This document shows, one piece after another, positions 1 to 64,000 of a stretch of 64,000 nucleotides of DNA (the first letter of the stretch is position 1; each line of letters begins with the position of its first letter). The position numbers and the translations under genes are program-made. The notes beneath the pieces were generated by a model. That model was not told the origin of the DNA. It did no database searches and worked only from the letters and a program-made list of their open reading frames with translations. The stretch is taken from positions 32,001 to 96,000 of IMG/VR virus record IMGVR_UViG_3300014203_000012; one strand, written 5' to 3'. The DNA comes from a virus. Taxonomy: Duplodnaviria; Caudoviricetes.

Positions 1-2
1 TT

Positions 3-1367
3 AATGAAAGTAAGATCGCCGCAGCAACAAAAATTGGAATGCAGGGTCTTGCTAAGTTTGATAAATCATTGCAAGATGTAAAGAAAAAGTTCTATAATAT
101 GGATGCTACAGCGGCTGATGGTTTTATTGTTGGTGATAAAAGTGAAGATATGGAGTTAAAAATTCCAGGATGTGTTGTCAAAATTCTTGACCATACAATG
201 GTTAAGCCACTATATATAGAAGATATATGCTTAGGGTACTTCTATATAGAATGTGATAAAAATATGGATATGGATCAAAATACATTTGCTAATACGTTAG
301 GTGGTATCAAACCTGGAGCTAATAGAAACTCTAATATGGGGTTAGACCAAGAACAAGATAGTGTAATTCTTAAAAAGATTGCTAGTGAGATTTCTGACAA
401 TATCGATAAGAAATTCATTAATGCCAATCAAGATTTATCTAAAGAAATCTATCTTATTCTTAAATATAACCGTGATGTTGGCGCTGATGGTAAGATAAGT
501 AAAATCAAAGTTACATTCATTCCGCCAGAAGATATGGTACATGCATACTTTGATAAAGATCCAAAGAGTAATCGTGGTATTTCTGGATTACTGAGAGCAT
601 TGTTCCCAGCTAAGTTATATTCTTGTCTTTATATCACAAATACCATTACTATTCTTACCAGAGGTCAAGACAAACATGTGTACTATGTAAAACAATCGGT
701 TGATACAAATATAGCAAATGTATTGCTTAGTACAATCAATCAAATAAAGAAATCTAACTTCGGTCTTAGACAAATCGAGAATATGAATAATATCATGAAT
801 ATCACAGGTAGGTTTAATGATTATATTATTCCTAGAAGCCCAAGCGGTGAAGCTCCTGTTGATTTCGAAGTTATGCAAGGACAAAATGTAGAAATAAAAA
901 CAGATCTCATGAATATGCTTGAAGAGATGGCGGTTAATAGTACAGATGTACCATTAGAAGTCATTGCCGCTAGACAGCAATTAGATTTTGCTACTCATTA
1001 CACAATGAGTAATACTAAATTCTTACGTAAAGTCTACAATAGACAATCCAAATTTAAGAAGATCTGTGATAGAATACTTACAAAGGTATATGATGCAGAG
1101 TTTGATTGCGAAGACAGCATTGATACAACTTTGCCCCCTCCAATGTATCTAAATCTTATCAATACTGGACAGATATTCCAATCAACAAATGAAATGGTTC
1201 AAAACACAACAGATATGTATGCCGGAGATCAATCTGCCGATGTACAAGCAAATTTTAGTAGATCTCTTAAAAAGTATTATCTGGCTACGTTCTTACCTAC
1301 CGATGAGATAGAAAAGATGCTTGATATGGCTAAGATGCTTGCTAAAGCAAATCCTACAGAACAATAG
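3..1367 (+). CDS. Portal protein (T4 gp20-like fold), 5' end lies outside the window
   Basis: The frame is open from nt 3, upstream of the Met at 39. The C-terminal half (TRGQDKHVYYV...NDYIIPR...VMQGQNVE...TDVPLEVI) resembles T4-gp20-type portals. Adjacent to tail genes. Confidence 0.7.
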   Translation, partial: NESKIAAATKIGMQGLAKFDKSLQDVKKKFYNMDATAADGFIVGDKSEDMELKIPGCVVKILDHTMVKPLYIEDICLGYFYIECDKNMDMDQNTFANTLGGIKPGANRNSNMGLDQEQDSVILKKIASEISDNIDKKFINANQDLSKEIYLILKYNRDVGADGKISKIKVTFIPPEDMVHAYFDKDPKSNRGISGLLRALFPAKLYSCLYITNTITILTRGQDKHVYYVKQSVDTNIANVLLSTINQIKKSNFGLRQIENMNNIMNITGRFNDYIIPRSPSGEAPVDFEVMQGQNVEIKTDLMNMLEEMAVNSTDVPLEVIAARQQLDFATHYTMSNTKFLRKVYNRQSKFKKICDRILTKVYDAEFDCEDSIDTTLPPPMYLNLINTGQIFQSTNEMVQNTTDMYAGDQSADVQANFSRSLKKYYLATFLPTDEIEKMLDMAKMLAKANPTEQ

Positions 1368-1371
1368 ACAC

Positions 1372-1411
1372 TATATATCCCCGTATACCAATTGGTATAC
1401 GGGGATATATA
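1372..1411. terminator. Bidirectional hairpin between convergent portal and tail tube genes
   Basis: Long near-perfect palindrome atatccccgtatacc-aatt-ggtatacggggatat. Confidence 0.8.
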
Positions 1412-1421
1412 TTTACATTTA

Positions 1422-2267
1422 TCAAACAATACTAGGGGAGACTGCTCCAGTAACACCAGTATTACCGGCAGTTGGCATTTTGGCGATTGCGCTATATCCG
1501 AATTTTGCATCTTCGAAGATAGTGTTTTCATTAATCCATGCAAGGAATGCAATTGCTTTAGCTGTAATAGCAGGACCAGTGATAGGGAAGCCATTGAATT
1601 GTACATTCAATTCTTTCCAGCCAATATCACCTTTTTCTGCATTGTACATGCTAGTTTCAGCAGTTGTTGGTTGTGCAGATACGATCAGGTAAGCCTTTTC
1701 AATCTTACGGCAAGTATTATCAGTTACGAAGTATAAGAACTGGAATGTTTCATACTCATATCCTGCTTCATCCATAATCGCTGTACCACCAGAAGTGCTT
1801 GCTTTTAACAGACCGTTGTATGTCTTAACTTGAGTACGAGGATCTTTAATACCACGAAGGAATAATTCATGAACCTTCGTAAATACAGAACCTTGGCGCT
1901 CGAAATACCGCATAGTGAATTGCGATGCAGATTGCATAGTTACTTTAGTAATTACATTCAGCGTCGAAATACCATTAGTGATTTCAGAAGTATCTGTAGT
2001 GATATCCTCGATACCATCAATACCTCTGAAGTCATACTCAAGAATATGGCGATAAATGTCAATCAACGTCTTATATTCTGAATTGCTTGTAGCAAGAGTT
2101 TCTAAGAACGTAGGAATCTTGAGCGTGATTAAAAACGGATACCCTGTCTCAAAATTATTAAACTGAGTCAGGTTCGAAAAGTCTGTAACGCCGCGACCAA
2201 GTGTATACGCGGTCACGTCGCGTGGACTTGCAGTGTTAGCAAAAATACTATTAATAGTCTCAGACAT
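1422..2267 (-). CDS. Tail tube protein
   Basis: 281 aa, immediately downstream of the sheath gene. Tube-like pattern (FRGIDGIEDIT...FTMRYFE...LRGIKDPRT...ELNVQFNG). Confidence 0.7.
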   Translation of the reverse strand: MSETINSIFANTASPRDVTAYTLGRGVTDFSNLTQFNNFETGYPFLITLKIPTFLETLATSNSEYKTLIDIYRHILEYDFRGIDGIEDITTDTSEITNGISTLNVITKVTMQSASQFTMRYFERQGSVFTKVHELFLRGIKDPRTQVKTYNGLLKASTSGGTAIMDEAGYEYETFQFLYFVTDNTCRKIEKAYLIVSAQPTTAETSMYNAEKGDIGWKELNVQFNGFPITGPAITAKAIAFLAWINENTIFEDAKFGYSAIAKMPTAGNTGVTGAVSPSIV

Positions 2268-2285
2268 AATCTAATTCCCCTCTCC

Positions 2286-4133
2286 TCACGATGATTTCAG
2301 AGCAGAAATCTTGAAGATTTCAGTCTGAACGAAGTCTTTAAATGTTACTTTGATAACAGCATAGAAGATTTTGTTAGCTTCATATGCCTTATCTCTTGTA
2401 TACACAAGTTCAATTGAATTGAACTTAGTTGTATATTTATCAATGATGGCTTGAACGTCATCCTTATATTTCGTTAAATCGTCACCAGTGATGAAGTTAT
2501 AACGAATTTTAGGACATCTAACACGGATTTCTTTGATAAGTTCTTGAGTCATTAATACATTATGCAACCAAGATAACTGAGTCAGTTTTTCTTGAGAAGT
2601 ATATTCAGATTCAAGAGTGAGTAAATCGCTGTAATACGTAGCATAGTTAATGCGACTATCATCGAAATACTGTTTCTGATCAACCTTGGGAGTATTTTTA
2701 GGAACGAAGTTTACAGTCCCTTTGATTACATCAGGGAATGTAACTTCATACAATTGACCGCAGAATGGACGAGATCTACCATTTAGGAAATGTTTAACGA
2801 AATTTGTACACAGCGTATACATAATCGTTACAGTGATTTGCTTCCTGGTATAAGGATCTTTAACATCCCAGCTGTTATGGTATGATGCACAGAAGCGTGA
2901 TTTGTAACTAGCTACATTAGCCAATGTAATTTCTGCAATTGACTGAAGTGCTAGACCCATATCACGGAAATAGAACATATCTTCACGGAAAACTGTAAGA
3001 TTTTCAATTGCCCGTTTTACGATGGCTGGATAGTCAGCATCAAAAACAACGTCTATTCTGCTATTATCCAAATCATAAATATCATCGCTTGCGGTGCCAT
3101 TGAACACTTTTACAAGTTCAGTTGGATATGTAGCTGCAGTAATAGGACGATCGCCAAATAATCCATTAGTACCACCCATAAGACTAATACCGGTCAAAGA
3201 ATCTAGTTGTACTGTCGCGTCTACAATAATTTGATCGTATGCCGCCCCAAATAGATTGCAACCAAACAATGCATCTGAATATTCAAATTCAGCTATATCA
3301 ATACCAGAAATATATGCAACATTTTCCATGAATGCGGTAATTTCATCTTCAAAAATTCTGCAGCGAACTTGATTGGATTCGGTAGCAATAACATTTTGAA
3401 GAGAAATATTAGAGTCGTTTTCAACAATATCTGGATTCAAGCAGAATGTCATTGATTCGAGATCATTACCATTTTCCATAACTTTTAAAATATATTTTAC
3501 ATAATCAACAGGCCTGCTTGCAGATGTATCTGCATAAAGACGGAATTTCTTATTTGAAACTCCTCGCCCATTATCAGCTATCATGAATAATGGATAATGC
3601 CCATCTTCGCCAACAACATTTGAATGGATATTATCTGCTAAGAATGCAGATGCCATTGAAGGTAAACTATTACCAGCAATACTAACAGTTTTTAATTCAT
3701 ATGAAATTTTACATTTCTGAATCATAACTGGAAGCGTACCAATGGCATTTGTACTTTCAGTAACCCCATCAGTATAAATAGGATTACCATTCTCATCAGT
3801 TTTTTGAATAGTTTCCTTAGAGACTACAGCAACAACCCCTATATTAGCAAGAGTTGCATCTTCAGCTACAATACGTTTGCAGAAAAGTCGACCGCCAGCA
3901 TTAATTACTTTAGCAGCCTGAATTAGAGTCTGCCCATGTTTGTAGAATGATGGAGTTGTTCCATACAATTTAAAGAATTTATCTCCCATAAGTTGTTGAA
4001 ATTCCTCAGGACCTTTATCTGAAGAGAATCCTGTCATAAAGACTGGGCGGTCTAACGTGTCTACTGTCGGAGAAGTTATAGAATCAATATTACTCTGGTC
4101 ATCCCAGATAAACTTCGATTGAGCATAAGACAT
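2286..4133 (-). CDS. Contractile tail sheath protein
   Basis: 615 aa. N-terminal SDKGPE...YG...HGQ...RIVAEDA, middle LMGGTNG and VFDADYP, and a sheath-type C-terminus. GGAGG RBS. Confidence 0.85.
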   Translation of the reverse strand: MSYAQSKFIWDDQSNIDSITSPTVDTLDRPVFMTGFSSDKGPEEFQQLMGDKFFKLYGTTPSFYKHGQTLIQAAKVINAGGRLFCKRIVAEDATLANIGVVAVVSKETIQKTDENGNPIYTDGVTESTNAIGTLPVMIQKCKISYELKTVSIAGNSLPSMASAFLADNIHSNVVGEDGHYPLFMIADNGRGVSNKKFRLYADTSASRPVDYVKYILKVMENGNDLESMTFCLNPDIVENDSNISLQNVIATESNQVRCRIFEDEITAFMENVAYISGIDIAEFEYSDALFGCNLFGAAYDQIIVDATVQLDSLTGISLMGGTNGLFGDRPITAATYPTELVKVFNGTASDDIYDLDNSRIDVVFDADYPAIVKRAIENLTVFREDMFYFRDMGLALQSIAEITLANVASYKSRFCASYHNSWDVKDPYTRKQITVTIMYTLCTNFVKHFLNGRSRPFCGQLYEVTFPDVIKGTVNFVPKNTPKVDQKQYFDDSRINYATYYSDLLTLESEYTSQEKLTQLSWLHNVLMTQELIKEIRVRCPKIRYNFITGDDLTKYKDDVQAIIDKYTTKFNSIELVYTRDKAYEANKIFYAVIKVTFKDFVQTEIFKISALKSS

Positions 4134-4197
4134 TTAATTTTCCTCCTTTATTATACTATTTATTATTTAATTTATACTTACCACAATGCGGTAACTT

Positions 4198-4209
4198 TAT
4201 TCATATGTT
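4198..4209 (-). promoter_or_regulatory. Late-type promoter AACA-N6-TA (sheath-tube operon)
   Basis: AACATATGAATA upstream of the sheath gene; the motif recurs upstream of more than 20 genes. Confidence 0.7.
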
Positions 4210-4267
4210 GGAATCTATACCTTCCAGTTAAACAAGAATTGATTTATCATTCTATTTATATTATTAA

Positions 4268-4279
4268 AACACATGATTA
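4268..4279 (+). promoter_or_regulatory. Late-type promoter AACA-N6-TA (RCC1 copy 1)
   Basis: AACACATGATTA; an equivalent site precedes all four RCC1 genes. Confidence 0.7.
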
Positions 4280-4306
4280 AATATAAAAGAATAAGAGGTG
4301 TTTATA

Positions 4307-5155
4307 ATGGGGCAAAACTACCATTCATTAGTTTTATTAAACGATGGTACAGTAAAAGGATTTGGTTCTAATTATTATGGGCAATTAGGACTAGGTAATA
4401 ATACCGATAGCACTACTCCTACGTTAATACCTAGTCTAAGTAATGTAAAACAAATATCATGTGGTGTCAATTATACTTTAGTTTTACTTAATGATGGTAC
4501 AGTAAAAGGGTTTGGGCATAATGCTTATGGACAATTAGGATTAGGTAATACTACTACTACTATTAGTACTCCTACGTTAATACCTAGTCTAAGTAACGTA
4601 AAACAAATAGCATGTGGTGGTTATTATTCTTTAGTTTTATTAAACGATGGTACAGTAAAAGGATTTGGTCTTAATAGCAACGGTCAATTAGGATTAGGTA
4701 ATGTAGATACACCAAAGAGTACTCCTGTATTAATACCTAGTCTAACTAACGTAAAACAAATATCGTGTGGTAATAATTTTTCATTAGCTTTACTAAATGA
4801 TGGTACAGTAAAAGCGTTTGGGTATAATGTTCAAGGCGAATTAGGTTTAGGTAATGTTACATCCCCATATATGAGTCCTACGTTAATATCTAGTCTAACT
4901 AACGTAAACCAAATAGTTTGTGGTAATAATTTTTCATTAGCTTTACTAAATGATGGTACTGTAAAAGGATTTGGTCAGAATAGCAATGGTCAATTAGGTT
5001 TAGGTAATGTAGATACACCAAAGAGTACTCCTGTATTAATACCTAGTCTAAGTAATATAGTTTTATTATGGGATAATATAGTTCTATTAGTTATATTAAG
5101 AAAAAGATTTGTAATGTTTGTAACTGATACTAAATCAGCATATGGCATTAAATAA
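4307..5155 (+). CDS. RCC1/BLIP-II repeat beta-propeller protein, copy 1 (5 repeats)
   Basis: Five repeats of QIxCGxxHSLVLLNDGTVKGFGxNxxGQLGLGN. ATG at 4307 follows a GAGGTG RBS. Confidence 0.9.
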   Translation: MGQNYHSLVLLNDGTVKGFGSNYYGQLGLGNNTDSTTPTLIPSLSNVKQISCGVNYTLVLLNDGTVKGFGHNAYGQLGLGNTTTTISTPTLIPSLSNVKQIACGGYYSLVLLNDGTVKGFGLNSNGQLGLGNVDTPKSTPVLIPSLTNVKQISCGNNFSLALLNDGTVKAFGYNVQGELGLGNVTSPYMSPTLISSLTNVNQIVCGNNFSLALLNDGTVKGFGQNSNGQLGLGNVDTPKSTPVLIPSLSNIVLLWDNIVLLVILRKRFVMFVTDTKSAYGIK

Positions 5156-5156
5156 T

Positions 5157-5190
5157 ATAAGAGACTATTGCATTGCAATAGTCTCTTATA
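5157..5190. terminator. Bidirectional hairpin terminator
   Basis: tataagagactattgca-t-tgcaatagtctcttata between convergent genes. Confidence 0.8.
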
Positions 5191-5192
5191 TA

Positions 5193-5921
5193 TTATCCCA
5201 TTAATACTTTTTCTAAAGGAGAATTTACTTTCTTATCATTCATTGCAGCATGTACAATAGAATCATCAAAGTTTTCTGAAGTAAGGGCAGAATATGCACT
5301 AACCATCTTAGAAACATCTTTAACACTGATAGATTGGTATTCGTTCATGTTCTTAGAACCAGATAATCTAAATGGTGTATTTGGATCTTTTATTGCCCTA
5401 CAAAGTTCCGATATAACAACACCGAATATCTGTAGAGAAATACCATAACTATTACCGTTAAGATTCATATTGTCAACAAAATAATCTTGTAACACATCGT
5501 ATGGAATAGTGGTAGGGATATTACCAGTAATCACAAAGAGATTAATAAAATCTTCTACATTTTCAATCTCTTGTGGAACTTTAGTATCCACTATGATAGG
5601 ATCTCCTTTTTTAAACCTAAGAAGTCTATAGTCTTGTGTTGTAGAAGATCCGATAAGTTTAATTTCCTTAACCTTATCAACGGTATAAGGTTTAGTTAAA
5701 AACCTAGTAGGATAATGGAACTGTTTTAAAGGACCTTTCTTTCCACTCTTATCTTCTATGGAGTAATCTAGTATTCCTAATATATTGATATAATCACCGG
5801 CAACGAATGCAGTTTTAAGATCAAAATACTTCTCAGGAACATAGAAAACAAACTCTCCTTCTTGGTCGAATAGAATCGCATTGCCTTTCCGTTTTAAGAA
5901 CGGTGGTATTTTATTATCCAT
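5193..5921 (-). CDS. RNA polymerase beta' extreme C-terminal fragment (split subunit, probably virion RNAP)
   Basis: C-terminus FGVVISELCR...ISVKDVSKMVSAYSALTSENFDDSIVHAAM...SPLEKVLMG resembles the beta' C-terminal region (HIEVIVRQM...SFISAASFQE...KENVIVG). Confidence 0.6.
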   Translation of the reverse strand: MDNKIPPFLKRKGNAILFDQEGEFVFYVPEKYFDLKTAFVAGDYINILGILDYSIEDKSGKKGPLKQFHYPTRFLTKPYTVDKVKEIKLIGSSTTQDYRLLRFKKGDPIIVDTKVPQEIENVEDFINLFVITGNIPTTIPYDVLQDYFVDNMNLNGNSYGISLQIFGVVISELCRAIKDPNTPFRLSGSKNMNEYQSISVKDVSKMVSAYSALTSENFDDSIVHAAMNDKKVNSPLEKVLMG

Positions 5922-6586
5922 TAACTATGTCCTCCCATTTTCCAAATATCTAAAGATATCTTTCCTTCATATACAAGCGTTAACCATTGTTTCTCTGGGC
6001 TTATAGGAGTATCGCTTTTTTCTAATAATTTCAATCCAAGAGAATTCCTTGTTTTGTAATTAGCACCATGCTCAACTAAATATTTAGCGACTTCATAGTG
6101 CTCAAATCTACATGCAAATATATATCCCATTTCATCATTGATATTTGGATCTACATGTTTTTCTTCTATAAAATATTTAACTGCATCAAATATCCCATAA
6201 TGGCAAGCTTCTGTAAAAATCATACCTGTTTTACCATTAGGATCTACATTGTGAGTTTCAATTAGAAATAGTAATATATCATTGATATTCTTCTTATAAA
6301 TATTACCAAAACAAAATATCAATAAATCTTCAAGATTAATAGTTGTATTATTTTGTACAACTGCATTTACAACTTTTTTGAATAATCCAAAAGATAAATG
6401 AGTCGCTTGTTCAAGCTCTCTGTCTCCTAATTCAGCTGGATGTACTTTTATAATATACTCTATGGCAGGTATAAGATTTTCTTCTATAACGCGACTGTAT
6501 AAATCTTGTTTATGTAGATAATCTTTCTTACTAATTCCTTTACTGTATAAGAAACTATAAAATTGTTGTTCATTTTTTATTACCAT
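5921..6586 (-). CDS. Ankyrin-repeat-like protein
   Basis: EACHYGIFDAVKYFIEEKHVDPN and FACRFEHYEVAKYLVEHGANYK are ankyrin-type repeats. Confidence 0.75.
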   Translation of the reverse strand: MVIKNEQQFYSFLYSKGISKKDYLHKQDLYSRVIEENLIPAIEYIIKVHPAELGDRELEQATHLSFGLFKKVVNAVVQNNTTINLEDLLIFCFGNIYKKNINDILLFLIETHNVDPNGKTGMIFTEACHYGIFDAVKYFIEEKHVDPNINDEMGYIFACRFEHYEVAKYLVEHGANYKTRNSLGLKLLEKSDTPISPEKQWLTLVYEGKISLDIWKMGGHS

Positions 6587-6660
6587 TATACTTCCCCCCT
6601 ATTTATGTGTATACAAAAGAAAAAATAAAGGCTATGGATTAATCCATAGCCTTTTGTTTA

Positions 6661-7920
6661 TTATAGATTAACTGTTCCAATATTACTTGAAACTCCATTG
6701 ACTGATTCGTCTGTTACTATAAGACCATCCAATGGATCTGGCGATACCATATCAGGGCCAGATGTAGATTGAGTAACTGGATCACTAAATACATTTACAG
6801 GAATAGTGCCATATATGAGGGTACCATATTCTGTTTTACCGCCAACTGTAGTGTTACCAGTGCCAGTACCACCATAAATAATAGCTCCGACAATACTATT
6901 ACCAACAGTATATCCCCCTACAACTGTACCACCAGAGATAATTCCACCTGATGTTACACCACCAGTAGTCTTTCCTTCCAGTATAGTATAAGTTTTATCA
7001 TTAATATTACCAATAGCAGTGCCACCTTGGATGACACCACCGGTTGTGGTTCCACCTAATGCGATATCTCCGGTAACGACAGCGCCAACTGTTACCATAT
7101 CAACTCCAGTAAGAACTCCGTCGCTTACAGTGGAGTTGTATAAGATCGGCTCGATAACAGCACCACCAGTTGTGGTTCCACCTTCTATAGTACTATTCAA
7201 TGATATAACATGTGATACTTCTGTTGCAACAACAGTTGCCCCAACTGTTATATTTCCAGTTTTAACTCCACCTTCAACATTGCCTAAAACCATAATACCA
7301 CTAACAAAAGTTCCAACTGTGATTATACCACCAGCAGTGGAGCCCCCAGATGTAACTATAGTATTACCGTTAGGATTAGCACCAGTAGAAATTCCACCTT
7401 CAGTACTACCAGTTACGTCTCCACCAGTATTTGTACCACCACCAGGAGTTACTGTACCGCCAGTAATATTACCATTATCATCTATCGTAGCATTGGTAAG
7501 TGTAACATTCTTTACTGTACCTACTGTAGTTCCATTGGTATGCTTGCTATTAGAGATGGTAGTATCTTCATCTGCGTATTTAATGAAGACTTTAACCTCT
7601 CTTATCTGACTAGTCTTAATAGTCTTTACATTAGTGCTACAAGCAGCAGACGCATCTATTTTTATAAGATACTCAATTGCTGGCTGTGGAAAAGATTTAT
7701 CTCTCACGTCTGAGATTCTAGCAAGTCCAATTATCCTACCAACAACTTTATTTAAATTGGTAGATTCTAAATATGTAATATCATAAGTCGTTCCAACTTC
7801 TAATCTGATAGTGTAATCATTTTTAGGATCGGAATACCTTAGAGTTACATCTAAACGTAAATCTTGTTCAGTCTCTACATCTAGTAGTGTGATTATATTA
7901 TTTGTTAATAAACTGCTCAT
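6661..7920 (-). CDS. Gly/Thr-rich repeat protein, putative beta-solenoid virion protein
   Basis: About 250 aa of G-G-x-x-x type repeats. AACA-N6-TA promoter at 7953-7964. Flanked by hairpins. Confidence 0.5.
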   Translation of the reverse strand: MSSLLTNNIITLLDVETEQDLRLDVTLRYSDPKNDYTIRLEVGTTYDITYLESTNLNKVVGRIIGLARISDVRDKSFPQPAIEYLIKIDASAACSTNVKTIKTSQIREVKVFIKYADEDTTISNSKHTNGTTVGTVKNVTLTNATIDDNGNITGGTVTPGGGTNTGGDVTGSTEGGISTGANPNGNTIVTSGGSTAGGIITVGTFVSGIMVLGNVEGGVKTGNITVGATVVATEVSHVISLNSTIEGGTTTGGAVIEPILYNSTVSDGVLTGVDMVTVGAVVTGDIALGGTTTGGVIQGGTAIGNINDKTYTILEGKTTGGVTSGGIISGGTVVGGYTVGNSIVGAIIYGGTGTGNTTVGGKTEYGTLIYGTIPVNVFSDPVTQSTSGPDMVSPDPLDGLIVTDESVNGVSSNIGTVNL

Positions 7921-7997
7921 TTATACAAAACCCTCCTCTATTATAAGTAATTTAATAAAATGTTAAGGCTACAGATTGCTCTGTAGCCTTCTATGAT

Positions 7998-9188
7998 TTA
8001 TACACTAAAAAGTTCAGTATGTCTTTTTTCAAGAACTGCAAAGAGAAGTTTAAGATGTTCAATGCATTGAGTAGAGAAATCGGTTTTTGTTGTCCCTGTT
8101 CTTGCAAGTGATACGATATTTCGCATAGAACTATACATGAACCAAATACCAGGTTTATCGTCTGGCTTGATATTCTTAGACACTTCTGCCAGCATAACAA
8201 TAAATGCTTTACATTGGTCTTGGCTTAATTGTAAAATGTGCGGCATGTCAATAAGAGCAACGTTTTTGAGTGCAGTTGTTTTTAAAATACTTTTACTCAT
8301 AACGAAGTCGAAAGAATCACAAGCACGCTCAAATCTTTTTACTTTCTTAGCTAGACCGCGAATGAACGCATCATCTTCAAGAAGTTTTAATTGACGTTTA
8401 AACGTATAAGCATCAGTGTATGCTTTAGACGTCGCAATTATAATAGCTTTTGTAACTTCATCTTCTGTCGCAGCTGCTTGTTCCAACAATTGAACTTCCA
8501 TAAGTTCACGAGTATGTTCAGCATACATATCAACAATTTCAGGGAATGCCATAGCTTTAGACAATTCATCTTGGAATGCTTTACACTCTTTATCTAAAGA
8601 CATTTCTTGAACAAGTTCAGTTACAACCATACGAGCGTATCGATTTATAACTGAATTTTGTCTAATATTTAAAGCTTTGCAGTTTTCTCGGATAACCTCG
8701 TATATTGCTGGTGGTAGTGCCGCAGCTACATTCATATTGGGATCTGCTTTTGCTTTCACCGCAACATTATAAAGTGTGATAAGATCTTTTTCATCTAATG
8801 AATCAATCATAAGGCTATTAATATTTTTAGATTCTGGCTTCTGATCGTAGATTGTGGAAGCAGATCCATCGCCAGCTTTAATATCGGTTGTTTCTTCAGC
8901 AACAGCTGCCTTAAGTTCCTCGTCGCTCATAGTAGCAATTCCAGTATAGAGTTTGTCTTCTTCTGCAGTATATTCTTTCTGGCTGTTAAGAAGAGCTTCC
9001 CTTGCAAATATATTCATAGGTTTCTCTTCTTCTTTAGGTGGAACTTCAGTTCCATCATCATCCATATCTTCCACAGTTTCTTCTAATACTGGAGTTTCCA
9101 CGTTCATTTTTACGTTTTCGTATACTGGAAATGAAGCATCTCCGTCAATTACTATTTCTGCACCTTTTAATTCATTCTCGATTGTCAT
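7998..9188 (-). CDS. Hypothetical protein (acidic N-terminus, helical)
   Basis: 396-aa ORF with a GGGGA RBS. Confidence 0.7.
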   Translation of the reverse strand: MTIENELKGAEIVIDGDASFPVYENVKMNVETPVLEETVEDMDDDGTEVPPKEEEKPMNIFAREALLNSQKEYTAEEDKLYTGIATMSDEELKAAVAEETTDIKAGDGSASTIYDQKPESKNINSLMIDSLDEKDLITLYNVAVKAKADPNMNVAAALPPAIYEVIRENCKALNIRQNSVINRYARMVVTELVQEMSLDKECKAFQDELSKAMAFPEIVDMYAEHTRELMEVQLLEQAAATEDEVTKAIIIATSKAYTDAYTFKRQLKLLEDDAFIRGLAKKVKRFERACDSFDFVMSKSILKTTALKNVALIDMPHILQLSQDQCKAFIVMLAEVSKNIKPDDKPGIWFMYSSMRNIVSLARTGTTKTDFSTQCIEHLKLLFAVLEKRHTELFSV

Positions 9189-9206
9189 TTTAATTTCCCC
9201 TTCTTT

Positions 9207-9989
9207 TTAAAATTGTAAACTACTATTATTATCATTCGGCGTATTAATACGCTGAATTTCTAAACGTATTGCCGTAATCACTAAAGGATAGATTTCTTGG
9301 TTACGCAATAAAGAGCAATATGCTGATTGAAAGAAACTTACTTGTGGGAATAAATGCTGTAAGAATAAATTAGTTGCAATAATATTATTCCCGTAGATAT
9401 AATTTAGAATTGTTTCCATACTAAATTCAACCTGAGTGATATAACCAATTACTTTAGTAAGATTGGAATTGATTAAAGCAATCTTTGGATCGTTATATAA
9501 TTTTTTATTATATAACGTTGTGATATCTTTGGATTTTTTAGTTTCTTCTAAATGCAATGCTTGATAGATTCCATCTTTTTCTCTAGCAATAATCTTAGAG
9601 AAGAAAAGAGAAACATATGCATTGTAGTTAGAAATAAAGAAATCATACATATATTTTGCAGTGGTAAAGAAATCGACTGTCTCGTCGTATCTTATTTCCA
9701 TTTGGAATTCCCTAGCGATCAACTCTATAATTTCTCTATAGGTTTGATCTCTAACCTGCAGTATATTATCCCGATCAGACGGAAACTGAGCGAGAAGTGT
9801 TTTGAAATTGGCTTCGAATGATATTACCAAATTAGGTTTTGGTAATATATCAAAAGATCTGTGCCTTTCAGATAATATATCCTGAATCACGCCAAAGATA
9901 TATTCTGTGCTAAAATTAGATAAAAGAATTGCTACTTCGTTTTCGGCTTGAATATTATAAGCCTGAGAATTGGCAGTGAATGAACTCAT
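9207..9989 (-). CDS. Hypothetical protein
   Basis: 260-aa ORF, AGGAGG RBS, GACA-N6-TA site at 10017-10028. Confidence 0.7.
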   Translation of the reverse strand: MSSFTANSQAYNIQAENEVAILLSNFSTEYIFGVIQDILSERHRSFDILPKPNLVISFEANFKTLLAQFPSDRDNILQVRDQTYREIIELIAREFQMEIRYDETVDFFTTAKYMYDFFISNYNAYVSLFFSKIIAREKDGIYQALHLEETKKSKDITTLYNKKLYNDPKIALINSNLTKVIGYITQVEFSMETILNYIYGNNIIATNLFLQHLFPQVSFFQSAYCSLLRNQEIYPLVITAIRLEIQRINTPNDNNSSLQF

Positions 9990-10063
9990 AAGAATAAACC
10001 TCCTTGTTATATTGATTATAGTACTGTCACGAAGGATATAAAAAATAAAAAGGGAGGATGCTA

Positions 10064-11206
10064 TTATGCATCCTCTTTTAAGTACTTAGCAAAATTAAGT
10101 CTCCTAAGAGCCTCAGACAATAGGTTAGAAGTATCTGTGTATATACCGCTGTGTTTTTCTTTCTCAGTTTCTACGAAAAGCAATATCATGATATATCTTT
10201 CTATATTTTTTATATTATCACGAATATTTTCCTTCTTAGTATTAACTGTGAAATTTGCGATATAATTAATTAGTGAAATTAATTTAGAGTTTGTAGATTT
10301 GATTTCTCCATAGTATTCAATAAATCTACAAATGTAACCTCTAAGTTTTATGTAATCGTATAGCTCATTATCATCGTATGTTTTAGTGCTGATGATAGTA
10401 TCTATAGTATTAATAATAAATATAATTGTATTAAGAAAATTTGCATTATACTTATTAGTGCAGTTTTTACTCATGCACTTGAATAGATCCTCTTCTGCAT
10501 ATTTGGTAAGCGTATAAATCGATGAGTCATTACATATTATATTTGTAGATGCCCCATTGATAAAAGAAAGTCTTTTGAGAGTGTATATTTTATTCTTCAA
10601 TACACCTTTATATTTTACGGCTTCATCCACTACACCCTTTCTTTCGGTTGGAGTATATGTAGATTCGGCTATATTGTAGTGAATATAATCTCCAAAGACA
10701 TTAAATCTTTCCGACTCCCAAATATCTACGTTTATTGAAGCGAAATTAACTAATCGGTTTAGAACTCTTATCGGTTCTACATATTGTGTATCGATAGTTG
10801 CTGCAATTTCTGTATTCATTTTTTTAATCTTCCCCCGCATAATGTATTCTTCATATATTTTATCATATTTCATATTGTTCAACGTTTCATAGATATATCT
10901 AATTAGATCACTATGGAACACGCAGACTCCTACTTTACGAAAAGTCTCTGAATGGTGTTTATCTCCAACTTTTATAGTTATAGTTCTATCAGAGTTAGAC
11001 TCATTGGATGTGATTACTATTATGCTGCCATCACTATTACATGGTTCTGACATTGGGATTGATGATACGAAGTCGTATAATACAATACTAAGGTTTATAC
11101 TACAATAGTTCATAAAATCTTCCAAAGTCAATTGTCTAGATAATTTATTATTAATATACACATCAATTTTGTCTTCATTAGATCTGAAAACAATCGATCG
11201 TGTCAC
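10064..11206 (-). CDS. Hypothetical protein; N-terminal domain paralogous to 11203..11607
   Basis: Probable GTG start at 11206 after a GGGGG RBS. Shares IxxYINNKL...MKYDKI with its neighbour. Confidence 0.65.
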   Translation of the reverse strand: MTRSIVFRSNEDKIDVYINNKLSRQLTLEDFMNYCSINLSIVLYDFVSSIPMSEPCNSDGSIIVITSNESNSDRTITIKVGDKHHSETFRKVGVCVFHSDLIRYIYETLNNMKYDKIYEEYIMRGKIKKMNTEIAATIDTQYVEPIRVLNRLVNFASINVDIWESERFNVFGDYIHYNIAESTYTPTERKGVVDEAVKYKGVLKNKIYTLKRLSFINGASTNIICNDSSIYTLTKYAEEDLFKCMSKNCTNKYNANFLNTIIFIINTIDTIISTKTYDDNELYDYIKLRGYICRFIEYYGEIKSTNSKLISLINYIANFTVNTKKENIRDNIKNIERYIMILLFVETEKEKHSGIYTDTSNLLSEALRRLNFAKYLKEDA

Positions 11207-11607
11207 CCTAAAACCCCCCATAGATTTTTAATCGAGTCTATTTTAAATATTTTATCATATTTCATGCGCACCATTGTATCGACGATAGATTTGATAATGT
11301 CGCAATAAAATATTTTCTCCCCAACTCCATCTAAAAATAGAGTTTCTGTTTCTGTTCCCACTGTTATATAAATAATAAAGTTTACTGAAGACTCGGTAGA
11401 TTGTATAGTAAAGGCAGATATTTTTATCTCCCCATCTACAATACACCCGCCAATATTTGACTGAGATACTAAAAAATTGTGTAAGTTTATATCAATAATA
11501 GGATTATTTGGAGTTATAAAAATATTTACTGGTATTTGGTTTATCAATTTATTATTAATATACGTTTCTATTTTATTTTTATTTTGCTTAAATACAAGAT
11601 ATATCAT
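11203..11607 (-). CDS. Hypothetical protein (single copy of the repeated ~120-aa domain)
   Basis: 134-aa ORF with a GGGGG RBS. Confidence 0.65.
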   Translation of the reverse strand: MIYLVFKQNKNKIETYINNKLINQIPVNIFITPNNPIIDINLHNFLVSQSNIGGCIVDGEIKISAFTIQSTESSVNFIIYITVGTETETLFLDGVGEKIFYCDIIKSIVDTMVRMKYDKIFKIDSIKNLWGVLG

Positions 11608-12691
11608 TTAATAACCCCCATAGATTTTTAATTGATTTTTCTTTATATAACTTTAAATATTTTAAGTCGTTTAGCTTTTCAAAAATTTCATCAAACCCAC
11701 TACTAGTTATACCTGTAGTATCGGGAAACATTACACTATTATGCCGATTTCCGGCTATCATTATCATAAGGTTATTTTTATTTTTATATTTAACAAGTAT
11801 GATATTTAATTTATCTAGATGGATTGTTGGGTAATTGTATCCTTTATCATGATTATATATAAGCTCGGATAGCGAGTCCATCACTCTAAAATTATCAAAG
11901 TTCTTTAACAAAATAGATGAGCAACTATTCGTTTTCTCATCATTAATGAAAGGAGCTATTTGACCATCTTCAGTTTTATAAAATCCAAGATAACTTACAC
12001 TTTTTATTTCTGGATCGTCGTATTTTACATATTTTGATAATCCATTTGGATCTGCTTTCATACGAATAGCATCTATTTCCTTTTCAAACAGTGATGTAAA
12101 TTCAGCATCTTTTACATTGTAATTGACAAGAGGTGAAATAATTTCATTAGCTAAAGTAACTGTTGTACAATCTATTCTAATAGATTTTAAAATAGTATTA
12201 GCTTTAGTATCAAGAGTGGTAATTAGAGTATTAAGCATAGTTTTATAATTTTCAGCAAATGTTTCTTTATCACAACATTCCGATTTCAAAGATTTAATTA
12301 TAAACTCATCTAAATATTTATGTATCAATCTACCTGAAAGTACACCATAATATCTGTTAAGCATTGGTCCTATATCAGACGTACGAAGAATTTCTTTAAA
12401 ATGTAATCTGAGAGATTTGTATACACCGTATTCTCCATCACCTTGAGACACAGTGGTATTTAATATTGTTATACGTGGAATATCAGTAAGATCTAATATA
12501 GGATAGTGTATACTATCATACTCCTGAGAACAAGAAGTTATTCTGTAATCTGGAGATTTACCAGAAATGTGTATATCGCGATATACAGGATTGCCATTTT
12601 TCATAATAACCAGGGTTGTTAAAATATTTCCATTCATAGTTGGTAATTTGAAATGTTTTTCTAATTCGCTTAGTTTTCTCATGTGTGACAT
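11588..12691 (-). CDS. Hypothetical early protein
   Basis: 367-aa ORF, AGGAG RBS, early-type promoter at 12761-12773. Confidence 0.7.
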   Translation of the reverse strand: MSHMRKLSELEKHFKLPTMNGNILTTLVIMKNGNPVYRDIHISGKSPDYRITSCSQEYDSIHYPILDLTDIPRITILNTTVSQGDGEYGVYKSLRLHFKEILRTSDIGPMLNRYYGVLSGRLIHKYLDEFIIKSLKSECCDKETFAENYKTMLNTLITTLDTKANTILKSIRIDCTTVTLANEIISPLVNYNVKDAEFTSLFEKEIDAIRMKADPNGLSKYVKYDDPEIKSVSYLGFYKTEDGQIAPFINDEKTNSCSSILLKNFDNFRVMDSLSELIYNHDKGYNYPTIHLDKLNIILVKYKNKNNLMIMIAGNRHNSVMFPDTTGITSSGFDEIFEKLNDLKYLKLYKEKSIKNLWGLLNDISCI

Positions 12692-12760
12692 CTCTCCTTA
12701 AATTTTGTTAAGAGTGTTTCTCTTACTATAATGATAGATAGGTTTTCAATTCCTATCAGT

Positions 12761-12773
12761 TATATAATATATA
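12761..12773 (-). promoter_or_regulatory. Early-type promoter TATATATTATATA
   Basis: The motif recurs about 12 times, upstream of and co-oriented with non-structural genes. Confidence 0.65.
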
Positions 12774-12875
12774 AACAAACATAAGTATAATCATATGTAA
12801 AAGTATGGTTGCTTCCTTACATTTCCTTTTTCTCGAAATTGTTCATCTCTCTTTCCCCTTATTTTACACGCCTAA

Positions 12876-12904
12876 TGCCCATGCCACCTGCCCTGGCATG
12901 GGCA
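12876..12904. other. GC-rich hairpin in an intergenic region (candidate sRNA or leader)
   Basis: tgcccatgcca-cctgccc-tggcatgggca: an 11-bp stem in an AT-rich background. Confidence 0.5.
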
Positions 12905-12921
12905 CCGGTCTGTCAAAATAC

Positions 12922-12948
12922 TCCCTCTATAGCAATGCTATAGAGGGA
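12922..12948 (-). terminator. Terminator after the terminase gene
   Basis: tccctctatagc-aat-gctatagaggga followed by a T-rich tract on the minus strand. Confidence 0.8.
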
Positions 12949-12959
12949 TATATTATGTT

Positions 12960-15194
12960 TTATCTAAAATTGAAATTCTCATCCATCATTTTTTTATAAT
13001 CCTCTTCAGGATCTGATGCAAAATTAGTAAACACTGAGTCTGGAATTGCCATGTTATCAAGATCTAAATTAGAATTCAAGTCGTCAATAGTACAGTTATT
13101 TTGTCTAGCATATGATTCTTTAACTGCTCTATTTTGTAGCATCATTCTAAGCATGACATTTTCTTTTTCCATTTCACTTTTCTTCCAATCGCTCAAAAGA
13201 ATACCACTAGCTGCTTTCATTTCTTTAAGTTCTTTATTTACTTCTTCGTTTAAATCATTATCAATATATTCTATTTCTTCTACAATGCTAGAATACTTCT
13301 CTTCTAGCCCATTTATAACTTCATCAATCTGTTCATCCGTCTTGATTGAACTTTTTTCGATATGGAATAATTCCTTAAGGTTCTTGCCTTCATACCATAC
13401 GTATAGAGCCATCAAATATGAGAATACTTGGTCATCATGACTTGTATCTGAATGCTCTACTCTACCGCTTCTTTTAACTTGCATACCCTTCAATTCTCTA
13501 TGAAGTATAGGAGAGATAAATTTATCTTTATGAAGCTCCATTCTCTCTCTAAGTATTTCAATTAATAATTCACGGCTAGCTTTACCAGAATCGAAACCAT
13601 AAACTTTTGTTTTCTGTTTCTTTCGTACTATACGTAATCCATCATTTGTTTCTTCTATTACTCTATCTTTAATTTCGTAATAGAGATTCTTCTTGATCTT
13701 AGATTCTATAAGCTTAGCAAGAACAGATGCACCATAACCGCCATTTCGCTCTACGTTTATTACAACGTTCGGCATCATAGTTGTTGTTATCTCATATATT
13801 ACTCTGGCTAAATCTATAGGAGATATATAGTTGCATTTGAAATCTGCAAAGACTCTGGTTGTTTTAGAATCAATGATAGTTATGGCGGAAGCATCTTGAT
13901 TGTAACCACCAGATACATCGACACCCATAACAGGTGGATATTTTGGAGTATAATCTGATTTCAAAGGAATCTTCTCGTAGATATTTAGAGTCCACTTACC
14001 AAGAATAAGTCTAGCATCAATAGGATCATGAACTAACCGACCTACTGTTTCTAAATCTTCCTTATTAAATGGAGAGTTCTCTGGACTATCGCTCCATTCT
14101 AATAATATTTCGCGACGTATTTCGTTCCATTTCCACTGCATTTCCTTACATATATCTTCAAACCATTTTTCATCTCGACCAACTTGTTTATATGTAAATT
14201 TTACATAGACAAAGTTAGAAGAACTATTAGCATTTATAATACCCATGATTTGTTGATAGCTTAGATCGTACCATTTTTCTGTAAAGTTTACAGCACCTTG
14301 AAGCATACGATATGCTTCTTTACCTTCATTAGTAGTTAGGATACCAGGAGTTGTAGAAAGTAGTATACCATAAGGAGCTCCAACTTTCTTAGCATTCAAT
14401 GCTGCAGTTTTAAATGCAGGAATTGTGTTAATATAGATAATGTCATTATATGGAATAAATGCCCACTCATCTGCCCATAGTGCAGGAATGGTTCGACCAC
14501 GAAGTAGATTAGCTGCTGCTATTTGATTTCTAGCAGATGGTGCTGTTTTTATTACGTTCTTATTAATAGGATGCTGAATAGTTTCTACAGTTGATGGCAT
14601 CTTAAGTTTCTTATTATCCATACTATAAGGCTGATCCATTCGTAAATATGATGGAAGAGAATCTCGTATGTCTTTAAGTCGCTGTAGATTCAGCTTGGAA
14701 TCTTTCATTGCTTTGTTTAAGAATGTAATTTCAGAGTTAGACGTAGCAAAGTTATATACGTACAAATACCAAATAACTGCAGATACTGATTTACCTTGCT
14801 GCCGTGGTAGTTCGAAAAAGATATTCAAATTATACATTAAGCAAAAGTTTAATGCTAAGTTACCCCTATGAAGATTATATACATCTCCTGTAGCTTTACC
14901 TGCAACTGGAACCCGTACAACTTCTCTTAGATAGTACCAATAATTAAATCGTACTTCTCTAAGAATTTTAGCTTTTTGAACCTGACTCAGATTAGGATCG
15001 TGTGGATCTACGCCAGCCAAATCCGGATCTAATAGTGTAAGCATGAATTTGTTATTTTCTACACCAGTCTTTTTTAGATAGTAGTGCATCTCTAAAAATG
15101 ATCTATTGGTTGTAGACATTTGATATACTCTAGCTGGAGCAGCTTGTCGTTGTTGTGGTAATCGACTGTACTGCGCACCACCCTGTTGTATCAT
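12960..15194 (-). CDS. terL: Terminase large subunit
   Basis: Walker A ELPRQQGKS, Walker B WADEWAF, STTPG coupling motif, nuclease motifs GVDVSGG, VERN and HDDQVFS. Confidence 0.92.
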   Translation of the reverse strand: MIQQGGAQYSRLPQQRQAAPARVYQMSTTNRSFLEMHYYLKKTGVENNKFMLTLLDPDLAGVDPHDPNLSQVQKAKILREVRFNYWYYLREVVRVPVAGKATGDVYNLHRGNLALNFCLMYNLNIFFELPRQQGKSVSAVIWYLYVYNFATSNSEITFLNKAMKDSKLNLQRLKDIRDSLPSYLRMDQPYSMDNKKLKMPSTVETIQHPINKNVIKTAPSARNQIAAANLLRGRTIPALWADEWAFIPYNDIIYINTIPAFKTAALNAKKVGAPYGILLSTTPGILTTNEGKEAYRMLQGAVNFTEKWYDLSYQQIMGIINANSSSNFVYVKFTYKQVGRDEKWFEDICKEMQWKWNEIRREILLEWSDSPENSPFNKEDLETVGRLVHDPIDARLILGKWTLNIYEKIPLKSDYTPKYPPVMGVDVSGGYNQDASAITIIDSKTTRVFADFKCNYISPIDLARVIYEITTTMMPNVVINVERNGGYGASVLAKLIESKIKKNLYYEIKDRVIEETNDGLRIVRKKQKTKVYGFDSGKASRELLIEILRERMELHKDKFISPILHRELKGMQVKRSGRVEHSDTSHDDQVFSYLMALYVWYEGKNLKELFHIEKSSIKTDEQIDEVINGLEEKYSSIVEEIEYIDNDLNEEVNKELKEMKAASGILLSDWKKSEMEKENVMLRMMLQNRAVKESYARQNNCTIDDLNSNLDLDNMAIPDSVFTNFASDPEEDYKKMMDENFNFR

Positions 15195-15277
15195 ACTGGT
15201 TCACCCCTTTATTGAGCTCTTATACTCTAGTTAATTCAATAAAGGGGTAAATATGCTGAACGCATTTAGCGTTCAGT

Positions 15278-15658
15278 CTAGTAATGTTTTTTACTATAAT
15301 CTAAATTGGTTAGTATTCGTGGGGTATATGTATAGTTTCTTTGAACGATAGTATCGATTTCACCGCGAATCTTATCAATTGCAACTATAGTATTGCTGTT
15401 ACGACATATACAATTAAATATACTATTATGTATTTTTATTTTTCTACGTCTAAGCAATACATCTTGAAGCATCGAATACGCTTTCCATCCATCATATGCA
15501 TTTAATTTAGAAAATTCTATATAATGTTCTATATCTGTTTTTTCTAAATCTATTTTAGAGAGTGCATCGTTATGCTGTTTTAGAAATTTATCAATTTCAC
15601 CCTTATTCTTTCCGGTCAATAATAATAAAGTATCAATAATATTTATTATTTCATCCAT
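15278..15658 (-). CDS. Hypothetical protein
   Basis: 126-aa ORF overlapping the helicase stop. Confidence 0.6.
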   Translation of the reverse strand: MDEIINIIDTLLLLTGKNKGEIDKFLKQHNDALSKIDLEKTDIEHYIEFSKLNAYDGWKAYSMLQDVLLRRRKIKIHNSIFNCICRNSNTIVAIDKIRGEIDTIVQRNYTYTPRILTNLDYSKKHY

Positions 15659-17234
15659 CTATTATCACCCTTTCTACAATGGTGCGCTCTACTATGTTTC
15701 TCTGTGCCATATTCATTTGATAGTTGTATATCTGTTGAATATAAGCAATTTGTCTAGCGGCAACAATTTGATTATATTTCACATCAAGCTCTTTATCACT
15801 AATGAATATATCGGTAGACTCTGTAGCATACTTATCGAATATCTGTTGTTTCTGCTTATAATATTTCTTGATAGATAAGAACCCTCTATCTACTGCTTCT
15901 ATATAAACAGTATCTCTGGCTCTTGTTCTCCCCAATGTTTGTCTAGCCAACACTTCAGACTTAAAAGGTTCAGCTAATACAATAGTTAATACAAGCCCAG
16001 GAATATCTATTGCTGCACCGCAGGACTTAGTAGTTGAAAGTATAACCCTCTTATTCAACTGCTCAGCCTTTATATTCTTAGGAACTAGAGAATTATATAT
16101 TCCTATCTGACCAAGATACTCTGGGAAATAATAACTCATCCAATTAAATACTATTTGTATCGCACTATTAGTGCCTATATATATTAAAGTTTTACCATTC
16201 TTTTTCCTACTAATTTCCATGAGAATATAGATTAACTTATAGAACTCTGGTCTTGTTACTGCATAATTTGTATAATTGTTTCTATCAAACCCATAAGCAT
16301 TCTTACAATCATTTATTTGAAATGCAGTAGGATGAGAGTTATAACTGATCCCTATATATTTTGTTCTAGGATCTTCCTCCTCATTAAATAGATCAATAGC
16401 AGGAACGTTCTTAAAGCACATTTGGTAGATTATATTTTCTTCTTCATCACTTCTAGCGGGAGTTGCAGTAAGATATATAGTCTTCATTGTATTAGTGAAG
16501 AAATCTATCTTACAAATATTATCGAAATTAAGATGAGCTTCATCGTATATCTTAATCCCAACCCCAAGTAGTTTAAATAACCCTCCAACTTTATCCCAAC
16601 CGTGTTTATCTCCATAACTCTTTATAGTATCATGGGAAGCTAGAATAAACTTATACTTTGTAAAATCATTCATTCCATTTAATAGTCTAGCGATAGATCC
16701 ACTGCCAGCAATAATATAAACTTCTTCTTTCTTTATATCTGTATACTCTACAATATTATTTTTCCATTGATCTATCCATCCTAAAGATGAAGTAATCATC
16801 ATTGTCATTATAGACGTGTATGATGCCATAGCTATACTTACATACGTCTTACCAACTCCAGGATTTAGATTTACTGATAGTTGAGACTTTGCTTTAGTAT
16901 AGCTATACTCATCCTTACCAAGAACAAATCTAATAGCTTCTTTTTGAACGTCATCTCTTGGTAAATATTTAATCCTAATTGGTTCTACTTTTCTACATGG
17001 ATCGCATTTACTATCTAAATATGCCTTGCAACCAAATACACCTTCTATAAAGTATATATCTGCTCCTCTTGGAAGATACAATTTTTTATTCTCTTCATCA
17101 TAATAAATTGCTTTAGGAAAACTTATATGTCTTATTTTATCATACGTACTAAAAAACTTTTCTAATCTAGGAGCATTTCCAAGCTCATAGTTATTAATAA
17201 CTATGCTTGAATGTCTCACTTCTATTTTATTCAT
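15651..17234 (-). CDS. Superfamily 2 DNA helicase (UvsW-like)
   Basis: PGVGKT, IYDEAH, LTATPARSD, GAAIDIP, QTLGRTR. ATG at 17234 after GGGGTG. Confidence 0.88.
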   Translation of the reverse strand: MNKIEVRHSSIVINNYELGNAPRLEKFFSTYDKIRHISFPKAIYYDEENKKLYLPRGADIYFIEGVFGCKAYLDSKCDPCRKVEPIRIKYLPRDDVQKEAIRFVLGKDEYSYTKAKSQLSVNLNPGVGKTYVSIAMASYTSIMTMMITSSLGWIDQWKNNIVEYTDIKKEEVYIIAGSGSIARLLNGMNDFTKYKFILASHDTIKSYGDKHGWDKVGGLFKLLGVGIKIYDEAHLNFDNICKIDFFTNTMKTIYLTATPARSDEEENIIYQMCFKNVPAIDLFNEEEDPRTKYIGISYNSHPTAFQINDCKNAYGFDRNNYTNYAVTRPEFYKLIYILMEISRKKNGKTLIYIGTNSAIQIVFNWMSYYFPEYLGQIGIYNSLVPKNIKAEQLNKRVILSTTKSCGAAIDIPGLVLTIVLAEPFKSEVLARQTLGRTRARDTVYIEAVDRGFLSIKKYYKQKQQIFDKYATESTDIFISDKELDVKYNQIVAARQIAYIQQIYNYQMNMAQRNIVERTIVERVIIDG

Positions 17235-17332
17235 TCTAATCACCCCATTATAAAGCTGTTGGATAGCAAATTAAAATAAAATTATAAAAAAGAAAAGAGA
17301 GTGATATTTCTAGCACTCTCATATTACACACT

Positions 17333-18187
17333 TTATTCTTTGATTGGATAAACATTTTGCTCGTGTATGAACGATTTATATTTTATATCTTTTGTGGCAG
17401 CATGATAAACAAATCTAAGTATATTACCATCAAAGAGCAATTTAGGAACTACCATTGTGATGATTCCATTAGTCATACTAGCTTTATAAGATACAATATC
17501 TTCCTTTATAGCTTTAGGCAAGCTATCACCTTCATTGTCAATAAAATAAGATGATATATCATAAATTTTATTGAATACGTGAGGCGGAACTATACTACCA
17601 ATTATCTCCGATATTAATGGATTATTTCTTTCTGGTTTGTGTATAAATATGAAATGTGAGATTAATGGTATTACAAATTTGACAAATAGACTAGTTTCCA
17701 TAAGAGAAATAGTTTCCTCGTCGGTATAGTCCAATACCTTATATTTAGATTTTTTATAATGCATTTCTGAATTATAATTATCTAAATTCATTTTCTTAAT
17801 CTTTTCAGATATAACTCCACTTAGTATATAATTTTGAATATCTGAAATAAACAATTCTTTAGTATACTCTTCTGTTTTGAAATTCATTAAAAGGCTCATG
17901 CGTTCATATGCTGAGAGTAAATTCTTCTCAGGATCATAGAACTTTTCGAAGTAATTAAGATAATGAGTTAAATGCTCGCGCATATACTCACTATTATATG
18001 CACGTTTAGATGTCATTACAAAATGATTTACGATACTATCTTGAGGTTTTACCGCAATAGATATAGTACCCTGTGAATGTTTAAATATTTGATCCTCTTC
18101 TGGAATGTTGTGAATATACACATTGGAGTTAGGACGTACCAAACACCATTTGTCCGCTGGAATAAAATTAGACTGTTCTGCTTTCAT
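17333..18187 (-). CDS. Truncated paralog of the sigma-like RNAP promoter-specificity subunit (N-terminal domain only)
   Basis: Collinear with the first ~300 aa of 37544..39121 (SKRxYNS, YLNYFEKFYD, MNxDNYN, LxYTD, IPLxSH, PK...NI, DIKYK). Has its own early promoter at 18236-18248. Confidence 0.7.
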   Translation of the reverse strand: MKAEQSNFIPADKWCLVRPNSNVYIHNIPEEDQIFKHSQGTISIAVKPQDSIVNHFVMTSKRAYNSEYMREHLTHYLNYFEKFYDPEKNLLSAYERMSLLMNFKTEEYTKELFISDIQNYILSGVISEKIKKMNLDNYNSEMHYKKSKYKVLDYTDEETISLMETSLFVKFVIPLISHFIFIHKPERNNPLISEIIGSIVPPHVFNKIYDISSYFIDNEGDSLPKAIKEDIVSYKASMTNGIITMVVPKLLFDGNILRFVYHAATKDIKYKSFIHEQNVYPIKE

Positions 18188-18235
18188 TGTTATCAATCTC
18201 CTTCAAGATATAATGCAATTGTCTTATTGCTCACT

Positions 18236-18248
18236 TATATAATATATA
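18236..18248 (-). promoter_or_regulatory. Early-type promoter
   Basis: TTATATATTATATAAGTGAGCAAT. Confidence 0.65.
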
Positions 18249-18288
18249 ATCAAAAAATAAAAGGCTACCTATATAGGTAGCCTTTATA

Positions 18289-18660
18289 TTAGATATCAAA
18301 ATACGGATTAAATAGTCTTAGCATTGCTTGTATGGATGCATTCTTGGCTGATAGTAAGAGGGTTATACCATTTCTGAAATCCTCCTCGGTCATTCTTTCA
18401 TCATAACTATAAAAGACAACACGATCACAATCAAAGCTACAATCTTGCATAAACTCAAATCTTGGACCGTTGTATATTTTTTCAATTCGTTCAGTAAACA
18501 TAGCAAGAGGTCTATCCCATACTTGGAATTCTCCATCTTTAATATACATTGCTTTATAAATAACTCTTTCTTCTAGAGTTTCTGTGTCTTTAGCAATGTT
18601 CAATATAACGTAATAGTTACCCTTAAAATGTCTGTAAATCTGCCCTACTTTAACTTCCAT
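18289..18660 (-). CDS. DUF1653-family protein
   Basis: GQIYRHFKGNYY...AKDTETLEERVIYKA...WDRPLAMF. ATG at 18660 after GAGGAG. Confidence 0.8.
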   Translation of the reverse strand: MEVKVGQIYRHFKGNYYVILNIAKDTETLEERVIYKAMYIKDGEFQVWDRPLAMFTERIEKIYNGPRFEFMQDCSFDCDRVVFYSYDERMTEEDFRNGITLLLSAKNASIQAMLRLFNPYFDI

Positions 18661-18661
18661 A

Positions 18662-19108
18662 TTAAATATTCTCCTCTTGTATAAACTCATTAGCTTGCTT
18701 TATGAAATTAGCGTATAACATATTCGATAATAATTCTATTCTTTGTTGGTTGGCTTTAATAGCAAACGCTGCTTCTTTATCGATTGGTAACACTAATACC
18801 ATCTCGACACCTTCAGTGTTTAATAATTTATCTATAAAATCTTTATCCTCATCATCAAGTGGAGATTCTGGAGTTTTATAAGTAGACGGGTCTATAAATA
18901 CATATATAAATTTATACCTTTCTTCTTTAATTATAGAGAAGTTTGGATATAAATTTGCAATATCATATTTACCAGAACCTACTCTTTTAAGCAACTCTAT
19001 CAGCTCAGTATTCTTTTTATATAATACTCTAGCCGTGCGAATATCTCCTTTATTTTTATACCAAATTACCAGAGATCCAGCTTTATTGTAATCAAACATA
19101 TTAATCAT
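18662..19108 (-). CDS. Hypothetical protein, tandem paralog of 19105..19551
   Basis: Shared SLxIWY...KKN..L..LL.R...PN.S.IK...SP.D...EMV. Confidence 0.65.
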   Translation of the reverse strand: MINMFDYNKAGSLVIWYKNKGDIRTARVLYKKNTELIELLKRVGSGKYDIANLYPNFSIIKEERYKFIYVFIDPSTYKTPESPLDDEDKDFIDKLLNTEGVEMVLVLPIDKEAAFAIKANQQRIELLSNMLYANFIKQANEFIQEENI

Positions 19109-19551
19109 TCCTCTCTTTTTATAATACCTCTAACTCGCATTTCAAAACTTGTAAGTATTGAAGAGGAAAACGATTCCGCGTTTAATGGTATCGTTTTCAT
19201 ATGATCTATTAAATTTTTATTAATATCGATAGATACTACCATTTCAAAACCACCCATTTCTATTAGTTTAGGTATAAGAATATCAGTACTACCATCAAAT
19301 GGCGATTTTAGTTTCATCTCACAGTAGTACTTACTATCTGCAAATATATACATAAAATTATATTTATCTTTAATCAAAGAACAGTTAGGGATTAGTTTAC
19401 AAATGACAATTTCGTTTCCGTGTGAATATAATCTTTGCAATAATTTCACAAGAGCATCGTTCTTTTTATTTAGCGATGTGTCGCAACGCGTATCCCCATT
19501 AACAATATACCAAATATTTAGCGAGTCTGGTGTGTTAAAAAGGTCAAACAT
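19105..19551 (-). CDS. Hypothetical protein, tandem paralog of 18662..19108
   Basis: 148 aa, AGGAG RBS. Confidence 0.65.
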   Translation of the reverse strand: MFDLFNTPDSLNIWYIVNGDTRCDTSLNKKNDALVKLLQRLYSHGNEIVICKLIPNCSLIKDKYNFMYIFADSKYYCEMKLKSPFDGSTDILIPKLIEMGGFEMVVSIDINKNLIDHMKTIPLNAESFSSSILTSFEMRVRGIIKREE

Positions 19552-19969
19552 TGGCTATCTCCTTTCTCACACTTTCTATATACTTTTCATATAAAACTCT
19601 ATATTGATTATCTTCAGAATCGCATATTAGATTTCCTACACATATTTTAGCCAATATACCAACAGCCATTCCAATTTCTTTATATATTTTAATAACTTCA
19701 TTAGTATTAAAATATTTATCTTCTATAAAGATGCTAATCTTTTCAACCATATTATCAGTGGCGTGTTTAAATATTATATTAAATAATTCGTCTGATACTT
19801 TAGTTAATCTTCTCTGCAATAATTGATTTTCAGAGAAGCGTAAATCTTTTATTTTAATATTAAATAAATCAATTGAGTTATTACATATAATATCAATAGG
19901 ATAATTATCGATAATTTTTATATCTTTATTTAATTGAACATCGTCTATTTCTATATTTGAAAATATCAT
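19544..19969 (-). CDS. Hypothetical protein
   Basis: 141 aa, AGGAG RBS. Confidence 0.6.
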   Translation of the reverse strand: MIFSNIEIDDVQLNKDIKIIDNYPIDIICNNSIDLFNIKIKDLRFSENQLLQRRLTKVSDELFNIIFKHATDNMVEKISIFIEDKYFNTNEVIKIYKEIGMAVGILAKICVGNLICDSEDNQYRVLYEKYIESVRKEIANV

Positions 19970-20024
19970 ATAATCATCTCCTTATAAAAATAAAAGAGAG
20001 TGCATATTGCACTCTCTTATGTAA

Positions 20025-22187
20025 TTAATTTGTATCTTTGACTCTATGCCGTATAGCTGGACAGAAGTTTTCTTGCTTAGGATTGTCGTCTATGATATTA
20101 GACGTATCACTAAGAAAGTTCTGTGGCTGTTTCATGAAGAATAGATCCATATATGATGGAGAATCCTTCTTGAAGGATAGTGGATAATACAATGCTTTGC
20201 TTAAGTTTTGATAGAGCATAGATATTGTAATACTAGGATTATCAGTAAGCGCCTGATTCAAAGTTATAACCTGATATGGCTCATCTGGGCAATCCCAATC
20301 TGGATTGTCTAGAATACTACCTGCACTTCTTATTTGATTCATAAGAAGTATTTCTAAATGGACAGCCATAATATGTAGATTACCTTCTAATATAAGTTCC
20401 ATCAAAGCCTGCAGTATAGCATCTTTAGTATAACTCTCTGGGCTTTCTTTCCTTTTCTTAGGATCTATTTTCTTATTTAGTGTGCTTTGAATATCATCAA
20501 GTGTCTTGCTTAATTCATTATTGTGAAGTTTAATAAAGAATAAAGCCAGGTCTTGTTTATTCAGTTCAAATAGATCTAGCTGCAACATATCATCTTCAGT
20601 TGTAATCGCATGTTTCTTTAAATATGTATTAAACTCTGACGATAAATACATTGGGTTATCATCTTCTGTTTTTATAATTGTACGTTCTCCCTCTTTATCC
20701 TCCATATAGAATTCTGTGGTGAACGTATTATAATCTCCATCTACAACGTCTTCTTCGTCGTCATCATCCAAATAGTCTGTTTTCTTATAATCATCTTCAT
20801 TCTCTTGAATAAGTTTAAGAGGATCAAAAACCATATAAGTTCCTTTTGGAAAGTTAAAATCTGTTGATAACTGAAGGATATTAATATTAATCGCAAAATA
20901 ATTAGTGAATTCTGGAACCCATGACATTTTCCGAATAATAGTTTCGAGTAAATGCTTAGCCGATAGTTGCCGCTGAGTAAGTTCGGATGAAAGGTTTTCA
21001 GCAGCGAACTTACCAATCTTGATATTATTATTGGTATACGCCAAGTCTCCGTAACATTTATAACATACACCATTACCTCTAGCGGCAGATGCACATGTCA
21101 TTGGACTACGAAGATAAATTGTTTTACCTATTAGAGATGTATCTTTTGAGTGTATGGAATATTCTATTCCATTTGGATTGAACCGATAATATCTATCGGT
21201 TAGAAGATCAAGTATCTTTTTATTTTTAATATTTACTATTTGGAAATTACTAGTATGACAATCATAAGTAGAATCGTCATGTATCGTCGTATCTATATTA
21301 TTCAAACCTAAGATACGAGCAAAGTTACCACTATACCCTACATTGTTCTTCATCTGAATTTGTGCAACCCGAGAAGAACTAGAGTCTATAAATTGGTTAA
21401 GAATACTATTCAGTGAACCACTAAGATAACTACCATCAATGATAGCAGGATGAACCCCGCCTTGACCATTGGGTTTGGACCCGATGTGGATTGCAAATTC
21501 TTTATATTGTCTTTCATTAATCCCTTCTCTAGATAAGAACGGATCTCTGAGACAATGATGGTACCCTATTAAATTTTTAGAATCGTTAATGATAATAGCT
21601 TTAGCTCTTCTAGCTTTTATCATACCGAAATCCTTAACATCTTCGATAGGAGTATTAGGGAATGTAGTATGCATGATAGCATCAAACTCTGGGCTAGCAT
21701 TCATTAATGCAATATCATCTTCCAAATTAATTGTGTTTGCAATAAACATAGAGAACCTGTCGACATCAACAAAGTTATGTAAAGTATCATCGATAATGTT
21801 ATTCATACGCACACTATCCATTTCCTTTCTAACCTCATCAACAAAATGATCGTCAATAAATCCTTTAATATTATCCTGAGTAATTGCAGTATGAAAATAC
21901 AAATGTTTACCTGTGATCTGTTTCGCCGAACGTACAATCAGATACCAGTGAATTATATTAAAATAGAGATCCATTATAGACATATCGACGATGTCACCAT
22001 CACCAAAGTCTACCGTGATAAAAGTTTTTTGTAGAAATTCGGTTTCGATACCGTCTCGCATTAGGTTTAGAACACCATCATAGTGCTCGTGCCAATTATT
22101 CATGGTTATATCACTTGTGTGCAAAACCATCTTTCCTGTCTTTACAAGCTCTTGGTAAATATGATAATTATTAAAATTAGTTAGCAT
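20025..22187 (-). CDS. rpoC: RNA polymerase beta' C-terminal subunit (split; probably non-virion RNAP)
   Basis: Bridge-helix-like VGYSGNFARIL, Zn site LRSPMTC...GVCYKCYG, trigger-loop IGKFAAENLSSELTQRQLSAKH, VHLEILL. Early promoter at 22251-22263. Confidence 0.88.
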   Translation of the reverse strand: MLTNFNNYHIYQELVKTGKMVLHTSDITMNNWHEHYDGVLNLMRDGIETEFLQKTFITVDFGDGDIVDMSIMDLYFNIIHWYLIVRSAKQITGKHLYFHTAITQDNIKGFIDDHFVDEVRKEMDSVRMNNIIDDTLHNFVDVDRFSMFIANTINLEDDIALMNASPEFDAIMHTTFPNTPIEDVKDFGMIKARRAKAIIINDSKNLIGYHHCLRDPFLSREGINERQYKEFAIHIGSKPNGQGGVHPAIIDGSYLSGSLNSILNQFIDSSSSRVAQIQMKNNVGYSGNFARILGLNNIDTTIHDDSTYDCHTSNFQIVNIKNKKILDLLTDRYYRFNPNGIEYSIHSKDTSLIGKTIYLRSPMTCASAARGNGVCYKCYGDLAYTNNNIKIGKFAAENLSSELTQRQLSAKHLLETIIRKMSWVPEFTNYFAININILQLSTDFNFPKGTYMVFDPLKLIQENEDDYKKTDYLDDDDEEDVVDGDYNTFTTEFYMEDKEGERTIIKTEDDNPMYLSSEFNTYLKKHAITTEDDMLQLDLFELNKQDLALFFIKLHNNELSKTLDDIQSTLNKKIDPKKRKESPESYTKDAILQALMELILEGNLHIMAVHLEILLMNQIRSAGSILDNPDWDCPDEPYQVITLNQALTDNPSITISMLYQNLSKALYYPLSFKKDSPSYMDLFFMKQPQNFLSDTSNIIDDNPKQENFCPAIRHRVKDTN

Positions 22188-22250
22188 TGCCCTGCCCCCT
22201 TACCTCGTAGTAATAATAAGTTGGATGAGATTTCAAATCCAATTCTCATG

Positions 22251-22305
22251 TATATAATATATAATTGAGACAGAATATAGAAGGATAGCAAAATGCTATC
22301 CTTCT
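22251..22305 (-). promoter_or_regulatory. Terminator plus early promoter module (copy A)
   Basis: Hairpin agaaggatagc-aaaat-gctatccttct followed on the minus strand by TATATATTATATA. Confidence 0.65.
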
Positions 22306-22323
22306 AATAAAAAATAAAAGGTA

Positions 22324-22719
22324 TTACCCTTTTATTTTTCGTATTTTATATATCTCTTGAATTACTCTATCATTGAATATGGTATAATCAACTTGATGAT
22401 TGTAGGGATTAATTTTATTAAAATATCTGCCATCTACCTTCTTGCACATCTTCCCAATCCATTTCATCATTTTACTATATGCTTCATTTGTCGATTCTGA
22501 TTCTTTGTAGTTTAGAACGGTGTATATCTTATGATCGAAAAAGTCTTCGTAGTCGAAACATCCTACAAACTTATCTATTTTTATAATTATTACACCTTTA
22601 TCTCCTTTAGATACTATCGCATAGTCAATTTCACCTTTCTTTAAACCTCTACCTACACACATCTCCACACTAGATATATTAGGTATTCTATCAACTATAG
22701 CCTCTCCAAAAAATGACAT
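22324..22719 (-). CDS. Hypothetical early protein
   Basis: 131 aa, GGAGG RBS, own promoter and terminator. Confidence 0.65.
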   Translation of the reverse strand: MSFFGEAIVDRIPNISSVEMCVGRGLKKGEIDYAIVSKGDKGVIIIKIDKFVGCFDYEDFFDHKIYTVLNYKESESTNEAYSKMMKWIGKMCKKVDGRYFNKINPYNHQVDYTIFNDRVIQEIYKIRKIKG

Positions 22720-22748
22720 AATTTAACCTCCAATATTATTTATTCACA

Positions 22749-22798
22749 TATATAATATATAACCAGAATATAGAGGGATAGCATAATGCTATCCCTCT
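22749..22798 (-). promoter_or_regulatory. Terminator plus early promoter module (copy B)
   Basis: Hairpin agagggatagc-ataat-gctatccctct plus TATATATTATATA; near-copy of 22251-22305. Confidence 0.65.
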
Positions 22799-22813
22799 TA
22801 TTATATTCTTCTC

Positions 22814-23236
22814 TTAGCGACCAAGTGGTTTAGTGAATGCATTAGGAGTGATTTTAAGCAAGCTGCGTTGAGCAACAACTGCATCTTTCTTAACACGGGT
22901 TGCATACTTATTCATAATCTTACCAATTAGTTCGCGTTCTTTGATACGGTTTTTACGCAACATTCCCCAGTTGGCATCCCCATCTTCTTTTGCTTTTTGG
23001 AAAGCAGCGATTTTGATACGGCGAGTTAAATCATCGATTTTGGAAAGACGTACAATTGTTTTCTTTCCGATAACACCAGCTTCTTCTAGTGCTTTTACTT
23101 CATCTGAAGCCAAGTATTCGTTTCTTTGATCTTCGTTCATCATTCCAACGGTTTGAACAAAGATCTGCTCCATTACAGCAGTCATGTCAGTTACACCAGT
23201 TTCGTTTATTGCGGTGTCTTCATTAAAGAATCCCAT
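22814..23236 (-). CDS. Putative inner head protein
   Basis: Late promoter at 23301-23312, FNE/INE/LEE-type maturation sites, basic C-terminal half. Confidence 0.5.
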   Translation of the reverse strand: MGFFNEDTAINETGVTDMTAVMEQIFVQTVGMMNEDQRNEYLASDEVKALEEAGVIGKKTIVRLSKIDDLTRRIKIAAFQKAKEDGDANWGMLRKNRIKERELIGKIMNKYATRVKKDAVVAQRSLLKITPNAFTKPLGR

Positions 23237-23412
23237 TTTCAAAAACCCCCTAAGGTATATTTTATTTTATAAATATGTCCACAGTATAGCACCTGTAGTT
23301 TATTTAGATGTTTGGTAAATACAAACCTGTTAAAATCATACGATATTAATTTTTAATACAATGGCTACATTAATTTAATGAGCTATACGTATTGATAAAG
23401 GGGAGATTAGAG

Positions 23413-25506
23413 ATGTTTAATGGCAAATTAATGGAGAGATATACTGGAATACTAAAGAGGATTATGCCTTTGTCTATTCCGGCTTTAACAGACGAAGAGT
23501 TGGATGAGGCAATTCAATACTCAATTCAGAAAAGATTTAAGGATAGTGATTGCTCTATCCATAATAATTATAAACACAAAACGGTTAATACCACAATTGC
23601 ACAGCTTACAAACTATATCTTAGACAAAGAACCAATCATGACTTCTTATGGCTGTTTATTTACTAAACATGGTAAAGTAAAGAACCCACTGTATGACTTG
23701 ATTGAAGAGATTGTAACTATCAGGGATAAGTTTAAAAAGGAAATGTTTAAATATCCTAAAGGTAGTGATGAATACGAAAAATACTATCTATTGCAGTTAT
23801 TAGCCAAGGTCGACTCAAACGCCCTGTATGGTTGCTTAGGCAACTACAGTTCTATGTTTTACAACATTTATGTTGCCACCAGTATCACCCGCCAGGGTAA
23901 GTCCTGTATTTCTGCTTCGATCATGCTGTTTGAAGGGTTACTTGCAAACAATGTAAAATTCGGATCTCTTAATGAGATTATTACATTCATTGACAACACA
24001 AGAACTGAAAAGAGAACCTTTAATGACAATGATATTCTAGATAGAGAAATATCTCTTGCAGAATCTTATTGCAAAATTATGGGCACTTGTGGATATAACT
24101 GGATTCCTGATAAGAAAGACGCTTTACTAGTATGGGATATTATGAGTAGATTAACTCCACAAGATTTGACTAGGTTATATTATAAGAATAATATGTATGA
24201 GTTCTTTAACAATAGCCGAATGAATGCTCTTCTTATTAAGATCCTTTGCACACTGAAGCTCCCATTCTTAGACCCTAACAAACCACCAAAAGAAATAAAG
24301 GCCGATATGCAACAACTAATCGCATATGTAAAAGAGTATGTGTATTACAGTTACCAAATCATTGATAAACTTGAGAGAGTAGAAACGATGATGCGTGATA
24401 TCGTATTAGTTACAGATACTGACTCTTGTATCATTAGTTTAGAGCCATGGTATAGGTTTGTTTTGGAAAAGACAAAGGGTGTCGAAATGAATATCAAGCA
24501 TGAGATAATTGATATAGTCGAGTATATGGAAATGGATTCTTTTGGGGATAGAGAGTTACTTTCTATCGTTGAACGAGTTGACCATTCATACGATTACGAT
24601 TTCTACAACGAAGAGCTTATCGAACAGGCAAGAATGATTAATCCAGTACAGATGATCCCACAGGATGGTCTGAGACATTCTATCATAAATATCATGTCGT
24701 ATTGCGTAAGTGAACTTATCTTGGATTACATGTATAAATATACGGTAAACCATAACTCTGCAGCACCAAATAGAAAGTGTCTTCTTATTATGAAGAATGA
24801 GTATCTATTCAAGAGTATTCTTCTTACTGATGGTAAAAAGAATTACGCATCTATACAAGAAATACAAGAAGGTAATATTGTTCCAAAAGATGCATCTCTA
24901 GCAATATCTGGTCTGCCAATTGATAAGGTTGGTATACCGCAATCTACAGCTAAAGCTCTTAAAAAGATTCTTTATGAAGATATTTTAAACTCTGATGGTA
25001 TAGATCAGATTAAAACTCTTAAAGGAATAGCGATTCTTGAAAGAAAGATCTTTAATTCTATTGAGAATGGGGAAACTATGTATCATAAACCTGCTAGAAT
25101 CAAATCTATCGGTACATATGATATGCCATTCAGAATTCAAGGTATAAAAGCATCCGTCGCATACAATGCTTTGAGGGATGAACATGAAGAAGCTATTGAT
25201 TTGGAAAAGAGAAATAGTATTCTTATCATTAAGGTAAATATAAACAAGAAGAATATTGAAGGTCTTAAAATATCTAATCCTAGTAAGTTTGAACAGATGA
25301 CCAAGCTTCTAGATACTAAAGAGTTTAACGGAGATGCAATAGCAGTAGCTATTCCGTCTAGTAATTCTATTCCTAAATGGCTAATTGAGTTTATCGATTA
25401 CACCACAATCATTCATGACAATTTAACTAACTTTCCACTAGAGTCTATTGGAATTACACGTCTTAATAATAAAAATATAACATATTCCAATATATTGGAA
25501 TTATAA
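23413..25506 (+). CDS. Family B DNA polymerase, catalytic part of a split polymerase
   Basis: Motif B AKVDSNALYG, motif C VTDTDS, KKNYA. No exonuclease domain or DxxSLYP motif A recognisable. Confidence 0.85.
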   Translation: MFNGKLMERYTGILKRIMPLSIPALTDEELDEAIQYSIQKRFKDSDCSIHNNYKHKTVNTTIAQLTNYILDKEPIMTSYGCLFTKHGKVKNPLYDLIEEIVTIRDKFKKEMFKYPKGSDEYEKYYLLQLLAKVDSNALYGCLGNYSSMFYNIYVATSITRQGKSCISASIMLFEGLLANNVKFGSLNEIITFIDNTRTEKRTFNDNDILDREISLAESYCKIMGTCGYNWIPDKKDALLVWDIMSRLTPQDLTRLYYKNNMYEFFNNSRMNALLIKILCTLKLPFLDPNKPPKEIKADMQQLIAYVKEYVYYSYQIIDKLERVETMMRDIVLVTDTDSCIISLEPWYRFVLEKTKGVEMNIKHEIIDIVEYMEMDSFGDRELLSIVERVDHSYDYDFYNEELIEQARMINPVQMIPQDGLRHSIINIMSYCVSELILDYMYKYTVNHNSAAPNRKCLLIMKNEYLFKSILLTDGKKNYASIQEIQEGNIVPKDASLAISGLPIDKVGIPQSTAKALKKILYEDILNSDGIDQIKTLKGIAILERKIFNSIENGETMYHKPARIKSIGTYDMPFRIQGIKASVAYNALRDEHEEAIDLEKRNSILIIKVNINKKNIEGLKISNPSKFEQMTKLLDTKEFNGDAIAVAIPSSNSIPKWLIEFIDYTTIIHDNLTNFPLESIGITRLNNKNITYSNILEL

Positions 25507-25521
25507 GGGAGAAGATTTATT

Positions 25522-25812
25522 ATGAAATGCATGAAGGAAATTAGACGGGATAATAAAAATCTTATTATCCCTCCCACAACTGCTGAAAATTTTCAAAAAG
25601 TATTAGATTATCATAAATTATCATTTTTCGAAGATATTAAAAGCTATAATGAAAACCTAAAAAAGTCTATTGAAATTCGGAGAAAAATGCTAACGGAATC
25701 AACAATATACCCAAATCCAGAAGACCGTAAAATTGCAATAGAAGCTTCTCTAGAAATATTAATTTTTGAACAGAAACATTTGCAGCGTATTATTGATAGA
25801 CATACCATATAG
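25522..25812 (+). CDS. Hypothetical protein
   Basis: 96 aa, AGGGAG RBS. Confidence 0.55.
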   Translation: MKCMKEIRRDNKNLIIPPTTAENFQKVLDYHKLSFFEDIKSYNENLKKSIEIRRKMLTESTIYPNPEDRKIAIEASLEILIFEQKHLQRIIDRHTI

Positions 25813-25877
25813 TGTAAATATACCATCTTATATTTAAACACATCAATAACTATATAAGAATATAAGAGGTGTTTATA

Positions 25878-27017
25878 ATGGGATTAAATAATCATTCATT
25901 AGTATTAATCAATGATGGTATAGTAAAAGGATTTGGATATAATGGTGAAGGAGAATTGGGTTTGGGTAATACAACAACCCCATATACCTCCCCTATATTA
26001 ATACCTAATATAAGTAACGTAAAACAAATATCGTGCGGTCAATCTCATTCGCTATTATTACTTAATGATGGTACGGTAAAATCATTTGGAAGTAATAGTA
26101 ACGGTGAATTGGGATTGGGTATTACGACTCAACAAAACACTCCTATATTAATATCAGGGTTAAGTAATGTAAAACAAGTAATAGGAGGGCAATCTTATTC
26201 ATTAGTTTTACTAAATAACGGTACAGTATATGGATTTGGTCGTAATAGTAGTGGTCAATTAGGATTAGGTAATACTATCTCTCCGTATACTAGCCCTACG
26301 TTAATACCTAGTCTAACTAATGTAAAACAAATATCATGTGGTAGTAGTCATTCATTAGCATTACTAAACGATGGTACAGTATATGGATTTGGTGGTAATT
26401 ACTATGGTCAATTAGGGTTAGGTAATAATACATCTATAATTAATACTCCTACATTAATATCAGGGATGAGTAATGTAAAACAAATATCATGTGGTACTAA
26501 TCATTCATTAGCTTTACTAACAGATGGTACGGTAAAATCATTTGGTCGTAATATATATGGTAATTTAGGTTTAAATAATACTAATGATTACAATAGACCC
26601 ACGCTAATACCTAGTCTAAGTGACGTATCTCAAATAACATGTGGCGCAGATCATTCATTAGTTTTACTAAATGATGGTACAGTAAAAGGATTTGGTGCTA
26701 ATCAGTTTGGTAATTTAGGATTAGGTAATACTACGTACCAATATAATAGTCCTACATTAATAACTGGTCTAACTAACGTAAAACAAATATCAGGTGGTGG
26801 CAATTATTCAGTAGTTTTACTAAATGATGGTACAGTAAAAGGATTTGGTGATAATACATATGGTCAATTAGGTTTAGGCAATACTACATCACCATGTACT
26901 ACCCCTACTTTAATAACTACTCTAAGTAACGTGGTATTATTGTGGGATAATATAGTAGTTCGAACAAGATTTGTAATGTTTGTAGATATTAACAAAGTTA
27001 GTTATTCTAAAATATAA
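25878..27017 (+). CDS. RCC1/BLIP-II repeat beta-propeller protein, copy 2 (7 repeats)
   Basis: Seven RCC1 repeats. AACACATCAATA promoter at 25837-25848. GAGGTG RBS. Confidence 0.9.
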   Translation: MGLNNHSLVLINDGIVKGFGYNGEGELGLGNTTTPYTSPILIPNISNVKQISCGQSHSLLLLNDGTVKSFGSNSNGELGLGITTQQNTPILISGLSNVKQVIGGQSYSLVLLNNGTVYGFGRNSSGQLGLGNTISPYTSPTLIPSLTNVKQISCGSSHSLALLNDGTVYGFGGNYYGQLGLGNNTSIINTPTLISGMSNVKQISCGTNHSLALLTDGTVKSFGRNIYGNLGLNNTNDYNRPTLIPSLSDVSQITCGADHSLVLLNDGTVKGFGANQFGNLGLGNTTYQYNSPTLITGLTNVKQISGGGNYSVVLLNDGTVKGFGDNTYGQLGLGNTTSPCTTPTLITTLSNVVLLWDNIVVRTRFVMFVDINKVSYSKI

Positions 27018-27081
27018 TAGCTTATGGAAAATTATTGATATGCATACAATATAGTAAAAATAATAAAGGAGGTTTATTCAA

Positions 27082-27360
27082 ATGAAATTAGCAGAAATTA
27101 AAACAGTGAAATTATTATTGGTATTTTTAGCAGAATTTATTGTCAAAAAAGCAAATTTAGAAGCGGTGCAAAATGTTGTGGCTGTTCAAAAAGAAGTTAA
27201 TACTATCAAAGCATCAATCGCCTTGGGTGACGATCGTAAAGTAGCAGCGGCTCTTACTCGTCTAAACAAACTTGAGGGTGGATTAGATCGTATCCAAAGA
27301 TTGTACAAATCAGTCAGTGGAGAAACGGCTAAATCTTGTTTTGCAAAATACATAGCGTAA
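27082..27360 (+). CDS. Hypothetical protein
   Basis: 92 aa, AGGAGG RBS, TACA-N6-TA at 27045-27056, downstream hairpin at ~27373-27407. Confidence 0.65.
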   Translation: MKLAEIKTVKLLLVFLAEFIVKKANLEAVQNVVAVQKEVNTIKASIALGDDRKVAAALTRLNKLEGGLDRIQRLYKSVSGETAKSCFAKYIA

Positions 27361-27431
27361 AATGATATCTCATAACTCCCATATCTCCATTGGAGATATG
27401 GGAGTTATTTTCTATTAAAGGAGGAATATAT

Positions 27432-27872
27432 ATGGAAATATCAAAAGAAGAATATCAAGAGTTACAAGTAAAAGTACTTAATCTAACTATTCAGCTAGAA
27501 GATGCAGATATAAAAGCAGAAGAAAAAGTTATACTTAATCTACTCTATGCTGAAGATAAAACTATAAATAAAATTATTCAACGAGCAACCACTGCCGAAA
27601 AGGAACTTATTGATTTGAAAGAACGATTTAGTAAACTTTCAGAGATAAATACTCGGGTACTTAAAGATCAAACTAATATTATAAAAAGTGCATATACCTT
27701 AGCATGTAAATATGAAGAGCTAAAGAAAAAAATTCTTAAACCCGAAACTTTAGATGTAATACCACACGATGAGGTTGTTTGTCTTTGCCCAGTAACTGGA
27801 TATGGGACTATTTGCACATATAGCGAATGTCGATTAGCTGATAAGACTACATGTTGGCAGAATGGCGGATGA
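27432..27872 (+). CDS. Coiled-coil protein with Cys-rich C-terminus
   Basis: ATG at 27432 after AGGAGG; C-terminal CLCP...C...C...C. Confidence 0.6.
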   Translation: MEISKEEYQELQVKVLNLTIQLEDADIKAEEKVILNLLYAEDKTINKIIQRATTAEKELIDLKERFSKLSEINTRVLKDQTNIIKSAYTLACKYEELKKKILKPETLDVIPHDEVVCLCPVTGYGTICTYSECRLADKTTCWQNGG

Positions 27873-27886
27873 AAGGATCATAGAAA

Positions 27887-28168
27887 ATGGATAACAGATT
27901 TGACGAATTATTAAGAAATATAACTCTTGTGTATACCACTGGAGAGAAGATAAGAATTGCTGAATGTATCAAATTAGCTAAAAGCTTATTGCTTACCGAG
28001 GATAATGAATTAAATACAGAGAACTGTATGCGTATGCTTAAATCTACCCCATTGCACCTTGTTTGCAAAACCTCAAAGGATATTGTAAATAGAAATTTAT
28101 TTGCAATCCGATATAAAGATATTGCGATAGAATTCCATAGTACTGATACTCCTCCTTCTCAAAATTGA
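27887..28168 (+). CDS. Hypothetical protein
   Basis: 93 aa, AAGGA RBS. Confidence 0.55.
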   Translation: MDNRFDELLRNITLVYTTGEKIRIAECIKLAKSLLLTEDNELNTENCMRMLKSTPLHLVCKTSKDIVNRNLFAIRYKDIAIEFHSTDTPPSQN

Positions 28169-28201
28169 TATATCTATAGTGTCAATAGTCGATATTTCAG
28201 T

Positions 28202-28214
28202 TATATATTATATA
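28202..28214 (+). promoter_or_regulatory. Early-type promoter
   Basis: TTATATATTATATAGGTGAG. Confidence 0.65.
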
Positions 28215-28282
28215 GGTGAGAATGAATAAAATATATAGGCTGAAGTTGAAATTATCGACCAGCCACGAAGGAGAAATTAACT

Positions 28283-29539
28283 ATGTTCCAAGACGCTAAA
28301 ACCTATGCCGATGTGTCCAAGGAGGAACAAGATGTTTACACTAAAGAGGTAAATCTGCTTGATATCATCACAGTTCTTGAGAACCAAGGGATCTCTATTG
28401 ATTACAAAGACAGTCTTGCGGTGACTTGTTCTAAAATGAAAAAGATCTTATTTGATCGCGTTTCGGCTGCGATGTTTACCAAGAAAGCATTGTCGGTTTC
28501 CGATCAAGAGCTTACCTCTAAAATACAAGAATTTCTTGGTGAAGCAAATGATATCTTTATGCTAAGTGGCTATTGCATGAAAATCAATTTAGTTGCAAAA
28601 ACAGTAAAAATATTTGATGGCGACAGATTGCTTATGACTTATCAAGATGGTAAAATGGAACTGAGTGCGGCATTATCTAAAGAAGAAGTTCAAGATATTA
28701 AAGATTCTAATCCTGATGTACCAATAGTGGATACACCGCTGCTTATCTCAGAGGTTATAGTTTTACCACCATTGGAAAAAACAGTAACTAAACCATTGCA
28801 GAAGTCTATTGTAGTAGACTCTACTGTGGTTGATGAAACTCCTAAATCTACAGAGATTGAAATTAATCGAGGCGGAGAAAAATTCAAAGTAGTTGATGGA
28901 AAATTCATTAGTAAAGATGATAAAACTAAAGCTACTGAGCAGCAGTTTATTGACGCTGCGAATGCTCGTGCTGCACAAATAATGGCCAAAACTCCTAAAT
29001 CTGCAGAGATTGAAATTAATCGCGATGGAGAAAAATTCAAAGTAGTTGATGGAAAATTCATTAGTAAAGCTAATAAATCTAAAGCTACTGAGCAGCAGTT
29101 TATTGACGCTGCGAATGCTCGTGCTGCACAAATAATGGCCAAAACTGCTAGAAATGCTAGTGCCACAATTGCAAAGAATAAAAGTGTAGTAGAAGGCGTG
29201 AAAGTTATTAATAATCCTGAAACTACAATCACGTTAGAGAACACTCAGCAGATAGCCACAAGAATTGATATTGATCTGTTAAAGAAATATATCAATATCG
29301 ACAGTCTGAAAAATGCTCCAGCTGAGCTCAAAGCTAAAATTATGGCTAGGCTGGAAGGTGCAATAAAAACAGTATTGAAGGCTGGTGGTTTCGACAAATT
29401 TCTTAATCTTAAGAATGCCAAATATGGTCTTTCTAAATCTACGTTTTTCGATAAGGATAGATATATTTTGTTTAATGGTAAGCATTATATGAAGTTTATC
29501 GATGCAGAGAACTTTGAATTCGATAATAAGCTTAATTAA
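28283..29539 (+). CDS. Hypothetical early protein with an internal 51-aa duplication
   Basis: 418 aa, AGGAG RBS, terminator ggggagat-t-atctcccc+T at ~29546. Confidence 0.7.
   Translation: MFQDAKTYADVSKEEQDVYTKEVNLLDIITVLENQGISIDYKDSLAVTCSKMKKILFDRVSAAMFTKKALSVSDQELTSKIQEFLGEANDIFMLSGYCMKINLVAKTVKIFDGDRLLMTYQDGKMELSAALSKEEVQDIKDSNPDVPIVDTPLLISEVIVLPPLEKTVTKPLQKSIVVDSTVVDETPKSTEIEINRGGEKFKVVDGKFISKDDKTKATEQQFIDAANARAAQIMAKTPKSAEIEINRDGEKFKVVDGKFISKANKSKATEQQFIDAANARAAQIMAKTARNASATIAKNKSVVEGVKVINNPETTITLENTQQIATRIDIDLLKKYINIDSLKNAPAELKAKIMARLEGAIKTVLKAGGFDKFLNLKNAKYGLSKSTFFDKDRYILFNGKHYMKFIDAENFEFDNKLN
28836..29146 (+). repeat. In-frame tandem duplication, 2 x 153 bp
   Basis: TPKSxEIEINRxGEKFKVVDGKFISK...ATEQQFIDAANARAAQIMAK occurs twice with near-identical DNA. 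Confidence 0.9.
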
Positions 29540-29602
29540 TATAACGGGGGAGATTATCTCCCCTTTTATTTTTTTAAGATCGTAAATGGGGTGTACTAAT
29601 AG

Positions 29603-30343
29603 ATGCAGGAATTAAAGTTCGAAAACTATAACAAGATGGAAGATATAATGTATTATCTTGGGCCTAATGCGGTTTTAAAGATGAATCTTTCTATGTTCCA
29701 AAGCTCTGAAAAATATGGGCGAAGAAGTTATCATCAAGAAGTACAATATTACAATGAAAAAGCAGGACAAAAGGTGGTCAATTTAAAACGGTCATTTGAT
29801 TACTTCGCATCAATAGAAAATCTGAAAGCAGTTAATAGAGTTAAAGAATATATCATGATACGGCAACAAGATATATTCTTATTGCGTAAGGTAATAAATT
29901 CTGTATTTGACTTGTTCAATAAAGAATTCGACAATATGTTTGTCAAGAAAAACGGTATCGTTACTATTAGAAATAAAATAACTCCAGTAGAGTTTACAGG
30001 ATTGAGTTTGGGGAAATATTTAGTATTTTCTCCTGATATAATGGATAGTTATAATGGAGAAAAAATTGGATGTATCCGTATGAACTTATCTTCTCCAAAT
30101 AACTTTGTTCTTATGCCTATAGGTAAGTATAGTGGCTTCCTTGAATGTATAAATAATATGGATATGTTTTCATATGCTCAGGGTATGCTATCTTATTTTG
30201 GTAAGCCTGCATATGGCACAAATATGTATGACTTTACAGACTCTCAATCCATAGAAGACACAGTTGTGGCTAGAAGTGGAAGGAAGATACAGTCTAAATC
30301 TAATAAATCGTATTTCGCGAATAAGATAGCGGAATTGGATTAG
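29603..30343 (+). CDS. Hypothetical protein
   Basis: 246 aa, GGGGTG RBS. Confidence 0.7.
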   Translation: MQELKFENYNKMEDIMYYLGPNAVLKMNLSMFQSSEKYGRRSYHQEVQYYNEKAGQKVVNLKRSFDYFASIENLKAVNRVKEYIMIRQQDIFLLRKVINSVFDLFNKEFDNMFVKKNGIVTIRNKITPVEFTGLSLGKYLVFSPDIMDSYNGEKIGCIRMNLSSPNNFVLMPIGKYSGFLECINNMDMFSYAQGMLSYFGKPAYGTNMYDFTDSQSIEDTVVARSGRKIQSKSNKSYFANKIAELD

Positions 30344-30381
30344 AATAGGAGGTATAGCATAATGCTATACCTCTTTATTTT

Positions 30382-31149
30382 TTAGTTTGTTGTATACATA
30401 ACTGGCTGATTAGTATTAGCCGCACTGACATAATTATCTTCCATCTTCTGTACTACTTCATCTCTCTTATTAGCTTTATCTTCTAAACTAGATAATTTGA
30501 GATCAGTTGTTGCAAATATAGTATCTACTCCATCGTAATGTTTAAGATACTCATATAAGAATAATGCAACGTCTGCTGTAGCAAGAGCTTCAAACAATTC
30601 CATCTTAGTTGGAGCTATAGTCATTAAATTAGTTGGGTGTTTTACTAATAAATTGATTGGAATGCTTCTTACAAAATCAAGATAATTATTAGCCATAGTA
30701 GCTGATAGTCTTACTTTATTTGGCGGTATCCAATCTACATAAATACCATTAGTGAATAAAGAACTATGATCTGCAGACATTTGACCCATGCAAATATCTT
30801 CTACATCATACCCAGTAGCCATCATATCAAGAGTGCCATATCCTCCACCACCTTGGTATGCAGTTGATTTGGCACTAAATTCATGCCAGTCTATATCTGC
30901 TGCACCTAGGATATCTTGATTTTCACAAGTATCCTCATCTATCAGATAATAGTTTCCTTTTTTATTTGATGGTCCCATAAGGTATAATATCTTATGGGGG
31001 TAATACCTACTGAATGAATCTAAAGTTTCATTAGCTATTACCTCCTCTGCCCATTTATTTTTAGCAATATCTGGTGGGAGACTAAGTGGTTTTGTTCCAA
31101 GTCTGCGCTCTATCTTATTTAAAAGATCCGTCATTCGATTCATTGGCAT
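30382..31149 (-). CDS. Neck / head-tail adaptor protein (T4 gp13-like)
   Basis: N-terminal LLNKIERRLGTKPL...ETLDSFSRYYP resembles the gp13 N-terminus (ILRRLGAP...ALELY). Confidence 0.55.
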   Translation of the reverse strand: MPMNRMTDLLNKIERRLGTKPLSLPPDIAKNKWAEEVIANETLDSFSRYYPHKILYLMGPSNKKGNYYLIDEDTCENQDILGAADIDWHEFSAKSTAYQGGGGYGTLDMMATGYDVEDICMGQMSADHSSLFTNGIYVDWIPPNKVRLSATMANNYLDFVRSIPINLLVKHPTNLMTIAPTKMELFEALATADVALFLYEYLKHYDGVDTIFATTDLKLSSLEDKANKRDEVVQKMEDNYVSAANTNQPVMYTTN

Positions 31150-31222
31150 ATTATCAACTCCTTATTAAAATGTAAATTTAATTATATATTATATAACAGA
31201 GAATGGATTGGGGGTAAGCAAA

Positions 31223-31981
31223 ATGAAGTATTCAAATTATAAATATTATATTGATGCTGCAATGAAATTATTAAATGGACAGGTGAATAGAAATCTACGC
31301 TGTTATAAATTCTCTTATGTATATTCTAATGATGAGGTACATGCAAGAGAATGTAATGGCGCTATAACTTTTAATCTTCAAAGTATGGCATATGCACTAA
31401 AAGACATGGAACCGCTTATAAGGTTTACGTACATTATAAGGACGGTCGCACATGAGCTATCACATATAGATCAAGATGTGAACTATTATAAATATGAAAG
31501 AGACTATTCATATAGAGCATGGATAGAAAAATCTAATGAATTAAATTCTATTTGTTTTATTATGGATAATCTTAATATGATAAAAATGAATTTAGGAGAC
31601 TTCAACCATACAATCTTAGAAGATCTCCATCAGTATGCAAAAATAAATGGCACAAAATATGTGCCATCATCTAAAAGTAAAATGGTAGCCAATATAATGG
31701 AAACCTATATGATAGATACGAATAGAGCCAGATATAAAGATCTTGACACTATCCTGTTAAATCTTAACGGGGTGAGATATATGATAAAACATAAGGGAGA
31801 GATAATAGATCCTAACGTGATCTATCCAGTAATAAATGAACTAAGTAACTTCAATAGTATGAAGGTATTCAATATGATTAAAGAGGATAATAGTTTAATC
31901 ATCAAAGTGCAAACTGAAGATGAACAAAAAAGACTAGAAGAAATAATATATCGTATAGATAAAAAATATATTATGGCATAA
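31223..31981 (+). CDS. HExxH zincin-like protein
   Basis: TVAHELSHIDQ; early promoter at 31183-31195. Confidence 0.6.
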   Translation: MKYSNYKYYIDAAMKLLNGQVNRNLRCYKFSYVYSNDEVHARECNGAITFNLQSMAYALKDMEPLIRFTYIIRTVAHELSHIDQDVNYYKYERDYSYRAWIEKSNELNSICFIMDNLNMIKMNLGDFNHTILEDLHQYAKINGTKYVPSSKSKMVANIMETYMIDTNRARYKDLDTILLNLNGVRYMIKHKGEIIDPNVIYPVINELSNFNSMKVFNMIKEDNSLIIKVQTEDEQKRLEEIIYRIDKKYIMA

Positions 31982-31994
31982 GGAGTGATAAATT

Positions 31995-32273
31995 ATGATA
32001 TTTTTTAAAGTAGATGAGAAGAATCATATATTAAACGTAGGTAAGATATATCGCAATGTGCGCATAACTGCACAAATTTATAGCCAATCTAAAGAAGAGC
32101 ATAGCGCATCTTTCTTTATTGGTAGTAATGGGATTGGAACTATCGATGGGTCTGGTGCGCTAGATAACTTTGTAGAAGGTATTGTTAAACCTGCAATAAT
32201 AGAAATACTAAAAAATGCGAAAGAAAATATAGATTCTATAGATGAAGATATTACTAAATTAAGAAAGGGTTGA
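31995..32273 (+). CDS. Hypothetical protein
   Basis: 92 aa, AGGAG RBS. Confidence 0.55.
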   Translation: MIFFKVDEKNHILNVGKIYRNVRITAQIYSQSKEEHSASFFIGSNGIGTIDGSGALDNFVEGIVKPAIIEILKNAKENIDSIDEDITKLRKG

Positions 32274-32277
32274 AAGA

Positions 32278-32544
32278 ATGAAAATATTATTTGAGTATAG
32301 AGATGGTGTTCATATTTGGAACCATCAATTTTGTAGTATGAGAGTAACGATTATTATAGCACCAAGATTATCTGGGGGGTGCGATATAACAGTTTATATA
32401 GACGATGTACAATCTGCGTATTATCTATATAAAACTAAGACAATGAATGAACTAGTTGAACATATCAAAATACTGATTAATGATATACCAGGAATGAAAC
32501 ATATAATCCCAGAGAACTCATTTTATAACATTTTATTCGAATAA
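32278..32544 (+). CDS. Hypothetical protein
   Basis: 88 aa, followed by a palindromic terminator at ~32544-32580. Confidence 0.55.
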   Translation: MKILFEYRDGVHIWNHQFCSMRVTIIIAPRLSGGCDITVYIDDVQSAYYLYKTKTMNELVEHIKILINDIPGMKHIIPENSFYNILFE

Positions 32545-32580
32545 ATAAAGAGAGTATGCAATTGCATACTCTCTTTATTT

Positions 32581-33426
32581 TTATTTTTTATAACAAAAAT
32601 CCATAATCTCATTTTGAATATGCCGTTCAACCGATACTACGATTCTGTCATAGTTCTTATCAATCAATGTAACTTCTTTACCACTTTCTGATACAGTAAT
32701 ACTTTCATAGAAAGTATCAAAGTTATTGATGATGGTATTAAGATTAGCAGATTCGGATAAGATATAATCTCTGACAGATGCATTTGTAACAGGAGTTATA
32801 ATTTGGAACCCCTCTTCAACCAGTTGAATATTCCCATTCTCTGTAACTTTTTCAGGAACATAGATATATTTCTTACCTTGTCGTGTTGTTCCTTCACTAA
32901 TAATCTTAGTTGTATAAGCCTTCGGATGAGAAGGATAATAAACCCTATCATAAGTAATAATTTTAAGATTGCGTACATATGCTTTACCTGCACTTTGTAT
33001 AATAGTACCTAATGCTCTAAGAGAGAAAGAAGGTTTCTGCCCATCTATCAAATCATCATTGAATGATTTACCTAATTCATTATTAGTACCACGGAAATTT
33101 GCTTTTACTAAATTACCTTCCATCCATAGTTTAGTATACCAAACTTGTTCAGTTGTAGGATCGATTTTTTGTTGTCGTGCTAAATCATTAGCAGACGGAT
33201 GACCAGCTTCGCCTTTGAAATTACCGCTCGAAACAAGTTCCTGTTGTTTAGAACTAGTAATTTCTTTATATAGATCATCATGTCCATAACATCGTCTATT
33301 ACGATTCTCTTCTTCAGCTTCCTGAATAATGCCTTCTGCAATGACGAAATTTCTATTTTGATTTACTATATTAAATTCTACATCTTTAGCAGACGATTCG
33401 CATATAATATACGCTAATGCATTCAT
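32581..33426 (-). CDS. Prohead maturation protease (T4 gp21-like)
   Basis: EGIIQEAEEENRNRRCY, GEAGHP, FSLRALG, ITYDRVYYPSHPKAY. Late promoter at 33446-33457. Confidence 0.88.
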   Translation of the reverse strand: MNALAYIICESSAKDVEFNIVNQNRNFVIAEGIIQEAEEENRNRRCYGHDDLYKEITSSKQQELVSSGNFKGEAGHPSANDLARQQKIDPTTEQVWYTKLWMEGNLVKANFRGTNNELGKSFNDDLIDGQKPSFSLRALGTIIQSAGKAYVRNLKIITYDRVYYPSHPKAYTTKIISEGTTRQGKKYIYVPEKVTENGNIQLVEEGFQIITPVTNASVRDYILSESANLNTIINNFDTFYESITVSESGKEVTLIDKNYDRIVVSVERHIQNEIMDFCYKK

Positions 33427-33564
33427 TCGATTACCTCCTTTACGTTATATTTATGTTTAAAGCATGTATTGCTAGTAGAACCCAATTAAGTAATAGTTTA
33501 CATTATCAATTATATATTATATAGGTGAGTAATAATAAAATTATATGAAAGGTTGTTGATTAGT

Positions 33565-33840
33565 ATGTATAGTGTTACATTTATAGTAGAAAGAGGAGGT
33601 AAAGCTGGAGAGTTTAATATGGAAGTAGATATAGGAGTGTTTCCAAGTAATGTAAATGAAAATATAGAAGAGAAAAATTTGATTTCTGATAATCCAAATA
33701 CAACTATTACCAAATATCATATTACTTCAGATATGAAATTCTCTGTTGTAATTGCAAAGCATTTTAATGATTTTAATAAAATATTTAAAACAACCGCACG
33801 AGTAATACATGCCACTGAAGGTAAAAATGATAAATTATAA
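33565..33840 (+). CDS. Hypothetical early protein (start uncertain)
   Basis: ORF after the early promoter at 33511-33523. Confidence 0.45.
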   Translation: MYSVTFIVERGGKAGEFNMEVDIGVFPSNVNENIEEKNLISDNPNTTITKYHITSDMKFSVVIAKHFNDFNKIFKTTARVIHATEGKNDKL

Positions 33841-33984
33841 TAGCCGCTATTTTATAAAAGAACGGAGGCTATTAAAATGGATAACGAAACTGTAGGAAAA
33901 GAAAACTAATAAAAAATAATAGATATACCCGTGAATGAATTCATTCACGGGTATATTTTATTAATACATATGATTTATTTTTTA

Positions 33985-34467
33985 TTAATTTCTTTTGTAT
34001 TTGTTGTATACAGGAGCTTTGACTTCGGCTTCAACAGTATCGATTGCAGCATCAACTTTAACTTCTTCATCGGCAATTTTATCAGCTTCTACTGTTTCTG
34101 TTGGAGGTAATACTTCTTGTACTGGCTCGGGAACTATCGCTTTTACTGCCGGAGTGGTATCTACTGGCTCGGTGGCAGCTTCAATAATCAGTTTACCGCC
34201 TACTTCTTTAACGTTCATAATTTTAGCAGGTTCAATTTCTGCGACTATTTCTTGAATGCTATTGTTTTTATCATAGTTTGCAAAATCAAGAGGAACTGTT
34301 TTATTGAATCCGATAACCTCTTCGACCTTTGCGTTACCACGAATACAAACAAGAATCTCATCTAGTGTAAGGCTAATACCATTTGCCACTCCTGCAATTG
34401 GGTATTTAAGATTGGTAATTGGAGTGTGCGCTCTTACGTTTACTTTCTTTTTAATTACATTAACCAT
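33985..34467 (-). CDS. Hypothetical late protein (acidic, Ala/Val/Pro-rich tail)
   Basis: 160 aa, AGGAGG RBS. Confidence 0.65.
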   Translation of the reverse strand: MVNVIKKKVNVRAHTPITNLKYPIAGVANGISLTLDEILVCIRGNAKVEEVIGFNKTVPLDFANYDKNNSIQEIVAEIEPAKIMNVKEVGGKLIIEAATEPVDTTPAVKAIVPEPVQEVLPPTETVEADKIADEEVKVDAAIDTVEAEVKAPVYNKYKRN

Positions 34468-34482
34468 TTTAAAAATTCCTCC

Positions 34483-34668
34483 TTAAATATTCGAATCTAC
34501 TAGATCCATTGGGTCTTCTTCACCCATTACAATATCAATAGCATCGCTATCAGAAATGCTATCGTTTAGTAAATCTTCTTCTGCATCGACTTCATCGTCA
34601 ATGTCTCCATCAATTACTGACATAACAAGATCATCATCAAGAAATTCTTCATCAATAAGGCTCATCAT
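34483..34668 (-). CDS. Small, extremely acidic protein
   Basis: 61 aa, GGAGG RBS, no Lys or Arg. Confidence 0.65.
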   Translation of the reverse strand: MMSLIDEEFLDDDLVMSVIDGDIDDEVDAEEDLLNDSISDSDAIDIVMGEEDPMDLVDSNI

Positions 34669-34838
34669 TATACCTCCATGTATTTTTCTTCAGGTGGAAA
34701 AATGTCTGACAATTCTTCTTTAATAGACATACTTTCCATCATACTATCAAGAAGATCATCATCATCCATAAGCATTAGGTCATCCTCATCTTCTTTAACC
34801 ATTTCATTGAGTAAAAGTGTATCGAAAGGTTTAGACAA
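34668..34838 (-). CDS. Small acidic protein
   Basis: Probable TTG start at 34838 after AAGGAG; late promoter at 34865-34876. Confidence 0.6.
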   Translation of the reverse strand: MSKPFDTLLLNEMVKEDEDDLMLMDDDDLLDSMMESMSIKEELSDIFPPEEKYMEV

Positions 34839-34874
34839 AGTAATCGCTCCTTTCATAGCAATCTTATTTATATG

Positions 34875-36092
34875 TTAAGCTAAGGTCATTTTATCCGTTT
34901 TTAACAAGTTAATTGCATATTTTTCTAGTATGAATATAATCATTGGAATCGTATAGAATATCTCAACGCCAGGACTGTATTCTATTCTCTCTAACGCATC
35001 TATCATATCTTGAGTTATATCATTACCACTAAAATAACTACTAATAATATTGTAATATTCTTTAGGATCTCCAGCTTCAAAAATTTTACCAACAGTAATA
35101 GCCTCTACAAGATCACTATCAAACAAATCTATAGGATCGGCTAGTACCCCAAGTTTAACTTTATAATCTATCAGATAGTAGTCTTCCATTCTAGTAGTAA
35201 GTAGAGATGTTGGATCGTCGATAAGAATCCCATAAGCTCGTTGAAAATTGATTTTATTATTTTTTTGCTCTAAATATTTAAATACAGTTTTATCGTACTC
35301 AATACAAAATGTCTGCGATAGGTATACTTGTTGGGTAATGTAACTATATTTAGATGAGCCACTATCAAGTATACCATTGCGAATTATAAACTCAATCATA
35401 TAAGGATCATAGAAAAAACAATCCCCATATGCAACTACATATGTTTGTATTCTTTTCTTAAAGAATAGTCCAGTGAAGTATTCTCTAAGAGTAGATGATA
35501 TGTTTTGTATGCTCTCTATAAAAGTATACTCATTGCTAGTAATTACAGATTTATATTTACCGCCTATATTCCCAGCGACCATATCAAACTGACCTACAAC
35601 CTGGGCATCTATCGCTAGATCAAAGTTATCTAATCTATATGTGAGCTTATAGAAATTATTGCCATTTTCCAGGGTATCAAGATTAATTCCAATTACTCTA
35701 AAAAAAATATTCTTTCCTAGATGATTAATTGAGAAATATCCTTCTTGATATGGAACGAATGTATTAGGAGGAAGCATAACTTCTCCCTCTATTGGGCTAG
35801 ATTCTGTGCCCCACTCACTCATATCGATATCTAATGCAATTTTTTCGAATCCATATAAGAATACATTATTTATTTTGTTGAATCTTAATCCGCTTTGAGG
35901 TCCGATCGATTCGTATATTTGTTTTGTTCCCTCATCTAATATAGACGCGTCTATATTAGGGTTGTAATATGTTACAATCGTTGGAGGCTTATCTATAAAA
36001 GTATAAAACGGATTATCTAATCTTGATCTTACACCCTCTAGTAAACTATCAATAGTAACTTTCATATCAGTATTTAAAAATTTTCCACCCAA
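34875..36092 (-). CDS. Virion structural protein (head-closure/neck-like)
   Basis: TTG start at 36092 after AGGAGG; late promoter at 36113-36124; P..FVPY.E.YF...F.V...Y.L.Y.L pattern. Confidence 0.45.
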   Translation of the reverse strand: MGGKFLNTDMKVTIDSLLEGVRSRLDNPFYTFIDKPPTIVTYYNPNIDASILDEGTKQIYESIGPQSGLRFNKINNVFLYGFEKIALDIDMSEWGTESSPIEGEVMLPPNTFVPYQEGYFSINHLGKNIFFRVIGINLDTLENGNNFYKLTYRLDNFDLAIDAQVVGQFDMVAGNIGGKYKSVITSNEYTFIESIQNISSTLREYFTGLFFKKRIQTYVVAYGDCFFYDPYMIEFIIRNGILDSGSSKYSYITQQVYLSQTFCIEYDKTVFKYLEQKNNKINFQRAYGILIDDPTSLLTTRMEDYYLIDYKVKLGVLADPIDLFDSDLVEAITVGKIFEAGDPKEYYNIISSYFSGNDITQDMIDALERIEYSPGVEIFYTIPMIIFILEKYAINLLKTDKMTLA

Positions 36093-36160
36093 TTGTATTA
36101 CCTCCTTTCTTTTAATCGAATGTTTAACAAAAAATAAAGCACATTGGTTTCCCAATGTGC

Positions 36161-37207
36161 TTATATGCGTATAATCTGATCTTTTATTTTTTCTGATTTA
36201 ACCCCAAAATCCTTTTCCCCTGGGAATATATTGCGGTGCATATAGATTTGTATCCCTATAGGAGAAAGCAAATTTGAGATAGCTTTTATTTCCGAATCTG
36301 ATACGTCATTGTCGACGTATAAATGAAACACGCAATTCATTATTCCAAACCCAGATAGAAATAGTTTTATGACGTTTAGATAAGATTTACCTCCAATGGA
36401 AGTATAAATGTTCTGTTGTCTATTTCCATTGTTTAGATTATAGAATATTGATAGTATATCGAATGGGCCTTCAGCTATATGGATCTTAATAGGTTCAGGT
36501 GATACTATATTGCATCTTGTTGGTATATTATAATGCCGTCTAGTATTATCTTCACCTTCAAAAATACTATAGTTTGTATATCTACGGTCAATATACTTAT
36601 TAACCACTCCTGGTTTGTGGAGATTCTTAAGATTAATAAATCCATTATCCATAGATAAGAATCCTATGAAGCTATCGTCTAATTCTTTAACGATATTATC
36701 ATATCTAGTATACTTTTCTATTCTATTACCATTTAATAAATCTAATAAATTTAAAACTATTTTATTTTGTAACAAGTCAGCATATGTAAGATTAAGACCC
36801 AAGCGTCTATTTATATAAAGGAGCTTAGCCTTACTTAACTCATCATCTCTTAAATATTTATTTGAAATTTTATATGTCTTATTGGATCTGAGTCTGTTCT
36901 TGGAAGTCTTAATTGTTTTAGCATTGTATGATTTGAGCTCATGTATGAGATCTCCATCTTGGTTGCAATCTACTAGTGATCTTAGTATATCTGGTGTTAA
37001 TATGCCACATTGATTGCATTTGAAGCAATTATACATAGGCGGTTTATCATCATCATTACCAAGATAAATATATAAATGTGTATCCTTTAGATTAGTAGAA
37101 CTATCTCCACAGAATCTGCACCGAAGTGCAACCTCTTTATTCCCAGACGCATTATGAGCATCTGGGAACTTACCTAATAAAAATGCTCTTAATTTGTCTT
37201 GGAACAT
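36161..37207 (-). CDS. DNA primase (Zn finger plus TOPRIM; T4 gp61-like)
   Basis: RCRFCGDS...YNCFKC, IAEGPFDILS, YVDND, KDFG. Confidence 0.85.
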   Translation of the reverse strand: MFQDKLRAFLLGKFPDAHNASGNKEVALRCRFCGDSSTNLKDTHLYIYLGNDDDKPPMYNCFKCNQCGILTPDILRSLVDCNQDGDLIHELKSYNAKTIKTSKNRLRSNKTYKISNKYLRDDELSKAKLLYINRRLGLNLTYADLLQNKIVLNLLDLLNGNRIEKYTRYDNIVKELDDSFIGFLSMDNGFINLKNLHKPGVVNKYIDRRYTNYSIFEGEDNTRRHYNIPTRCNIVSPEPIKIHIAEGPFDILSIFYNLNNGNRQQNIYTSIGGKSYLNVIKLFLSGFGIMNCVFHLYVDNDVSDSEIKAISNLLSPIGIQIYMHRNIFPGEKDFGVKSEKIKDQIIRI

Positions 37208-37217
37208 AGAATCTAAC

Positions 37218-37388
37218 CTACTTTCTTAAAAGTTTACTGCATATCATATATACACATGTGATTGATACGCATATCAAAAAATCTGCATTACTTAATTTAG
37301 ACGTACCCCCAGTTACAATATTGATGATAGATGCCACTGCCAAACACACCGTTAATATAGAAAGTAATCTCTTTACACCTTTATACAT
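37218..37388 (-). CDS. Small two-TM membrane protein
   Basis: MYKGVKRLLSILTVCLAVASIINIV...FLICVSITCVYMIC; AAGGAG RBS. Confidence 0.55.
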   Translation of the reverse strand: MYKGVKRLLSILTVCLAVASIINIVTGGTSKLSNADFLICVSITCVYMICSKLLRK

Positions 37389-37491
37389 TTGGCTTCTCTC
37401 CTTTAGCACTATTATGTGCAGAATGTAGTAATATGTGATTTATCAAATATATACTTACCACTATTAATATATATTCAATCCACATTTTCAT
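37381..37491 (-). CDS. Small hydrophobic peptide (36 aa, not in the ORF track)
   Basis: MKMWIEYILIVVSIYLINHILL... after GGAGGGGG; overlaps the next start. Confidence 0.4.
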   Translation of the reverse strand: MKMWIEYILIVVSIYLINHILLHSAHNSAKGEKPNV

Positions 37492-37543
37492 CCCCCCTCC
37501 AAAAAATATAGGAGTATGCTAATGCATACTCCTGTGTATTGGT

Positions 37544-39121
37544 TTAAATTAGTAACGTAAGTACTAGCATTTCTTCACATATTATTTCTGGCGTATGTGA
37601 ATAATCGACAGTAATGCCATTTAGATCTTCGTTGTAATAATCGATATTCTTAAACTCAGATGCTAAAATCTGAGCGATGTTTTTGAGTAGAATCTGGTCT
37701 TGAATCTTTTCGTTACGATACTTATCAACAACTTTAGGGAAATTATCAGAGATCATCATTCGCTGTAAGATTTTCTTATTTACCGTCTTCCTTGTAACAA
37801 AACGACTAATTCTGCCACCAAGAATAAATGGAAGCATAGTTTGTCCTTCACGTATTAGTTTCCGTTTAGCTGCTATCATAAGCACTAGATAGTCTCTATT
37901 GTTTATGAGTTTTACAGCTTGAGTATCACAGAAATTTCTTAAGAATAAATATGATATAAGATTGCACTGGAATTCATTCTTTAGTGGTTTCCCATCAATG
38001 GTAAGTTCTTTCCTATAGAACTCAATCTCATCTTCTGAAAACGGACCAAACTCTTGAATGATATTCCGCATTGTGGTTTCACAGTTTACATTAGTCTGAA
38101 TAAGCATAGCCTCATCTTGTTTAGCCATATGCGCTTCAAACTTATCGCTTTCACTATTGTTATCATCATCCCTGCTAGATGATGATACAGTTATCAATGC
38201 AAATTCATATGGAATATCAGTAATTTTATACTTAATATCTCGCATGATTGCATCATAATTAAAATGAATAATATTCTTGGAATATGTATATTTTGGAATT
38301 ATCTGCATGATAAGATCTTCTAAGGTATACATAGAATGTACGGTCGCGTTTCTTCCCCGTATATCTTGCATATCAAAAAGTATCATATTGTTATTGCGGC
38401 TTTTGTTTACATTTGTTGTTGTTGTTTCAAAGAGTTTAGATATCATATCTATACCATGTTTGTGTACAATCATAACAAAGATACGATCAAATGCCCTAAG
38501 TAGGATTCTTTTGATTTCAGGGGCGGGTACTTTTCTAGTATAAATATAATGTGATACCAAAGGTATAATTATATTTTGTAGCATTGATATTTCCATCAGT
38601 ATAGTTGCATGGAAATCTGTATACTCTAAACATGGATTTTTGTTATTTCGATAGGTTAAATGAATATTGTAGTTGTCCCTATTCATGCATCCTATTTTAT
38701 AATGCAATTCTGGAGACATTGTATTATCAATGATACATCTAACAATATCATTAATAAAATGATCTTCGGTATAGTTTTCTTGATAATCGATAAGATACTT
38801 TAGTTTAGCATATATAAAGAATAATATATGCTCTCTATCATAGAATTTTTCAAAGTAATTTAGATAGGTAGTATTGTGTTCTCTGAAACCAATTACTAGC
38901 TTCTCTTCCTTCATTTTAGTATCACTGTTGTAACACCGTTTAGATGACATCATAAAATAATTGATATCACTATTTTCTGGCATTCCATAGATTGGCGCTA
39001 TGTTTGCAATGATAGCTCCACGCGCATGAGCGAATATGCAATCTTCTGGTTGCATAACCCATTCATCAACTGGTACGAATTTAGGTATGATACTTCTTTC
39101 TACTATAGTTTTCAAGTACAT
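37544..39121 (-). CDS. Sigma-like promoter-specificity subunit of non-virion RNAP (phiKZ gp68 / AR9 gp226-like)
   Basis: 525 aa. LEYTDFHATILMEISMLQNIIIPLVSHY resembles the gp68-family pattern from memory. Acidic SSRDDDNNSESDKFE finger-like linker. Early promoter at 39172-39184. Lies near the chaperonin, as in AR9. Confidence 0.65.
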   Translation of the reverse strand: MYLKTIVERSIIPKFVPVDEWVMQPEDCIFAHARGAIIANIAPIYGMPENSDINYFMMSSKRCYNSDTKMKEEKLVIGFREHNTTYLNYFEKFYDREHILFFIYAKLKYLIDYQENYTEDHFINDIVRCIIDNTMSPELHYKIGCMNRDNYNIHLTYRNNKNPCLEYTDFHATILMEISMLQNIIIPLVSHYIYTRKVPAPEIKRILLRAFDRIFVMIVHKHGIDMISKLFETTTTNVNKSRNNNMILFDMQDIRGRNATVHSMYTLEDLIMQIIPKYTYSKNIIHFNYDAIMRDIKYKITDIPYEFALITVSSSSRDDDNNSESDKFEAHMAKQDEAMLIQTNVNCETTMRNIIQEFGPFSEDEIEFYRKELTIDGKPLKNEFQCNLISYLFLRNFCDTQAVKLINNRDYLVLMIAAKRKLIREGQTMLPFILGGRISRFVTRKTVNKKILQRMMISDNFPKVVDKYRNEKIQDQILLKNIAQILASEFKNIDYYNEDLNGITVDYSHTPEIICEEMLVLTLLI

Positions 39122-39186
39122 TTCCCCCTAATCTCCATCAAAAATTATTATATTATATATTTCACCTCATAGATATAATATATAAT

Positions 39187-39975
39187 CTACTTTCTTTTTG
39201 TCGTTTTAGTATGAGCAACAGTTTTATTAGTAGTTGTTTTCTTTACCATACTATGTGTGTTGACAACAGTAGTTTTTGATATGCCCTTAGTACTCCGGTT
39301 CCCACCAATTGATGGAATATTAGGTTTATAACCAGTAGGATTTTTTTTCTTCTTTTCTTCTTTAGCTTTCTGTTCTCCCTGTAATTGTCGAGCTTCTACC
39401 TTTTTATCTGCATCTTCAACGAAAGCCAATAGGTCTTTCTTTACATATGGGACACTTTCTGCTAACCATACAACCTTTTTGTCTAAACCTTTTAGTTGTA
39501 TAAATATGTATGCGAAATAGATCGTTTTTACATAACCTATAACGTTTTTAGGATTTCTAATATCCGCCTTTTCAGTTAATGCCCTTTTACTCATCTTAGG
39601 CATTAAGTCTTCTATAAATAATTTATTCTTGGCAAATGAATATGCATGGGTAAATACGAAAGCTGGATCGTTAGAGAAGAATTTAACTTCGTAGTTTTTT
39701 AAAGTATTCTCAGCTTCAATCGCTATATTGCTTGCTGTGAATTCAATAACGACGTCATAGTAAAATTTGGCAATTATTTCCGAAGGAATTTTAAAGTGCA
39801 TGATATATCTTCTGTCGGTATCTTTATATAATCGATAGTTGATCTTACCTGCATCTCTCACTATCAGAGCATCAAACTTCTTTGTATAAACTTCTTTAAA
39901 TATACTTCTTTGGCTAAACACCGCATTGTTTTTACCCATAGGGTTTTTGATATATTCATCTAAAGTCATTACCAT
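39187..39975 (-). CDS. Conserved-type jumbo phage protein with a basic tail
   Basis: IPSE...YDVVIEF...FSNDPAFVFTHAY...RNP (degenerate SWIM-like layout); Lys/Thr-rich C-terminus. Confidence 0.55.
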   Translation of the reverse strand: MVMTLDEYIKNPMGKNNAVFSQRSIFKEVYTKKFDALIVRDAGKINYRLYKDTDRRYIMHFKIPSEIIAKFYYDVVIEFTASNIAIEAENTLKNYEVKFFSNDPAFVFTHAYSFAKNKLFIEDLMPKMSKRALTEKADIRNPKNVIGYVKTIYFAYIFIQLKGLDKKVVWLAESVPYVKKDLLAFVEDADKKVEARQLQGEQKAKEEKKKKNPTGYKPNIPSIGGNRSTKGISKTTVVNTHSMVKKTTTNKTVAHTKTTKRK

Positions 39976-40121
39976 ATCCGTCGCCTCACATGGTATGGTT
40001 TAATTTTCCTCGATTTACCATTTTTTTTACCATCATCATACTTGGCAAGGGTTATACCTATAATTATAGATATAACCATAGCTATTATAAATACAATCAA
40101 AAATATAATTTTCCCACCCAT
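39969..40121 (-). CDS. Small single-TM protein (50 aa, not in the ORF track)
   Basis: MGGKIIFLIVFIIAMVISIIIGITLAKYDDGKK...; AAGGAG RBS. Confidence 0.55.
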   Translation of the reverse strand: MGGKIIFLIVFIIAMVISIIIGITLAKYDDGKKNGKSRKIKPYHVRRRIW

Positions 40122-40225
40122 TCTCTATTCTCCTTTTTAAGTAAAATAGACAAAATATTAAGGCTACGGAACTCCGTAGCCTTAATATAATTCTTTTATT
40201 AAAATGTAGTAGATTATATAACTTT

Positions 40226-41977
40226 TTATTCCGGTGTGATATAAACATTATATTCTGGAGCTTCACACAGGTATTGGTTTGTACTAAAAACCATACCGAT
40301 GATCGTAGCGATAGCATCTAAAATAATCTGTTCAGATTTGATGGAACTTAAAACATCACCATCAAATTTTTCAGTTCTGATATTGAATGGGCAGCCATTC
40401 AATAGGCATTGCAATGCCAAATCAATAGACACTGCTTTATTTCCATTACAATGTACCAAGTATAACTGAGAAATAAGTTCAACGTATGCTTGATTAAGAA
40501 CTGAATATATATTGAATACTTCTCCACTTTTTAATTTCTCAAGATCCTCTTCTGTATAATCTTTAGTGGCTTCTCTTTCAAGTTGATTAAATGCTCTGAA
40601 CCCTTCAAAGTTGGCACCAAAACCATAACCATCTACAGCCGAGCTTCGGCAATTTAAAACTGCATCTTCGACAAGATCTTTTACTGCATCACGATCCGTC
40701 ATAGAAATACCACCAACAAGATAATCAACCATATTAGCTTTAAGAGAATTAATACGTCTCTTTAGGACGCCAATCTTTGTGATCTCTTCTTTGGTTTGTT
40801 CATAATTTTCCAAAGTTGCATTAAGACCGTCAAGAAGAGAATTATAAATATCACTTTTAGTCCCATCTTCATTATTCATGAGTTTTGGATTGACAACTTT
40901 AGTTTTCATGTTGTCAGACTCGATAAGTTCAGCAGAACCTGCGAAATCATGAATGTTTTCAGGTGTAGCAGCTAATCCTGTAGCTACATCCATTGCTTGG
41001 ATTTTAGGATCTATGTATTTCTTGATTAGTTTTGCTCCGCTTAGTTTAGCTAAATCCATAAGTAGATCACCTTTATTGATATTAGTAACAATAGAAACAG
41101 GTGGACGGTTTTCTGGAGCTGTAGCCGATAATTGTTTAATCATTTCATCGATTGTTGCATCCATGTCATTACTTATCATAGGGCAGAAAATAACGGTAGG
41201 AACGACTGCTTCATATTGTTTTTGTTGCCGTTGCAGTGGTTCGAAAATATTGTCATACATGATTTTATCCAAGAACATACGCATTTCTGGAGTATCGATA
41301 GGATGCTCGAAGACGTATATTTTTGGATTGCGGATAGAAGATACTTTTCTTTTACCGTCATTGATAAAGGCAGGGTCTGAATACCCGCTATCGAATGTTA
41401 AACCATCATAAATCTTTAGGATATTATTAACGGAATTTGAAATACCGACATCGATAAATACATCCATGCCATGATCGGCATAAATATTTTTAATATTGGT
41501 AGATACTTCTTCATTCCCATTAGTGGAGATCATAGCAATACGATAAATATCATCAAGAGTTGTTTCTTTCTTATTGCTCTGGATAATAACGATTGCTTCA
41601 GCAATTGCCTTTTTAAGATGTTTAATCAGCTCATTATCCGAAATACCATATCGTTTACTAGCATCTACTAGCATATTAAAGACTAGAAACGAAAGAATAA
41701 TAGCAGATGTTGTTCCGTCACCAACAGTAGTAACAATTCTACGGGTAATATCTTCAAGATCGTCCCGCATTGTAAATTCGATAGGCTTGTTGAATTTAAT
41801 TGCGCTTAGAATAGTATGTCCATCCTTAGAATACCGTGTCAGTCTATCCTTATCACGAATAGCAGTGACAGAACCAGTTGGACCGTACGAGCACAATAGG
41901 GCATTTGCGATAATTGATAGTGCGTTACTTTGAGCTTCTCTTACCTTTTCTTTTGGAACGATATTTGTATAAACCAT
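40226..41977 (-). CDS. groEL: Phage chaperonin (GroEL-like)
   Basis: SYGPTG, SKDGHTIL, VGDGTTSA, AMISTNG, VEDAV; 583 aa. Confidence 0.92.
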   Translation of the reverse strand: MVYTNIVPKEKVREAQSNALSIIANALLCSYGPTGSVTAIRDKDRLTRYSKDGHTILSAIKFNKPIEFTMRDDLEDITRRIVTTVGDGTTSAIILSFLVFNMLVDASKRYGISDNELIKHLKKAIAEAIVIIQSNKKETTLDDIYRIAMISTNGNEEVSTNIKNIYADHGMDVFIDVGISNSVNNILKIYDGLTFDSGYSDPAFINDGKRKVSSIRNPKIYVFEHPIDTPEMRMFLDKIMYDNIFEPLQRQQKQYEAVVPTVIFCPMISNDMDATIDEMIKQLSATAPENRPPVSIVTNINKGDLLMDLAKLSGAKLIKKYIDPKIQAMDVATGLAATPENIHDFAGSAELIESDNMKTKVVNPKLMNNEDGTKSDIYNSLLDGLNATLENYEQTKEEITKIGVLKRRINSLKANMVDYLVGGISMTDRDAVKDLVEDAVLNCRSSAVDGYGFGANFEGFRAFNQLEREATKDYTEEDLEKLKSGEVFNIYSVLNQAYVELISQLYLVHCNGNKAVSIDLALQCLLNGCPFNIRTEKFDGDVLSSIKSEQIILDAIATIIGMVFSTNQYLCEAPEYNVYITPE

Positions 41978-41980
41978 TTT

Positions 41981-42628
41981 TCATTCTCCCCCTATTTTTG
42001 CTAATGTTATTCCTACATATGGATCTACAGTACGTATCTTATTAGAACCTGAAACGACTAATATAATTTTCTTTGGCAAACCAGTAGCAATATCAATATT
42101 ATGCATATAATTTGATAAGAAGATATATTTTCCGCCCATATTCTTATATCGTAGTACGTCATCCACATATTTTAAAAATAAACAATCATAGTTAGACATA
42201 TCGGTTTCATCTATTAAAACCGTAATTGAACTATCCAGTTTATTAATATATTGTTTTTGCAATTGATTTTTACAACTAATATTGCAGTTAATAATCCCAT
42301 CTGATGATTGCAACGTCTTGATAAACTTTAAGATATCATTAGGCTTGGAATGGGTTAAAACTTCTTCCATATAATTCTTCTCTATATCTTTTAGCATATC
42401 ATCCGCACTACCAAGATATTCTTCTTTAAGTAATATTGTAATAGGATTGTTATCAACTCTAGCCAATAATAAATTCTTTTTTACATTCTCACTACTGGCA
42501 TTGACCACGTACTGATTGAAATAAACTGATTTTTTATACTTATCAATCATATAGTTTATAATACCAAGTTCAATATCGACTACAGTTTCAAACGTTAATA
42601 GATTAGAGTAAGAGTACGTTGCATCCAT
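41981..42628 (-). CDS. Hypothetical protein
   Basis: 215 aa, GGGGGA RBS. Confidence 0.65.
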   Translation of the reverse strand: MDATYSYSNLLTFETVVDIELGIINYMIDKYKKSVYFNQYVVNASSENVKKNLLLARVDNNPITILLKEEYLGSADDMLKDIEKNYMEEVLTHSKPNDILKFIKTLQSSDGIINCNISCKNQLQKQYINKLDSSITVLIDETDMSNYDCLFLKYVDDVLRYKNMGGKYIFLSNYMHNIDIATGLPKKIILVVSGSNKIRTVDPYVGITLAKIGGE

Positions 42629-42694
42629 TTGCGCATCCCCCTTTAATTTAAAAGTATGGACGTATCTGTTTAAGATACGTCCACATATTTTCCA

Positions 42695-43474
42695 TTAATC
42701 TTCTGAGTCGTTCATAATTGAGTCAATAGTATTTGTTTTACTATTATTACTAGCTCCTGATTTGTTAGCGAAATAACTAGAACCGCCACTCTTAGCAGCT
42801 TTTTGGCTATATAACTCAACACCAACACCAGATGCGATTTTATTTAAAGATTCATCAATACGATTCTGTGACCATGACATATTATCAACAACACTGAATG
42901 CCACAGCTCCAGTCATTGCATTGTAATAACTTTCAAGCATTGTGATAAATTGTAATAACTCAAGATTTTTAAACGAATCATAATCACTTGAAAACTCTCC
43001 TGTTTTTTCATCAAACTTTTCAATAGCGCAATGATAGTTACGTTTGAATTCATATGCATATGAACTTTCTACCTGTCCAGCTTCATTAATTTTGCGAATA
43101 ACAATGCATGGAGCAGATTTACCGAATTCCTCACCAGTTGAAATTGTGATTAGACCCTGACCTGCATTTGTACCACGCTGGTTGAAGGTCTTGGGTGATT
43201 TTAAGAATCCTTTAAGAGTTTCAGCAAAAATACGAGCTTTAGAATGATTCAAATAGATTAATGCTGCACCTTTACGGTCCCAACTAGGATTTTCACTTTT
43301 ATCATTTTCAATTCTAGGGGCTATAGCAATTTTAAGTGTGCCTTTCCACATTGAGAATGATAGATTTGTTACATCAATTTCACTTTCTGTATTACTCATT
43401 GAATATCCATAAACTGATGGACGATATACCTCTTTTTCGTTATTATTATTATAAGTATTTTGCCCTAATGCCAT
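42695..43474 (-). CDS. Putative single-stranded DNA-binding protein
   Basis: Beta-rich core, flexible G/S/N linker and acidic tail (MNDSED); TACA-N6-TA at 43512-43523. Confidence 0.45.
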   Translation of the reverse strand: MALGQNTYNNNNEKEVYRPSVYGYSMSNTESEIDVTNLSFSMWKGTLKIAIAPRIENDKSENPSWDRKGAALIYLNHSKARIFAETLKGFLKSPKTFNQRGTNAGQGLITISTGEEFGKSAPCIVIRKINEAGQVESSYAYEFKRNYHCAIEKFDEKTGEFSSDYDSFKNLELLQFITMLESYYNAMTGAVAFSVVDNMSWSQNRIDESLNKIASGVGVELYSQKAAKSGGSSYFANKSGASNNSKTNTIDSIMNDSED

Positions 43475-43577
43475 TATGACATCCCCCTTTTTATATTTTA
43501 TTTATATTGATTATAGAAATGTATGCGTCTGAATCAAAAGCTATATGGAGCATAGCCTCAGCTATGCTCCATATAAG

Positions 43578-44726
43578 TTAATTATCAAAGCCATAATTTA
43601 CGTAAAGGCGAGTCTTATTTTGATAGATTTTATTTTTGGAGATAGTGCCGCGAAGAACATTGTATTTATTATATAAGTCAGCCCATCTTTTATAAGTTAC
43701 CTTATCCATTTCTTCAGAAGATAGATAATCGTCAATTACTGACATACGAGAATTAATTTGATGAAGCAGTAATACTGCATCTTCTTGAGTTTCCATATTA
43801 TTCACATTAAACTCAATTTCAAAATAATCATCATCATATTTAGAAATACCATTAATCTTCATCTGTTTTGCATTACGCTTAAATACCTGAATGATATCAT
43901 CGACAAAACTTTCTGTTAATAAAACATCATCATCGATTCTTTCTAATCGGCGAATGATATTGGTAAACTCTTTACGTTCAAGAACTGACGCGGTAATTTC
44001 AATACCTCTAGTCAGAGAATGTATCGCTGCAATACGATTACTTAGAACGTCTTTATATAACCGCATTACCCAAGATAATACAACAATCTTATTATCGATG
44101 GAATGATTTACATTATATCCATTGCTTGCTATTTTACTCATTGCACTAGTTAGAAGATCAGAATTACCACAATCAATATCAAACTGATCTATGATCTTAT
44201 CTTCCTCTGCTTCAAATATAGAAGTTACTTTTCTTAAAGCGTCTCTAATACCGTATGAAAGAATTTCTATATAATGAATAGATTCGGTTAGTTTAATAGT
44301 TTCATTACGTTGCAGAAGATAATCATCAATATTATTTTTTACAATTTCCATAGGATTGGCATCGGTAATTAAATGACCAACTTCATGCATGATAATAGCT
44401 GCAATTTCACTATAACTTAAAGCCATCGCCTCGTCAAATAGTTTAGAGTCTAGTTCAAGATAATACTCAGTAATCATATATTTATCATCATTTTGAACTA
44501 TTCCAATAATGCTTTTTGCAGGTATGATAGGCATAACACATACACCGAAAAACATTTTATCAGTATTTTCGGTATATATTACTTGCTTACACCCTCCAGA
44601 TCCAAATAATCTATTTATTGAATCTCTAACTTCAATAAAAGTATATGAATCTTTCTTTGCGATAAGAGTTCGTATTGCTGCCTGGAAATCAAGAATATCA
44701 TTTTCTAATTTTTCACTAAGAGCCAT
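43578..44726 (-). CDS. Head-cluster protein with HExxH motif
   Basis: IIMHEVGH, an LLTES processing-like site, downstream of the major capsid gene. Confidence 0.55.
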   Translation of the reverse strand: MALSEKLENDILDFQAAIRTLIAKKDSYTFIEVRDSINRLFGSGGCKQVIYTENTDKMFFGVCVMPIIPAKSIIGIVQNDDKYMITEYYLELDSKLFDEAMALSYSEIAAIIMHEVGHLITDANPMEIVKNNIDDYLLQRNETIKLTESIHYIEILSYGIRDALRKVTSIFEAEEDKIIDQFDIDCGNSDLLTSAMSKIASNGYNVNHSIDNKIVVLSWVMRLYKDVLSNRIAAIHSLTRGIEITASVLERKEFTNIIRRLERIDDDVLLTESFVDDIIQVFKRNAKQMKINGISKYDDDYFEIEFNVNNMETQEDAVLLLHQINSRMSVIDDYLSSEEMDKVTYKRWADLYNKYNVLRGTISKNKIYQNKTRLYVNYGFDN

Positions 44727-44797
44727 TAATTGCACCTCCTATTTAAATATAAAAGATATAGACCTACAGATATACTGTAGGTCTATATCTATTTTAA

Positions 44798-46606
44798 TTA
44801 TACGTGTGGATAAGTTACACCGTTTGCAGTGTAATCATTTGCAGCATTAACACCAATTGGATCTGGGTTAGTGATATCTTCCCGAAGACCAGTTGGGTTC
44901 ATGATTTGGATACGCCCTTGTACAGCTTGATACTGTAAGAACATCCAGCGTTCGAAGCAAGTAATACCAGGAAGCTGGTAATTAACTGTGTCACGAATTT
45001 CATTGGAAATATACATTTGATAATCAATGATTTTGTACATAATCCTTTGAGTATTACGTGGGCAGAGAATTACAATCAGATTGTTATTATCGCGCATCTT
45101 CTGACTGGAGATGAATTGATAGATACGTTTCTCGCCAGTAACAATGGTCTTTTTGTAGTCAAGCTCAATAGGACCAATGCTTGATGGAGTAGAATAAGTA
45201 TATTCGCGAGGAGTGATTTTCTTAATCAATTCAGGACGACCGAATACTGTAATTGACATGTTCTCATCATTCAAGACTTGTAGCATGTACGTTACTTGAG
45301 TATCAAGATAATCCATGAAAGTTTCTTGTCTCCATGATACATGGGAAGCCATGTAAGAACCTTGAGGAGGCACGAAGTCAAATGCTCCAGCAACCTTTTG
45401 ATTTGAAGGTAAGCCCAAGAATGATTTGTCCAATTCATCATGAATTGTATCATCTTTGTAATGCATTAATGCCAAACGCATCTGGCTCATAATTTTTGTG
45501 ATTTGATTTACATTATAAAGTGCAGTAACATCTTTTACTTCTTCAGGGGACACAGTCGTAGTGATATGTGGAGCCTCTGGAATTTCAAACATGTCTGTAC
45601 GTGCACTCCATTTAGTACGGCAAGTCTTGAATGCAGCAGATGATACATCAACTACAGCATGAAGTCTTACAGCCTTTACGTCAGCTGCATTCATACAAGT
45701 AATCATGAATTTATTTTTCTTCATGTAACCGCTGATGATACCCTTAACTGTTTTGTTGGTGGTAGCGTCAGTTTTTGCAATAACTGTAAATGAAGCCATG
45801 ATAGAACGATCAAATTCGCCATAAGATGGAACGAATTTCATTTCGCCTACATTGAATAATACTGGTTTAACACCGGCTGTTTCAGCAGGAATTATTGCTT
45901 TAGTGGTTGTATCATAATAGCTTGCGCCGATAGCAACATAACTATCAACAAGAATTCCAGTAATACAAGTCTTAATACTTAACGCAGCATCAACAGAATT
46001 GACTCCGAATTCAGTGCTAAGAATATCAAGAGTTTCGTTTTCTGGAAGAGTAATAATAAGATCTTTTGAAGGTACGCTATTTTTGATAGCATCCTTAATC
46101 TTATATTGCTCCAAATACATATCGATCTCTTCGCCGTCTGGAGTGACAAGTGTACGAGTTTCCATAGTCAAAGTGAACTTAGGAGAACGGGCAACGTCCT
46201 TAGGCATTGATTGATCGAACACCGCATTCATCAATAAATTTTTATGCATTGGAAAAGTGATACCAATCATTGGATTGAACGCTCCAAGTGAAGCGGACTC
46301 CATTACACCTTTACGGTCATTGGTATATAATTCAGACATATCTTCTTCGAGTTGTGCAACGTCTTCGATGTCTTGATACCGAGGATCGGCAGGATCATAG
46401 GATTCCTTAAGGAAAAGTTTTCTCATTTCATCATTTGTGGAATTCTTTTGGAAAAACTGGGATGGAGCATCATATACACTAATCCCCGATTCCGTAACAC
46501 AACTTTTTGCAAGATCAAGGAACTGTTCTGCTAATTTATGCATTGGGTCTTTTCTATAACCTCTGGATGTAGCCAAAGGATTTTCGCGCGTACCTACAGC
46601 TGGCAT
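44798..46606 (-). CDS. Major capsid protein precursor
   Basis: 602 aa. Propeptide ending VMES; AGGAGG RBS; late promoter at 46676-46687; strong terminator at ~44754-44790. HK97/T4-gp23-like C-terminal pattern. Confidence 0.8.
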   Translation of the reverse strand: MPAVGTRENPLATSRGYRKDPMHKLAEQFLDLAKSCVTESGISVYDAPSQFFQKNSTNDEMRKLFLKESYDPADPRYQDIEDVAQLEEDMSELYTNDRKGVMESASLGAFNPMIGITFPMHKNLLMNAVFDQSMPKDVARSPKFTLTMETRTLVTPDGEEIDMYLEQYKIKDAIKNSVPSKDLIITLPENETLDILSTEFGVNSVDAALSIKTCITGILVDSYVAIGASYYDTTTKAIIPAETAGVKPVLFNVGEMKFVPSYGEFDRSIMASFTVIAKTDATTNKTVKGIISGYMKKNKFMITCMNAADVKAVRLHAVVDVSSAAFKTCRTKWSARTDMFEIPEAPHITTTVSPEEVKDVTALYNVNQITKIMSQMRLALMHYKDDTIHDELDKSFLGLPSNQKVAGAFDFVPPQGSYMASHVSWRQETFMDYLDTQVTYMLQVLNDENMSITVFGRPELIKKITPREYTYSTPSSIGPIELDYKKTIVTGEKRIYQFISSQKMRDNNNLIVILCPRNTQRIMYKIIDYQMYISNEIRDTVNYQLPGITCFERWMFLQYQAVQGRIQIMNPTGLREDITNPDPIGVNAANDYTANGVTYPHV

Positions 46607-46716
46607 AATTTATTTCCTCCTTAATGAAAATTATTATTTAACTTATTATATTTAACCTAATCAGGTTTAAATATTTACTATATTGTTGTATTTGGCAAAT
46701 ACTATTCAATTAAAAA

Positions 46717-47727
46717 TTATTTCTTGTTTTTACCCAATTCCTCCATAATATTGGTAAGGGTAGCGAAGATTGCCATATGCCTTTGAAGTATTATTTGATT
46801 CTCCACGTAGCTTCTAGTGTCATATGACTGAATAAGAGAGTCTCTTACTAGGTCCTTTAACTCCAAAAGCTTGCGTGTAACAAATTCGATGGGTCTGATA
46901 TTGTCTTCGATTCTATTTACTTTAGAGAGACGATCTATCACTTTTTCTACATTTCCATAGAGAGTAACAAACTGAGTTTTCAAATCGGTTTGTTTAATAG
47001 CTATCTGTTCTGGAGACATATCAGAGAATAAATCCGTTTCTAATTGTTTTATTTCGTCATCGGTCATACTTCCGGCAGAAGCATCATCCCCATCAGTTGC
47101 GTCGGTTCCATCGCCAGTTGCATCGTCGTCTTCGGGGGAGTCGGAAGTATAATCTGGAGATGAGCCATCATCATCTTCTGCTCCATCACCAGCAGCATCT
47201 GCATCGTCTCCAGTATCTGCCCCATCGGTTGCCCCATTATTAGTATCTGCTGCGGCTGGAGCTGTGTCAGCGGTCGTATCAGTATCATCATTTGCTTCTG
47301 GAGCGTCTGCAGTATAATCTGGCGTGGCATCGTCGTCTTCAGTTGATGTATCATCTGTTCCAGTATCAGGTGTTGTATCTTCTGGTGTGGCGCCGTCATC
47401 TGGAACGTCGTCGGTATCATCTGGTTTGTCTGCAGTATAATCTGGCGTGTCATCACCATCGTCCGGTGGAGTATTATCGTCGGATGCTGTTGCAGTTGGC
47501 TCTGTATCTTCAGGATCTGGGTTATCATCTGTGTAATTTGGAGCTGGATCATTATCCACAGTATCCACCGCAGCAGGTGGCGTTTCAACATCGTCTGCAG
47601 GCTTGGTATCTTCAGGATCTGGTTTGTCCGCAGTATAATCAGTTGCATTCTTTTTATCATCATCGTCATCTAATGATTTTCCATTAGCGATAATTTCTTC
47701 ATTTAATATAAACCTATTAAAATCCAT
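46717..47727 (-). CDS. Acidic low-complexity protein with C-terminal helical domain (scaffold-like)
   Basis: Asp/Thr/Pro-rich, with five (P/T)(D/N)YT(A/D/S)DxP repeats; directly upstream of the major capsid gene. Confidence 0.55.
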   Translation of the reverse strand: MDFNRFILNEEIIANGKSLDDDDDKKNATDYTADKPDPEDTKPADDVETPPAAVDTVDNDPAPNYTDDNPDPEDTEPTATASDDNTPPDDGDDTPDYTADKPDDTDDVPDDGATPEDTTPDTGTDDTSTEDDDATPDYTADAPEANDDTDTTADTAPAAADTNNGATDGADTGDDADAAGDGAEDDDGSSPDYTSDSPEDDDATGDGTDATDGDDASAGSMTDDEIKQLETDLFSDMSPEQIAIKQTDLKTQFVTLYGNVEKVIDRLSKVNRIEDNIRPIEFVTRKLLELKDLVRDSLIQSYDTRSYVENQIILQRHMAIFATLTNIMEELGKNKK

Positions 47728-47743
47728 GTTGTATTCCTCCCCT

Positions 47744-50011
47744 CTAGTCGTTATTATCTTCTTTACTACCTAATGATTTAACGTTTTTGTCATTCCACTC
47801 GACTTTAATCTTATATCTTAGTCTTGAATCTTGAGCTTGCAATTTTTTCTTAATAAGAAGAAGTTCTCTAATACGTTTCATATCTTTCTTATCTTCAGCC
47901 ATTGTAATATATTTATCTATCATAACAAGTTCAACTTCTAATTCATCTAATACTAATTGGCGCTCTTTTGTTCTTATCTTAGAATTCATAGCAAACCTAC
48001 CAAGTAGCATAATAAGAGCAACCGCTGGATGTATCAACCAAGCGACACCTGCAGTAGTTATAGCCATTTTAATAACCTTAGAAGCAGATGGTAAAATATC
48101 GCCACGAATAACAGCCTCTCTATTTTCCATAGTCATAGCTTTTTCAATACTTCTTGAAACCATAGTACATGCAGAATCTATACCTCTAGACATAATCTTT
48201 TCTTTATCTGAAAGATTGCTCACAACATTAGCTAGTTTTTGAGTAACTAGTTTGAGATTACTGGTAATGCTTAATTCATTTATACACTTTACGTATAAAT
48301 TTATAGATTCGGTGTAACTGTAAAGATCATTCAATCCTGCAAATAATCCCTCATCATCGTCTGCTAAAATATTATCACCAAGATCAATTCCTTTTAAGTC
48401 GATGGAGTTAAGTTTAGAAATGCTTTCAGCATAACAATTAATCTTATTATAATTAATAAGATCTTTAGAAGCCATCTTATCTGCAAACTCTAATGCTTCT
48501 ACAAATTTATCTCTATTTAACATATCTGGATATTTGACACAGAATTCTGTAAGGAAATCTACATCTTCAAGTTGCATATTAAGAATAGTTTCGCTGGCAA
48601 ATAGAGTATTCTCATTAGCGATTTGATCCCATTTAATTGAAGCGATCGCAGATTCTATAACAACTATATCAGTTGCTATACTTTTAGTTTCTTCGTCGAA
48701 GTTCATATTAAAATCAAATTCATCATTTTTATTAGAATACCCAGAAGGTCTGCTATCCCAGCTTTTCTTTTCATCGTCACCACGAAGACCATCAGAATGA
48801 CTCTCTAAACTATCAATACTTTTATCTAATTGTTTTAGATACTCTTCAAGTCTAGCTTTTTTCTTTTCATCCTTACATTTATCTATCTTCCTAGCGACAG
48901 AATCTCTGTTCTTATACCATACTTTAATAACGTCGTTCATGTATTTACGCTCAGCTATAAAGTTTATAGTTTTTGCAACAACTGCTGCAAATATACCAGC
49001 ATACACTCCAACCGATATACCTCCAACTATACACAAAAAATAAAAAGCTATTGATAGAAGGTTCTTAGTCCCATCTACTATATTATTATCCTTATTAACT
49101 ACAAGAATATTAATAAGTAATTGTCTAAAAACTTCTGGACTTTTTGAAGGGATCATCTTGAACTTATCTATCATTTCTTTAGTTCTGTCTTTGATAGAAG
49201 CTTCCAATATAGAATCAAATGTTTCTTCATTAACTGGTTCTGTTGTTGATTTATGTAGTTGGTCGATGTAACATGCATCTTCATTAGTAAAGAATCTATT
49301 CTGTTTAACAGTTTCTCCTAGAATGCATAATAACTCTTTAGATGAATCTTCTCGGTTCATATGAGTATTAAGAAAATAATCAGTTACAGTTTCCACTATT
49401 GTTTCGGATGTAGCTTTAACGTTATTCTTAGAAAAAGTAAATAGTACTTCTTCTAGTGCTACGCTATATTTAGAATTTACGCCCATTTTATAAGTATCTA
49501 CAAAAGAGCAAAGTTCGTAGATAGTATCAACGATACTATCACCATATGCGTGTTCTCTTACATAAGAATCAATATTAAATCTTTTGGAAATCATAATATG
49601 ATTCTTAATCATCCTATCACAATGAGTAGATTCTTCTATCCTACTTAAAATCGAATATAAGCAAGACTTTTTACCTTTAGTTGCTTCTTTAATTTTAGTA
49701 ATAATACTTGGTTTAAGCAATGCTGGTTCGTCTAATGAAAAAATAATATTTTCATTAATTCTATTGGCAATCATATCAAGGTGCTGAGACGTTCCTTTTT
49801 TCGAAACGATATCAACTAGTTCTAAAACCTTATTTAGTGATTTTCCAATATCTTCTGAATATGCTGCCCACCGTTCTACAGACTCCCTTATATTCTCAAA
49901 ATTATAATTTTCTTTATAAGATTGATATAAAGGGTACGGTATAGATCCCCTAAATGGTTTTGTTCGGCGATAACGTTTAGTCAAATCTAATGTAGAAATG
50001 CATTGCTTCAT
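47744..50011 (-). CDS. Large inner-head / virion protein
   Basis: 755 aa with several INE/LEA/TES processing-like sites; in the head cluster; AACT-N6-TA at 50039-50050. Confidence 0.55.
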   Translation of the reverse strand: MKQCISTLDLTKRYRRTKPFRGSIPYPLYQSYKENYNFENIRESVERWAAYSEDIGKSLNKVLELVDIVSKKGTSQHLDMIANRINENIIFSLDEPALLKPSIITKIKEATKGKKSCLYSILSRIEESTHCDRMIKNHIMISKRFNIDSYVREHAYGDSIVDTIYELCSFVDTYKMGVNSKYSVALEEVLFTFSKNNVKATSETIVETVTDYFLNTHMNREDSSKELLCILGETVKQNRFFTNEDACYIDQLHKSTTEPVNEETFDSILEASIKDRTKEMIDKFKMIPSKSPEVFRQLLINILVVNKDNNIVDGTKNLLSIAFYFLCIVGGISVGVYAGIFAAVVAKTINFIAERKYMNDVIKVWYKNRDSVARKIDKCKDEKKKARLEEYLKQLDKSIDSLESHSDGLRGDDEKKSWDSRPSGYSNKNDEFDFNMNFDEETKSIATDIVVIESAIASIKWDQIANENTLFASETILNMQLEDVDFLTEFCVKYPDMLNRDKFVEALEFADKMASKDLINYNKINCYAESISKLNSIDLKGIDLGDNILADDDEGLFAGLNDLYSYTESINLYVKCINELSITSNLKLVTQKLANVVSNLSDKEKIMSRGIDSACTMVSRSIEKAMTMENREAVIRGDILPSASKVIKMAITTAGVAWLIHPAVALIMLLGRFAMNSKIRTKERQLVLDELEVELVMIDKYITMAEDKKDMKRIRELLLIKKKLQAQDSRLRYKIKVEWNDKNVKSLGSKEDNND

Positions 50012-50120
50012 TATACGATCCTCTCCTTTTAATTCGTTTAATATAAAGTTTGATGTTTCTTTATTGCATTAGGTACAATACAAAAAATAAAGGCATCTCA
50101 TATGAGATGCCTTATATTAA

Positions 50121-50288
50121 TTATGCGTATCGCTTATAAATTTCTTCATACTCGCTTGTAACTTCTTTAAATCCAAGAGTTTCAAGTAATTCGCAAAGAA
50201 TCCCATCAGCTTCTAGATGATTATCTTCTGGTTCTTCACCATTTGTTTGTAACTCTTTTAATTTAACAATAGCTTCTTCTTTTGTCAT
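50121..50288 (-). CDS. Small hypothetical protein (55 aa, not in the ORF track)
   Basis: MTKEEAIVKLKELQ...HLEADGILCELLETLGFKEVTSEYEEIYKRYA; AAGGAG RBS; terminator at ~50090-50113. Confidence 0.65.
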   Translation of the reverse strand: MTKEEAIVKLKELQTNGEEPEDNHLEADGILCELLETLGFKEVTSEYEEIYKRYA

Positions 50289-50293
50289 TATAA

Positions 50294-51349
50294 TTACTCC
50301 TTATTTTTTACAAATTTTATATTCTCACCCAAACCTTTAGTTCTAATAGCTTCAGGTTCTGGATATCCTCCAGAATTTTTAAATTTATCAGATAATATTT
50401 TTTGGGTGCGATCCTTCTCTTCTTGGGTCGTATTTTCAGTTCTTGCTCTTATTTCATCACCAGAATCGTTTTCGAACGGGATCTCAGTCGTGGATATTTC
50501 ATTGCCTTCTTTATCTACAACTTTAAGCCCAAATGGAGCAGTACCATTTACAATACTATACCAATGTGATAATAGGCATTTAGTAATAGGGCCATTACAA
50601 TATTCTATTTGAAGTTTGGCTTCGTACTGTAGCCATTTCCACGCATCTTCTTTAAGTTCAAGGAAACGATTACAATCTTTAGATACCCAATCTGGATCTA
50701 AAAGTTCTTTCAATATAATATCACTTATGCTTGAAAGAATACAGGGGTTTGGGACACATTGATCGAATGCTCGTGATATGCGTAACCCATCTAATCCATC
50801 TGGATTTGGCCCTTTATACTTTTTTAATTTTGTGGATTTGTGTAGGTTTGTTTGTACAGGTTTATCATCTTTATCTACAACTTTAAGACCAAACGGAACA
50901 ACTCCATTAACAATAGATCGCATATGTGTCGCGACATCATCACTCATCATACCAGGATTGTCTAGTTCTTTTACAGCTTCTTTTTTCAACCAATTCCAAG
51001 TATCCTCGCTGATAGTATTAAACCTGGATTCGTATTGAGGGTATAGAAGATCACTAAACTTAATTATCTTAGCAGGTCCCGTTAATCCATTCCAATTTTT
51101 AATAAATTCCCATCCAATATAACCAGCTTGAAATCCAGTAATACCACCTTGTTTAGAATTATCCATAGCAGTTGCAGCACCAATCGCAGCTGCAGTTAAA
51201 GCGTGACAAATCGTTCCGTAATCATGCGAATATCCATTTGCCAATTTATCACAAAATTCTGGTAAGGTTTCAAGTGTTTGAATCTTTGCTTCGACATACC
51301 ATTTTTCTTGAACATTGTCTTCTTCCTTAATATCAATTTTTTCAGTCAT
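50294..51349 (-). CDS. Hypothetical protein with an internal domain duplication
   Basis: ATG at 51349 after AGGAGG; W.WL..EA...H..SIVNG..PFGLKVVDK occurs twice. Confidence 0.7.
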   Translation of the reverse strand: MTEKIDIKEEDNVQEKWYVEAKIQTLETLPEFCDKLANGYSHDYGTICHALTAAAIGAATAMDNSKQGGITGFQAGYIGWEFIKNWNGLTGPAKIIKFSDLLYPQYESRFNTISEDTWNWLKKEAVKELDNPGMMSDDVATHMRSIVNGVVPFGLKVVDKDDKPVQTNLHKSTKLKKYKGPNPDGLDGLRISRAFDQCVPNPCILSSISDIILKELLDPDWVSKDCNRFLELKEDAWKWLQYEAKLQIEYCNGPITKCLLSHWYSIVNGTAPFGLKVVDKEGNEISTTEIPFENDSGDEIRARTENTTQEEKDRTQKILSDKFKNSGGYPEPEAIRTKGLGENIKFVKNKE

Positions 51350-51374
51350 ATTAATTCCTCCTAATATTTTTATT

Positions 51375-51767
51375 TTATAGACTAATATTAAAATCTTTGA
51401 TATTTTTTCCATCAGATCTATGTGATCTAGGAATTTTATCATTTTTATGAAATTCAAGAAGTTTTATTATAAATGACGCATCTTTACCTTTATATTTACT
51501 ATCATATGGACAAACCTGTTTTACTACAATTTCTCGATCTGTAATACTAATTTCCGCACCTATGTATATGTGAGAAAATCCAGATTGTTTATATAAAATA
51601 TCTATACCTCTTATAGTTGTTTTATAAATAGTACCGATAACTACTTCCCATATAATACGGATAGTAGGCTCGTTTTGGCATAGACTTGGTAGCCCTTCAA
51701 AATTTTTCAATACTTTAACGGTATCCTCTAAATTCTCATCGGTTAAAATAATAGTTCTGTTTTCCAT
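51375..51767 (-). CDS. Hypothetical protein
   Basis: ATG at 51767 after AGGGGG. Confidence 0.55.
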   Translation of the reverse strand: MENRTIILTDENLEDTVKVLKNFEGLPSLCQNEPTIRIIWEVVIGTIYKTTIRGIDILYKQSGFSHIYIGAEISITDREIVVKQVCPYDSKYKGKDASFIIKLLEFHKNDKIPRSHRSDGKNIKDFNISL

Positions 51768-51786
51768 AATAATTCCCCCTAATATT

Positions 51787-51912
51787 TTATAAATTTTCAT
51801 TCCAATTTTCAAGAGCTTCTAATTGTGCAATAGTAAATGAATCTTTATTGCTGTCACTCAAACATACTTGGATCATTAATTTAATAAGAACTTTTTCTTC
51901 TTCGGTATACAT
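51787..51912 (-). CDS. Small hypothetical protein (41 aa)
   Basis: AGGAGG RBS; first ORF after the early promoter at 51955-51967. Confidence 0.5.
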   Translation of the reverse strand: MYTEEEKVLIKLMIQVCLSDSNKDSFTIAQLEALENWNENL

Positions 51913-52009
51913 TATATATTTCCTCCTTAAGATGCAATTATATTATTGCTCATCTTTATAATATATAACTCAAAGAAGATTACGGTATAACTTAGTTATA
52001 CCGTATATA

Positions 52010-53149
52010 TTATTTACAAGCATAAGTAGATTTAGTATCAGCCAAATACATTATAAATCTTTTTCTTAGAATAATATTATCCCATAATAAAGATATATTA
52101 CTTAAACTAGATATTAAAGTAAGAGTAGTATATGGCGCAGATGATGTAAATCCTAATTGACCATTATAATTATTACCAAATGACTTTACGGTACTATCAT
52201 TTAATAATACTAAAGAATGCCCCATACCACATGATATTTGTTTTATATTAGTTAAACTAGAGATTAGTATAGGAGTAGATTGCGGAGTAACTTTATTACC
52301 TAATCCTAATTCACCGTATTGATTATCACCAAATCCCATTAATGTACTATCATTTAGTAATACTAAACAATGAGATTGACCACATGCTATTTGGTTTACG
52401 TTAGTCAAACTAGGTATTAACGTAGGAGCGAGATATGTCGTAGTATTTCCTAAACCTAATTGGCCATAACCATTCTGCCCACATGATTTTACAGTACCAT
52501 CGTTTAGTAATACTAAAGAATGATTACCACCACATGCTATTTGTTTTACGTTACTTAGACTAGATATTAAAGTAGGAGTAGTATATGGAGTAGTGATGTT
52601 ACCTAAGCCTAATTGCCCATTAGTATTCATACCAAATGATTTTACTGTACCATCATTTAGTAATGCTAAAGAATGACTACCACCACATGATATTTGTTTT
52701 ACGTTAGATAGACTAGGTATTAATGTAGGAGTAGTATATCCTACATTAGTATTGCCCAATCCCAATTGACCATATGTATTCTGCCCACATGCTTTTACTG
52801 TACCATCATTTAATAAAACTAAAGAATGATAACCGCCGCATGCTATTTGTTTTATGCTACTCAGCCCAGATATTAACGTAGGAGTATTATATGGTGATGT
52901 AGTATTACCTAAACCTAATTGACCATTATAATTATTACCAAATGACTTTACGGTACTATCATTTAATAATACTAAAGAATGTTGGGCTCCACATGATATT
53001 TGTTTTACGTTAGATAAATTAGGTATTAATGTAGGAGTACTAATTGGGTTGACTACATTACCTAAACCTAATTGTCCTTGATCGTTACTACCAAATGCTT
53101 TTATTGTTCCATCATTTAATAAAACTAAAGACTGAGTATTATTTGACAT
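52010..53149 (-). CDS. RCC1/BLIP-II repeat beta-propeller protein, copy 3 (7 repeats)
   Basis: Seven repeats. AACATCTAAGTA promoter at 53182-53193. GAGGTG RBS. Confidence 0.9.
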   Translation of the reverse strand: MSNNTQSLVLLNDGTIKAFGSNDQGQLGLGNVVNPISTPTLIPNLSNVKQISCGAQHSLVLLNDSTVKSFGNNYNGQLGLGNTTSPYNTPTLISGLSSIKQIACGGYHSLVLLNDGTVKACGQNTYGQLGLGNTNVGYTTPTLIPSLSNVKQISCGGSHSLALLNDGTVKSFGMNTNGQLGLGNITTPYTTPTLISSLSNVKQIACGGNHSLVLLNDGTVKSCGQNGYGQLGLGNTTTYLAPTLIPSLTNVNQIACGQSHCLVLLNDSTLMGFGDNQYGELGLGNKVTPQSTPILISSLTNIKQISCGMGHSLVLLNDSTVKSFGNNYNGQLGFTSSAPYTTLTLISSLSNISLLWDNIILRKRFIMYLADTKSTYACK

Positions 53150-53253
53150 TGCAATCACCTCTTATTTGTTTCTTTTATACTTACTTAGATGTTGGGGTAT
53201 ATTGATATTACAATAAAAAATAAGGCACTTTATACAAGTGCCTTATATATTAA

Positions 53254-53604
53254 TTATTTCATTTTATGCATAAGAGCAGTCTGTTCAGCTAATGATAGGA
53301 ACATAGGTCTAAACCATGCTTCAGGGCAATTATCGTCAATATATTTTAACGCAATTGGTTTTGCAGCAAGTTGAATCATTGCTACTATTGGAGCTAGACC
53401 GTAATCTTTAGCTTTGTCATCCCATCTACATCTAAACTCCTTCATAGATTCGTCTGCTACAATTAGTTTAAATACATCATTGACTTGGGTTTCAAACATC
53501 CCGTTTTTATGTAAGAAGAGCTGTAGCTCTTCCCCTAACGTTAAGTTCTCACCTATCGCTTTTAATTTAATCGTGGTTTGTTTTAATACATTACTTTCAT
53601 TCAT
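53254..53604 (-). CDS. Hypothetical protein
   Basis: 116 aa, GGGAGGG RBS. Confidence 0.6.
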   Translation of the reverse strand: MNESNVLKQTTIKLKAIGENLTLGEELQLFLHKNGMFETQVNDVFKLIVADESMKEFRCRWDDKAKDYGLAPIVAMIQLAAKPIALKYIDDNCPEAWFRPMFLSLAEQTALMHKMK

Positions 53605-53606
53605 AA

Positions 53607-55604
53607 TTAATCCCTCCCAAATCCTATTTTTATTTTATCTAAAGCTTTATTCATATCAGATATATCATCGGAACTTATAGTAAATATTTCATCTGCAGTC
53701 ATATCAATATATTTATTATCTTCTGATAATCTAGTGGCTTGACGCATAATCGCTTGTTCTAACAAAGTACGTACAAATCTACCATTGCCAAAATCTTTAG
53801 TGCTCATCGCAGTAGATATTTGTATTTCTGCAAAAGCTAACGCCTCTTTGGTAAGGGTAAACTTTTCTTTCTTTGCCATATACGATAATAAATGCATAAG
53901 CTCAGTTTTACTATAATTATCAAATTTAATATGAAACCCTATTCTACTCCTAAGACCAGGATTTGTATCTAGAAACTTTTCCATTTTATCTGGATAACCG
54001 GCTAGGATAATTATAGTATCATCTTTAACTTTATCCATTTCTTCTACTAGAGTATTTATTGCTTCATCTCCAAACATACCAGCTTTATAATCGACCAATG
54101 CATATGCTTCATCTATGAATAGAATTCCTCCTTTGGCAGATTTTATAGCAGCTTTAGTTTTTACTGCAGTATGCCCAACATACTCACCTACTAAACTAGA
54201 TCTTCCGACTTCTACGATTTTACCATTTGTTATAATATCACTTTCTTTAAGAATATTTGCTAATAACCTAGCTACTGTTGTTTTAGCAGTTCCTGGATTG
54301 CCATAGAATACCATATGTCTACATAGGGTAGACGTGGATATTCCTTTTTCTAAATATACTTTTTGCATCTTAACGTATGATAGAATTTGATTAACTGTAT
54401 CTTTGACATTACCAAGCCCTATCATACTATTTAATCTTGCCATAGGGTCGAATGATAATCCTTTCTTAATATCAAGGCTATTTATTTTGTTATATCCCAT
54501 AGACATGATAAGATGATTTGTCTTCCATTTAGTATATAGAACTTCTAAATCTGTGGGTGTGTAAACAAGTTCTTTTAATGATTCACCTCCGTACTTTTTA
54601 AATCCATCAGATTTGGCTTTTGTATTTAAAAATTTCATAGCAATTTCAGTATTAACATTCTTAGGTAGTAAAGGAACATATATAATATTATTGTCTTTTG
54701 CAATTCCTAATATATTATCTTTATCATGAAAGTCTTTTACTGAAATAATAGTTAATACAGATGAGGAATATTCTGCACTTAATTGTATTATTTTTTGAAT
54801 AGTGGCTTCTGAAGTTGTTCCTCTAAATCTATTAAGTTCAGGAGTATTTGCATCTTCTATTTTATTAATTTCAAATATTATCGTATTTCCTGTACCTATA
54901 CGATATGCCATATTAAGATCTTTGCTACTAATATCAGAAGCGTCAACAAAATTAACACATACTGATACTCCTCTATTATTTTTATGAAGTGAATGGACTA
55001 ATGCCATTGGAATAGTATGTCTCTCTTCATGTCTTATAACATAATGAACTGGATGACCATGAAACGATTTAAATTTATTAGCCTTTATTCGATTAAGCTC
55101 ATCTGTAAAATCTCCTAATAAATCTATATTATATATAGAATTAATATTTATATCTTCCACTTCAGTGGTCGATGAGTTGTTATTCCCTCTAACTCTTCGC
55201 ATAATAGTTTGTACTGAAGATGAATAATCGTCAATGCCGATTAATTTATTAACCATATCAGAGCCTATAATTTTTATATTATACGAATCGGGATGAACAG
55301 AAAAGGTTGAAAATATGAATTCATCTATATATTTATATACATTTTTATACATAATACTGTATGATGGAGTTGTTTTGTTGTCTATTGTATAAAACGCATA
55401 TACATTAAATTCAGTATTAGTAAAATTGACAGATGATAATATAGGTAGGATATATGCATTCTTATTATACATAGAAATAGAAAGTGCGTCATTGGTAATT
55501 TCTACGACCTCAGGTATATAATTTTTATCAGTAGACCCGTCCTCTTCTAATAATGGGTGTTTGACTGGTTCATTAAATTTTACATGTACTTCAAATAATA
55601 ACAT
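53607..55604 (-). CDS. AAA+ ATPase, CbbX/CfxQ/SpoVK family
   Basis: HMVFYGNPGTAKTT, LVGEYVGHTA, GGILFIDEAY, ILAGY, NPGLRSR, FGNGRFVR. Early promoter at 55645-55657. Confidence 0.88.
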   Translation of the reverse strand: MLLFEVHVKFNEPVKHPLLEEDGSTDKNYIPEVVEITNDALSISMYNKNAYILPILSSVNFTNTEFNVYAFYTIDNKTTPSYSIMYKNVYKYIDEFIFSTFSVHPDSYNIKIIGSDMVNKLIGIDDYSSSVQTIMRRVRGNNNSSTTEVEDININSIYNIDLLGDFTDELNRIKANKFKSFHGHPVHYVIRHEERHTIPMALVHSLHKNNRGVSVCVNFVDASDISSKDLNMAYRIGTGNTIIFEINKIEDANTPELNRFRGTTSEATIQKIIQLSAEYSSSVLTIISVKDFHDKDNILGIAKDNNIIYVPLLPKNVNTEIAMKFLNTKAKSDGFKKYGGESLKELVYTPTDLEVLYTKWKTNHLIMSMGYNKINSLDIKKGLSFDPMARLNSMIGLGNVKDTVNQILSYVKMQKVYLEKGISTSTLCRHMVFYGNPGTAKTTVARLLANILKESDIITNGKIVEVGRSSLVGEYVGHTAVKTKAAIKSAKGGILFIDEAYALVDYKAGMFGDEAINTLVEEMDKVKDDTIIILAGYPDKMEKFLDTNPGLRSRIGFHIKFDNYSKTELMHLLSYMAKKEKFTLTKEALAFAEIQISTAMSTKDFGNGRFVRTLLEQAIMRQATRLSEDNKYIDMTADEIFTISSDDISDMNKALDKIKIGFGRD

Positions 55605-55662
55605 AATTCATTTCTCCTTTAGTTTTTATTTTATATTGCTCATTTATATAATATATAACTAA

Positions 55663-55713
55663 AAGAAAAGAATATAACGGTATAGCATAATGCTATACCG
55701 TTTATTTTATTTA
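55663..55713. repeat. 51-bp direct repeat, copy 1 (contains terminator)
   Basis: aagaaaagaatataacggtatagcataatgctataccgtttattttattta, identical to 56938-56988. Confidence 0.9.
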
Positions 55714-56858
55714 ATAGCATATACCGATTTAGTATCAGTTCTAAACATTACAAATATATTTCTTAGGATAACTAATAATGTATAATTATCCCATAATAAA
55801 GTTACATTACTTAGATTAGGTATTAAAGTAGGAGTGGTATATGGGGTTACTACGTTACCTAAACCTAATTGTCCATAAGTATTATAACCAAATGCTTTTA
55901 CTGTACCATCATTTAGTAATGCTAATGAATGGAGACTACCACATACTATTTGGTTTACGTTACTTAGACTAGGTATTAAAGTAGGAGTAGTATATGATAT
56001 TGTAGTATTACCTAAACCTAATTCACCATCACTATTATATCCAAATGCTTTTACAGTACCATCGTTTAATAAAACTAAAGAATAATATACCCCTCCTGCT
56101 ATTTGTTTTACATTACTTAGATTAGGTATTAATGTAGGAATGGTACTGTTAGCAGTATTACCTAAACCTAATTGTCCATAATCATTCCTGCCAAATCCTT
56201 TTACTGTACCATCATTTAGTAAAACTAAAGAATGAGCATTACCACATGATATTTGGTTTACGTTAGTTATATTAGGTATTAATGTAGGACTCATATATGG
56301 AGTAGTTACGTTACCTAAACCTAATTGACCTTGAGCATTATAACCAAACGACTTTACTGTACCATTATTTAATAATACTAAAGAATGACTACTACCGCAT
56401 GATATTTGTTTTACGTTAGTTAGACTAGGTATTAGCGTAGGACTAGTAATTGGAGTAGTTACATTACCTAAACCTAATTGACCATTAATATTATAACCAA
56501 ATCCTTTTACTGTACCATCATTAAGTAAAACTAAAGAATGACTATCACCACATACTACTTGTTTTACGTTACTTAGACTAGGTATTAACGTAGGACTATT
56601 TTGTTGTGTGGTATTACCTAAACCTAATTGTCCATTACCATTATAACCAAATACTTTTACTGTACCGTCATTTAGTAAAATTAAAGAATGATTACCTCCA
56701 CATGATATTTGTTTTGCATTACTTAGATTAGGTATTAAAGTAGGAGTAGTAATTGGTGTTGTAGTATTACCTAAACCTAATTGACCTTGAGTATTCATAC
56801 CAAATCCTTTTACTGTACCATCGTTTAGTAAAACTAAAGAATGATAATTTAATCCCAT
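55707..56858 (-). CDS. RCC1/BLIP-II repeat beta-propeller protein, copy 4 (7 repeats)
   Basis: Seven repeats; AACACCTAGATA promoter at 56894-56905. Confidence 0.9.
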   Translation of the reverse strand: MGLNYHSLVLLNDGTVKGFGMNTQGQLGLGNTTTPITTPTLIPNLSNAKQISCGGNHSLILLNDGTVKVFGYNGNGQLGLGNTTQQNSPTLIPSLSNVKQVVCGDSHSLVLLNDGTVKGFGYNINGQLGLGNVTTPITSPTLIPSLTNVKQISCGSSHSLVLLNNGTVKSFGYNAQGQLGLGNVTTPYMSPTLIPNITNVNQISCGNAHSLVLLNDGTVKGFGRNDYGQLGLGNTANSTIPTLIPNLSNVKQIAGGVYYSLVLLNDGTVKAFGYNSDGELGLGNTTISYTTPTLIPSLSNVNQIVCGSLHSLALLNDGTVKAFGYNTYGQLGLGNVVTPYTTPTLIPNLSNVTLLWDNYTLLVILRNIFVMFRTDTKSVYAIK

Positions 56859-56937
56859 TATAAAACACCTCGTATTCTTTTATATTTAATACTTATCTAG
56901 GTGTTGATATATATATATATTTAATACAACAAAATAT

Positions 56938-56988
56938 AAGAAAAGAATATAACGGTATAGCATAATGCTATACCGTTTATTTTATTTA
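56938..56988. repeat. 51-bp direct repeat, copy 2 (contains terminator)
   Basis: Identical to 55663-55713. Confidence 0.9.
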
Positions 56989-57417
56989 CTCAAAACATTC
57001 ATCGTATATTTCACGGCATCTGGTAATATAAGTTTCTAAAGAATCTGTAAAGTAATCTCCATGATACAGCGCAATAACATACTCCTCTAAAGTAGTTGCT
57101 TGGTCGATACCATTCTCGATATAATATCCTAGGTATCTACCAAAATAGCTTGCATAATCTTCAGGTGATTCGAATACTTGATATGGATTACCTTCTGGAC
57201 TCATATCATCTCCAGTAAACCATTCTGGCTGTGGTTTAAATTGTTTTAATCCACCGAAATTATTAGCAACAGTTGCACCCCAATTAGTAAAGTTTCCAGT
57301 CTCGTGTTGCCATTGGGCACGCAACCACCGAGGATCAATATTTGTTAACCCTTTCTTTTCAACTGCTTCTTGAACTGCCATTTTAGCAAGTTCAAAAAAT
57401 TTATCATCTATTGCCAT
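56986..57417 (-). CDS. Peptidoglycan hydrolase, glucosaminidase (GH73-like), catalytic domain only
   Basis: AQWQHETG, NNFGGLK, YQVFESPED, YFTD. Confidence 0.75.
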   Translation of the reverse strand: MAIDDKFFELAKMAVQEAVEKKGLTNIDPRWLRAQWQHETGNFTNWGATVANNFGGLKQFKPQPEWFTGDDMSPEGNPYQVFESPEDYASYFGRYLGYYIENGIDQATTLEEYVIALYHGDYFTDSLETYITRCREIYDECFE

Positions 57418-57525
57418 TGTATTTTCACCCTTTCATTATTATTAGGAGTTCTCCCCCTATCTTAAAGTTAATAATAAAATTATAAAAAATAAAAGAGGAG
57501 TATAGAAACTCCTCATATTAACCTA

Positions 57526-57939
57526 TTATTTTTTCATTATAAAAGTAGCATTCATTTCTTTTCCTTTGGAAGTAATTATAATATTGAGATCTATACTTTC
57601 AATATTATTAAAATCTTTCCATTCTCTATTAACTCCGAATAAATTAGGATTTAACATATAAGTTCCAGAACTTTGTTTTTGAAATATATTATTTTTATTC
57701 AAATCTGCTATACAATTTCCGATATGCCCCATAGAACAATTTAAAGATTTTGATATTTCTTGCTTCATCCCAGCATTAATATATATTACCTGACCATTTT
57801 CTGTTAGTGTAATTCTTTTAGTTAGCTCTTTAAATACAGGAACGTATCCTTTTGCAAGATTATTAAATCTAAATATATTTTCTAAATACTCGTTTATTCT
57901 CTCTTCTATAATATTAATCTCCCCCTTATTATTGCTCAT
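57526..57939 (-). CDS. RepL-like winged-HTH protein (start uncertain)
   Basis: KQEISKSLNCSMGHIGNCIADLNKNNIF...GTYMLNPNLFG, the pattern of the Firmicute RepL family. Confidence 0.6.
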   Translation of the reverse strand: MSNNKGEINIIEERINEYLENIFRFNNLAKGYVPVFKELTKRITLTENGQVIYINAGMKQEISKSLNCSMGHIGNCIADLNKNNIFQKQSSGTYMLNPNLFGVNREWKDFNNIESIDLNIIITSKGKEMNATFIMKK

Positions 57940-58000
57940 CTATATAATATATAACCAAAAAATAAAGGTAAGACGTAATGTCTTACCTTTATATAGTGGT

Positions 58001-58405
58001 TTAGTCAAACACTCCCAATGCAGCAAAAGCACAAGTTACATTGAAATTAATTCTATCTTGCATGTCTATAACTGGTATATACATTCTAAAAAGTGTATCA
58101 CCATCTTCTTGTACACATTCTATCAGATCCTGTATAGTATTACCCTTTAAAGTTATAACCCCTTCCCAACTATGAGTATTATCACTTTTTACTAATGACA
58201 TAGGTGTATCTGAATATACTCCATTATAAAATTCCACTTTAAATCCTGGTTTGAATGAAACTACACATCTATTTGGGGATATGTAATCTATATCAATACA
58301 ATCGCGTAAATATTTAGCATGTTCTCCAGTTACATACACTATTGCATGACTGTCAAATAAGATAGTCGGAGAGTATGCCTTAAAAGTACAATTAATTTGT
58401 TCCAT
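58001..58405 (-). CDS. Hypothetical protein
   Basis: ATG after GAGGTG; GACA-N6-TA at 58429-58440. Confidence 0.55.
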   Translation of the reverse strand: MEQINCTFKAYSPTILFDSHAIVYVTGEHAKYLRDCIDIDYISPNRCVVSFKPGFKVEFYNGVYSDTPMSLVKSDNTHSWEGVITLKGNTIQDLIECVQEDGDTLFRMYIPVIDMQDRINFNVTCAFAALGVFD

Positions 58406-58514
58406 TTTTATCACCTCATAAATATTTTTACTAGGTTGTCTGGAGAAATTTATTTTCTGACTAGTTCTAATACGTCCAACTAGTATTAAAAAATATAAGG
58501 TAAGACATTACGTC

Positions 58515-58691
58515 TTACCTTATTATATCTAATTCCTCATCTATTTTACTTTCAAGCCATTCTGTTTTAGTTTTACCTAATTTAGTAAGCTTAGCCTCAA
58601 AGCTTTCAATTTTAGTTTTATCGAGATATACGCTAAAGTTTTTCTTACTTTCTCGTCTCTTTTTAAAATATACTGCTCTGCTATCTGCCAT
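58515..58691 (-). CDS. Small ribbon-helix-helix-like DNA-binding protein (58 aa, not in the ORF track)
   Basis: MADSRAVYFKKRRESKKNFSVYLDKTKIESFEAKLTKLGKTKTEWLESKIDEEL; AAGGA RBS. Confidence 0.6.
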   Translation of the reverse strand: MADSRAVYFKKRRESKKNFSVYLDKTKIESFEAKLTKLGKTKTEWLESKIDEELDIIR

Positions 58692-58707
58692 AATATCACA
58701 GTCCTTT

Positions 58708-59028
58708 TTATATGATTTCTATAGTGCAATCTGGTACTTTAGAAATCTTTAGAAATTCAGTTAACTCCGCTAAAGATGGAGTATGTATCGCTACAGTTGC
58801 ATCAAAATTAAGTTTTGTGTAATCATAATTAAAAGTAAAGCTTTTATTAATAAATATAGAATCGGTAAAATTTAGCTTTTCTCCATCCCTATTAAATATT
58901 ATACTCATGAAATGACATCCATCCTCTAAAGTATAATCCTGGTCAAGTAAAAGTATATATTCACTTGCGTTTAATACTTTAAGTAACAATTCTGGGTCTT
59001 CTATTGTTATCTTACATTGAATTTCCAT
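58708..59028 (-). CDS. Hypothetical protein
   Basis: 106 aa, AAGGAG RBS. Confidence 0.55.
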   Translation of the reverse strand: MEIQCKITIEDPELLLKVLNASEYILLLDQDYTLEDGCHFMSIIFNRDGEKLNFTDSIFINKSFTFNYDYTKLNFDATVAIHTPSLAELTEFLKISKVPDCTIEII

Positions 59029-59042
59029 ATTAATCTCTCCTT

Positions 59043-59876
59043 TTACTTTGCTATAGGAACTCGTTCTACTATTGTTCTTTGAGCTACTGGGATGGTATTA
59101 CCATTTTTAAAGAAGGCTTGTTCTGGTAACTGATTTAATCTTCCTAGTCTGTCATATAATATTCTAGGAGTTATAGATAATAGTCTAGCCCATTGAGATA
59201 TAGTAATACTTATCCCATTACATTCAACGAATATATTATCTCTACGATTATTTGCTTGGGTGTAATCATCAGCCCATCTGCAATTTGAAGGACAATAATT
59301 GCCATTAACATCTTTCCTATCAATAGACATATGATCTGGTTTGTCTCCCATATCTGAATAGAAATTTTCAAATGATTCTACCCACGAATTGCATACAGTT
59401 ATACCTCGCCCACCATAGTCATTATAACTATTACATTTATCAGAAGAACATCGTCGAATCATTTCTTTCCATATTTTATATTCATGATAATGATTAACGG
59501 AAAATCTTTCGTATCTGCACCCACAGTTTATCGTTCTACCATTCTTTAAAGACCCACCAAGTACTGATATTAATTTACCACATTTAAGACATTTACAGAC
59601 CCATTTACGATTTAATGTTTTTCTTTCTAGATCTTCTTTAATAACAATTAATGTACCAAATTTCTGATCTACTAGATTATCTTTCTTTTCATGTCCGCAA
59701 GATTGAGATGTACCGCTTCGTAATGCACTAGATGAAACAGATCTTATTTGTTTGCATTCGCATTTACAAATCCATCTAGCGCTTATGCCACTTCCTGCAC
59801 TAGCTACTTTATCAAGTTTAATAACTTTCCATTTTCCAAATATTTGTCCTGTCAAATCAATAACTCTTTTACCCAT
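59043..59876 (-). CDS. Free-standing HNH homing endonuclease
   Basis: DLTGQIFG...WICKCEC repeats, YGGRGITVC, SIDRKDVNGNYCPSNCRWA...QANNRR. Confidence 0.88.
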   Translation of the reverse strand: MGKRVIDLTGQIFGKWKVIKLDKVASAGSGISARWICKCECKQIRSVSSSALRSGTSQSCGHEKKDNLVDQKFGTLIVIKEDLERKTLNRKWVCKCLKCGKLISVLGGSLKNGRTINCGCRYERFSVNHYHEYKIWKEMIRRCSSDKCNSYNDYGGRGITVCNSWVESFENFYSDMGDKPDHMSIDRKDVNGNYCPSNCRWADDYTQANNRRDNIFVECNGISITISQWARLLSITPRILYDRLGRLNQLPEQAFFKNGNTIPVAQRTIVERVPIAK

Positions 59877-59960
59877 AATACACCTTCTTAAATCATACAA
59901 AATAAGAGTAATACCAATATGGTATTACTCTTTATTATAATATATACTTAAGAATTATAA

Positions 59961-61601
59961 TTAAAATACTGGGTTGGTGATACGTTTTTCATCATCAGGA
60001 AGGATTAATGTAAGGTTATATAATGCCATCATTCCTTCATTTGTAGTCTGCATGATATTTTCTCCACCCAAAGAAATATAATGTGCTTTTGAGTTTAGTT
60101 GATTTCTAAGTTCCTCATTCGCTTCCACACTATAAACCGATTTGCATGAAATCTGGTCGCCATCATAATCACCACCTATACTCCCGAGATATGCGTTGCA
60201 TATCTGAGCTGTATCTATGAAAGTATTAGATGTATTCTTACCAATATCCTCTTGTCTAATCTTAGGATAGTGTGGATAAAATGTATTGTTTATAACCATA
60301 GGCTCTATTGACTTTGATGAACTTACTCTTATCTTTGTAGGGAATTGATTGTAATAACTATCAATAGGATATCTTGTAATAAGAACCATCTTATCTTTCG
60401 TCACTTCTACCGCTGCCATATAGATAAGATCGCACCAAGTGAAATCTCTATCCATGATTGGAAATTTAAGAATATCGTCTCCGTCTTTATATTGCTTTTC
60501 TGTTATACCTTTGCCCTTAAATCGAAGAGTTATATCTTTCTTCTCATCTTCTAATGGAAGTACAATTGGACGGAATCTATTTGAATATCCATGCATGAAT
60601 CTATCAAGTTCTTCTTTTAATATTGTATCAGAAAAAGAGATTTGATAGTCCTTCATTTTATATTGCTTAGTAGATCCATCTTTCATAATTACTTTTCTTA
60701 ATGGATCATTGGCAAATTCATTTTCAAAGAATCTGCGCATGTAAAAGATAATATAAGGAAAAAAGTTAGATACGACAGATGCTAATGGTACTGCCGTGTG
60801 GTCTAGATCGGTAATCATATCTTCCATACGCTCAACTTTAAGGTTAGGAGCTGACAGTACCAAGCGAGACGAGTAATCTGTTGTTTTGCTAAGATTGGCT
60901 CGTCTAAGTGTACCTCTCTTGCCTGGTATATTAGGTTCTGATGTGAGCCAATCATATATACTAACTAAGATCTCTTGTATTCTTCCTCTAACAGAATCTG
61001 CAAGAGTTAATCCATATTCAGCAGATTCTTTTAAAGAGTTAGTTGCTATGATTAGTGCGTTGTATAACTTATTTACATCTCCGACACCCACATATCCACC
61101 ATCACTATTTACATCGCGATAGTATGCTGGAATAACTATCATATCTTCGATAAACATTAAGTCTTTATATTTCTTCAAAAACTTAATATTGTTTTCTCGC
61201 TTAGAAGATTCAGTAGACTTGATTTTAATCTTATCAATATTCTTCTTTAAGAAGATTAATCCATTTTCCCCATCTTCATCTTCTACTAGTTCTCCAGCTG
61301 AGTTAATTTTAAAGCTACTTGTTCCGTGGACACATGCTCGAAAACGACTATCCATTTTACATAGTATTTTATACATCAGTGGATGTATAAAAGGAGTTTT
61401 GCCTAAAGAGATTGTAGCAAAGGTATTAGCCCTCTGTTCTTTTGATATACCAAATATCTCATTAGATAGGAGCCCGTCAGACGTAGGGGCGTTGTTTTTT
61501 GTGAAGAAGACGGCATTCGAAATTGATTGTACCTTATTAACTTTAATAAAATTAGACACGTTGAGTGGTTTTAATGAGAAGTATTTTTGTTCATCCGGCA
61601 T
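59961..61601 (-). CDS. rpoC: RNA polymerase beta' N-terminal/catalytic subunit (split; possibly virion RNAP)
   Basis: DGLLSNEIFG, VIPAYYRD, GKRGTLR...KTTDYSSRLV, TRYP, catalytic GGDYDGD. Confidence 0.9.
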   Translation of the reverse strand: MPDEQKYFSLKPLNVSNFIKVNKVQSISNAVFFTKNNAPTSDGLLSNEIFGISKEQRANTFATISLGKTPFIHPLMYKILCKMDSRFRACVHGTSSFKINSAGELVEDEDGENGLIFLKKNIDKIKIKSTESSKRENNIKFLKKYKDLMFIEDMIVIPAYYRDVNSDGGYVGVGDVNKLYNALIIATNSLKESAEYGLTLADSVRGRIQEILVSIYDWLTSEPNIPGKRGTLRRANLSKTTDYSSRLVLSAPNLKVERMEDMITDLDHTAVPLASVVSNFFPYIIFYMRRFFENEFANDPLRKVIMKDGSTKQYKMKDYQISFSDTILKEELDRFMHGYSNRFRPIVLPLEDEKKDITLRFKGKGITEKQYKDGDDILKFPIMDRDFTWCDLIYMAAVEVTKDKMVLITRYPIDSYYNQFPTKIRVSSSKSIEPMVINNTFYPHYPKIRQEDIGKNTSNTFIDTAQICNAYLGSIGGDYDGDQISCKSVYSVEANEELRNQLNSKAHYISLGGENIMQTTNEGMMALYNLTLILPDDEKRITNPVF

Positions 61602-61662
61602 AATATATTGCTCCTTTTATATTATTATACATTATACTTATTAATAATAAGTAGGATTGGAG

Positions 61663-62718
61663 ATGTTTAAATTGGGTAGAAATATTATAGATTTGACTGG
61701 GCAGATGTTTGGCTCTTGGGAAGTATTAGAGTATGATAAATCTAGTTATGGTGCCTCATCAAGATGGAAATGCCAATGCATTAATTGTAAAAAAATAAAA
61801 AGTCTAGCATCTGGGGATTTAAGAAGTGGTAAAACTAGTACTTGCAGTTGTTCACGTAGATTAGATTTGACTGGGCAAATATTTGGAAATTGGGAAGTAA
61901 TTGGATTTGATAATACAAAATGCAAAAGAATAGTAAAATGCACAAAATGTGGAGGAGTTACTGAAATTTCAACTAATAGTGTGATATATGAAAATATTCG
62001 TTGTGTTGTATGCAATTATATAGATACCAAAATCATCGATAAAGATAAACACCACCGTACTTATTCTTTTGAAGATTTGACTGGGCAAATATTTGGAAAT
62101 TGGGAGGTTATGGGGCGCTCGTCCACTAGTACTGCAAATAGAATAGTAAAATGCACAAAATGTGGAGGGGTTAAAGAAGCAGATCTACATAGAATATCTA
62201 AGAAACCAGATACTATTTTTTGTGATTCTTGCGGAGTAAGAAATACTGCATGGGGAGGTAATTGTGCGGAATATATATCAGAATATAGAACGTGGAGTTC
62301 TATGAAACAAAGATGCTATAACCCAACTGATATAAGTTATCATAATTATGGAGCAAGAGATATAACAGTTTGCGATGAATGGATAGATGATTTCAATACA
62401 TTTTTAAATGATATGGGACCGAAGCCATCTAAAGAGTATTCTATAGATAGAATAGATGTGAATGATAACTATTGTAAATTGAATTGTAAATGGTCGGATA
62501 GGACTACTCAAGGAAATAATAGAAGAAATAATGCATATGAAACTATCAATGATACAACTCTAACTAGAGTTCAATGGTATAGACTAACCAATCAGCAGAG
62601 AACATCAGTCATATATAGAATGGAAATGAATGGTATGAATTTCGAGGATGCTTTATTTAAAACATCAAGGCTATTACAAATAGTAAAACGAGTAGATATA
62701 AATAATCCCCATTCGTAG
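61663..62718 (+). CDS. Free-standing HNH homing endonuclease
   Basis: Three DLTGQ(M/I)FG(S/N)WEV/CxxC repeats, YGARDITVC, SIDRIDVNDNYCKLNCKWS...QGNNRR. Confidence 0.88.
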   Translation: MFKLGRNIIDLTGQMFGSWEVLEYDKSSYGASSRWKCQCINCKKIKSLASGDLRSGKTSTCSCSRRLDLTGQIFGNWEVIGFDNTKCKRIVKCTKCGGVTEISTNSVIYENIRCVVCNYIDTKIIDKDKHHRTYSFEDLTGQIFGNWEVMGRSSTSTANRIVKCTKCGGVKEADLHRISKKPDTIFCDSCGVRNTAWGGNCAEYISEYRTWSSMKQRCYNPTDISYHNYGARDITVCDEWIDDFNTFLNDMGPKPSKEYSIDRIDVNDNYCKLNCKWSDRTTQGNNRRNNAYETINDTTLTRVQWYRLTNQQRTSVIYRMEMNGMNFEDALFKTSRLLQIVKRVDINNPHS

Positions 62719-62781
62719 TATATATTATATCACCCCCTTTCAATTATATCGATGTTTAAGATAACAAAATAAAAGGATATG

Positions 62782-63096
62782 CTAATGCATATCCTTTTTA
62801 TCTATAAATCTAATATAAATATTATTTTTATGCATAGTAGCTTCTACCGTAAACTTATGAGAAAATAAGTTTACTCTTATTTTATCGTAAAATGCTTCCA
62901 TGTAAGAAATATCTGCAGTTTTATTAGGATGGAGCACATAATAACACCCACATTCATCTTCTTTCAGATCTATATTAATATCACTGAAAGTCCTGGCTAA
63001 CAGAGAGTATAGTGCGCAGTGTTCATCGAAATATTTGTACATTTCCTGTTCTTGATCTTTATGGCTAACTAATTTAGAAAAATCGTTTAGATTCAT
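62782..63096 (-). CDS. Hypothetical protein
   Basis: 104 aa, AGGAG RBS. Confidence 0.6.
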   Translation of the reverse strand: MNLNDFSKLVSHKDQEQEMYKYFDEHCALYSLLARTFSDINIDLKEDECGCYYVLHPNKTADISYMEAFYDKIRVNLFSHKFTVEATMHKNNIYIRFIDKKDMH

Positions 63097-63180
63097 GGTT
63101 ATGCTCCTATCGCATCAGTTACTGCTTTATTTAAAGATAAATTATTATATAACGGGATACAAAACTGTATCCCGTTATTA

Positions 63181-63393
63181 TTATATACCCAGTGCTTCCT
63201 CATCAGCTTGAGCCTGGGCATTGGCTTTTCCAACATCAGTTTTAGCTTCTTGTATTGCTGAATAATATAGATAATGCAAGAACCCCATCGGCTGTTCTAG
63301 AGCTTCTATGAAACTAATTCTACCTTTGTAGTATTTAGTTATCATATTTATTCGGTCTAGTAGCTGCCTATAGTTAGCAACTGATGCCGTGAA
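63181..63393 (-). CDS. -1 frame extension of the tail/baseplate assembly chaperone (GT-like part)
   Basis: Open frame begins at the T9 run: FTASVANYRQLLDRINMITKYYKGRISFIEALEQPMGFLHYLY...ALGI*. Internal ATG at 63345 has no clear RBS. Confidence 0.6.
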   Translation of the reverse strand, partial: FTASVANYRQLLDRINMITKYYKGRISFIEALEQPMGFLHYLYYSAIQEAKTDVGKANAQAQADEEALGI

Positions 63394-63998
63394 AAAAAAA
63401 TTTGTAAAGGCGTTCTAGGATCTGCTGGGAAATGATGTGTGCATTTAGCTCCATTTTTAAGAGTACCATTACAATCAGCTTCAGGGATCTGATAACTGAT
63501 ATCATCTTTAAGAGTCTGTGCAATTTTAGTAACTTCAGCACCAACCAAACTGTATTGATCGGAATTAAGTTGTTTGATGATATTGTAATATGCAATAACT
63601 TTGCGGCGAACAGTTTTAGTAACATTTGTTGGATCTGGATTGGTATCGATTGGAACGATAGTATTCGATTCTTTATCAATAAGGTATACGTTTTCGATAT
63701 AAGCAAGAACACTAAGAATATCAGCATATTTAGTGCTAAACTCTTCGTCAAGTGCGCTAGTTTCGAAAATTAACCCATATACATTTGGTGCTCTGAATGC
63801 AATTGCATATTCATCTGAAATTTGCACAAGTTTTGGCTCAAGAATAGAAGGGCTAGTATCCTCACCAGTAGCTAAAAGATGTTCAAACTTAGTTTTAGCT
63901 TCATCATTCGGATATTTAATCATGCTGTCGATTTTAGTTTCTTGTAAATCTAGATTTGAACATACTGGGCAATTATACGTTACAAAATTAGATTTATC
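63357..63998 (-). CDS. Baseplate hub / tail assembly chaperone (T4 gp26-like), 5' end outside the window
   Basis: Frame is open to the window edge; YNCPVC and YQIPEADC...KC Zn motifs; ends PLQIFF. Confidence 0.55.
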   Translation of the reverse strand, partial: DKSNFVTYNCPVCSNLDLQETKIDSMIKYPNDEAKTKFEHLLATGEDTSPSILEPKLVQISDEYAIAFRAPNVYGLIFETSALDEEFSTKYADILSVLAYIENVYLIDKESNTIVPIDTNPDPTNVTKTVRRKVIAYYNIIKQLNSDQYSLVGAEVTKIAQTLKDDISYQIPEADCNGTLKNGAKCTHHFPADPRTPLQIFFSRHQLLTIGSY

Positions 63999-64000
63999 AA

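What the first reader, a model, noticed from the sequence alone, without database searches (positions are those of the whole stretch)
4268..56905. Dispersed family of four RCC1/BLIP-II propeller cassettes with constant scaffold and hypervariable loops
Seen: four genes (4307, 25878, 53149, 56858 starts) hold 26 repeats of ~153-156 bp that are highly similar even at DNA level. Variation is concentrated at CG-x-x-(H/Y/F), FG-x-N-x-x-G and GN-x(4-6)-(T/S)P, which are loop positions. Blades are mosaics. In copy 1, repeats 3 and 5 share NSNGQLGLGNVDTPKSTPVLIPSL and repeats 4 and 5 share CGNNFSLALLNDGTVK. Copy 3 has an identical ~67-bp block at ~52153-52219 and ~52915-52981. Copies 1 and 4 share GYNxQGxLGLGNVTxPYMSPTLI. 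Each gene is an autonomous unit (AACA-N6-TA promoter plus a conserved aaga.ta.gaggtg leader) inserted among unrelated core genes. Inference: a recombination/gene-conversion-diversified binder repertoire, expressed late. It could act as a virion adhesin or as inhibitors of host enzymes (BLIP-II is a known beta-lactamase inhibitor with this fold).
Basis: partly seen in the sequence, partly recalled or inferred. Interest (0 to 1): 0.8.

Follow-up and report, generated by a model that had tools for sequence, protein, structure and literature searches.

The report
Phage RCC1 propeller gene family
An uncultured giant phage carries seven scattered, separately switched genes for look-alike propeller-shaped proteins whose frames are kept alike by recombination while a few loop residues differ, so they are probably a set of binding proteins, a pattern known elsewhere but with no function measured here.

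Summary
The window has four RCC1-repeat genes with 5, 7, 7 and 7 blades of 150-153 bp. The 184-kb AR9/PBS1-like phage contig has seven such genes (43 blades), and the scan noted the family before on the neighbouring window (e1-5860878).

- **Variation.** It sits in three loop segments. By alignment these match the dimer-interface residues of UVR8.
- **Blade relationships.** Blades are about 75% identical in DNA whether compared in register, out of register or within a gene. They cluster by phage lineage, not by blade position. That is concerted evolution or re-amplification.
- **Mosaic tracts.** Only two within-gene tracts (68 nt and 52 nt) exceed a column-preserving null. Exchange between genes is not shown, and a PHI test is negative.
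- **Selection.** dN/dS at the variable columns is 1.05, and 1.5 at the five most variable columns (chosen post hoc). Diversifying selection is not demonstrated.
- **Gene units.** Six of seven genes carry the AR9 late-promoter motif, all seven a family-specific leader, and six a terminator hairpin. Copy A lies between genes that are adjacent in a relative. Copy D is bracketed by a 57-nt direct repeat. They behave like morons.
- **Function.** It is inferred only: late-made binders, perhaps on the virion.

This is a new variant of a known kind.

The parts
4268..4279 (+). AACA-N6-TA late-promoter motif of copy A
   Evidence: It starts 39 nt before the ATG. The 39 nt before the ATG are identical to those of copy G, 145 kb away.
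4307..5155 (+). RCC1 gene A: 5 blades plus a 25-30-aa tail
   Evidence: The Atlas model has pTM 0.86.
4694..4745 (+). 52-nt tract identical to 5000-5051 (blades A3 and A5)
   Evidence: Reached in 7 of 500 shuffles.
5157..5189 (.). Hairpin after gene A, placed to end the convergent virion-protein gene as well
   Evidence: inverted self-match. Sequence reading only.
25837..25848 (+). AACA-N6-TA motif of copy B
25878..27017 (+). RCC1 gene B: 7 blades plus tail, directly after the DNA polymerase gene
52010..53149 (-). RCC1 gene C: 7 blades plus tail
52152..52219 (-). 68-nt tract identical to 52914-52981 (end of C6 into C7, and end of C1 into C2)
   Evidence: Reached in 0 of 500 shuffles.
53182..53193 (-). 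AACA-N6-TA motif of copy C
55707..56858 (-). RCC1 gene D: 7 blades plus tail
56894..56905 (-). AACA-N6-TA motif of copy D
55657..55713 (.). 57-nt direct repeat holding a terminator hairpin. Its second copy is at 56932-56988, so the pair brackets cassette D.
   Evidence: (96% identity, spacing 1275 nt)
56932..56988 (.). Upstream copy of the repeat that brackets D. It starts at the stop codon of the 143-aa ORF 56986-57417.

Best explanation
The contig carries seven moron-like genes. Each has its own AR9-type late promoter (one is imperfect) and a family-specific leader, and six have their own terminator. Each encodes a stand-alone RCC1-type beta-propeller that ends in a conserved tail of 25-30 residues.

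The 43 blades are kept alike in sequence by recombination between repeats. This takes the form of unequal exchange and short conversion tracts, mostly within a gene, and over longer times it homogenises all blades of a lineage.

About a dozen residues per blade are free to differ. They lie in the A-B loop and the long C-D loop, which sit on the same face of the propeller. Each protein therefore shows a different surface on one constant frame.

I read the family as a set of binding proteins made late in infection. Most likely they act as accessory adhesins on or with the virion. The repeat structure and its mode of evolution are shown. Late transcription, binding and virion association are inferred.
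For: Fold and family:
- Pfam and solved-structure matches.
- The Atlas model of copy A has pTM 0.86 and TM 0.91-0.93 onto RCC1 clusters.

Copies: seven genes, 43 blades.

Concerted evolution:
- DNA identity is 0.747 in register (n=70), 0.744 out of register (n=420) and 0.754 within a gene (n=105).
- On a tree of 78 blades from five lineages, the genome label needs 6 changes against 32.8 in shuffles (0 of 300 as low). The position label needs 50 against 47.7.
- Scaffold residues specific to a lineage recur in all its blades.
- Codon choice is specific to each column and far from the genome's usage. Examples: Val column 7 is GTA in 39 of 39 (genome 42%). Pro column 31 is CCT in 41 of 42 (genome 38%).

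Recombination: the 68-nt and 52-nt tracts, and genes of 5 and 3 blades.

One face: the HMMER alignment to UVR8 puts CG-x-x-H on the W-R of the GWRHT motif. It puts FG-x-N-x on the WGWGD segment. GWRHT lies at the dimer interface (PMC4501546, passages).

Promoter: the motif precedes 30 of 142 ORFs, against 1 of 142 and 6 of 142 in the two controls. The AR9 consensus comes from PMC5312081 (passages). RNA polymerase beta-like genes are present.

Moron behaviour:
- Copy A lies between the sheath gene and a virion-protein gene that are adjacent in relative G001.
- G001's own two copies lie at other sites.
- D is bracketed by a 57-nt repeat.

Adhesin context in other phages:
- RCC1 repeats hit PHROGs labelled tail protein.
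- In Clostridioides phage LIBA2945 a 1627-aa RCC1 protein lies between tail-fibre genes.
- Bacterial structural neighbours carry surface-anchor domains such as SLH, Por_Secre_tail, fn3, PKD and Big_2.
- In G001 the RCC1 proteins share a C-terminal module with lectin-like proteins.
Against: - No structure could be predicted, so the placing on one face is not measured.
- dN/dS at the variable columns is about 1. That fits plain lack of constraint.
- PHI finds no recombination signal among blades.
- Exact tracts between genes are within the null.
- The 25-aa tail shows no detectable homology to the module of the relatives (hhalign probability 0.1).
- The tail occurs in no other protein of the contig, so nothing links it to the virion.
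- In phAPEC6 the RCC1 genes are coloured apart from the 62 virion proteins found by mass spectrometry (figure legend). The table itself may say more.
- No RNA run holds the stretch.
- The contig is a metagenome assembly. Repeat genes of this kind are known to misassemble from short reads (bioRxiv 10.1101/2025.01.13.632504, abstract and passages).
Confidence: 0.55

Rival explanations
1. A neutral paralog family. One blade was amplified to a seven-blade gene and the gene was copied several times in a short burst. Since then the scaffold has been held by folding constraints and the loops have drifted. There is no continuing exchange and no selection for diversity.
For: - dN/dS is 1.05 at the 13 variable columns.
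- PHI is negative.
- Tracts between genes are within the null.
- Equal identity in and out of register is what a burst would give.
- New propellers are continually amplified from single blades, and RCC1/BLIP-II makes up 10% of the highly repetitive set (PMC9218822, passages).
Against: - Five lineages share the same seven-blade architecture, N-terminal strand and LWD closure, yet each has its own scaffold residues in all blades. The seven G002 blades form one clade inside G001+G002 (96% support). A single old burst cannot give that.
- The 68-nt and 52-nt tracts have sharp ends.
- Nonsynonymous difference at the five core columns is 0.378. That exceeds the synonymous difference of 0.247 in the ten closest blade pairs.
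Confidence: 0.25
2. Intracellular inhibitors or decoys of host proteins, such as defence or envelope enzymes. They would work as BLIP-II does on beta-lactamase and would not be part of the virion.
For: - BLIP-II chains match at E 1.1e-11 to 1.4e-11.
- The proteins are stand-alone, with no anchoring domain.
- There is no room for a signal peptide, because the first residues already form a propeller strand (sequence reading).
- Copies B, C and D sit among replication genes.
Against: - HERC2 and UVR8 match far better than BLIP-II.
- BLIP-II is a secreted protein (PMC9218822, passage).
- A late promoter is a poor fit for host takeover, unless the proteins are packaged.
- No defence or counter-defence library was searched.
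Confidence: 0.15
3. DNA-condensing or inner-body proteins, as the database name 'regulator of chromosome condensation' suggests and as was proposed for phAPEC6.
For: PHROG and record annotations carry that name. The phAPEC6 paper raises the idea (PMC7247149, passage).
Against: - The name is inherited from eukaryotic RCC1, and the paper itself gives no data.
- A structural DNA-organising role does not predict seven paralogs that differ on one face.
- In phAPEC6 the RCC1 genes are not marked as virion proteins.
Confidence: 0.05
4. Part of the detail comes from short-read metagenome assembly of repeats. This would cover the 5-blade and 3-blade genes, the 6-blade variant and the identical tracts.
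For: - The only run holding the stretch covers it at depth about 3-5, in fragments.
- The 6-blade variant of copy G comes from a 1,228-bp contig and lacks exactly one of two blades that are 91% identical.
- Short reads fail on such repeats in Podospora.
Against: - Both copies of each identical tract are present, so they were not collapsed.
- Exact repeats are at most 68 nt, shorter than the usual final k-mers. That figure for k-mers is my own knowledge.
- All seven genes keep frame, tail, promoter and unique flanks.
Confidence: 0.1

Closest known systems
[quoted passage not shown]
   Same: - Propeller repeats are kept nearly identical by concerted evolution.
- A few hypervariable positions lie on the interaction surface.
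- Repeat number varies.
- Several paralogous genes are involved.
(bioRxiv 10.1101/2025.01.13.632504, abstract and introduction passages.)
   Different: - The fold is WD40, not RCC1, in a fungal immune receptor with effector and NACHT domains.
- Repeats there are 80-100% identical, against 67% in protein and 75% in DNA here.
- Diversifying selection is established there and is not established here.
Highly repetitive RCC1/BLIP-II propellers (Pereira and Lupas 2022, PMC9218822)
   Same: It is the same fold lineage. Near-symmetric blades are ascribed to recent amplification, and such proteins are found in bacteria and viruses (passages).
   Different: That survey describes single proteins. I found no mention of phage there (0 occurrences of 'phage'). 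It does not describe dispersed families with their own promoters.
Multi-copy RCC1-like genes of jumbo coliphage phAPEC6 and relatives
   Same: A jumbo phage with many RCC1-like paralogs: eleven, of unknown function (PMC7247149, passage). Related Escherichia and Salmonella jumbo phages match P0004 at 26-33% identity.
   Different: It is a different phage lineage with a far weaker match. I did not analyse its blades, so I cannot say whether they are homogenised.
Solved RCC1-like domains: HERC2 RLD, UVR8, RPGR, RCC1
   Same: They match at E 1e-31 to 1e-54 over most of the length, with seven blades of about 51 residues.
   Different: The blades of those proteins are much less alike. They have no tail of this kind. 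None of their functions (GEF, UV-B sensing, ubiquitin ligase) is implied here.
Phage morons
   Same: An autonomous promoter-gene-terminator unit inserted between genes that are adjacent in a relative. The concept is recalled from Juhala et al. 2000. I did not read that paper here.
   Different: Classical morons are single accessory genes of temperate phages, transcribed from host-type promoters. Here one family has been inserted seven times, under the phage's own late promoter.

Membership tests
RCC1-like repeat beta-propeller (Pfam PF00415, PF13540, PF25390) | Repeat and domain models matched above the curated cut-offs | tested here: met
   all four window proteins. RCC1 scores 194-284 bits (cut-off 21.7). 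WD40_RLD scores 221-410 bits (cut-off 150).
RCC1-like repeat beta-propeller (Pfam PF00415, PF13540, PF25390) | Seven blades that close into a ring | tested here: inconclusive
   Five of the seven genes have 7 blades. A has 5 and F has 3. Ring closure could not be modelled. The Atlas model of A lies at TM 0.91-0.93 on larger RCC1 proteins.
BLIP-II (beta-lactamase inhibitor protein II) | Specific sequence similarity to BLIP-II | tested here: inconclusive
   E 1.1e-11 to 1.4e-11 over about 130 residues. That is far weaker than HERC2 or UVR8 (1e-50 to 1e-54).
BLIP-II (beta-lactamase inhibitor protein II) | Secreted protein that inhibits beta-lactamase | not testable with these tools
   No signal-peptide tool was available. 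The N-terminus starts inside the first propeller strand.
AR9-type late (non-virion RNA polymerase) promoter | AACA-N6-TA/G upstream of the gene, with the last base as transcription start | tested here: met
   Motif present in 6 of 7 genes; F has TACA. It is enriched before ORFs: 30 of 142 against 3.3% expected. The consensus is from PMC5312081. The transcription start itself was not testable because no RNA run holds the stretch.
Repeats with high internal conservation under concerted evolution (HNWD-like) | Repeats cluster by lineage or gene, not by position | tested here: met
Repeats with high internal conservation under concerted evolution (HNWD-like) | Hypervariable sites under diversifying selection | tested here: inconclusive
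   ratio 1.05 for 13 columns. Ratio 1.5 for 5 columns chosen post hoc (p about 0.01); all pairs are saturated.
Repeats with high internal conservation under concerted evolution (HNWD-like) | Exchange of repeats between paralogous genes | tested here: not met
   the longest exact run between genes is 45 nt (reached in 76 of 500 shuffles). PHI is not significant.
Diversity-generating retroelement target | Reverse transcriptase and template repeat in the genome | tested here: not met
   no PF00078 match in the contig, which is 75% complete. The positive controls matched.
C-terminal module phrog_21039 of the relatives' RCC1 proteins | Homology of the tail to the module | tested here: not met
   hhalign probability 0.1; tblastn with the module finds only the LWDN stretch, at E 0.9 or worse.
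Moron | Own promoter and terminator, inserted between genes that are adjacent in a relative | tested here: met
   Copy A. Copy D: a flanking 57-nt repeat. Copies B, C, E, F and G have no comparable synteny test.

The most novel reading that the evidence does not exclude
The seven cassettes form a phage-borne repertoire that diversifies by recombination. Blades, with their loop residues, are reshuffled within genes and occasionally between them. A phage population would then carry many propeller surfaces on one frame, and so change what it binds (host surface or host defence proteins) faster than point mutation allows. That would be a viral counterpart of the fungal HNWD receptors. The terminator duplications would mark how the cassettes spread through the genome.
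Probability: 0.15. Interest if true: 0.8.

Novelty: new variant of a known kind. Interest (0 to 1): 0.45.

Why it matters
Giant phages often carry several RCC1-like genes that are annotated by name only. This case shows how such a family evolves: the frame is homogenised, the loops stay variable, and the genes are inserted as self-contained late units. It also gives a concrete set of proteins to test for binding. If they prove to be adhesins or binders of host proteins, the constant frame with loop positions that tolerate change would interest both phage host-range biology and binder engineering. If the loops are merely unconstrained, the family is an ordinary example of repeat amplification.

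Tried and rejected
- **Structure prediction.** It was closed, so no model, no fold search and no geometric mapping of variable residues were possible. I used alignment to solved chains and the Atlas's own model scores instead.
- **Genomic context.** I obtained the context of relatives through the search for related loci, the genome search and the fetch from genomes.
- **PHI test** on 38 blades and 93 informative sites. The observed value was 1.35-1.36 against a permuted 1.31, with 883-953 of 1000 permutations at or below the observed value. No signal. The test is conservative here because fast sites are clustered.
- **Reads.** One DNA run, from a landfill metagenome and kept as contigs, holds 0.51 of the words. 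No RNA holder is listed. When laid, depth was about 0-11 per bin. There were 63 pieces, 31 of them at least 99% alike. The three joints had sides of 21-33 letters and are best read as cross-matches between paralogous blades. Nothing firm on blade shuffling or on assembly.
- **DGR.** No reverse transcriptase.
- **Tail elsewhere.** Its motifs occur only in the seven RCC1 proteins.
- **Tail versus the relatives' module.** No homology by hhalign. I had favoured this reading and I drop it.
- **The module against other libraries.** No credible hit in solved structures (best E 0.2), in the Atlas (TM at most 0.50) or in Pfam.
- **AAA ATPase gene as a synteny probe.** No relative in viral contigs or in G001.
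- **Near-identical DNA.** The megablast of 23392-27017 against phages found none.
- **Microdiversity.** The variants over 90% identical number only three: two single substitutions (one in the scaffold, one in a loop) and one loss of a blade. That is too few to judge.
- **Not done.** I did not analyse the blades of the phAPEC6 or Clostridioides phage RCC1 proteins. Supplementary tables of the papers were closed. [quoted passage not shown]

Full report
**What the window is.** The 64-kb window is bases 32001-96000 of a 183,919-base IMG/VR virus contig rated 75% complete. It encodes:
- a divergent family-B DNA polymerase whose best cultured relatives are AR9, PBS1 and kin at 27% identity;
- split RNA-polymerase beta-like subunits, a major head protein, terminase, tail sheath, primase and a chaperonin.

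G+C is 29-37%. It is therefore an uncultured jumbo phage distantly related to AR9/PBS1. The only sequencing run that holds the stretch is a landfill metagenome.

**The observation.** Four ORFs translate into RCC1-repeat proteins. Pfam matches RCC1, RCC1_2 and the RCC1-like domain far above their cut-offs.
- Tandem Repeats Finder reports four arrays of period 153 with 4.8, 6.9, 6.8 and 6.9 copies.
- Parsing by the LLNDGT anchor gives 5, 7, 7 and 7 blades of 49-51 residues, so the count of 26 is right.
- A search of the whole contig finds three more genes outside the window. Two have 7 blades and one has 3. The total is seven genes and 43 blades.
- All seven end in the same tail (LLWDN, a hydrophobic run, RFVMF, TDTKS-x-Y-x-x-K). 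This tail occurs in no other frame of the contig.

**Where the variation lies.** In the 43-blade alignment, entropy is:
- about 3 bits at columns 12, 14 and 15 (FG-x-N-x-x-G) and at columns 47 and 48 (CG-x-x-H);
- 1.2-2.4 bits across columns 24-30 (the GN...TP loop);
- below 1 bit at most other columns, with five columns invariant.

By the strand order of RCC1 repeats, CG-x-x-H is the A-B loop and the other two segments lie in the long C-D connection. In an antiparallel four-stranded blade both are on the same face. The strand order is my knowledge of the fold and was not computed here. The HMMER alignment to UVR8 agrees. The x-x of CG-x-x-H aligns with the W-R of the GWRHT motifs. FG-x-N-x aligns with the WGWGD segment. 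GWRHT supplies the tryptophans and arginines of the UVR8 dimer interface (PMC4501546, passages read). The residue numbers W94, D96 and D107 are recalled, not shown by a call.

**How the blades are related.**
- Mean DNA identity between blades is 0.747. The closest pairs are A3-A5 and G5-G6 at 0.91 and D3-G2 at 0.90.
- Among the five 7-blade genes, identity is 0.747 in register between genes (n=70), 0.744 out of register (n=420) and 0.754 within a gene (n=105). Shuffling blade positions reaches the in-register value in 827 of 5000 trials.
- Codon choice at scaffold columns shows the same (0.717, 0.725, 0.737). So do the residues of the variable columns (0.305, 0.299, 0.310). Only a slight excess within genes appears, reached in 39 of 2000 shuffles for codons.
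- So there is no orthology by position.
- Codon choice is fixed per column well beyond the genome's bias. GTA is used in 39 of 39 Val at column 7. ATA is used in 42 of 43 Ile at column 34. CCT is used in 41 of 42 Pro at column 31, although CCA is the genome's commoner Pro codon. The likeness is therefore inherited in the DNA. It is not protein-level convergence.

**Relatives.**
- The best hits outside the contig are RCC1 proteins of other large viral contigs.
- One is G001, 236 kb and 95% complete, whose polymerase is 51% identical. It has two such genes.
- In G001, G002, P0010 and P0015 the proteins share the architecture seen here: the same N-terminal strand, seven blades, and an LWD or LHD closure.
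- Each lineage nevertheless has its own scaffold residues in all seven blades, for example GQCGTG and QLTLYTIP in G001 and G002.
- Blade identity is 0.67-0.77 within a lineage and 0.45-0.62 between lineages. Between lineages it is 0.536 in register and 0.534 out of register.
- On a tree of 78 blades the genome label needs 6 changes against 32.8 in shuffles (0 of 300 as low). The position label needs 50 against 47.7. The seven G002 blades form one clade with 96% support.
- This is the signature of concerted evolution, or of repeated re-amplification from one blade. Mechanistically both are the same kind of repeat recombination.

**Tests of recent exchange.**
- I shuffled codons within columns as the null. 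The longest exact run is then 40.5 +/- 4.0.
- The 68-nt run in C is never reached. The 52-nt run in A is reached in 7 of 500 shuffles. The 45-nt run between C and E is reached in 76, and the 41-nt run in A in 217.
- Runs of 30 nt or more number 32, against 14.6 +/- 5.0 in shuffles.
- Both tracts that stand out are within a gene and have sharp ends.
- A PHI test on the blade alignment is negative.
- Exchange between genes is therefore not demonstrated. One hint remains: copies A and G share 39 identical bases before the ATG, covering promoter and leader.
- A database variant of copy G lacks exactly one blade, one of the 91%-identical pair G5/G6. It comes from a 1,228-base contig and may be an assembly collapse.

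**Selection.**
- Over all 903 blade pairs the scaffold has pN 0.12 and pS 0.35. The 13 variable columns have pN 0.49 and pS 0.51. The five most variable have pN 0.58 and pS 0.44. These values are near saturation.
- In the ten closest independent pairs the ratios are 0.21 (scaffold), 1.05 (13 columns) and 1.51 (five columns). Against the synonymous difference of all codons the last is 1.53, Fisher p 0.0097. But the sites were picked for being variable.
- The loops are at least unconstrained. Positive selection is possible but not shown.

**The gene units.**
- AACA-N6-TA lies 39-64 nt before the ATG in six of the seven genes. F has TACA.
- In AR9 this motif is the late promoter, with the last base as the transcription start (PMC5312081, passages).
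- In this contig it starts 15-100 nt upstream of 30 of 142 ORFs, where 3.3% is expected. It occurs in 1 of 142 control windows inside ORFs and in 6 of 142 antisense windows.
- In the window as a whole it is under-represented: 52 sites against 78 +/- 8.6.
- The leader AAGAGGTG occurs 10 times in the contig. Other late genes use GGAGG. The unit that was copied therefore includes the 5' untranslated region.
- Six genes are followed by a G+C-rich hairpin.
- Copy A lies between the tail-sheath gene and a virion-protein gene that are adjacent in G001. G001's own two copies lie between genes that are adjacent here, or separated by other genes.
- Cassette D is bracketed by a 57-nt direct repeat that holds the terminator of the upstream gene. 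E has a similar repeat of about 46 nt.
- The cassettes behave as morons, gained at different places in each lineage.

**Function.** Nothing was measured.

Pointers to a binding role at the virion surface:
- RCC1 repeats match PHROGs labelled tail protein.
- In Clostridioides phage LIBA2945 a 1,627-residue RCC1 protein sits between tail-fibre genes, ahead of the lysis genes.
- The bacterial proteins whose models lie closest to copy A carry SLH, Por_Secre_tail, fn3, TIG, PKD or Big_2 domains.
- In G001 and G002 the RCC1 proteins end in an 85-residue module (phrog_21039). The same module also ends small proteins without RCC1 repeats.
- That module is found in 281 protein clusters. In 8 of the 10 long members I scanned it follows Laminin_G_3, F5/8 type C or SPRY domains (some hits below the curated cut-off), in one a propeller, and one had no hit.
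- In a Clostridium tetani phage it lies next to a discoidin-domain gene, just before the lysis genes.

Pointers against:
- The tail of the proteins studied here is not detectably related to that module.
- In phAPEC6, which has eleven RCC1-like genes, those genes are drawn apart from the virion proteins (PMC7247149, passages and legends).

I therefore give the binder reading about even odds and the virion-adhesin version less.

**What is known already.**
- Highly repetitive RCC1/BLIP-II propellers are a recognised class (PMC9218822).
- Multi-copy RCC1-like genes in a jumbo phage are in print (PMC7247149).
- The combination of homogenised propeller repeats with a few hypervariable surface positions across paralogs is the defining trait of the fungal HNWD genes (bioRxiv 10.1101/2025.01.13.632504).
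- My literature searches for RCC1 with jumbo phage (2 papers) and for RCC1 with bacteriophage, virion and mass spectrometry (6 papers) found no analysis of blade evolution in a phage family.
- An earlier follow-up of this scan reached a similar description from the neighbouring window (e1-5860878). I tested its points independently.

**Verdict.** This is a real feature, well described by known processes, with its function open. It is a new variant of a known kind.

Noticed in passing
window 55657-55713 and 56932-56988; contig 138,4xx and 139,7xx for copy E: Cassettes D and E are each bracketed by a direct repeat of 46-57 nt that contains the terminator hairpin of the upstream gene. The repeat at D begins at that gene's stop codon and also supplies the last Lys codon and the stop of D. 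It may be a scar of how the cassettes were inserted.
   Followed up: partly
window, whole: AACA-N6-TA is under-represented overall (52 sites against 78 +/- 8.6 in shuffles), yet it sits before 30 of 142 ORFs of the contig. This looks like avoidance of spurious late promoters.
   Followed up: partly
window 28836-29150, inside ORF 28283-29539 (+): A separate tandem repeat of period 153 (2.1 copies, 95% matches) lies in an unannotated 418-aa ORF. It is unrelated to the RCC1 blades.
   Followed up: no
L019, L020, L022, L021 (G001 and G002) and 281 clusters: An uncharacterised C-terminal module of about 85 residues (phrog_21039; YLIKQ..YYSIK...ETFKPI) ends proteins with RCC1, ConA-like, discoidin, SPRY or other propeller domains. 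It has no Pfam family and no solved relative.
   Followed up: partly
G001:C1:230057-233422 (L024, L025): The DNA polymerase of relative G001 matches in two pieces about 1.3 kb apart, and the first piece has stops inside. This may be an intervening element, or a split gene.
   Followed up: no
P0278 (ENA contig of 1,228 bases): A variant of copy G lacks exactly one blade (51 residues) of the near-identical pair G5/G6. It is either a polymorphism in blade number or an assembly collapse.
   Followed up: partly
window 10064-11221 and 11588-12691 (-): G001 has a lectin-like module protein and an RCC1 gene next to the terminase gene. At that place this phage has two unrelated ORFs (385 and 367 aa) with no PHROG match. 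It looks like a variable slot in the late region.
   Followed up: no

Follow-up and report, generated by a model that had tools for sequence, protein, structure and literature searches.

A free-standing copy of the N-terminal domain of a sigma-like RNA polymerase subunit in an AR9-like jumbo phage

Besides the gene for the normal sigma-like fifth subunit of its non-virion RNA polymerase (nvRNAP), an AR9/PBS1-like jumbo phage carries a second, shorter gene whose product, by its predicted fold, is the N-terminal domain (NTD) of a gp226-type subunit alone. The promoter-reading, cleft-entering and core-holding elements of this short copy are missing or unconstrained, and for its product the role of an accessory modulator is more probable than that of a second sigma factor. 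To our knowledge it is the first paralogue of a gp226/gp68-type subunit, and it is maintained as a separate gene with its own predicted promoter. The window analyzed here is a stretch of 64,000 bases, 32001-96000 of a 183,919-bp IMG/VR virus record with an estimated completeness of 75% (hereafter G000), and coordinates refer to the window unless stated otherwise. The features on which the analysis turns are the following.

15651..17243: helicase gene
17285..17320, minus strand: hairpin and U-run directly after the stop of the short gene (-10.2 kcal/mol, z -2.66)
17333..18187, minus strand: short gene, 284-aa stand-alone NTD copy of the nvRNAP sigma-like subunit (from ORF, BLASTP and fold)
17333-17335, minus strand: stop codon of the short gene
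18198..18204, minus strand: RBS GAAGGAG, 10 nt upstream of the ATG (read from the sequence)
18232..18254, minus strand: AR9-type early (virion-RNAP) promoter TTTGATTATATATTAT-ATAAGT-G, predicted +1 G at 18232
18260..18285, minus strand: terminator-like hairpin and T-run ending the upstream DUF1653 gene and setting the short gene apart from it (11-bp stem, 5 GC pairs)
18289..19969, minus strand: variable accessory island with the DUF1653 gene, two tandem 148-aa paralogues and a 141-aa ORF
18289..18690, minus strand: DUF1653 gene
18662..19108 and 19105..19551, minus strand: the two tandem 148-aa paralogues (35% identity, E 8e-21)
20025..22187: nvRNAP subunit gene, 720 aa, matching 7S00_D
37544..39121, minus strand: long gene, 525-aa sigma-like subunit (gp226/gp68 orthologue) with NTD, acidic finger linker and C-terminal domain (CTD) (from profile and fold)
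39168..39190, minus strand: AR9-type early promoter of the long gene, predicted +1 G at 39168

The phage has its own multisubunit RNA polymerases. It also encodes a tail sheath, a terminase, a major capsid protein and GroEL, a context that fits an AR9-like jumbo phage.

In AR9, gp226 is the promoter-specificity subunit of the nvRNAP (PDB 7S01, 7UM0, 7UM1; PMC9209446). It consists of an NTD (residues 1-264) that includes a sigma2-like module (184-264), a sigma-finger (265-294) and a CTD (295-464), and the pocket for the template-strand -10U is built from its 2.1bis helix (205-214) and the beta-N subunit (PMC9209446). The NTD forms a stable unit that resists proteases; it is the part that first takes hold of the non-template strand and initiates melting (PMC9209446), and the CTD anchors the subunit to the core and touches upstream DNA. 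Since both NTD and finger are disordered in the DNA-free holoenzyme (PMC9209446), the CTD is the stable anchor, in phiKZ as in AR9; chain 7UM1_A contains the CTD only. The corresponding sigma-like nvRNAP subunit of phage phiKZ is gp68 (PDB 7OGP, 8QUE, 9RJS; PMC8287921, PMC12809450), the NTD of which is mobile without DNA (PMC8287921, PMC12809450) and recruits and deforms or bends DNA (PMC12809450). The phiKZ subunit has been described as integral and non-exchangeable, with the consensus read by the beta-like subunit (PMC12809450).

The 525-aa protein is the normal sigma-like fifth subunit of this enzyme. A family profile (A1), built from 22 homologues, matches the gp226 chain (7S01_A/7UM0/7UM1, 464 aa) from residue 10 to 464 (hmmsearch, E 5.6e-16). 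Its AlphaFold model (pLDDT 92.0) finds 7S01_A in Foldseek with an E-value of 2.5e-15 over 515 columns, phiKZ gp68 (8QUE_B) with 8.6e-6, and the CTD-only chain 7UM1_A with a TMt of 0.72, so that by profile and fold the long copy matches gp226 end to end and has the full NTD-finger-CTD architecture. PHROGs places it in phrog_25005, 'RNA polymerase', and tblastn with the long protein locates phiR1-37 g245 and Listeria phage LPJP1, at one place each; no second gp226-like gene was found in these matching cultured relatives. Searches of PDB sequences with phmmer gave no match for either the short or the long protein, gp226 being reached only by the family profile. Neither protein matches a sigma family in Pfam (sigma-70 region 2 or region 4, E <= 1), which is silent for both, and among bacterial sigmas the closest by structure has a Z of 3.0 (6N61_F), within noise.

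The short protein is a paralogue of this subunit. Translation most plausibly begins at the ATG at 18187; the TTG located 9 nt upstream of it lies too close to the RBS. BLASTP aligns residues 8-271 of the short protein with residues 15-299 of the long one (33% identity, 53% positives, E 8e-41), and a six-frame search of the 183.9-kb record with the long protein returns exactly two places, the short and the long genes. An earlier sequence-only reading had matched the 284-aa ORF by eye with the first ~300 residues of the 525-aa protein, proposed that the latter resembles gp226 and gp68, and placed an early promoter before each gene; all of this is borne out, and the motifs that it quoted (YLNYFEKFYD, DNYN, IPL.SH, DIKYK) are present in the alignment. 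The short copy also ends where that reading put its end, before the acidic linker and the CTD: its stop follows 13 residues after the shared KYK of the DIKYK motif, just before the acidic SSSSRDDDNNSESDKFE linker of the long protein, which aligns with the gp226 sigma-finger.

Structure prediction agrees with this paralogy. The AlphaFold model of the short protein (pLDDT 88.9, pTM 0.89) finds gp226 (7S01_A) in Foldseek with probability 1.00 and a TMq of 0.71, and gp68 (8QUE_B) with a TMq of 0.59; no fold besides these two rises above noise. VIA-align superimposes residues 29-280 of the model on residues 2-267 of gp226 (Z 23.1, rmsd 2.8 Å, 242 residues, 19% identity), and the fold of gp226 residues 1-264 is thus present in the predicted structure. 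PHROGs and Pfam contain no match for the short protein, and tblastn against 50,697 phage records returned none. The base composition of the gene is ordinary (GC 0.295 against 0.327 for the genome), with no sign of recent import.

Relative to gp226, and to the long copy of the same phage, the short protein is a separate product that ends at the NTD boundary, without the finger (265-294) and without the CTD (295-464). The acidic segment SSS.RD.D..S..DKFE of the finger is missing, the stop codon is followed by the hairpin and U-run, and no CTD-like ORF lies near the short gene in a record that holds just two gp226-like places. The remaining domain has itself been altered. In the long family the best-conserved sigma2 motif, LWDMQDIRG, aligns in the HMM alignment with the gp226 2.1bis helix 205-214 and forms an 8-residue helix (246-253) in the long model; in the short model only a 5-residue helix (225-229) stands there. 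Throughout the short clade, that is, this copy and two homologues described below, the 2.1bis segment is 6 residues shorter, LWDMQDIRG is gone and both W249 and R255 are replaced, leaving the short protein without the conserved 2.1bis pocket motif.

A residue audit, restricted to alignment columns with a conservation of 80% or more in 42 full-length homologues, separates what was lost from what was kept. The short clade lacks the conserved residues H171, E232, T233, W249, R255 and Y305. It retains nearly all those of the N-lobe (F56, K61, Y64, Y76, N78, Y79, F80, Y84, D85, N137, Y138, Y154, S166, I173, P174, H178 and K207). Members of the short clade are 43-55% identical in the YLNYFEKFYD block as against 18-25% in the sigma2-like part, a drop that does not occur in the long family. 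The conserved part of the short protein is therefore the N-terminal lobe, around the YLNYFEKFYD block, and not the sigma2-like part. At the position equivalent to gp226 Y246, which stacks on the non-template strand, this copy has F and the other two members have I.

Judged by its sequence signals, the short gene is an independent early transcription unit, with a predicted early promoter of its own, an RBS and hairpins on both sides. The promoter belongs to a consensus of ~30 nt, TT[T/G]RRTTATATATTATATAnnTGAGCAATAA, of which the genome contains ~30 sites, each before genes, and which has a G seven bases after TATATATTAT (TATATATTAT-N6-G). It equals the early virion-RNAP consensus of AR9, AAATATATATTAT-N6-G (PMC5312081), and precedes the short gene, the long gene, nvRNAP subunit genes and accessory genes; an early promoter of the TATATATTAT-N6-G type also drives the gp226 gene of AR9. 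Allowing at most one mismatch, the window contains 12 matches where 1.45 are expected (12773, 18248, 22263, 22761, 28202, 31183, 33511, 39184, 51967, 55657, 57953 and 59946). Structural genes are preceded by a different motif, the AR9-type late promoter AACA-N6-TAA (e.g., before 2286..4133, 44798..46606 and 52010..53158), which is equally visible upstream of genes in a relative, G001.

The short architecture is very rare. Among the 144 matches of an exhaustive HMMER search of 1.84 billion representative proteins, only two share it with the present copy, P0148 (341 aa, 41% identity) and P0122 (275 aa, 34% identity). Both have the traits of the short clade, namely an N-terminal Y.NIPE.D insertion, a lost 2.1bis motif and a stop within ~15 residues of the same place; P0122 ends at this very point, and the gene behind it is unrelated. 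The three members are 34-41% identical to each other, and all frames are intact. Each of 45 related IMG/VR records (24 of them at least 90% complete) has a single gp226-like locus, and a second NTD copy was found in 0/45, with the family profile applied to all 45 and the short protein used as query for 32. By the sequence-only reading's own account, absence or decay of the short copy in relatives would speak against its proposal; absence largely holds, but decay does not, as three divergent members keep the truncated architecture. Our search of the literature found no report of a gp226/gp68 paralogue or of a free-standing NTD.

Several candidates for further short copies were rejected. A weak second match in G016 (E 1.6e-4) was not recovered by the profile search. 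P0149 (321 aa, 40% identity) keeps the long-type residues, is more similar to the long copy, and lies behind a gene homologous to the 262-aa gene found in front of the long copy; this is the syntenic position of the long gene, and P0149 is accordingly long-type. Many other 'short' homologues of 275-360 aa proved to be the first exons of intron-interrupted long genes rather than NTD-only paralogues: their C-terminal half lies 0.27-1.35 kb downstream, and the profile matches non-overlapping pieces of one locus.

These interruptions are of some interest in themselves. In relatives the long gene is broken at the NTD/finger boundary (the equivalent of residues 300-332), in some cases into as many as 4-5 pieces; examples are L007, L020, L005, L014, L032, L039 and L047 (~6800-8200 in each locus), as well as G023, G038 and G039. 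The insert at 6807-7097 of L014 is a group I intron (Rfam RF00028, 100.9 bits). Unspliced transcripts of interrupted long genes would give NTD-only proteins. The short paralogue ends approximately in this insertion zone, which suggests that an origin from exon 1 is possible.

P0148, by its position an orthologue of the short gene, lies in a contig (L066, Logan DRR530174) that is syntenic with the window, with the nvRNAP subunit gene, small ORFs, DUF1653, the short gene and the helicase gene in this order. Identity to the window is 76% for the nvRNAP subunit, 79% for the helicase and 41% for the short protein; the orthologue of the long copy from the same sample, in contig L087, is 81% identical, and from the shared sample and the similar identities we infer that the two contigs come from one phage. 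Of the dN/dS check proposed in the sequence-only reading, only relative dN was usable, because pS is ~0.7 (saturated) for all compared genes: at a dN of 0.55, against 0.11 for the long copy, the short copy evolves ~5x faster by this measure. Its pN of 0.39 is below its pS of 0.70, and the dN/dS of 0.27 is, with dS saturated, a rough sign of constraint only. The surroundings are variable as well. The island lies between the nvRNAP subunit gene and the helicase gene, where the relatives G001, G004 and G009 have unrelated ORFs; its neighbouring small genes diverge equally fast (43-46% identity), and its two tandem 148-aa paralogues have no family assignment. In a quick maximum-likelihood tree of NTDs the short clade is monophyletic (SH-aLRT 98) on long branches and groups with P0149 and, branching at its base, with the long clade to which this phage's own long copy belongs (support 88). 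Taken together, tree placement, rates and synteny show that the duplication is old and that the copy, which is evolving fast, has been retained in few lineages.

What the short protein does has to be weighed against this record of loss and retention. Our best guess, which we hold tentatively, is a trans-acting modulator or decoy. The NTD of gp226 captures the non-template strand and starts to melt DNA, that of gp68 recruits and bends DNA, and the short gene would supply early on a free NTD whose N-lobe is conserved while its sigma2-like part has degenerated, which together make a modulator in trans the most plausible role. The conserved N-lobe would bind the same partner as the NTD of the long subunit, be it melted AT-rich promoter DNA or a surface of the polymerase, and the protein would thereby damp or delay initiation by the nvRNAP early in infection. 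Its target would be either the nvRNAP of its own phage, on which it would act as a timer, or that of a co-infecting relative, which it would poison. Several points tell against such a modulator. By analogy with AR9, where the NTD is not stable on the core without DNA, the affinity of an isolated NTD for core may be low; a competitor for the docking site on the clamp would be expected to conserve its sigma2-like part better than the short clade does; and the aromatic residue equivalent to gp226 Y246, being F here and I in the other two members, counts against this reading too. The more specific claim that the protein is a mimic of the DNA-capturing domain, acting in trans to regulate or poison a jumbo-phage polymerase (its own or a competitor's) as an anti-sigma by mimicry, strikes us as unlikely. 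The hypervariable island and the fast evolution would fit a host-directed or anti-defence role equally well, and a role apart from the phage polymerase is nearly as likely as a modulator. Such a neofunctionalised accessory protein, using the N-lobe as a scaffold for binding host RNA polymerase or DNA or for counter-defence, is possible if somewhat doubtful when considered alone. The gene is early, is known from three members in 1.84 billion representatives, sits in a variable island between two conserved genes among small genes that diverge as fast as it does, and has its least conserved region in the polymerase-facing sigma2-like part. Yet the short protein has acquired no new domain or motif and matches no defence or anti-defence family, Pfam and PHROGs being empty, and it has kept the whole NTD fold, with all sigma2-like helices, at high model confidence.

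The sequence-only reading had proposed a cascade in which the phage swaps specificity subunits, the short protein replacing or supplementing the long NTD and redirecting the nvRNAP to a variant class of promoters; its alternative, a dominant-negative role for the short copy, may still apply. A complete NTD fold, which in gp226 carries promoter-reading elements, an early promoter of its own, and the precedent of T4 gp55, a sigma2-only protein that directs transcription, all speak for an exchange of this kind. We nevertheless regard it as very improbable. The short copy has neither CTD anchor nor finger, it has lost the 2.1bis pocket motif, and its sigma2-like part, 18-25% identical within the clade, is the least conserved of all; we infer that it cannot act as a gp226-type promoter-specificity subunit. 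Nor does the short copy account for the promoter variants that it had been invoked to explain, since G001 (99% complete, without the short copy) shows the same AACA-N6-TAA motif with similar enrichment (G001 against G000, AACA 3.1x and 3.0x, TACA 2.2x and 2.5x), although with a 4+2-base motif and small counts this comparison is weak evidence, and the matches to GACA, which differed between the two (8 against 2), are too few to interpret. No second copy occurs in the 45 relatives, AR9, with its one gp226, also has late promoters that depart from the consensus (PMC5312081), and exchange would be at odds with the integral, non-exchangeable subunit described for phiKZ (PMC12809450). A functionless remnant, left by the duplication or captured as the first exon of an intron-split gene and heading for loss, is improbable as well. 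It would explain why the copy is absent from nearly all relatives, why dN is elevated and why the truncation falls in the zone where introns interrupt the long genes of relatives. Three intact and divergent members, expression signals of its own and a confident predicted fold make a relic unlikely, however: the frame is open in three lineages that are 34-41% identical and stop within ~15 residues of a common point, pN remains below pS, a consensus promoter, an RBS and terminators are in place, and the N-lobe motif is strongly conserved.

Small phage proteins that time transcription are familiar from T4, where gp55 is a sigma2-only late sigma that directs transcription and needs a co-factor, and where sigma-directed regulators of the AsiA type are found; gp55 and the AsiA-type regulators act on the host RNA polymerase. 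The short protein resembles these in being small and in its likeness to proteins that consist of a sigma2-like module only or that disturb contacts among sigma, core and promoter. It differs from them in that it stems from the phage's own sigma-like subunit and in that its sigma2-like part is the least constrained; no sequence or fold relation between the short protein and gp55 or AsiA was found. It likewise shares its fold with phiKZ gp68, as does the long copy, but exists as a gene apart from the integral subunit that gp68 is described to be.

Structural studies depict jumbo-phage nvRNAPs as having a single sigma-like subunit, fixed and integral, and no specificity factor that could be exchanged. 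Contact of the short protein with the polymerase or with promoters would show that regulation in trans is possible for these enzymes, and the protein, as an NTD that lacks pocket, finger and anchor, would be a separation-of-function tool provided by nature. Were it to prove a mimic, it would be the first dedicated regulator described for an otherwise 'non-configurable' nvRNAP; were it to act elsewhere, it would exemplify how a domain of a polymerase can be turned into an accessory gene. The short copy occurs in a small lineage only, which limits its general importance.

Other subunits and sites of these polymerases yielded observations of their own. At 38360..38390 in the long gene (residues ~245-255), an Ile is aligned to gp226 V206, which in AR9 excludes thymine at -10; the long-family consensus at this position is V or I followed by L-W. 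Together with the AACA-N6-TAA late promoters, this Ile hints at an AR9-like recognition of the template strand and possibly at deoxyuridine DNA. Beyond the window lie a gene for an 806-aa beta-like protein (G000:12347-14767) and one for the beta'N subunit of the nvRNAP.

G000:C1:174001-175242: nvRNAP beta'N, 413 aa, orthologue of AR9 gp270 and phiKZ gp55, matching AR9 chain 7S00_d (E 1.5e-20) and phiKZ gp55

This gene appears to be split. The 413-aa ORF stops just short of the catalytic segment, and ~375 bp downstream, in another frame, a further stretch (175619-175741) matches PF00623 weakly, both pieces falling outside the window (window coordinates 142001-143741); Rfam contains no intron match at the split. 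Inside the window, a 546-aa beta'N-like protein is encoded on the minus strand at 59961..61601, with DYDGD at 478. It has no match to the AR9 nvRNAP and no early promoter, it is conserved across phiKZ-like phages, and it is probably the beta'N subunit of the virion RNA polymerase.
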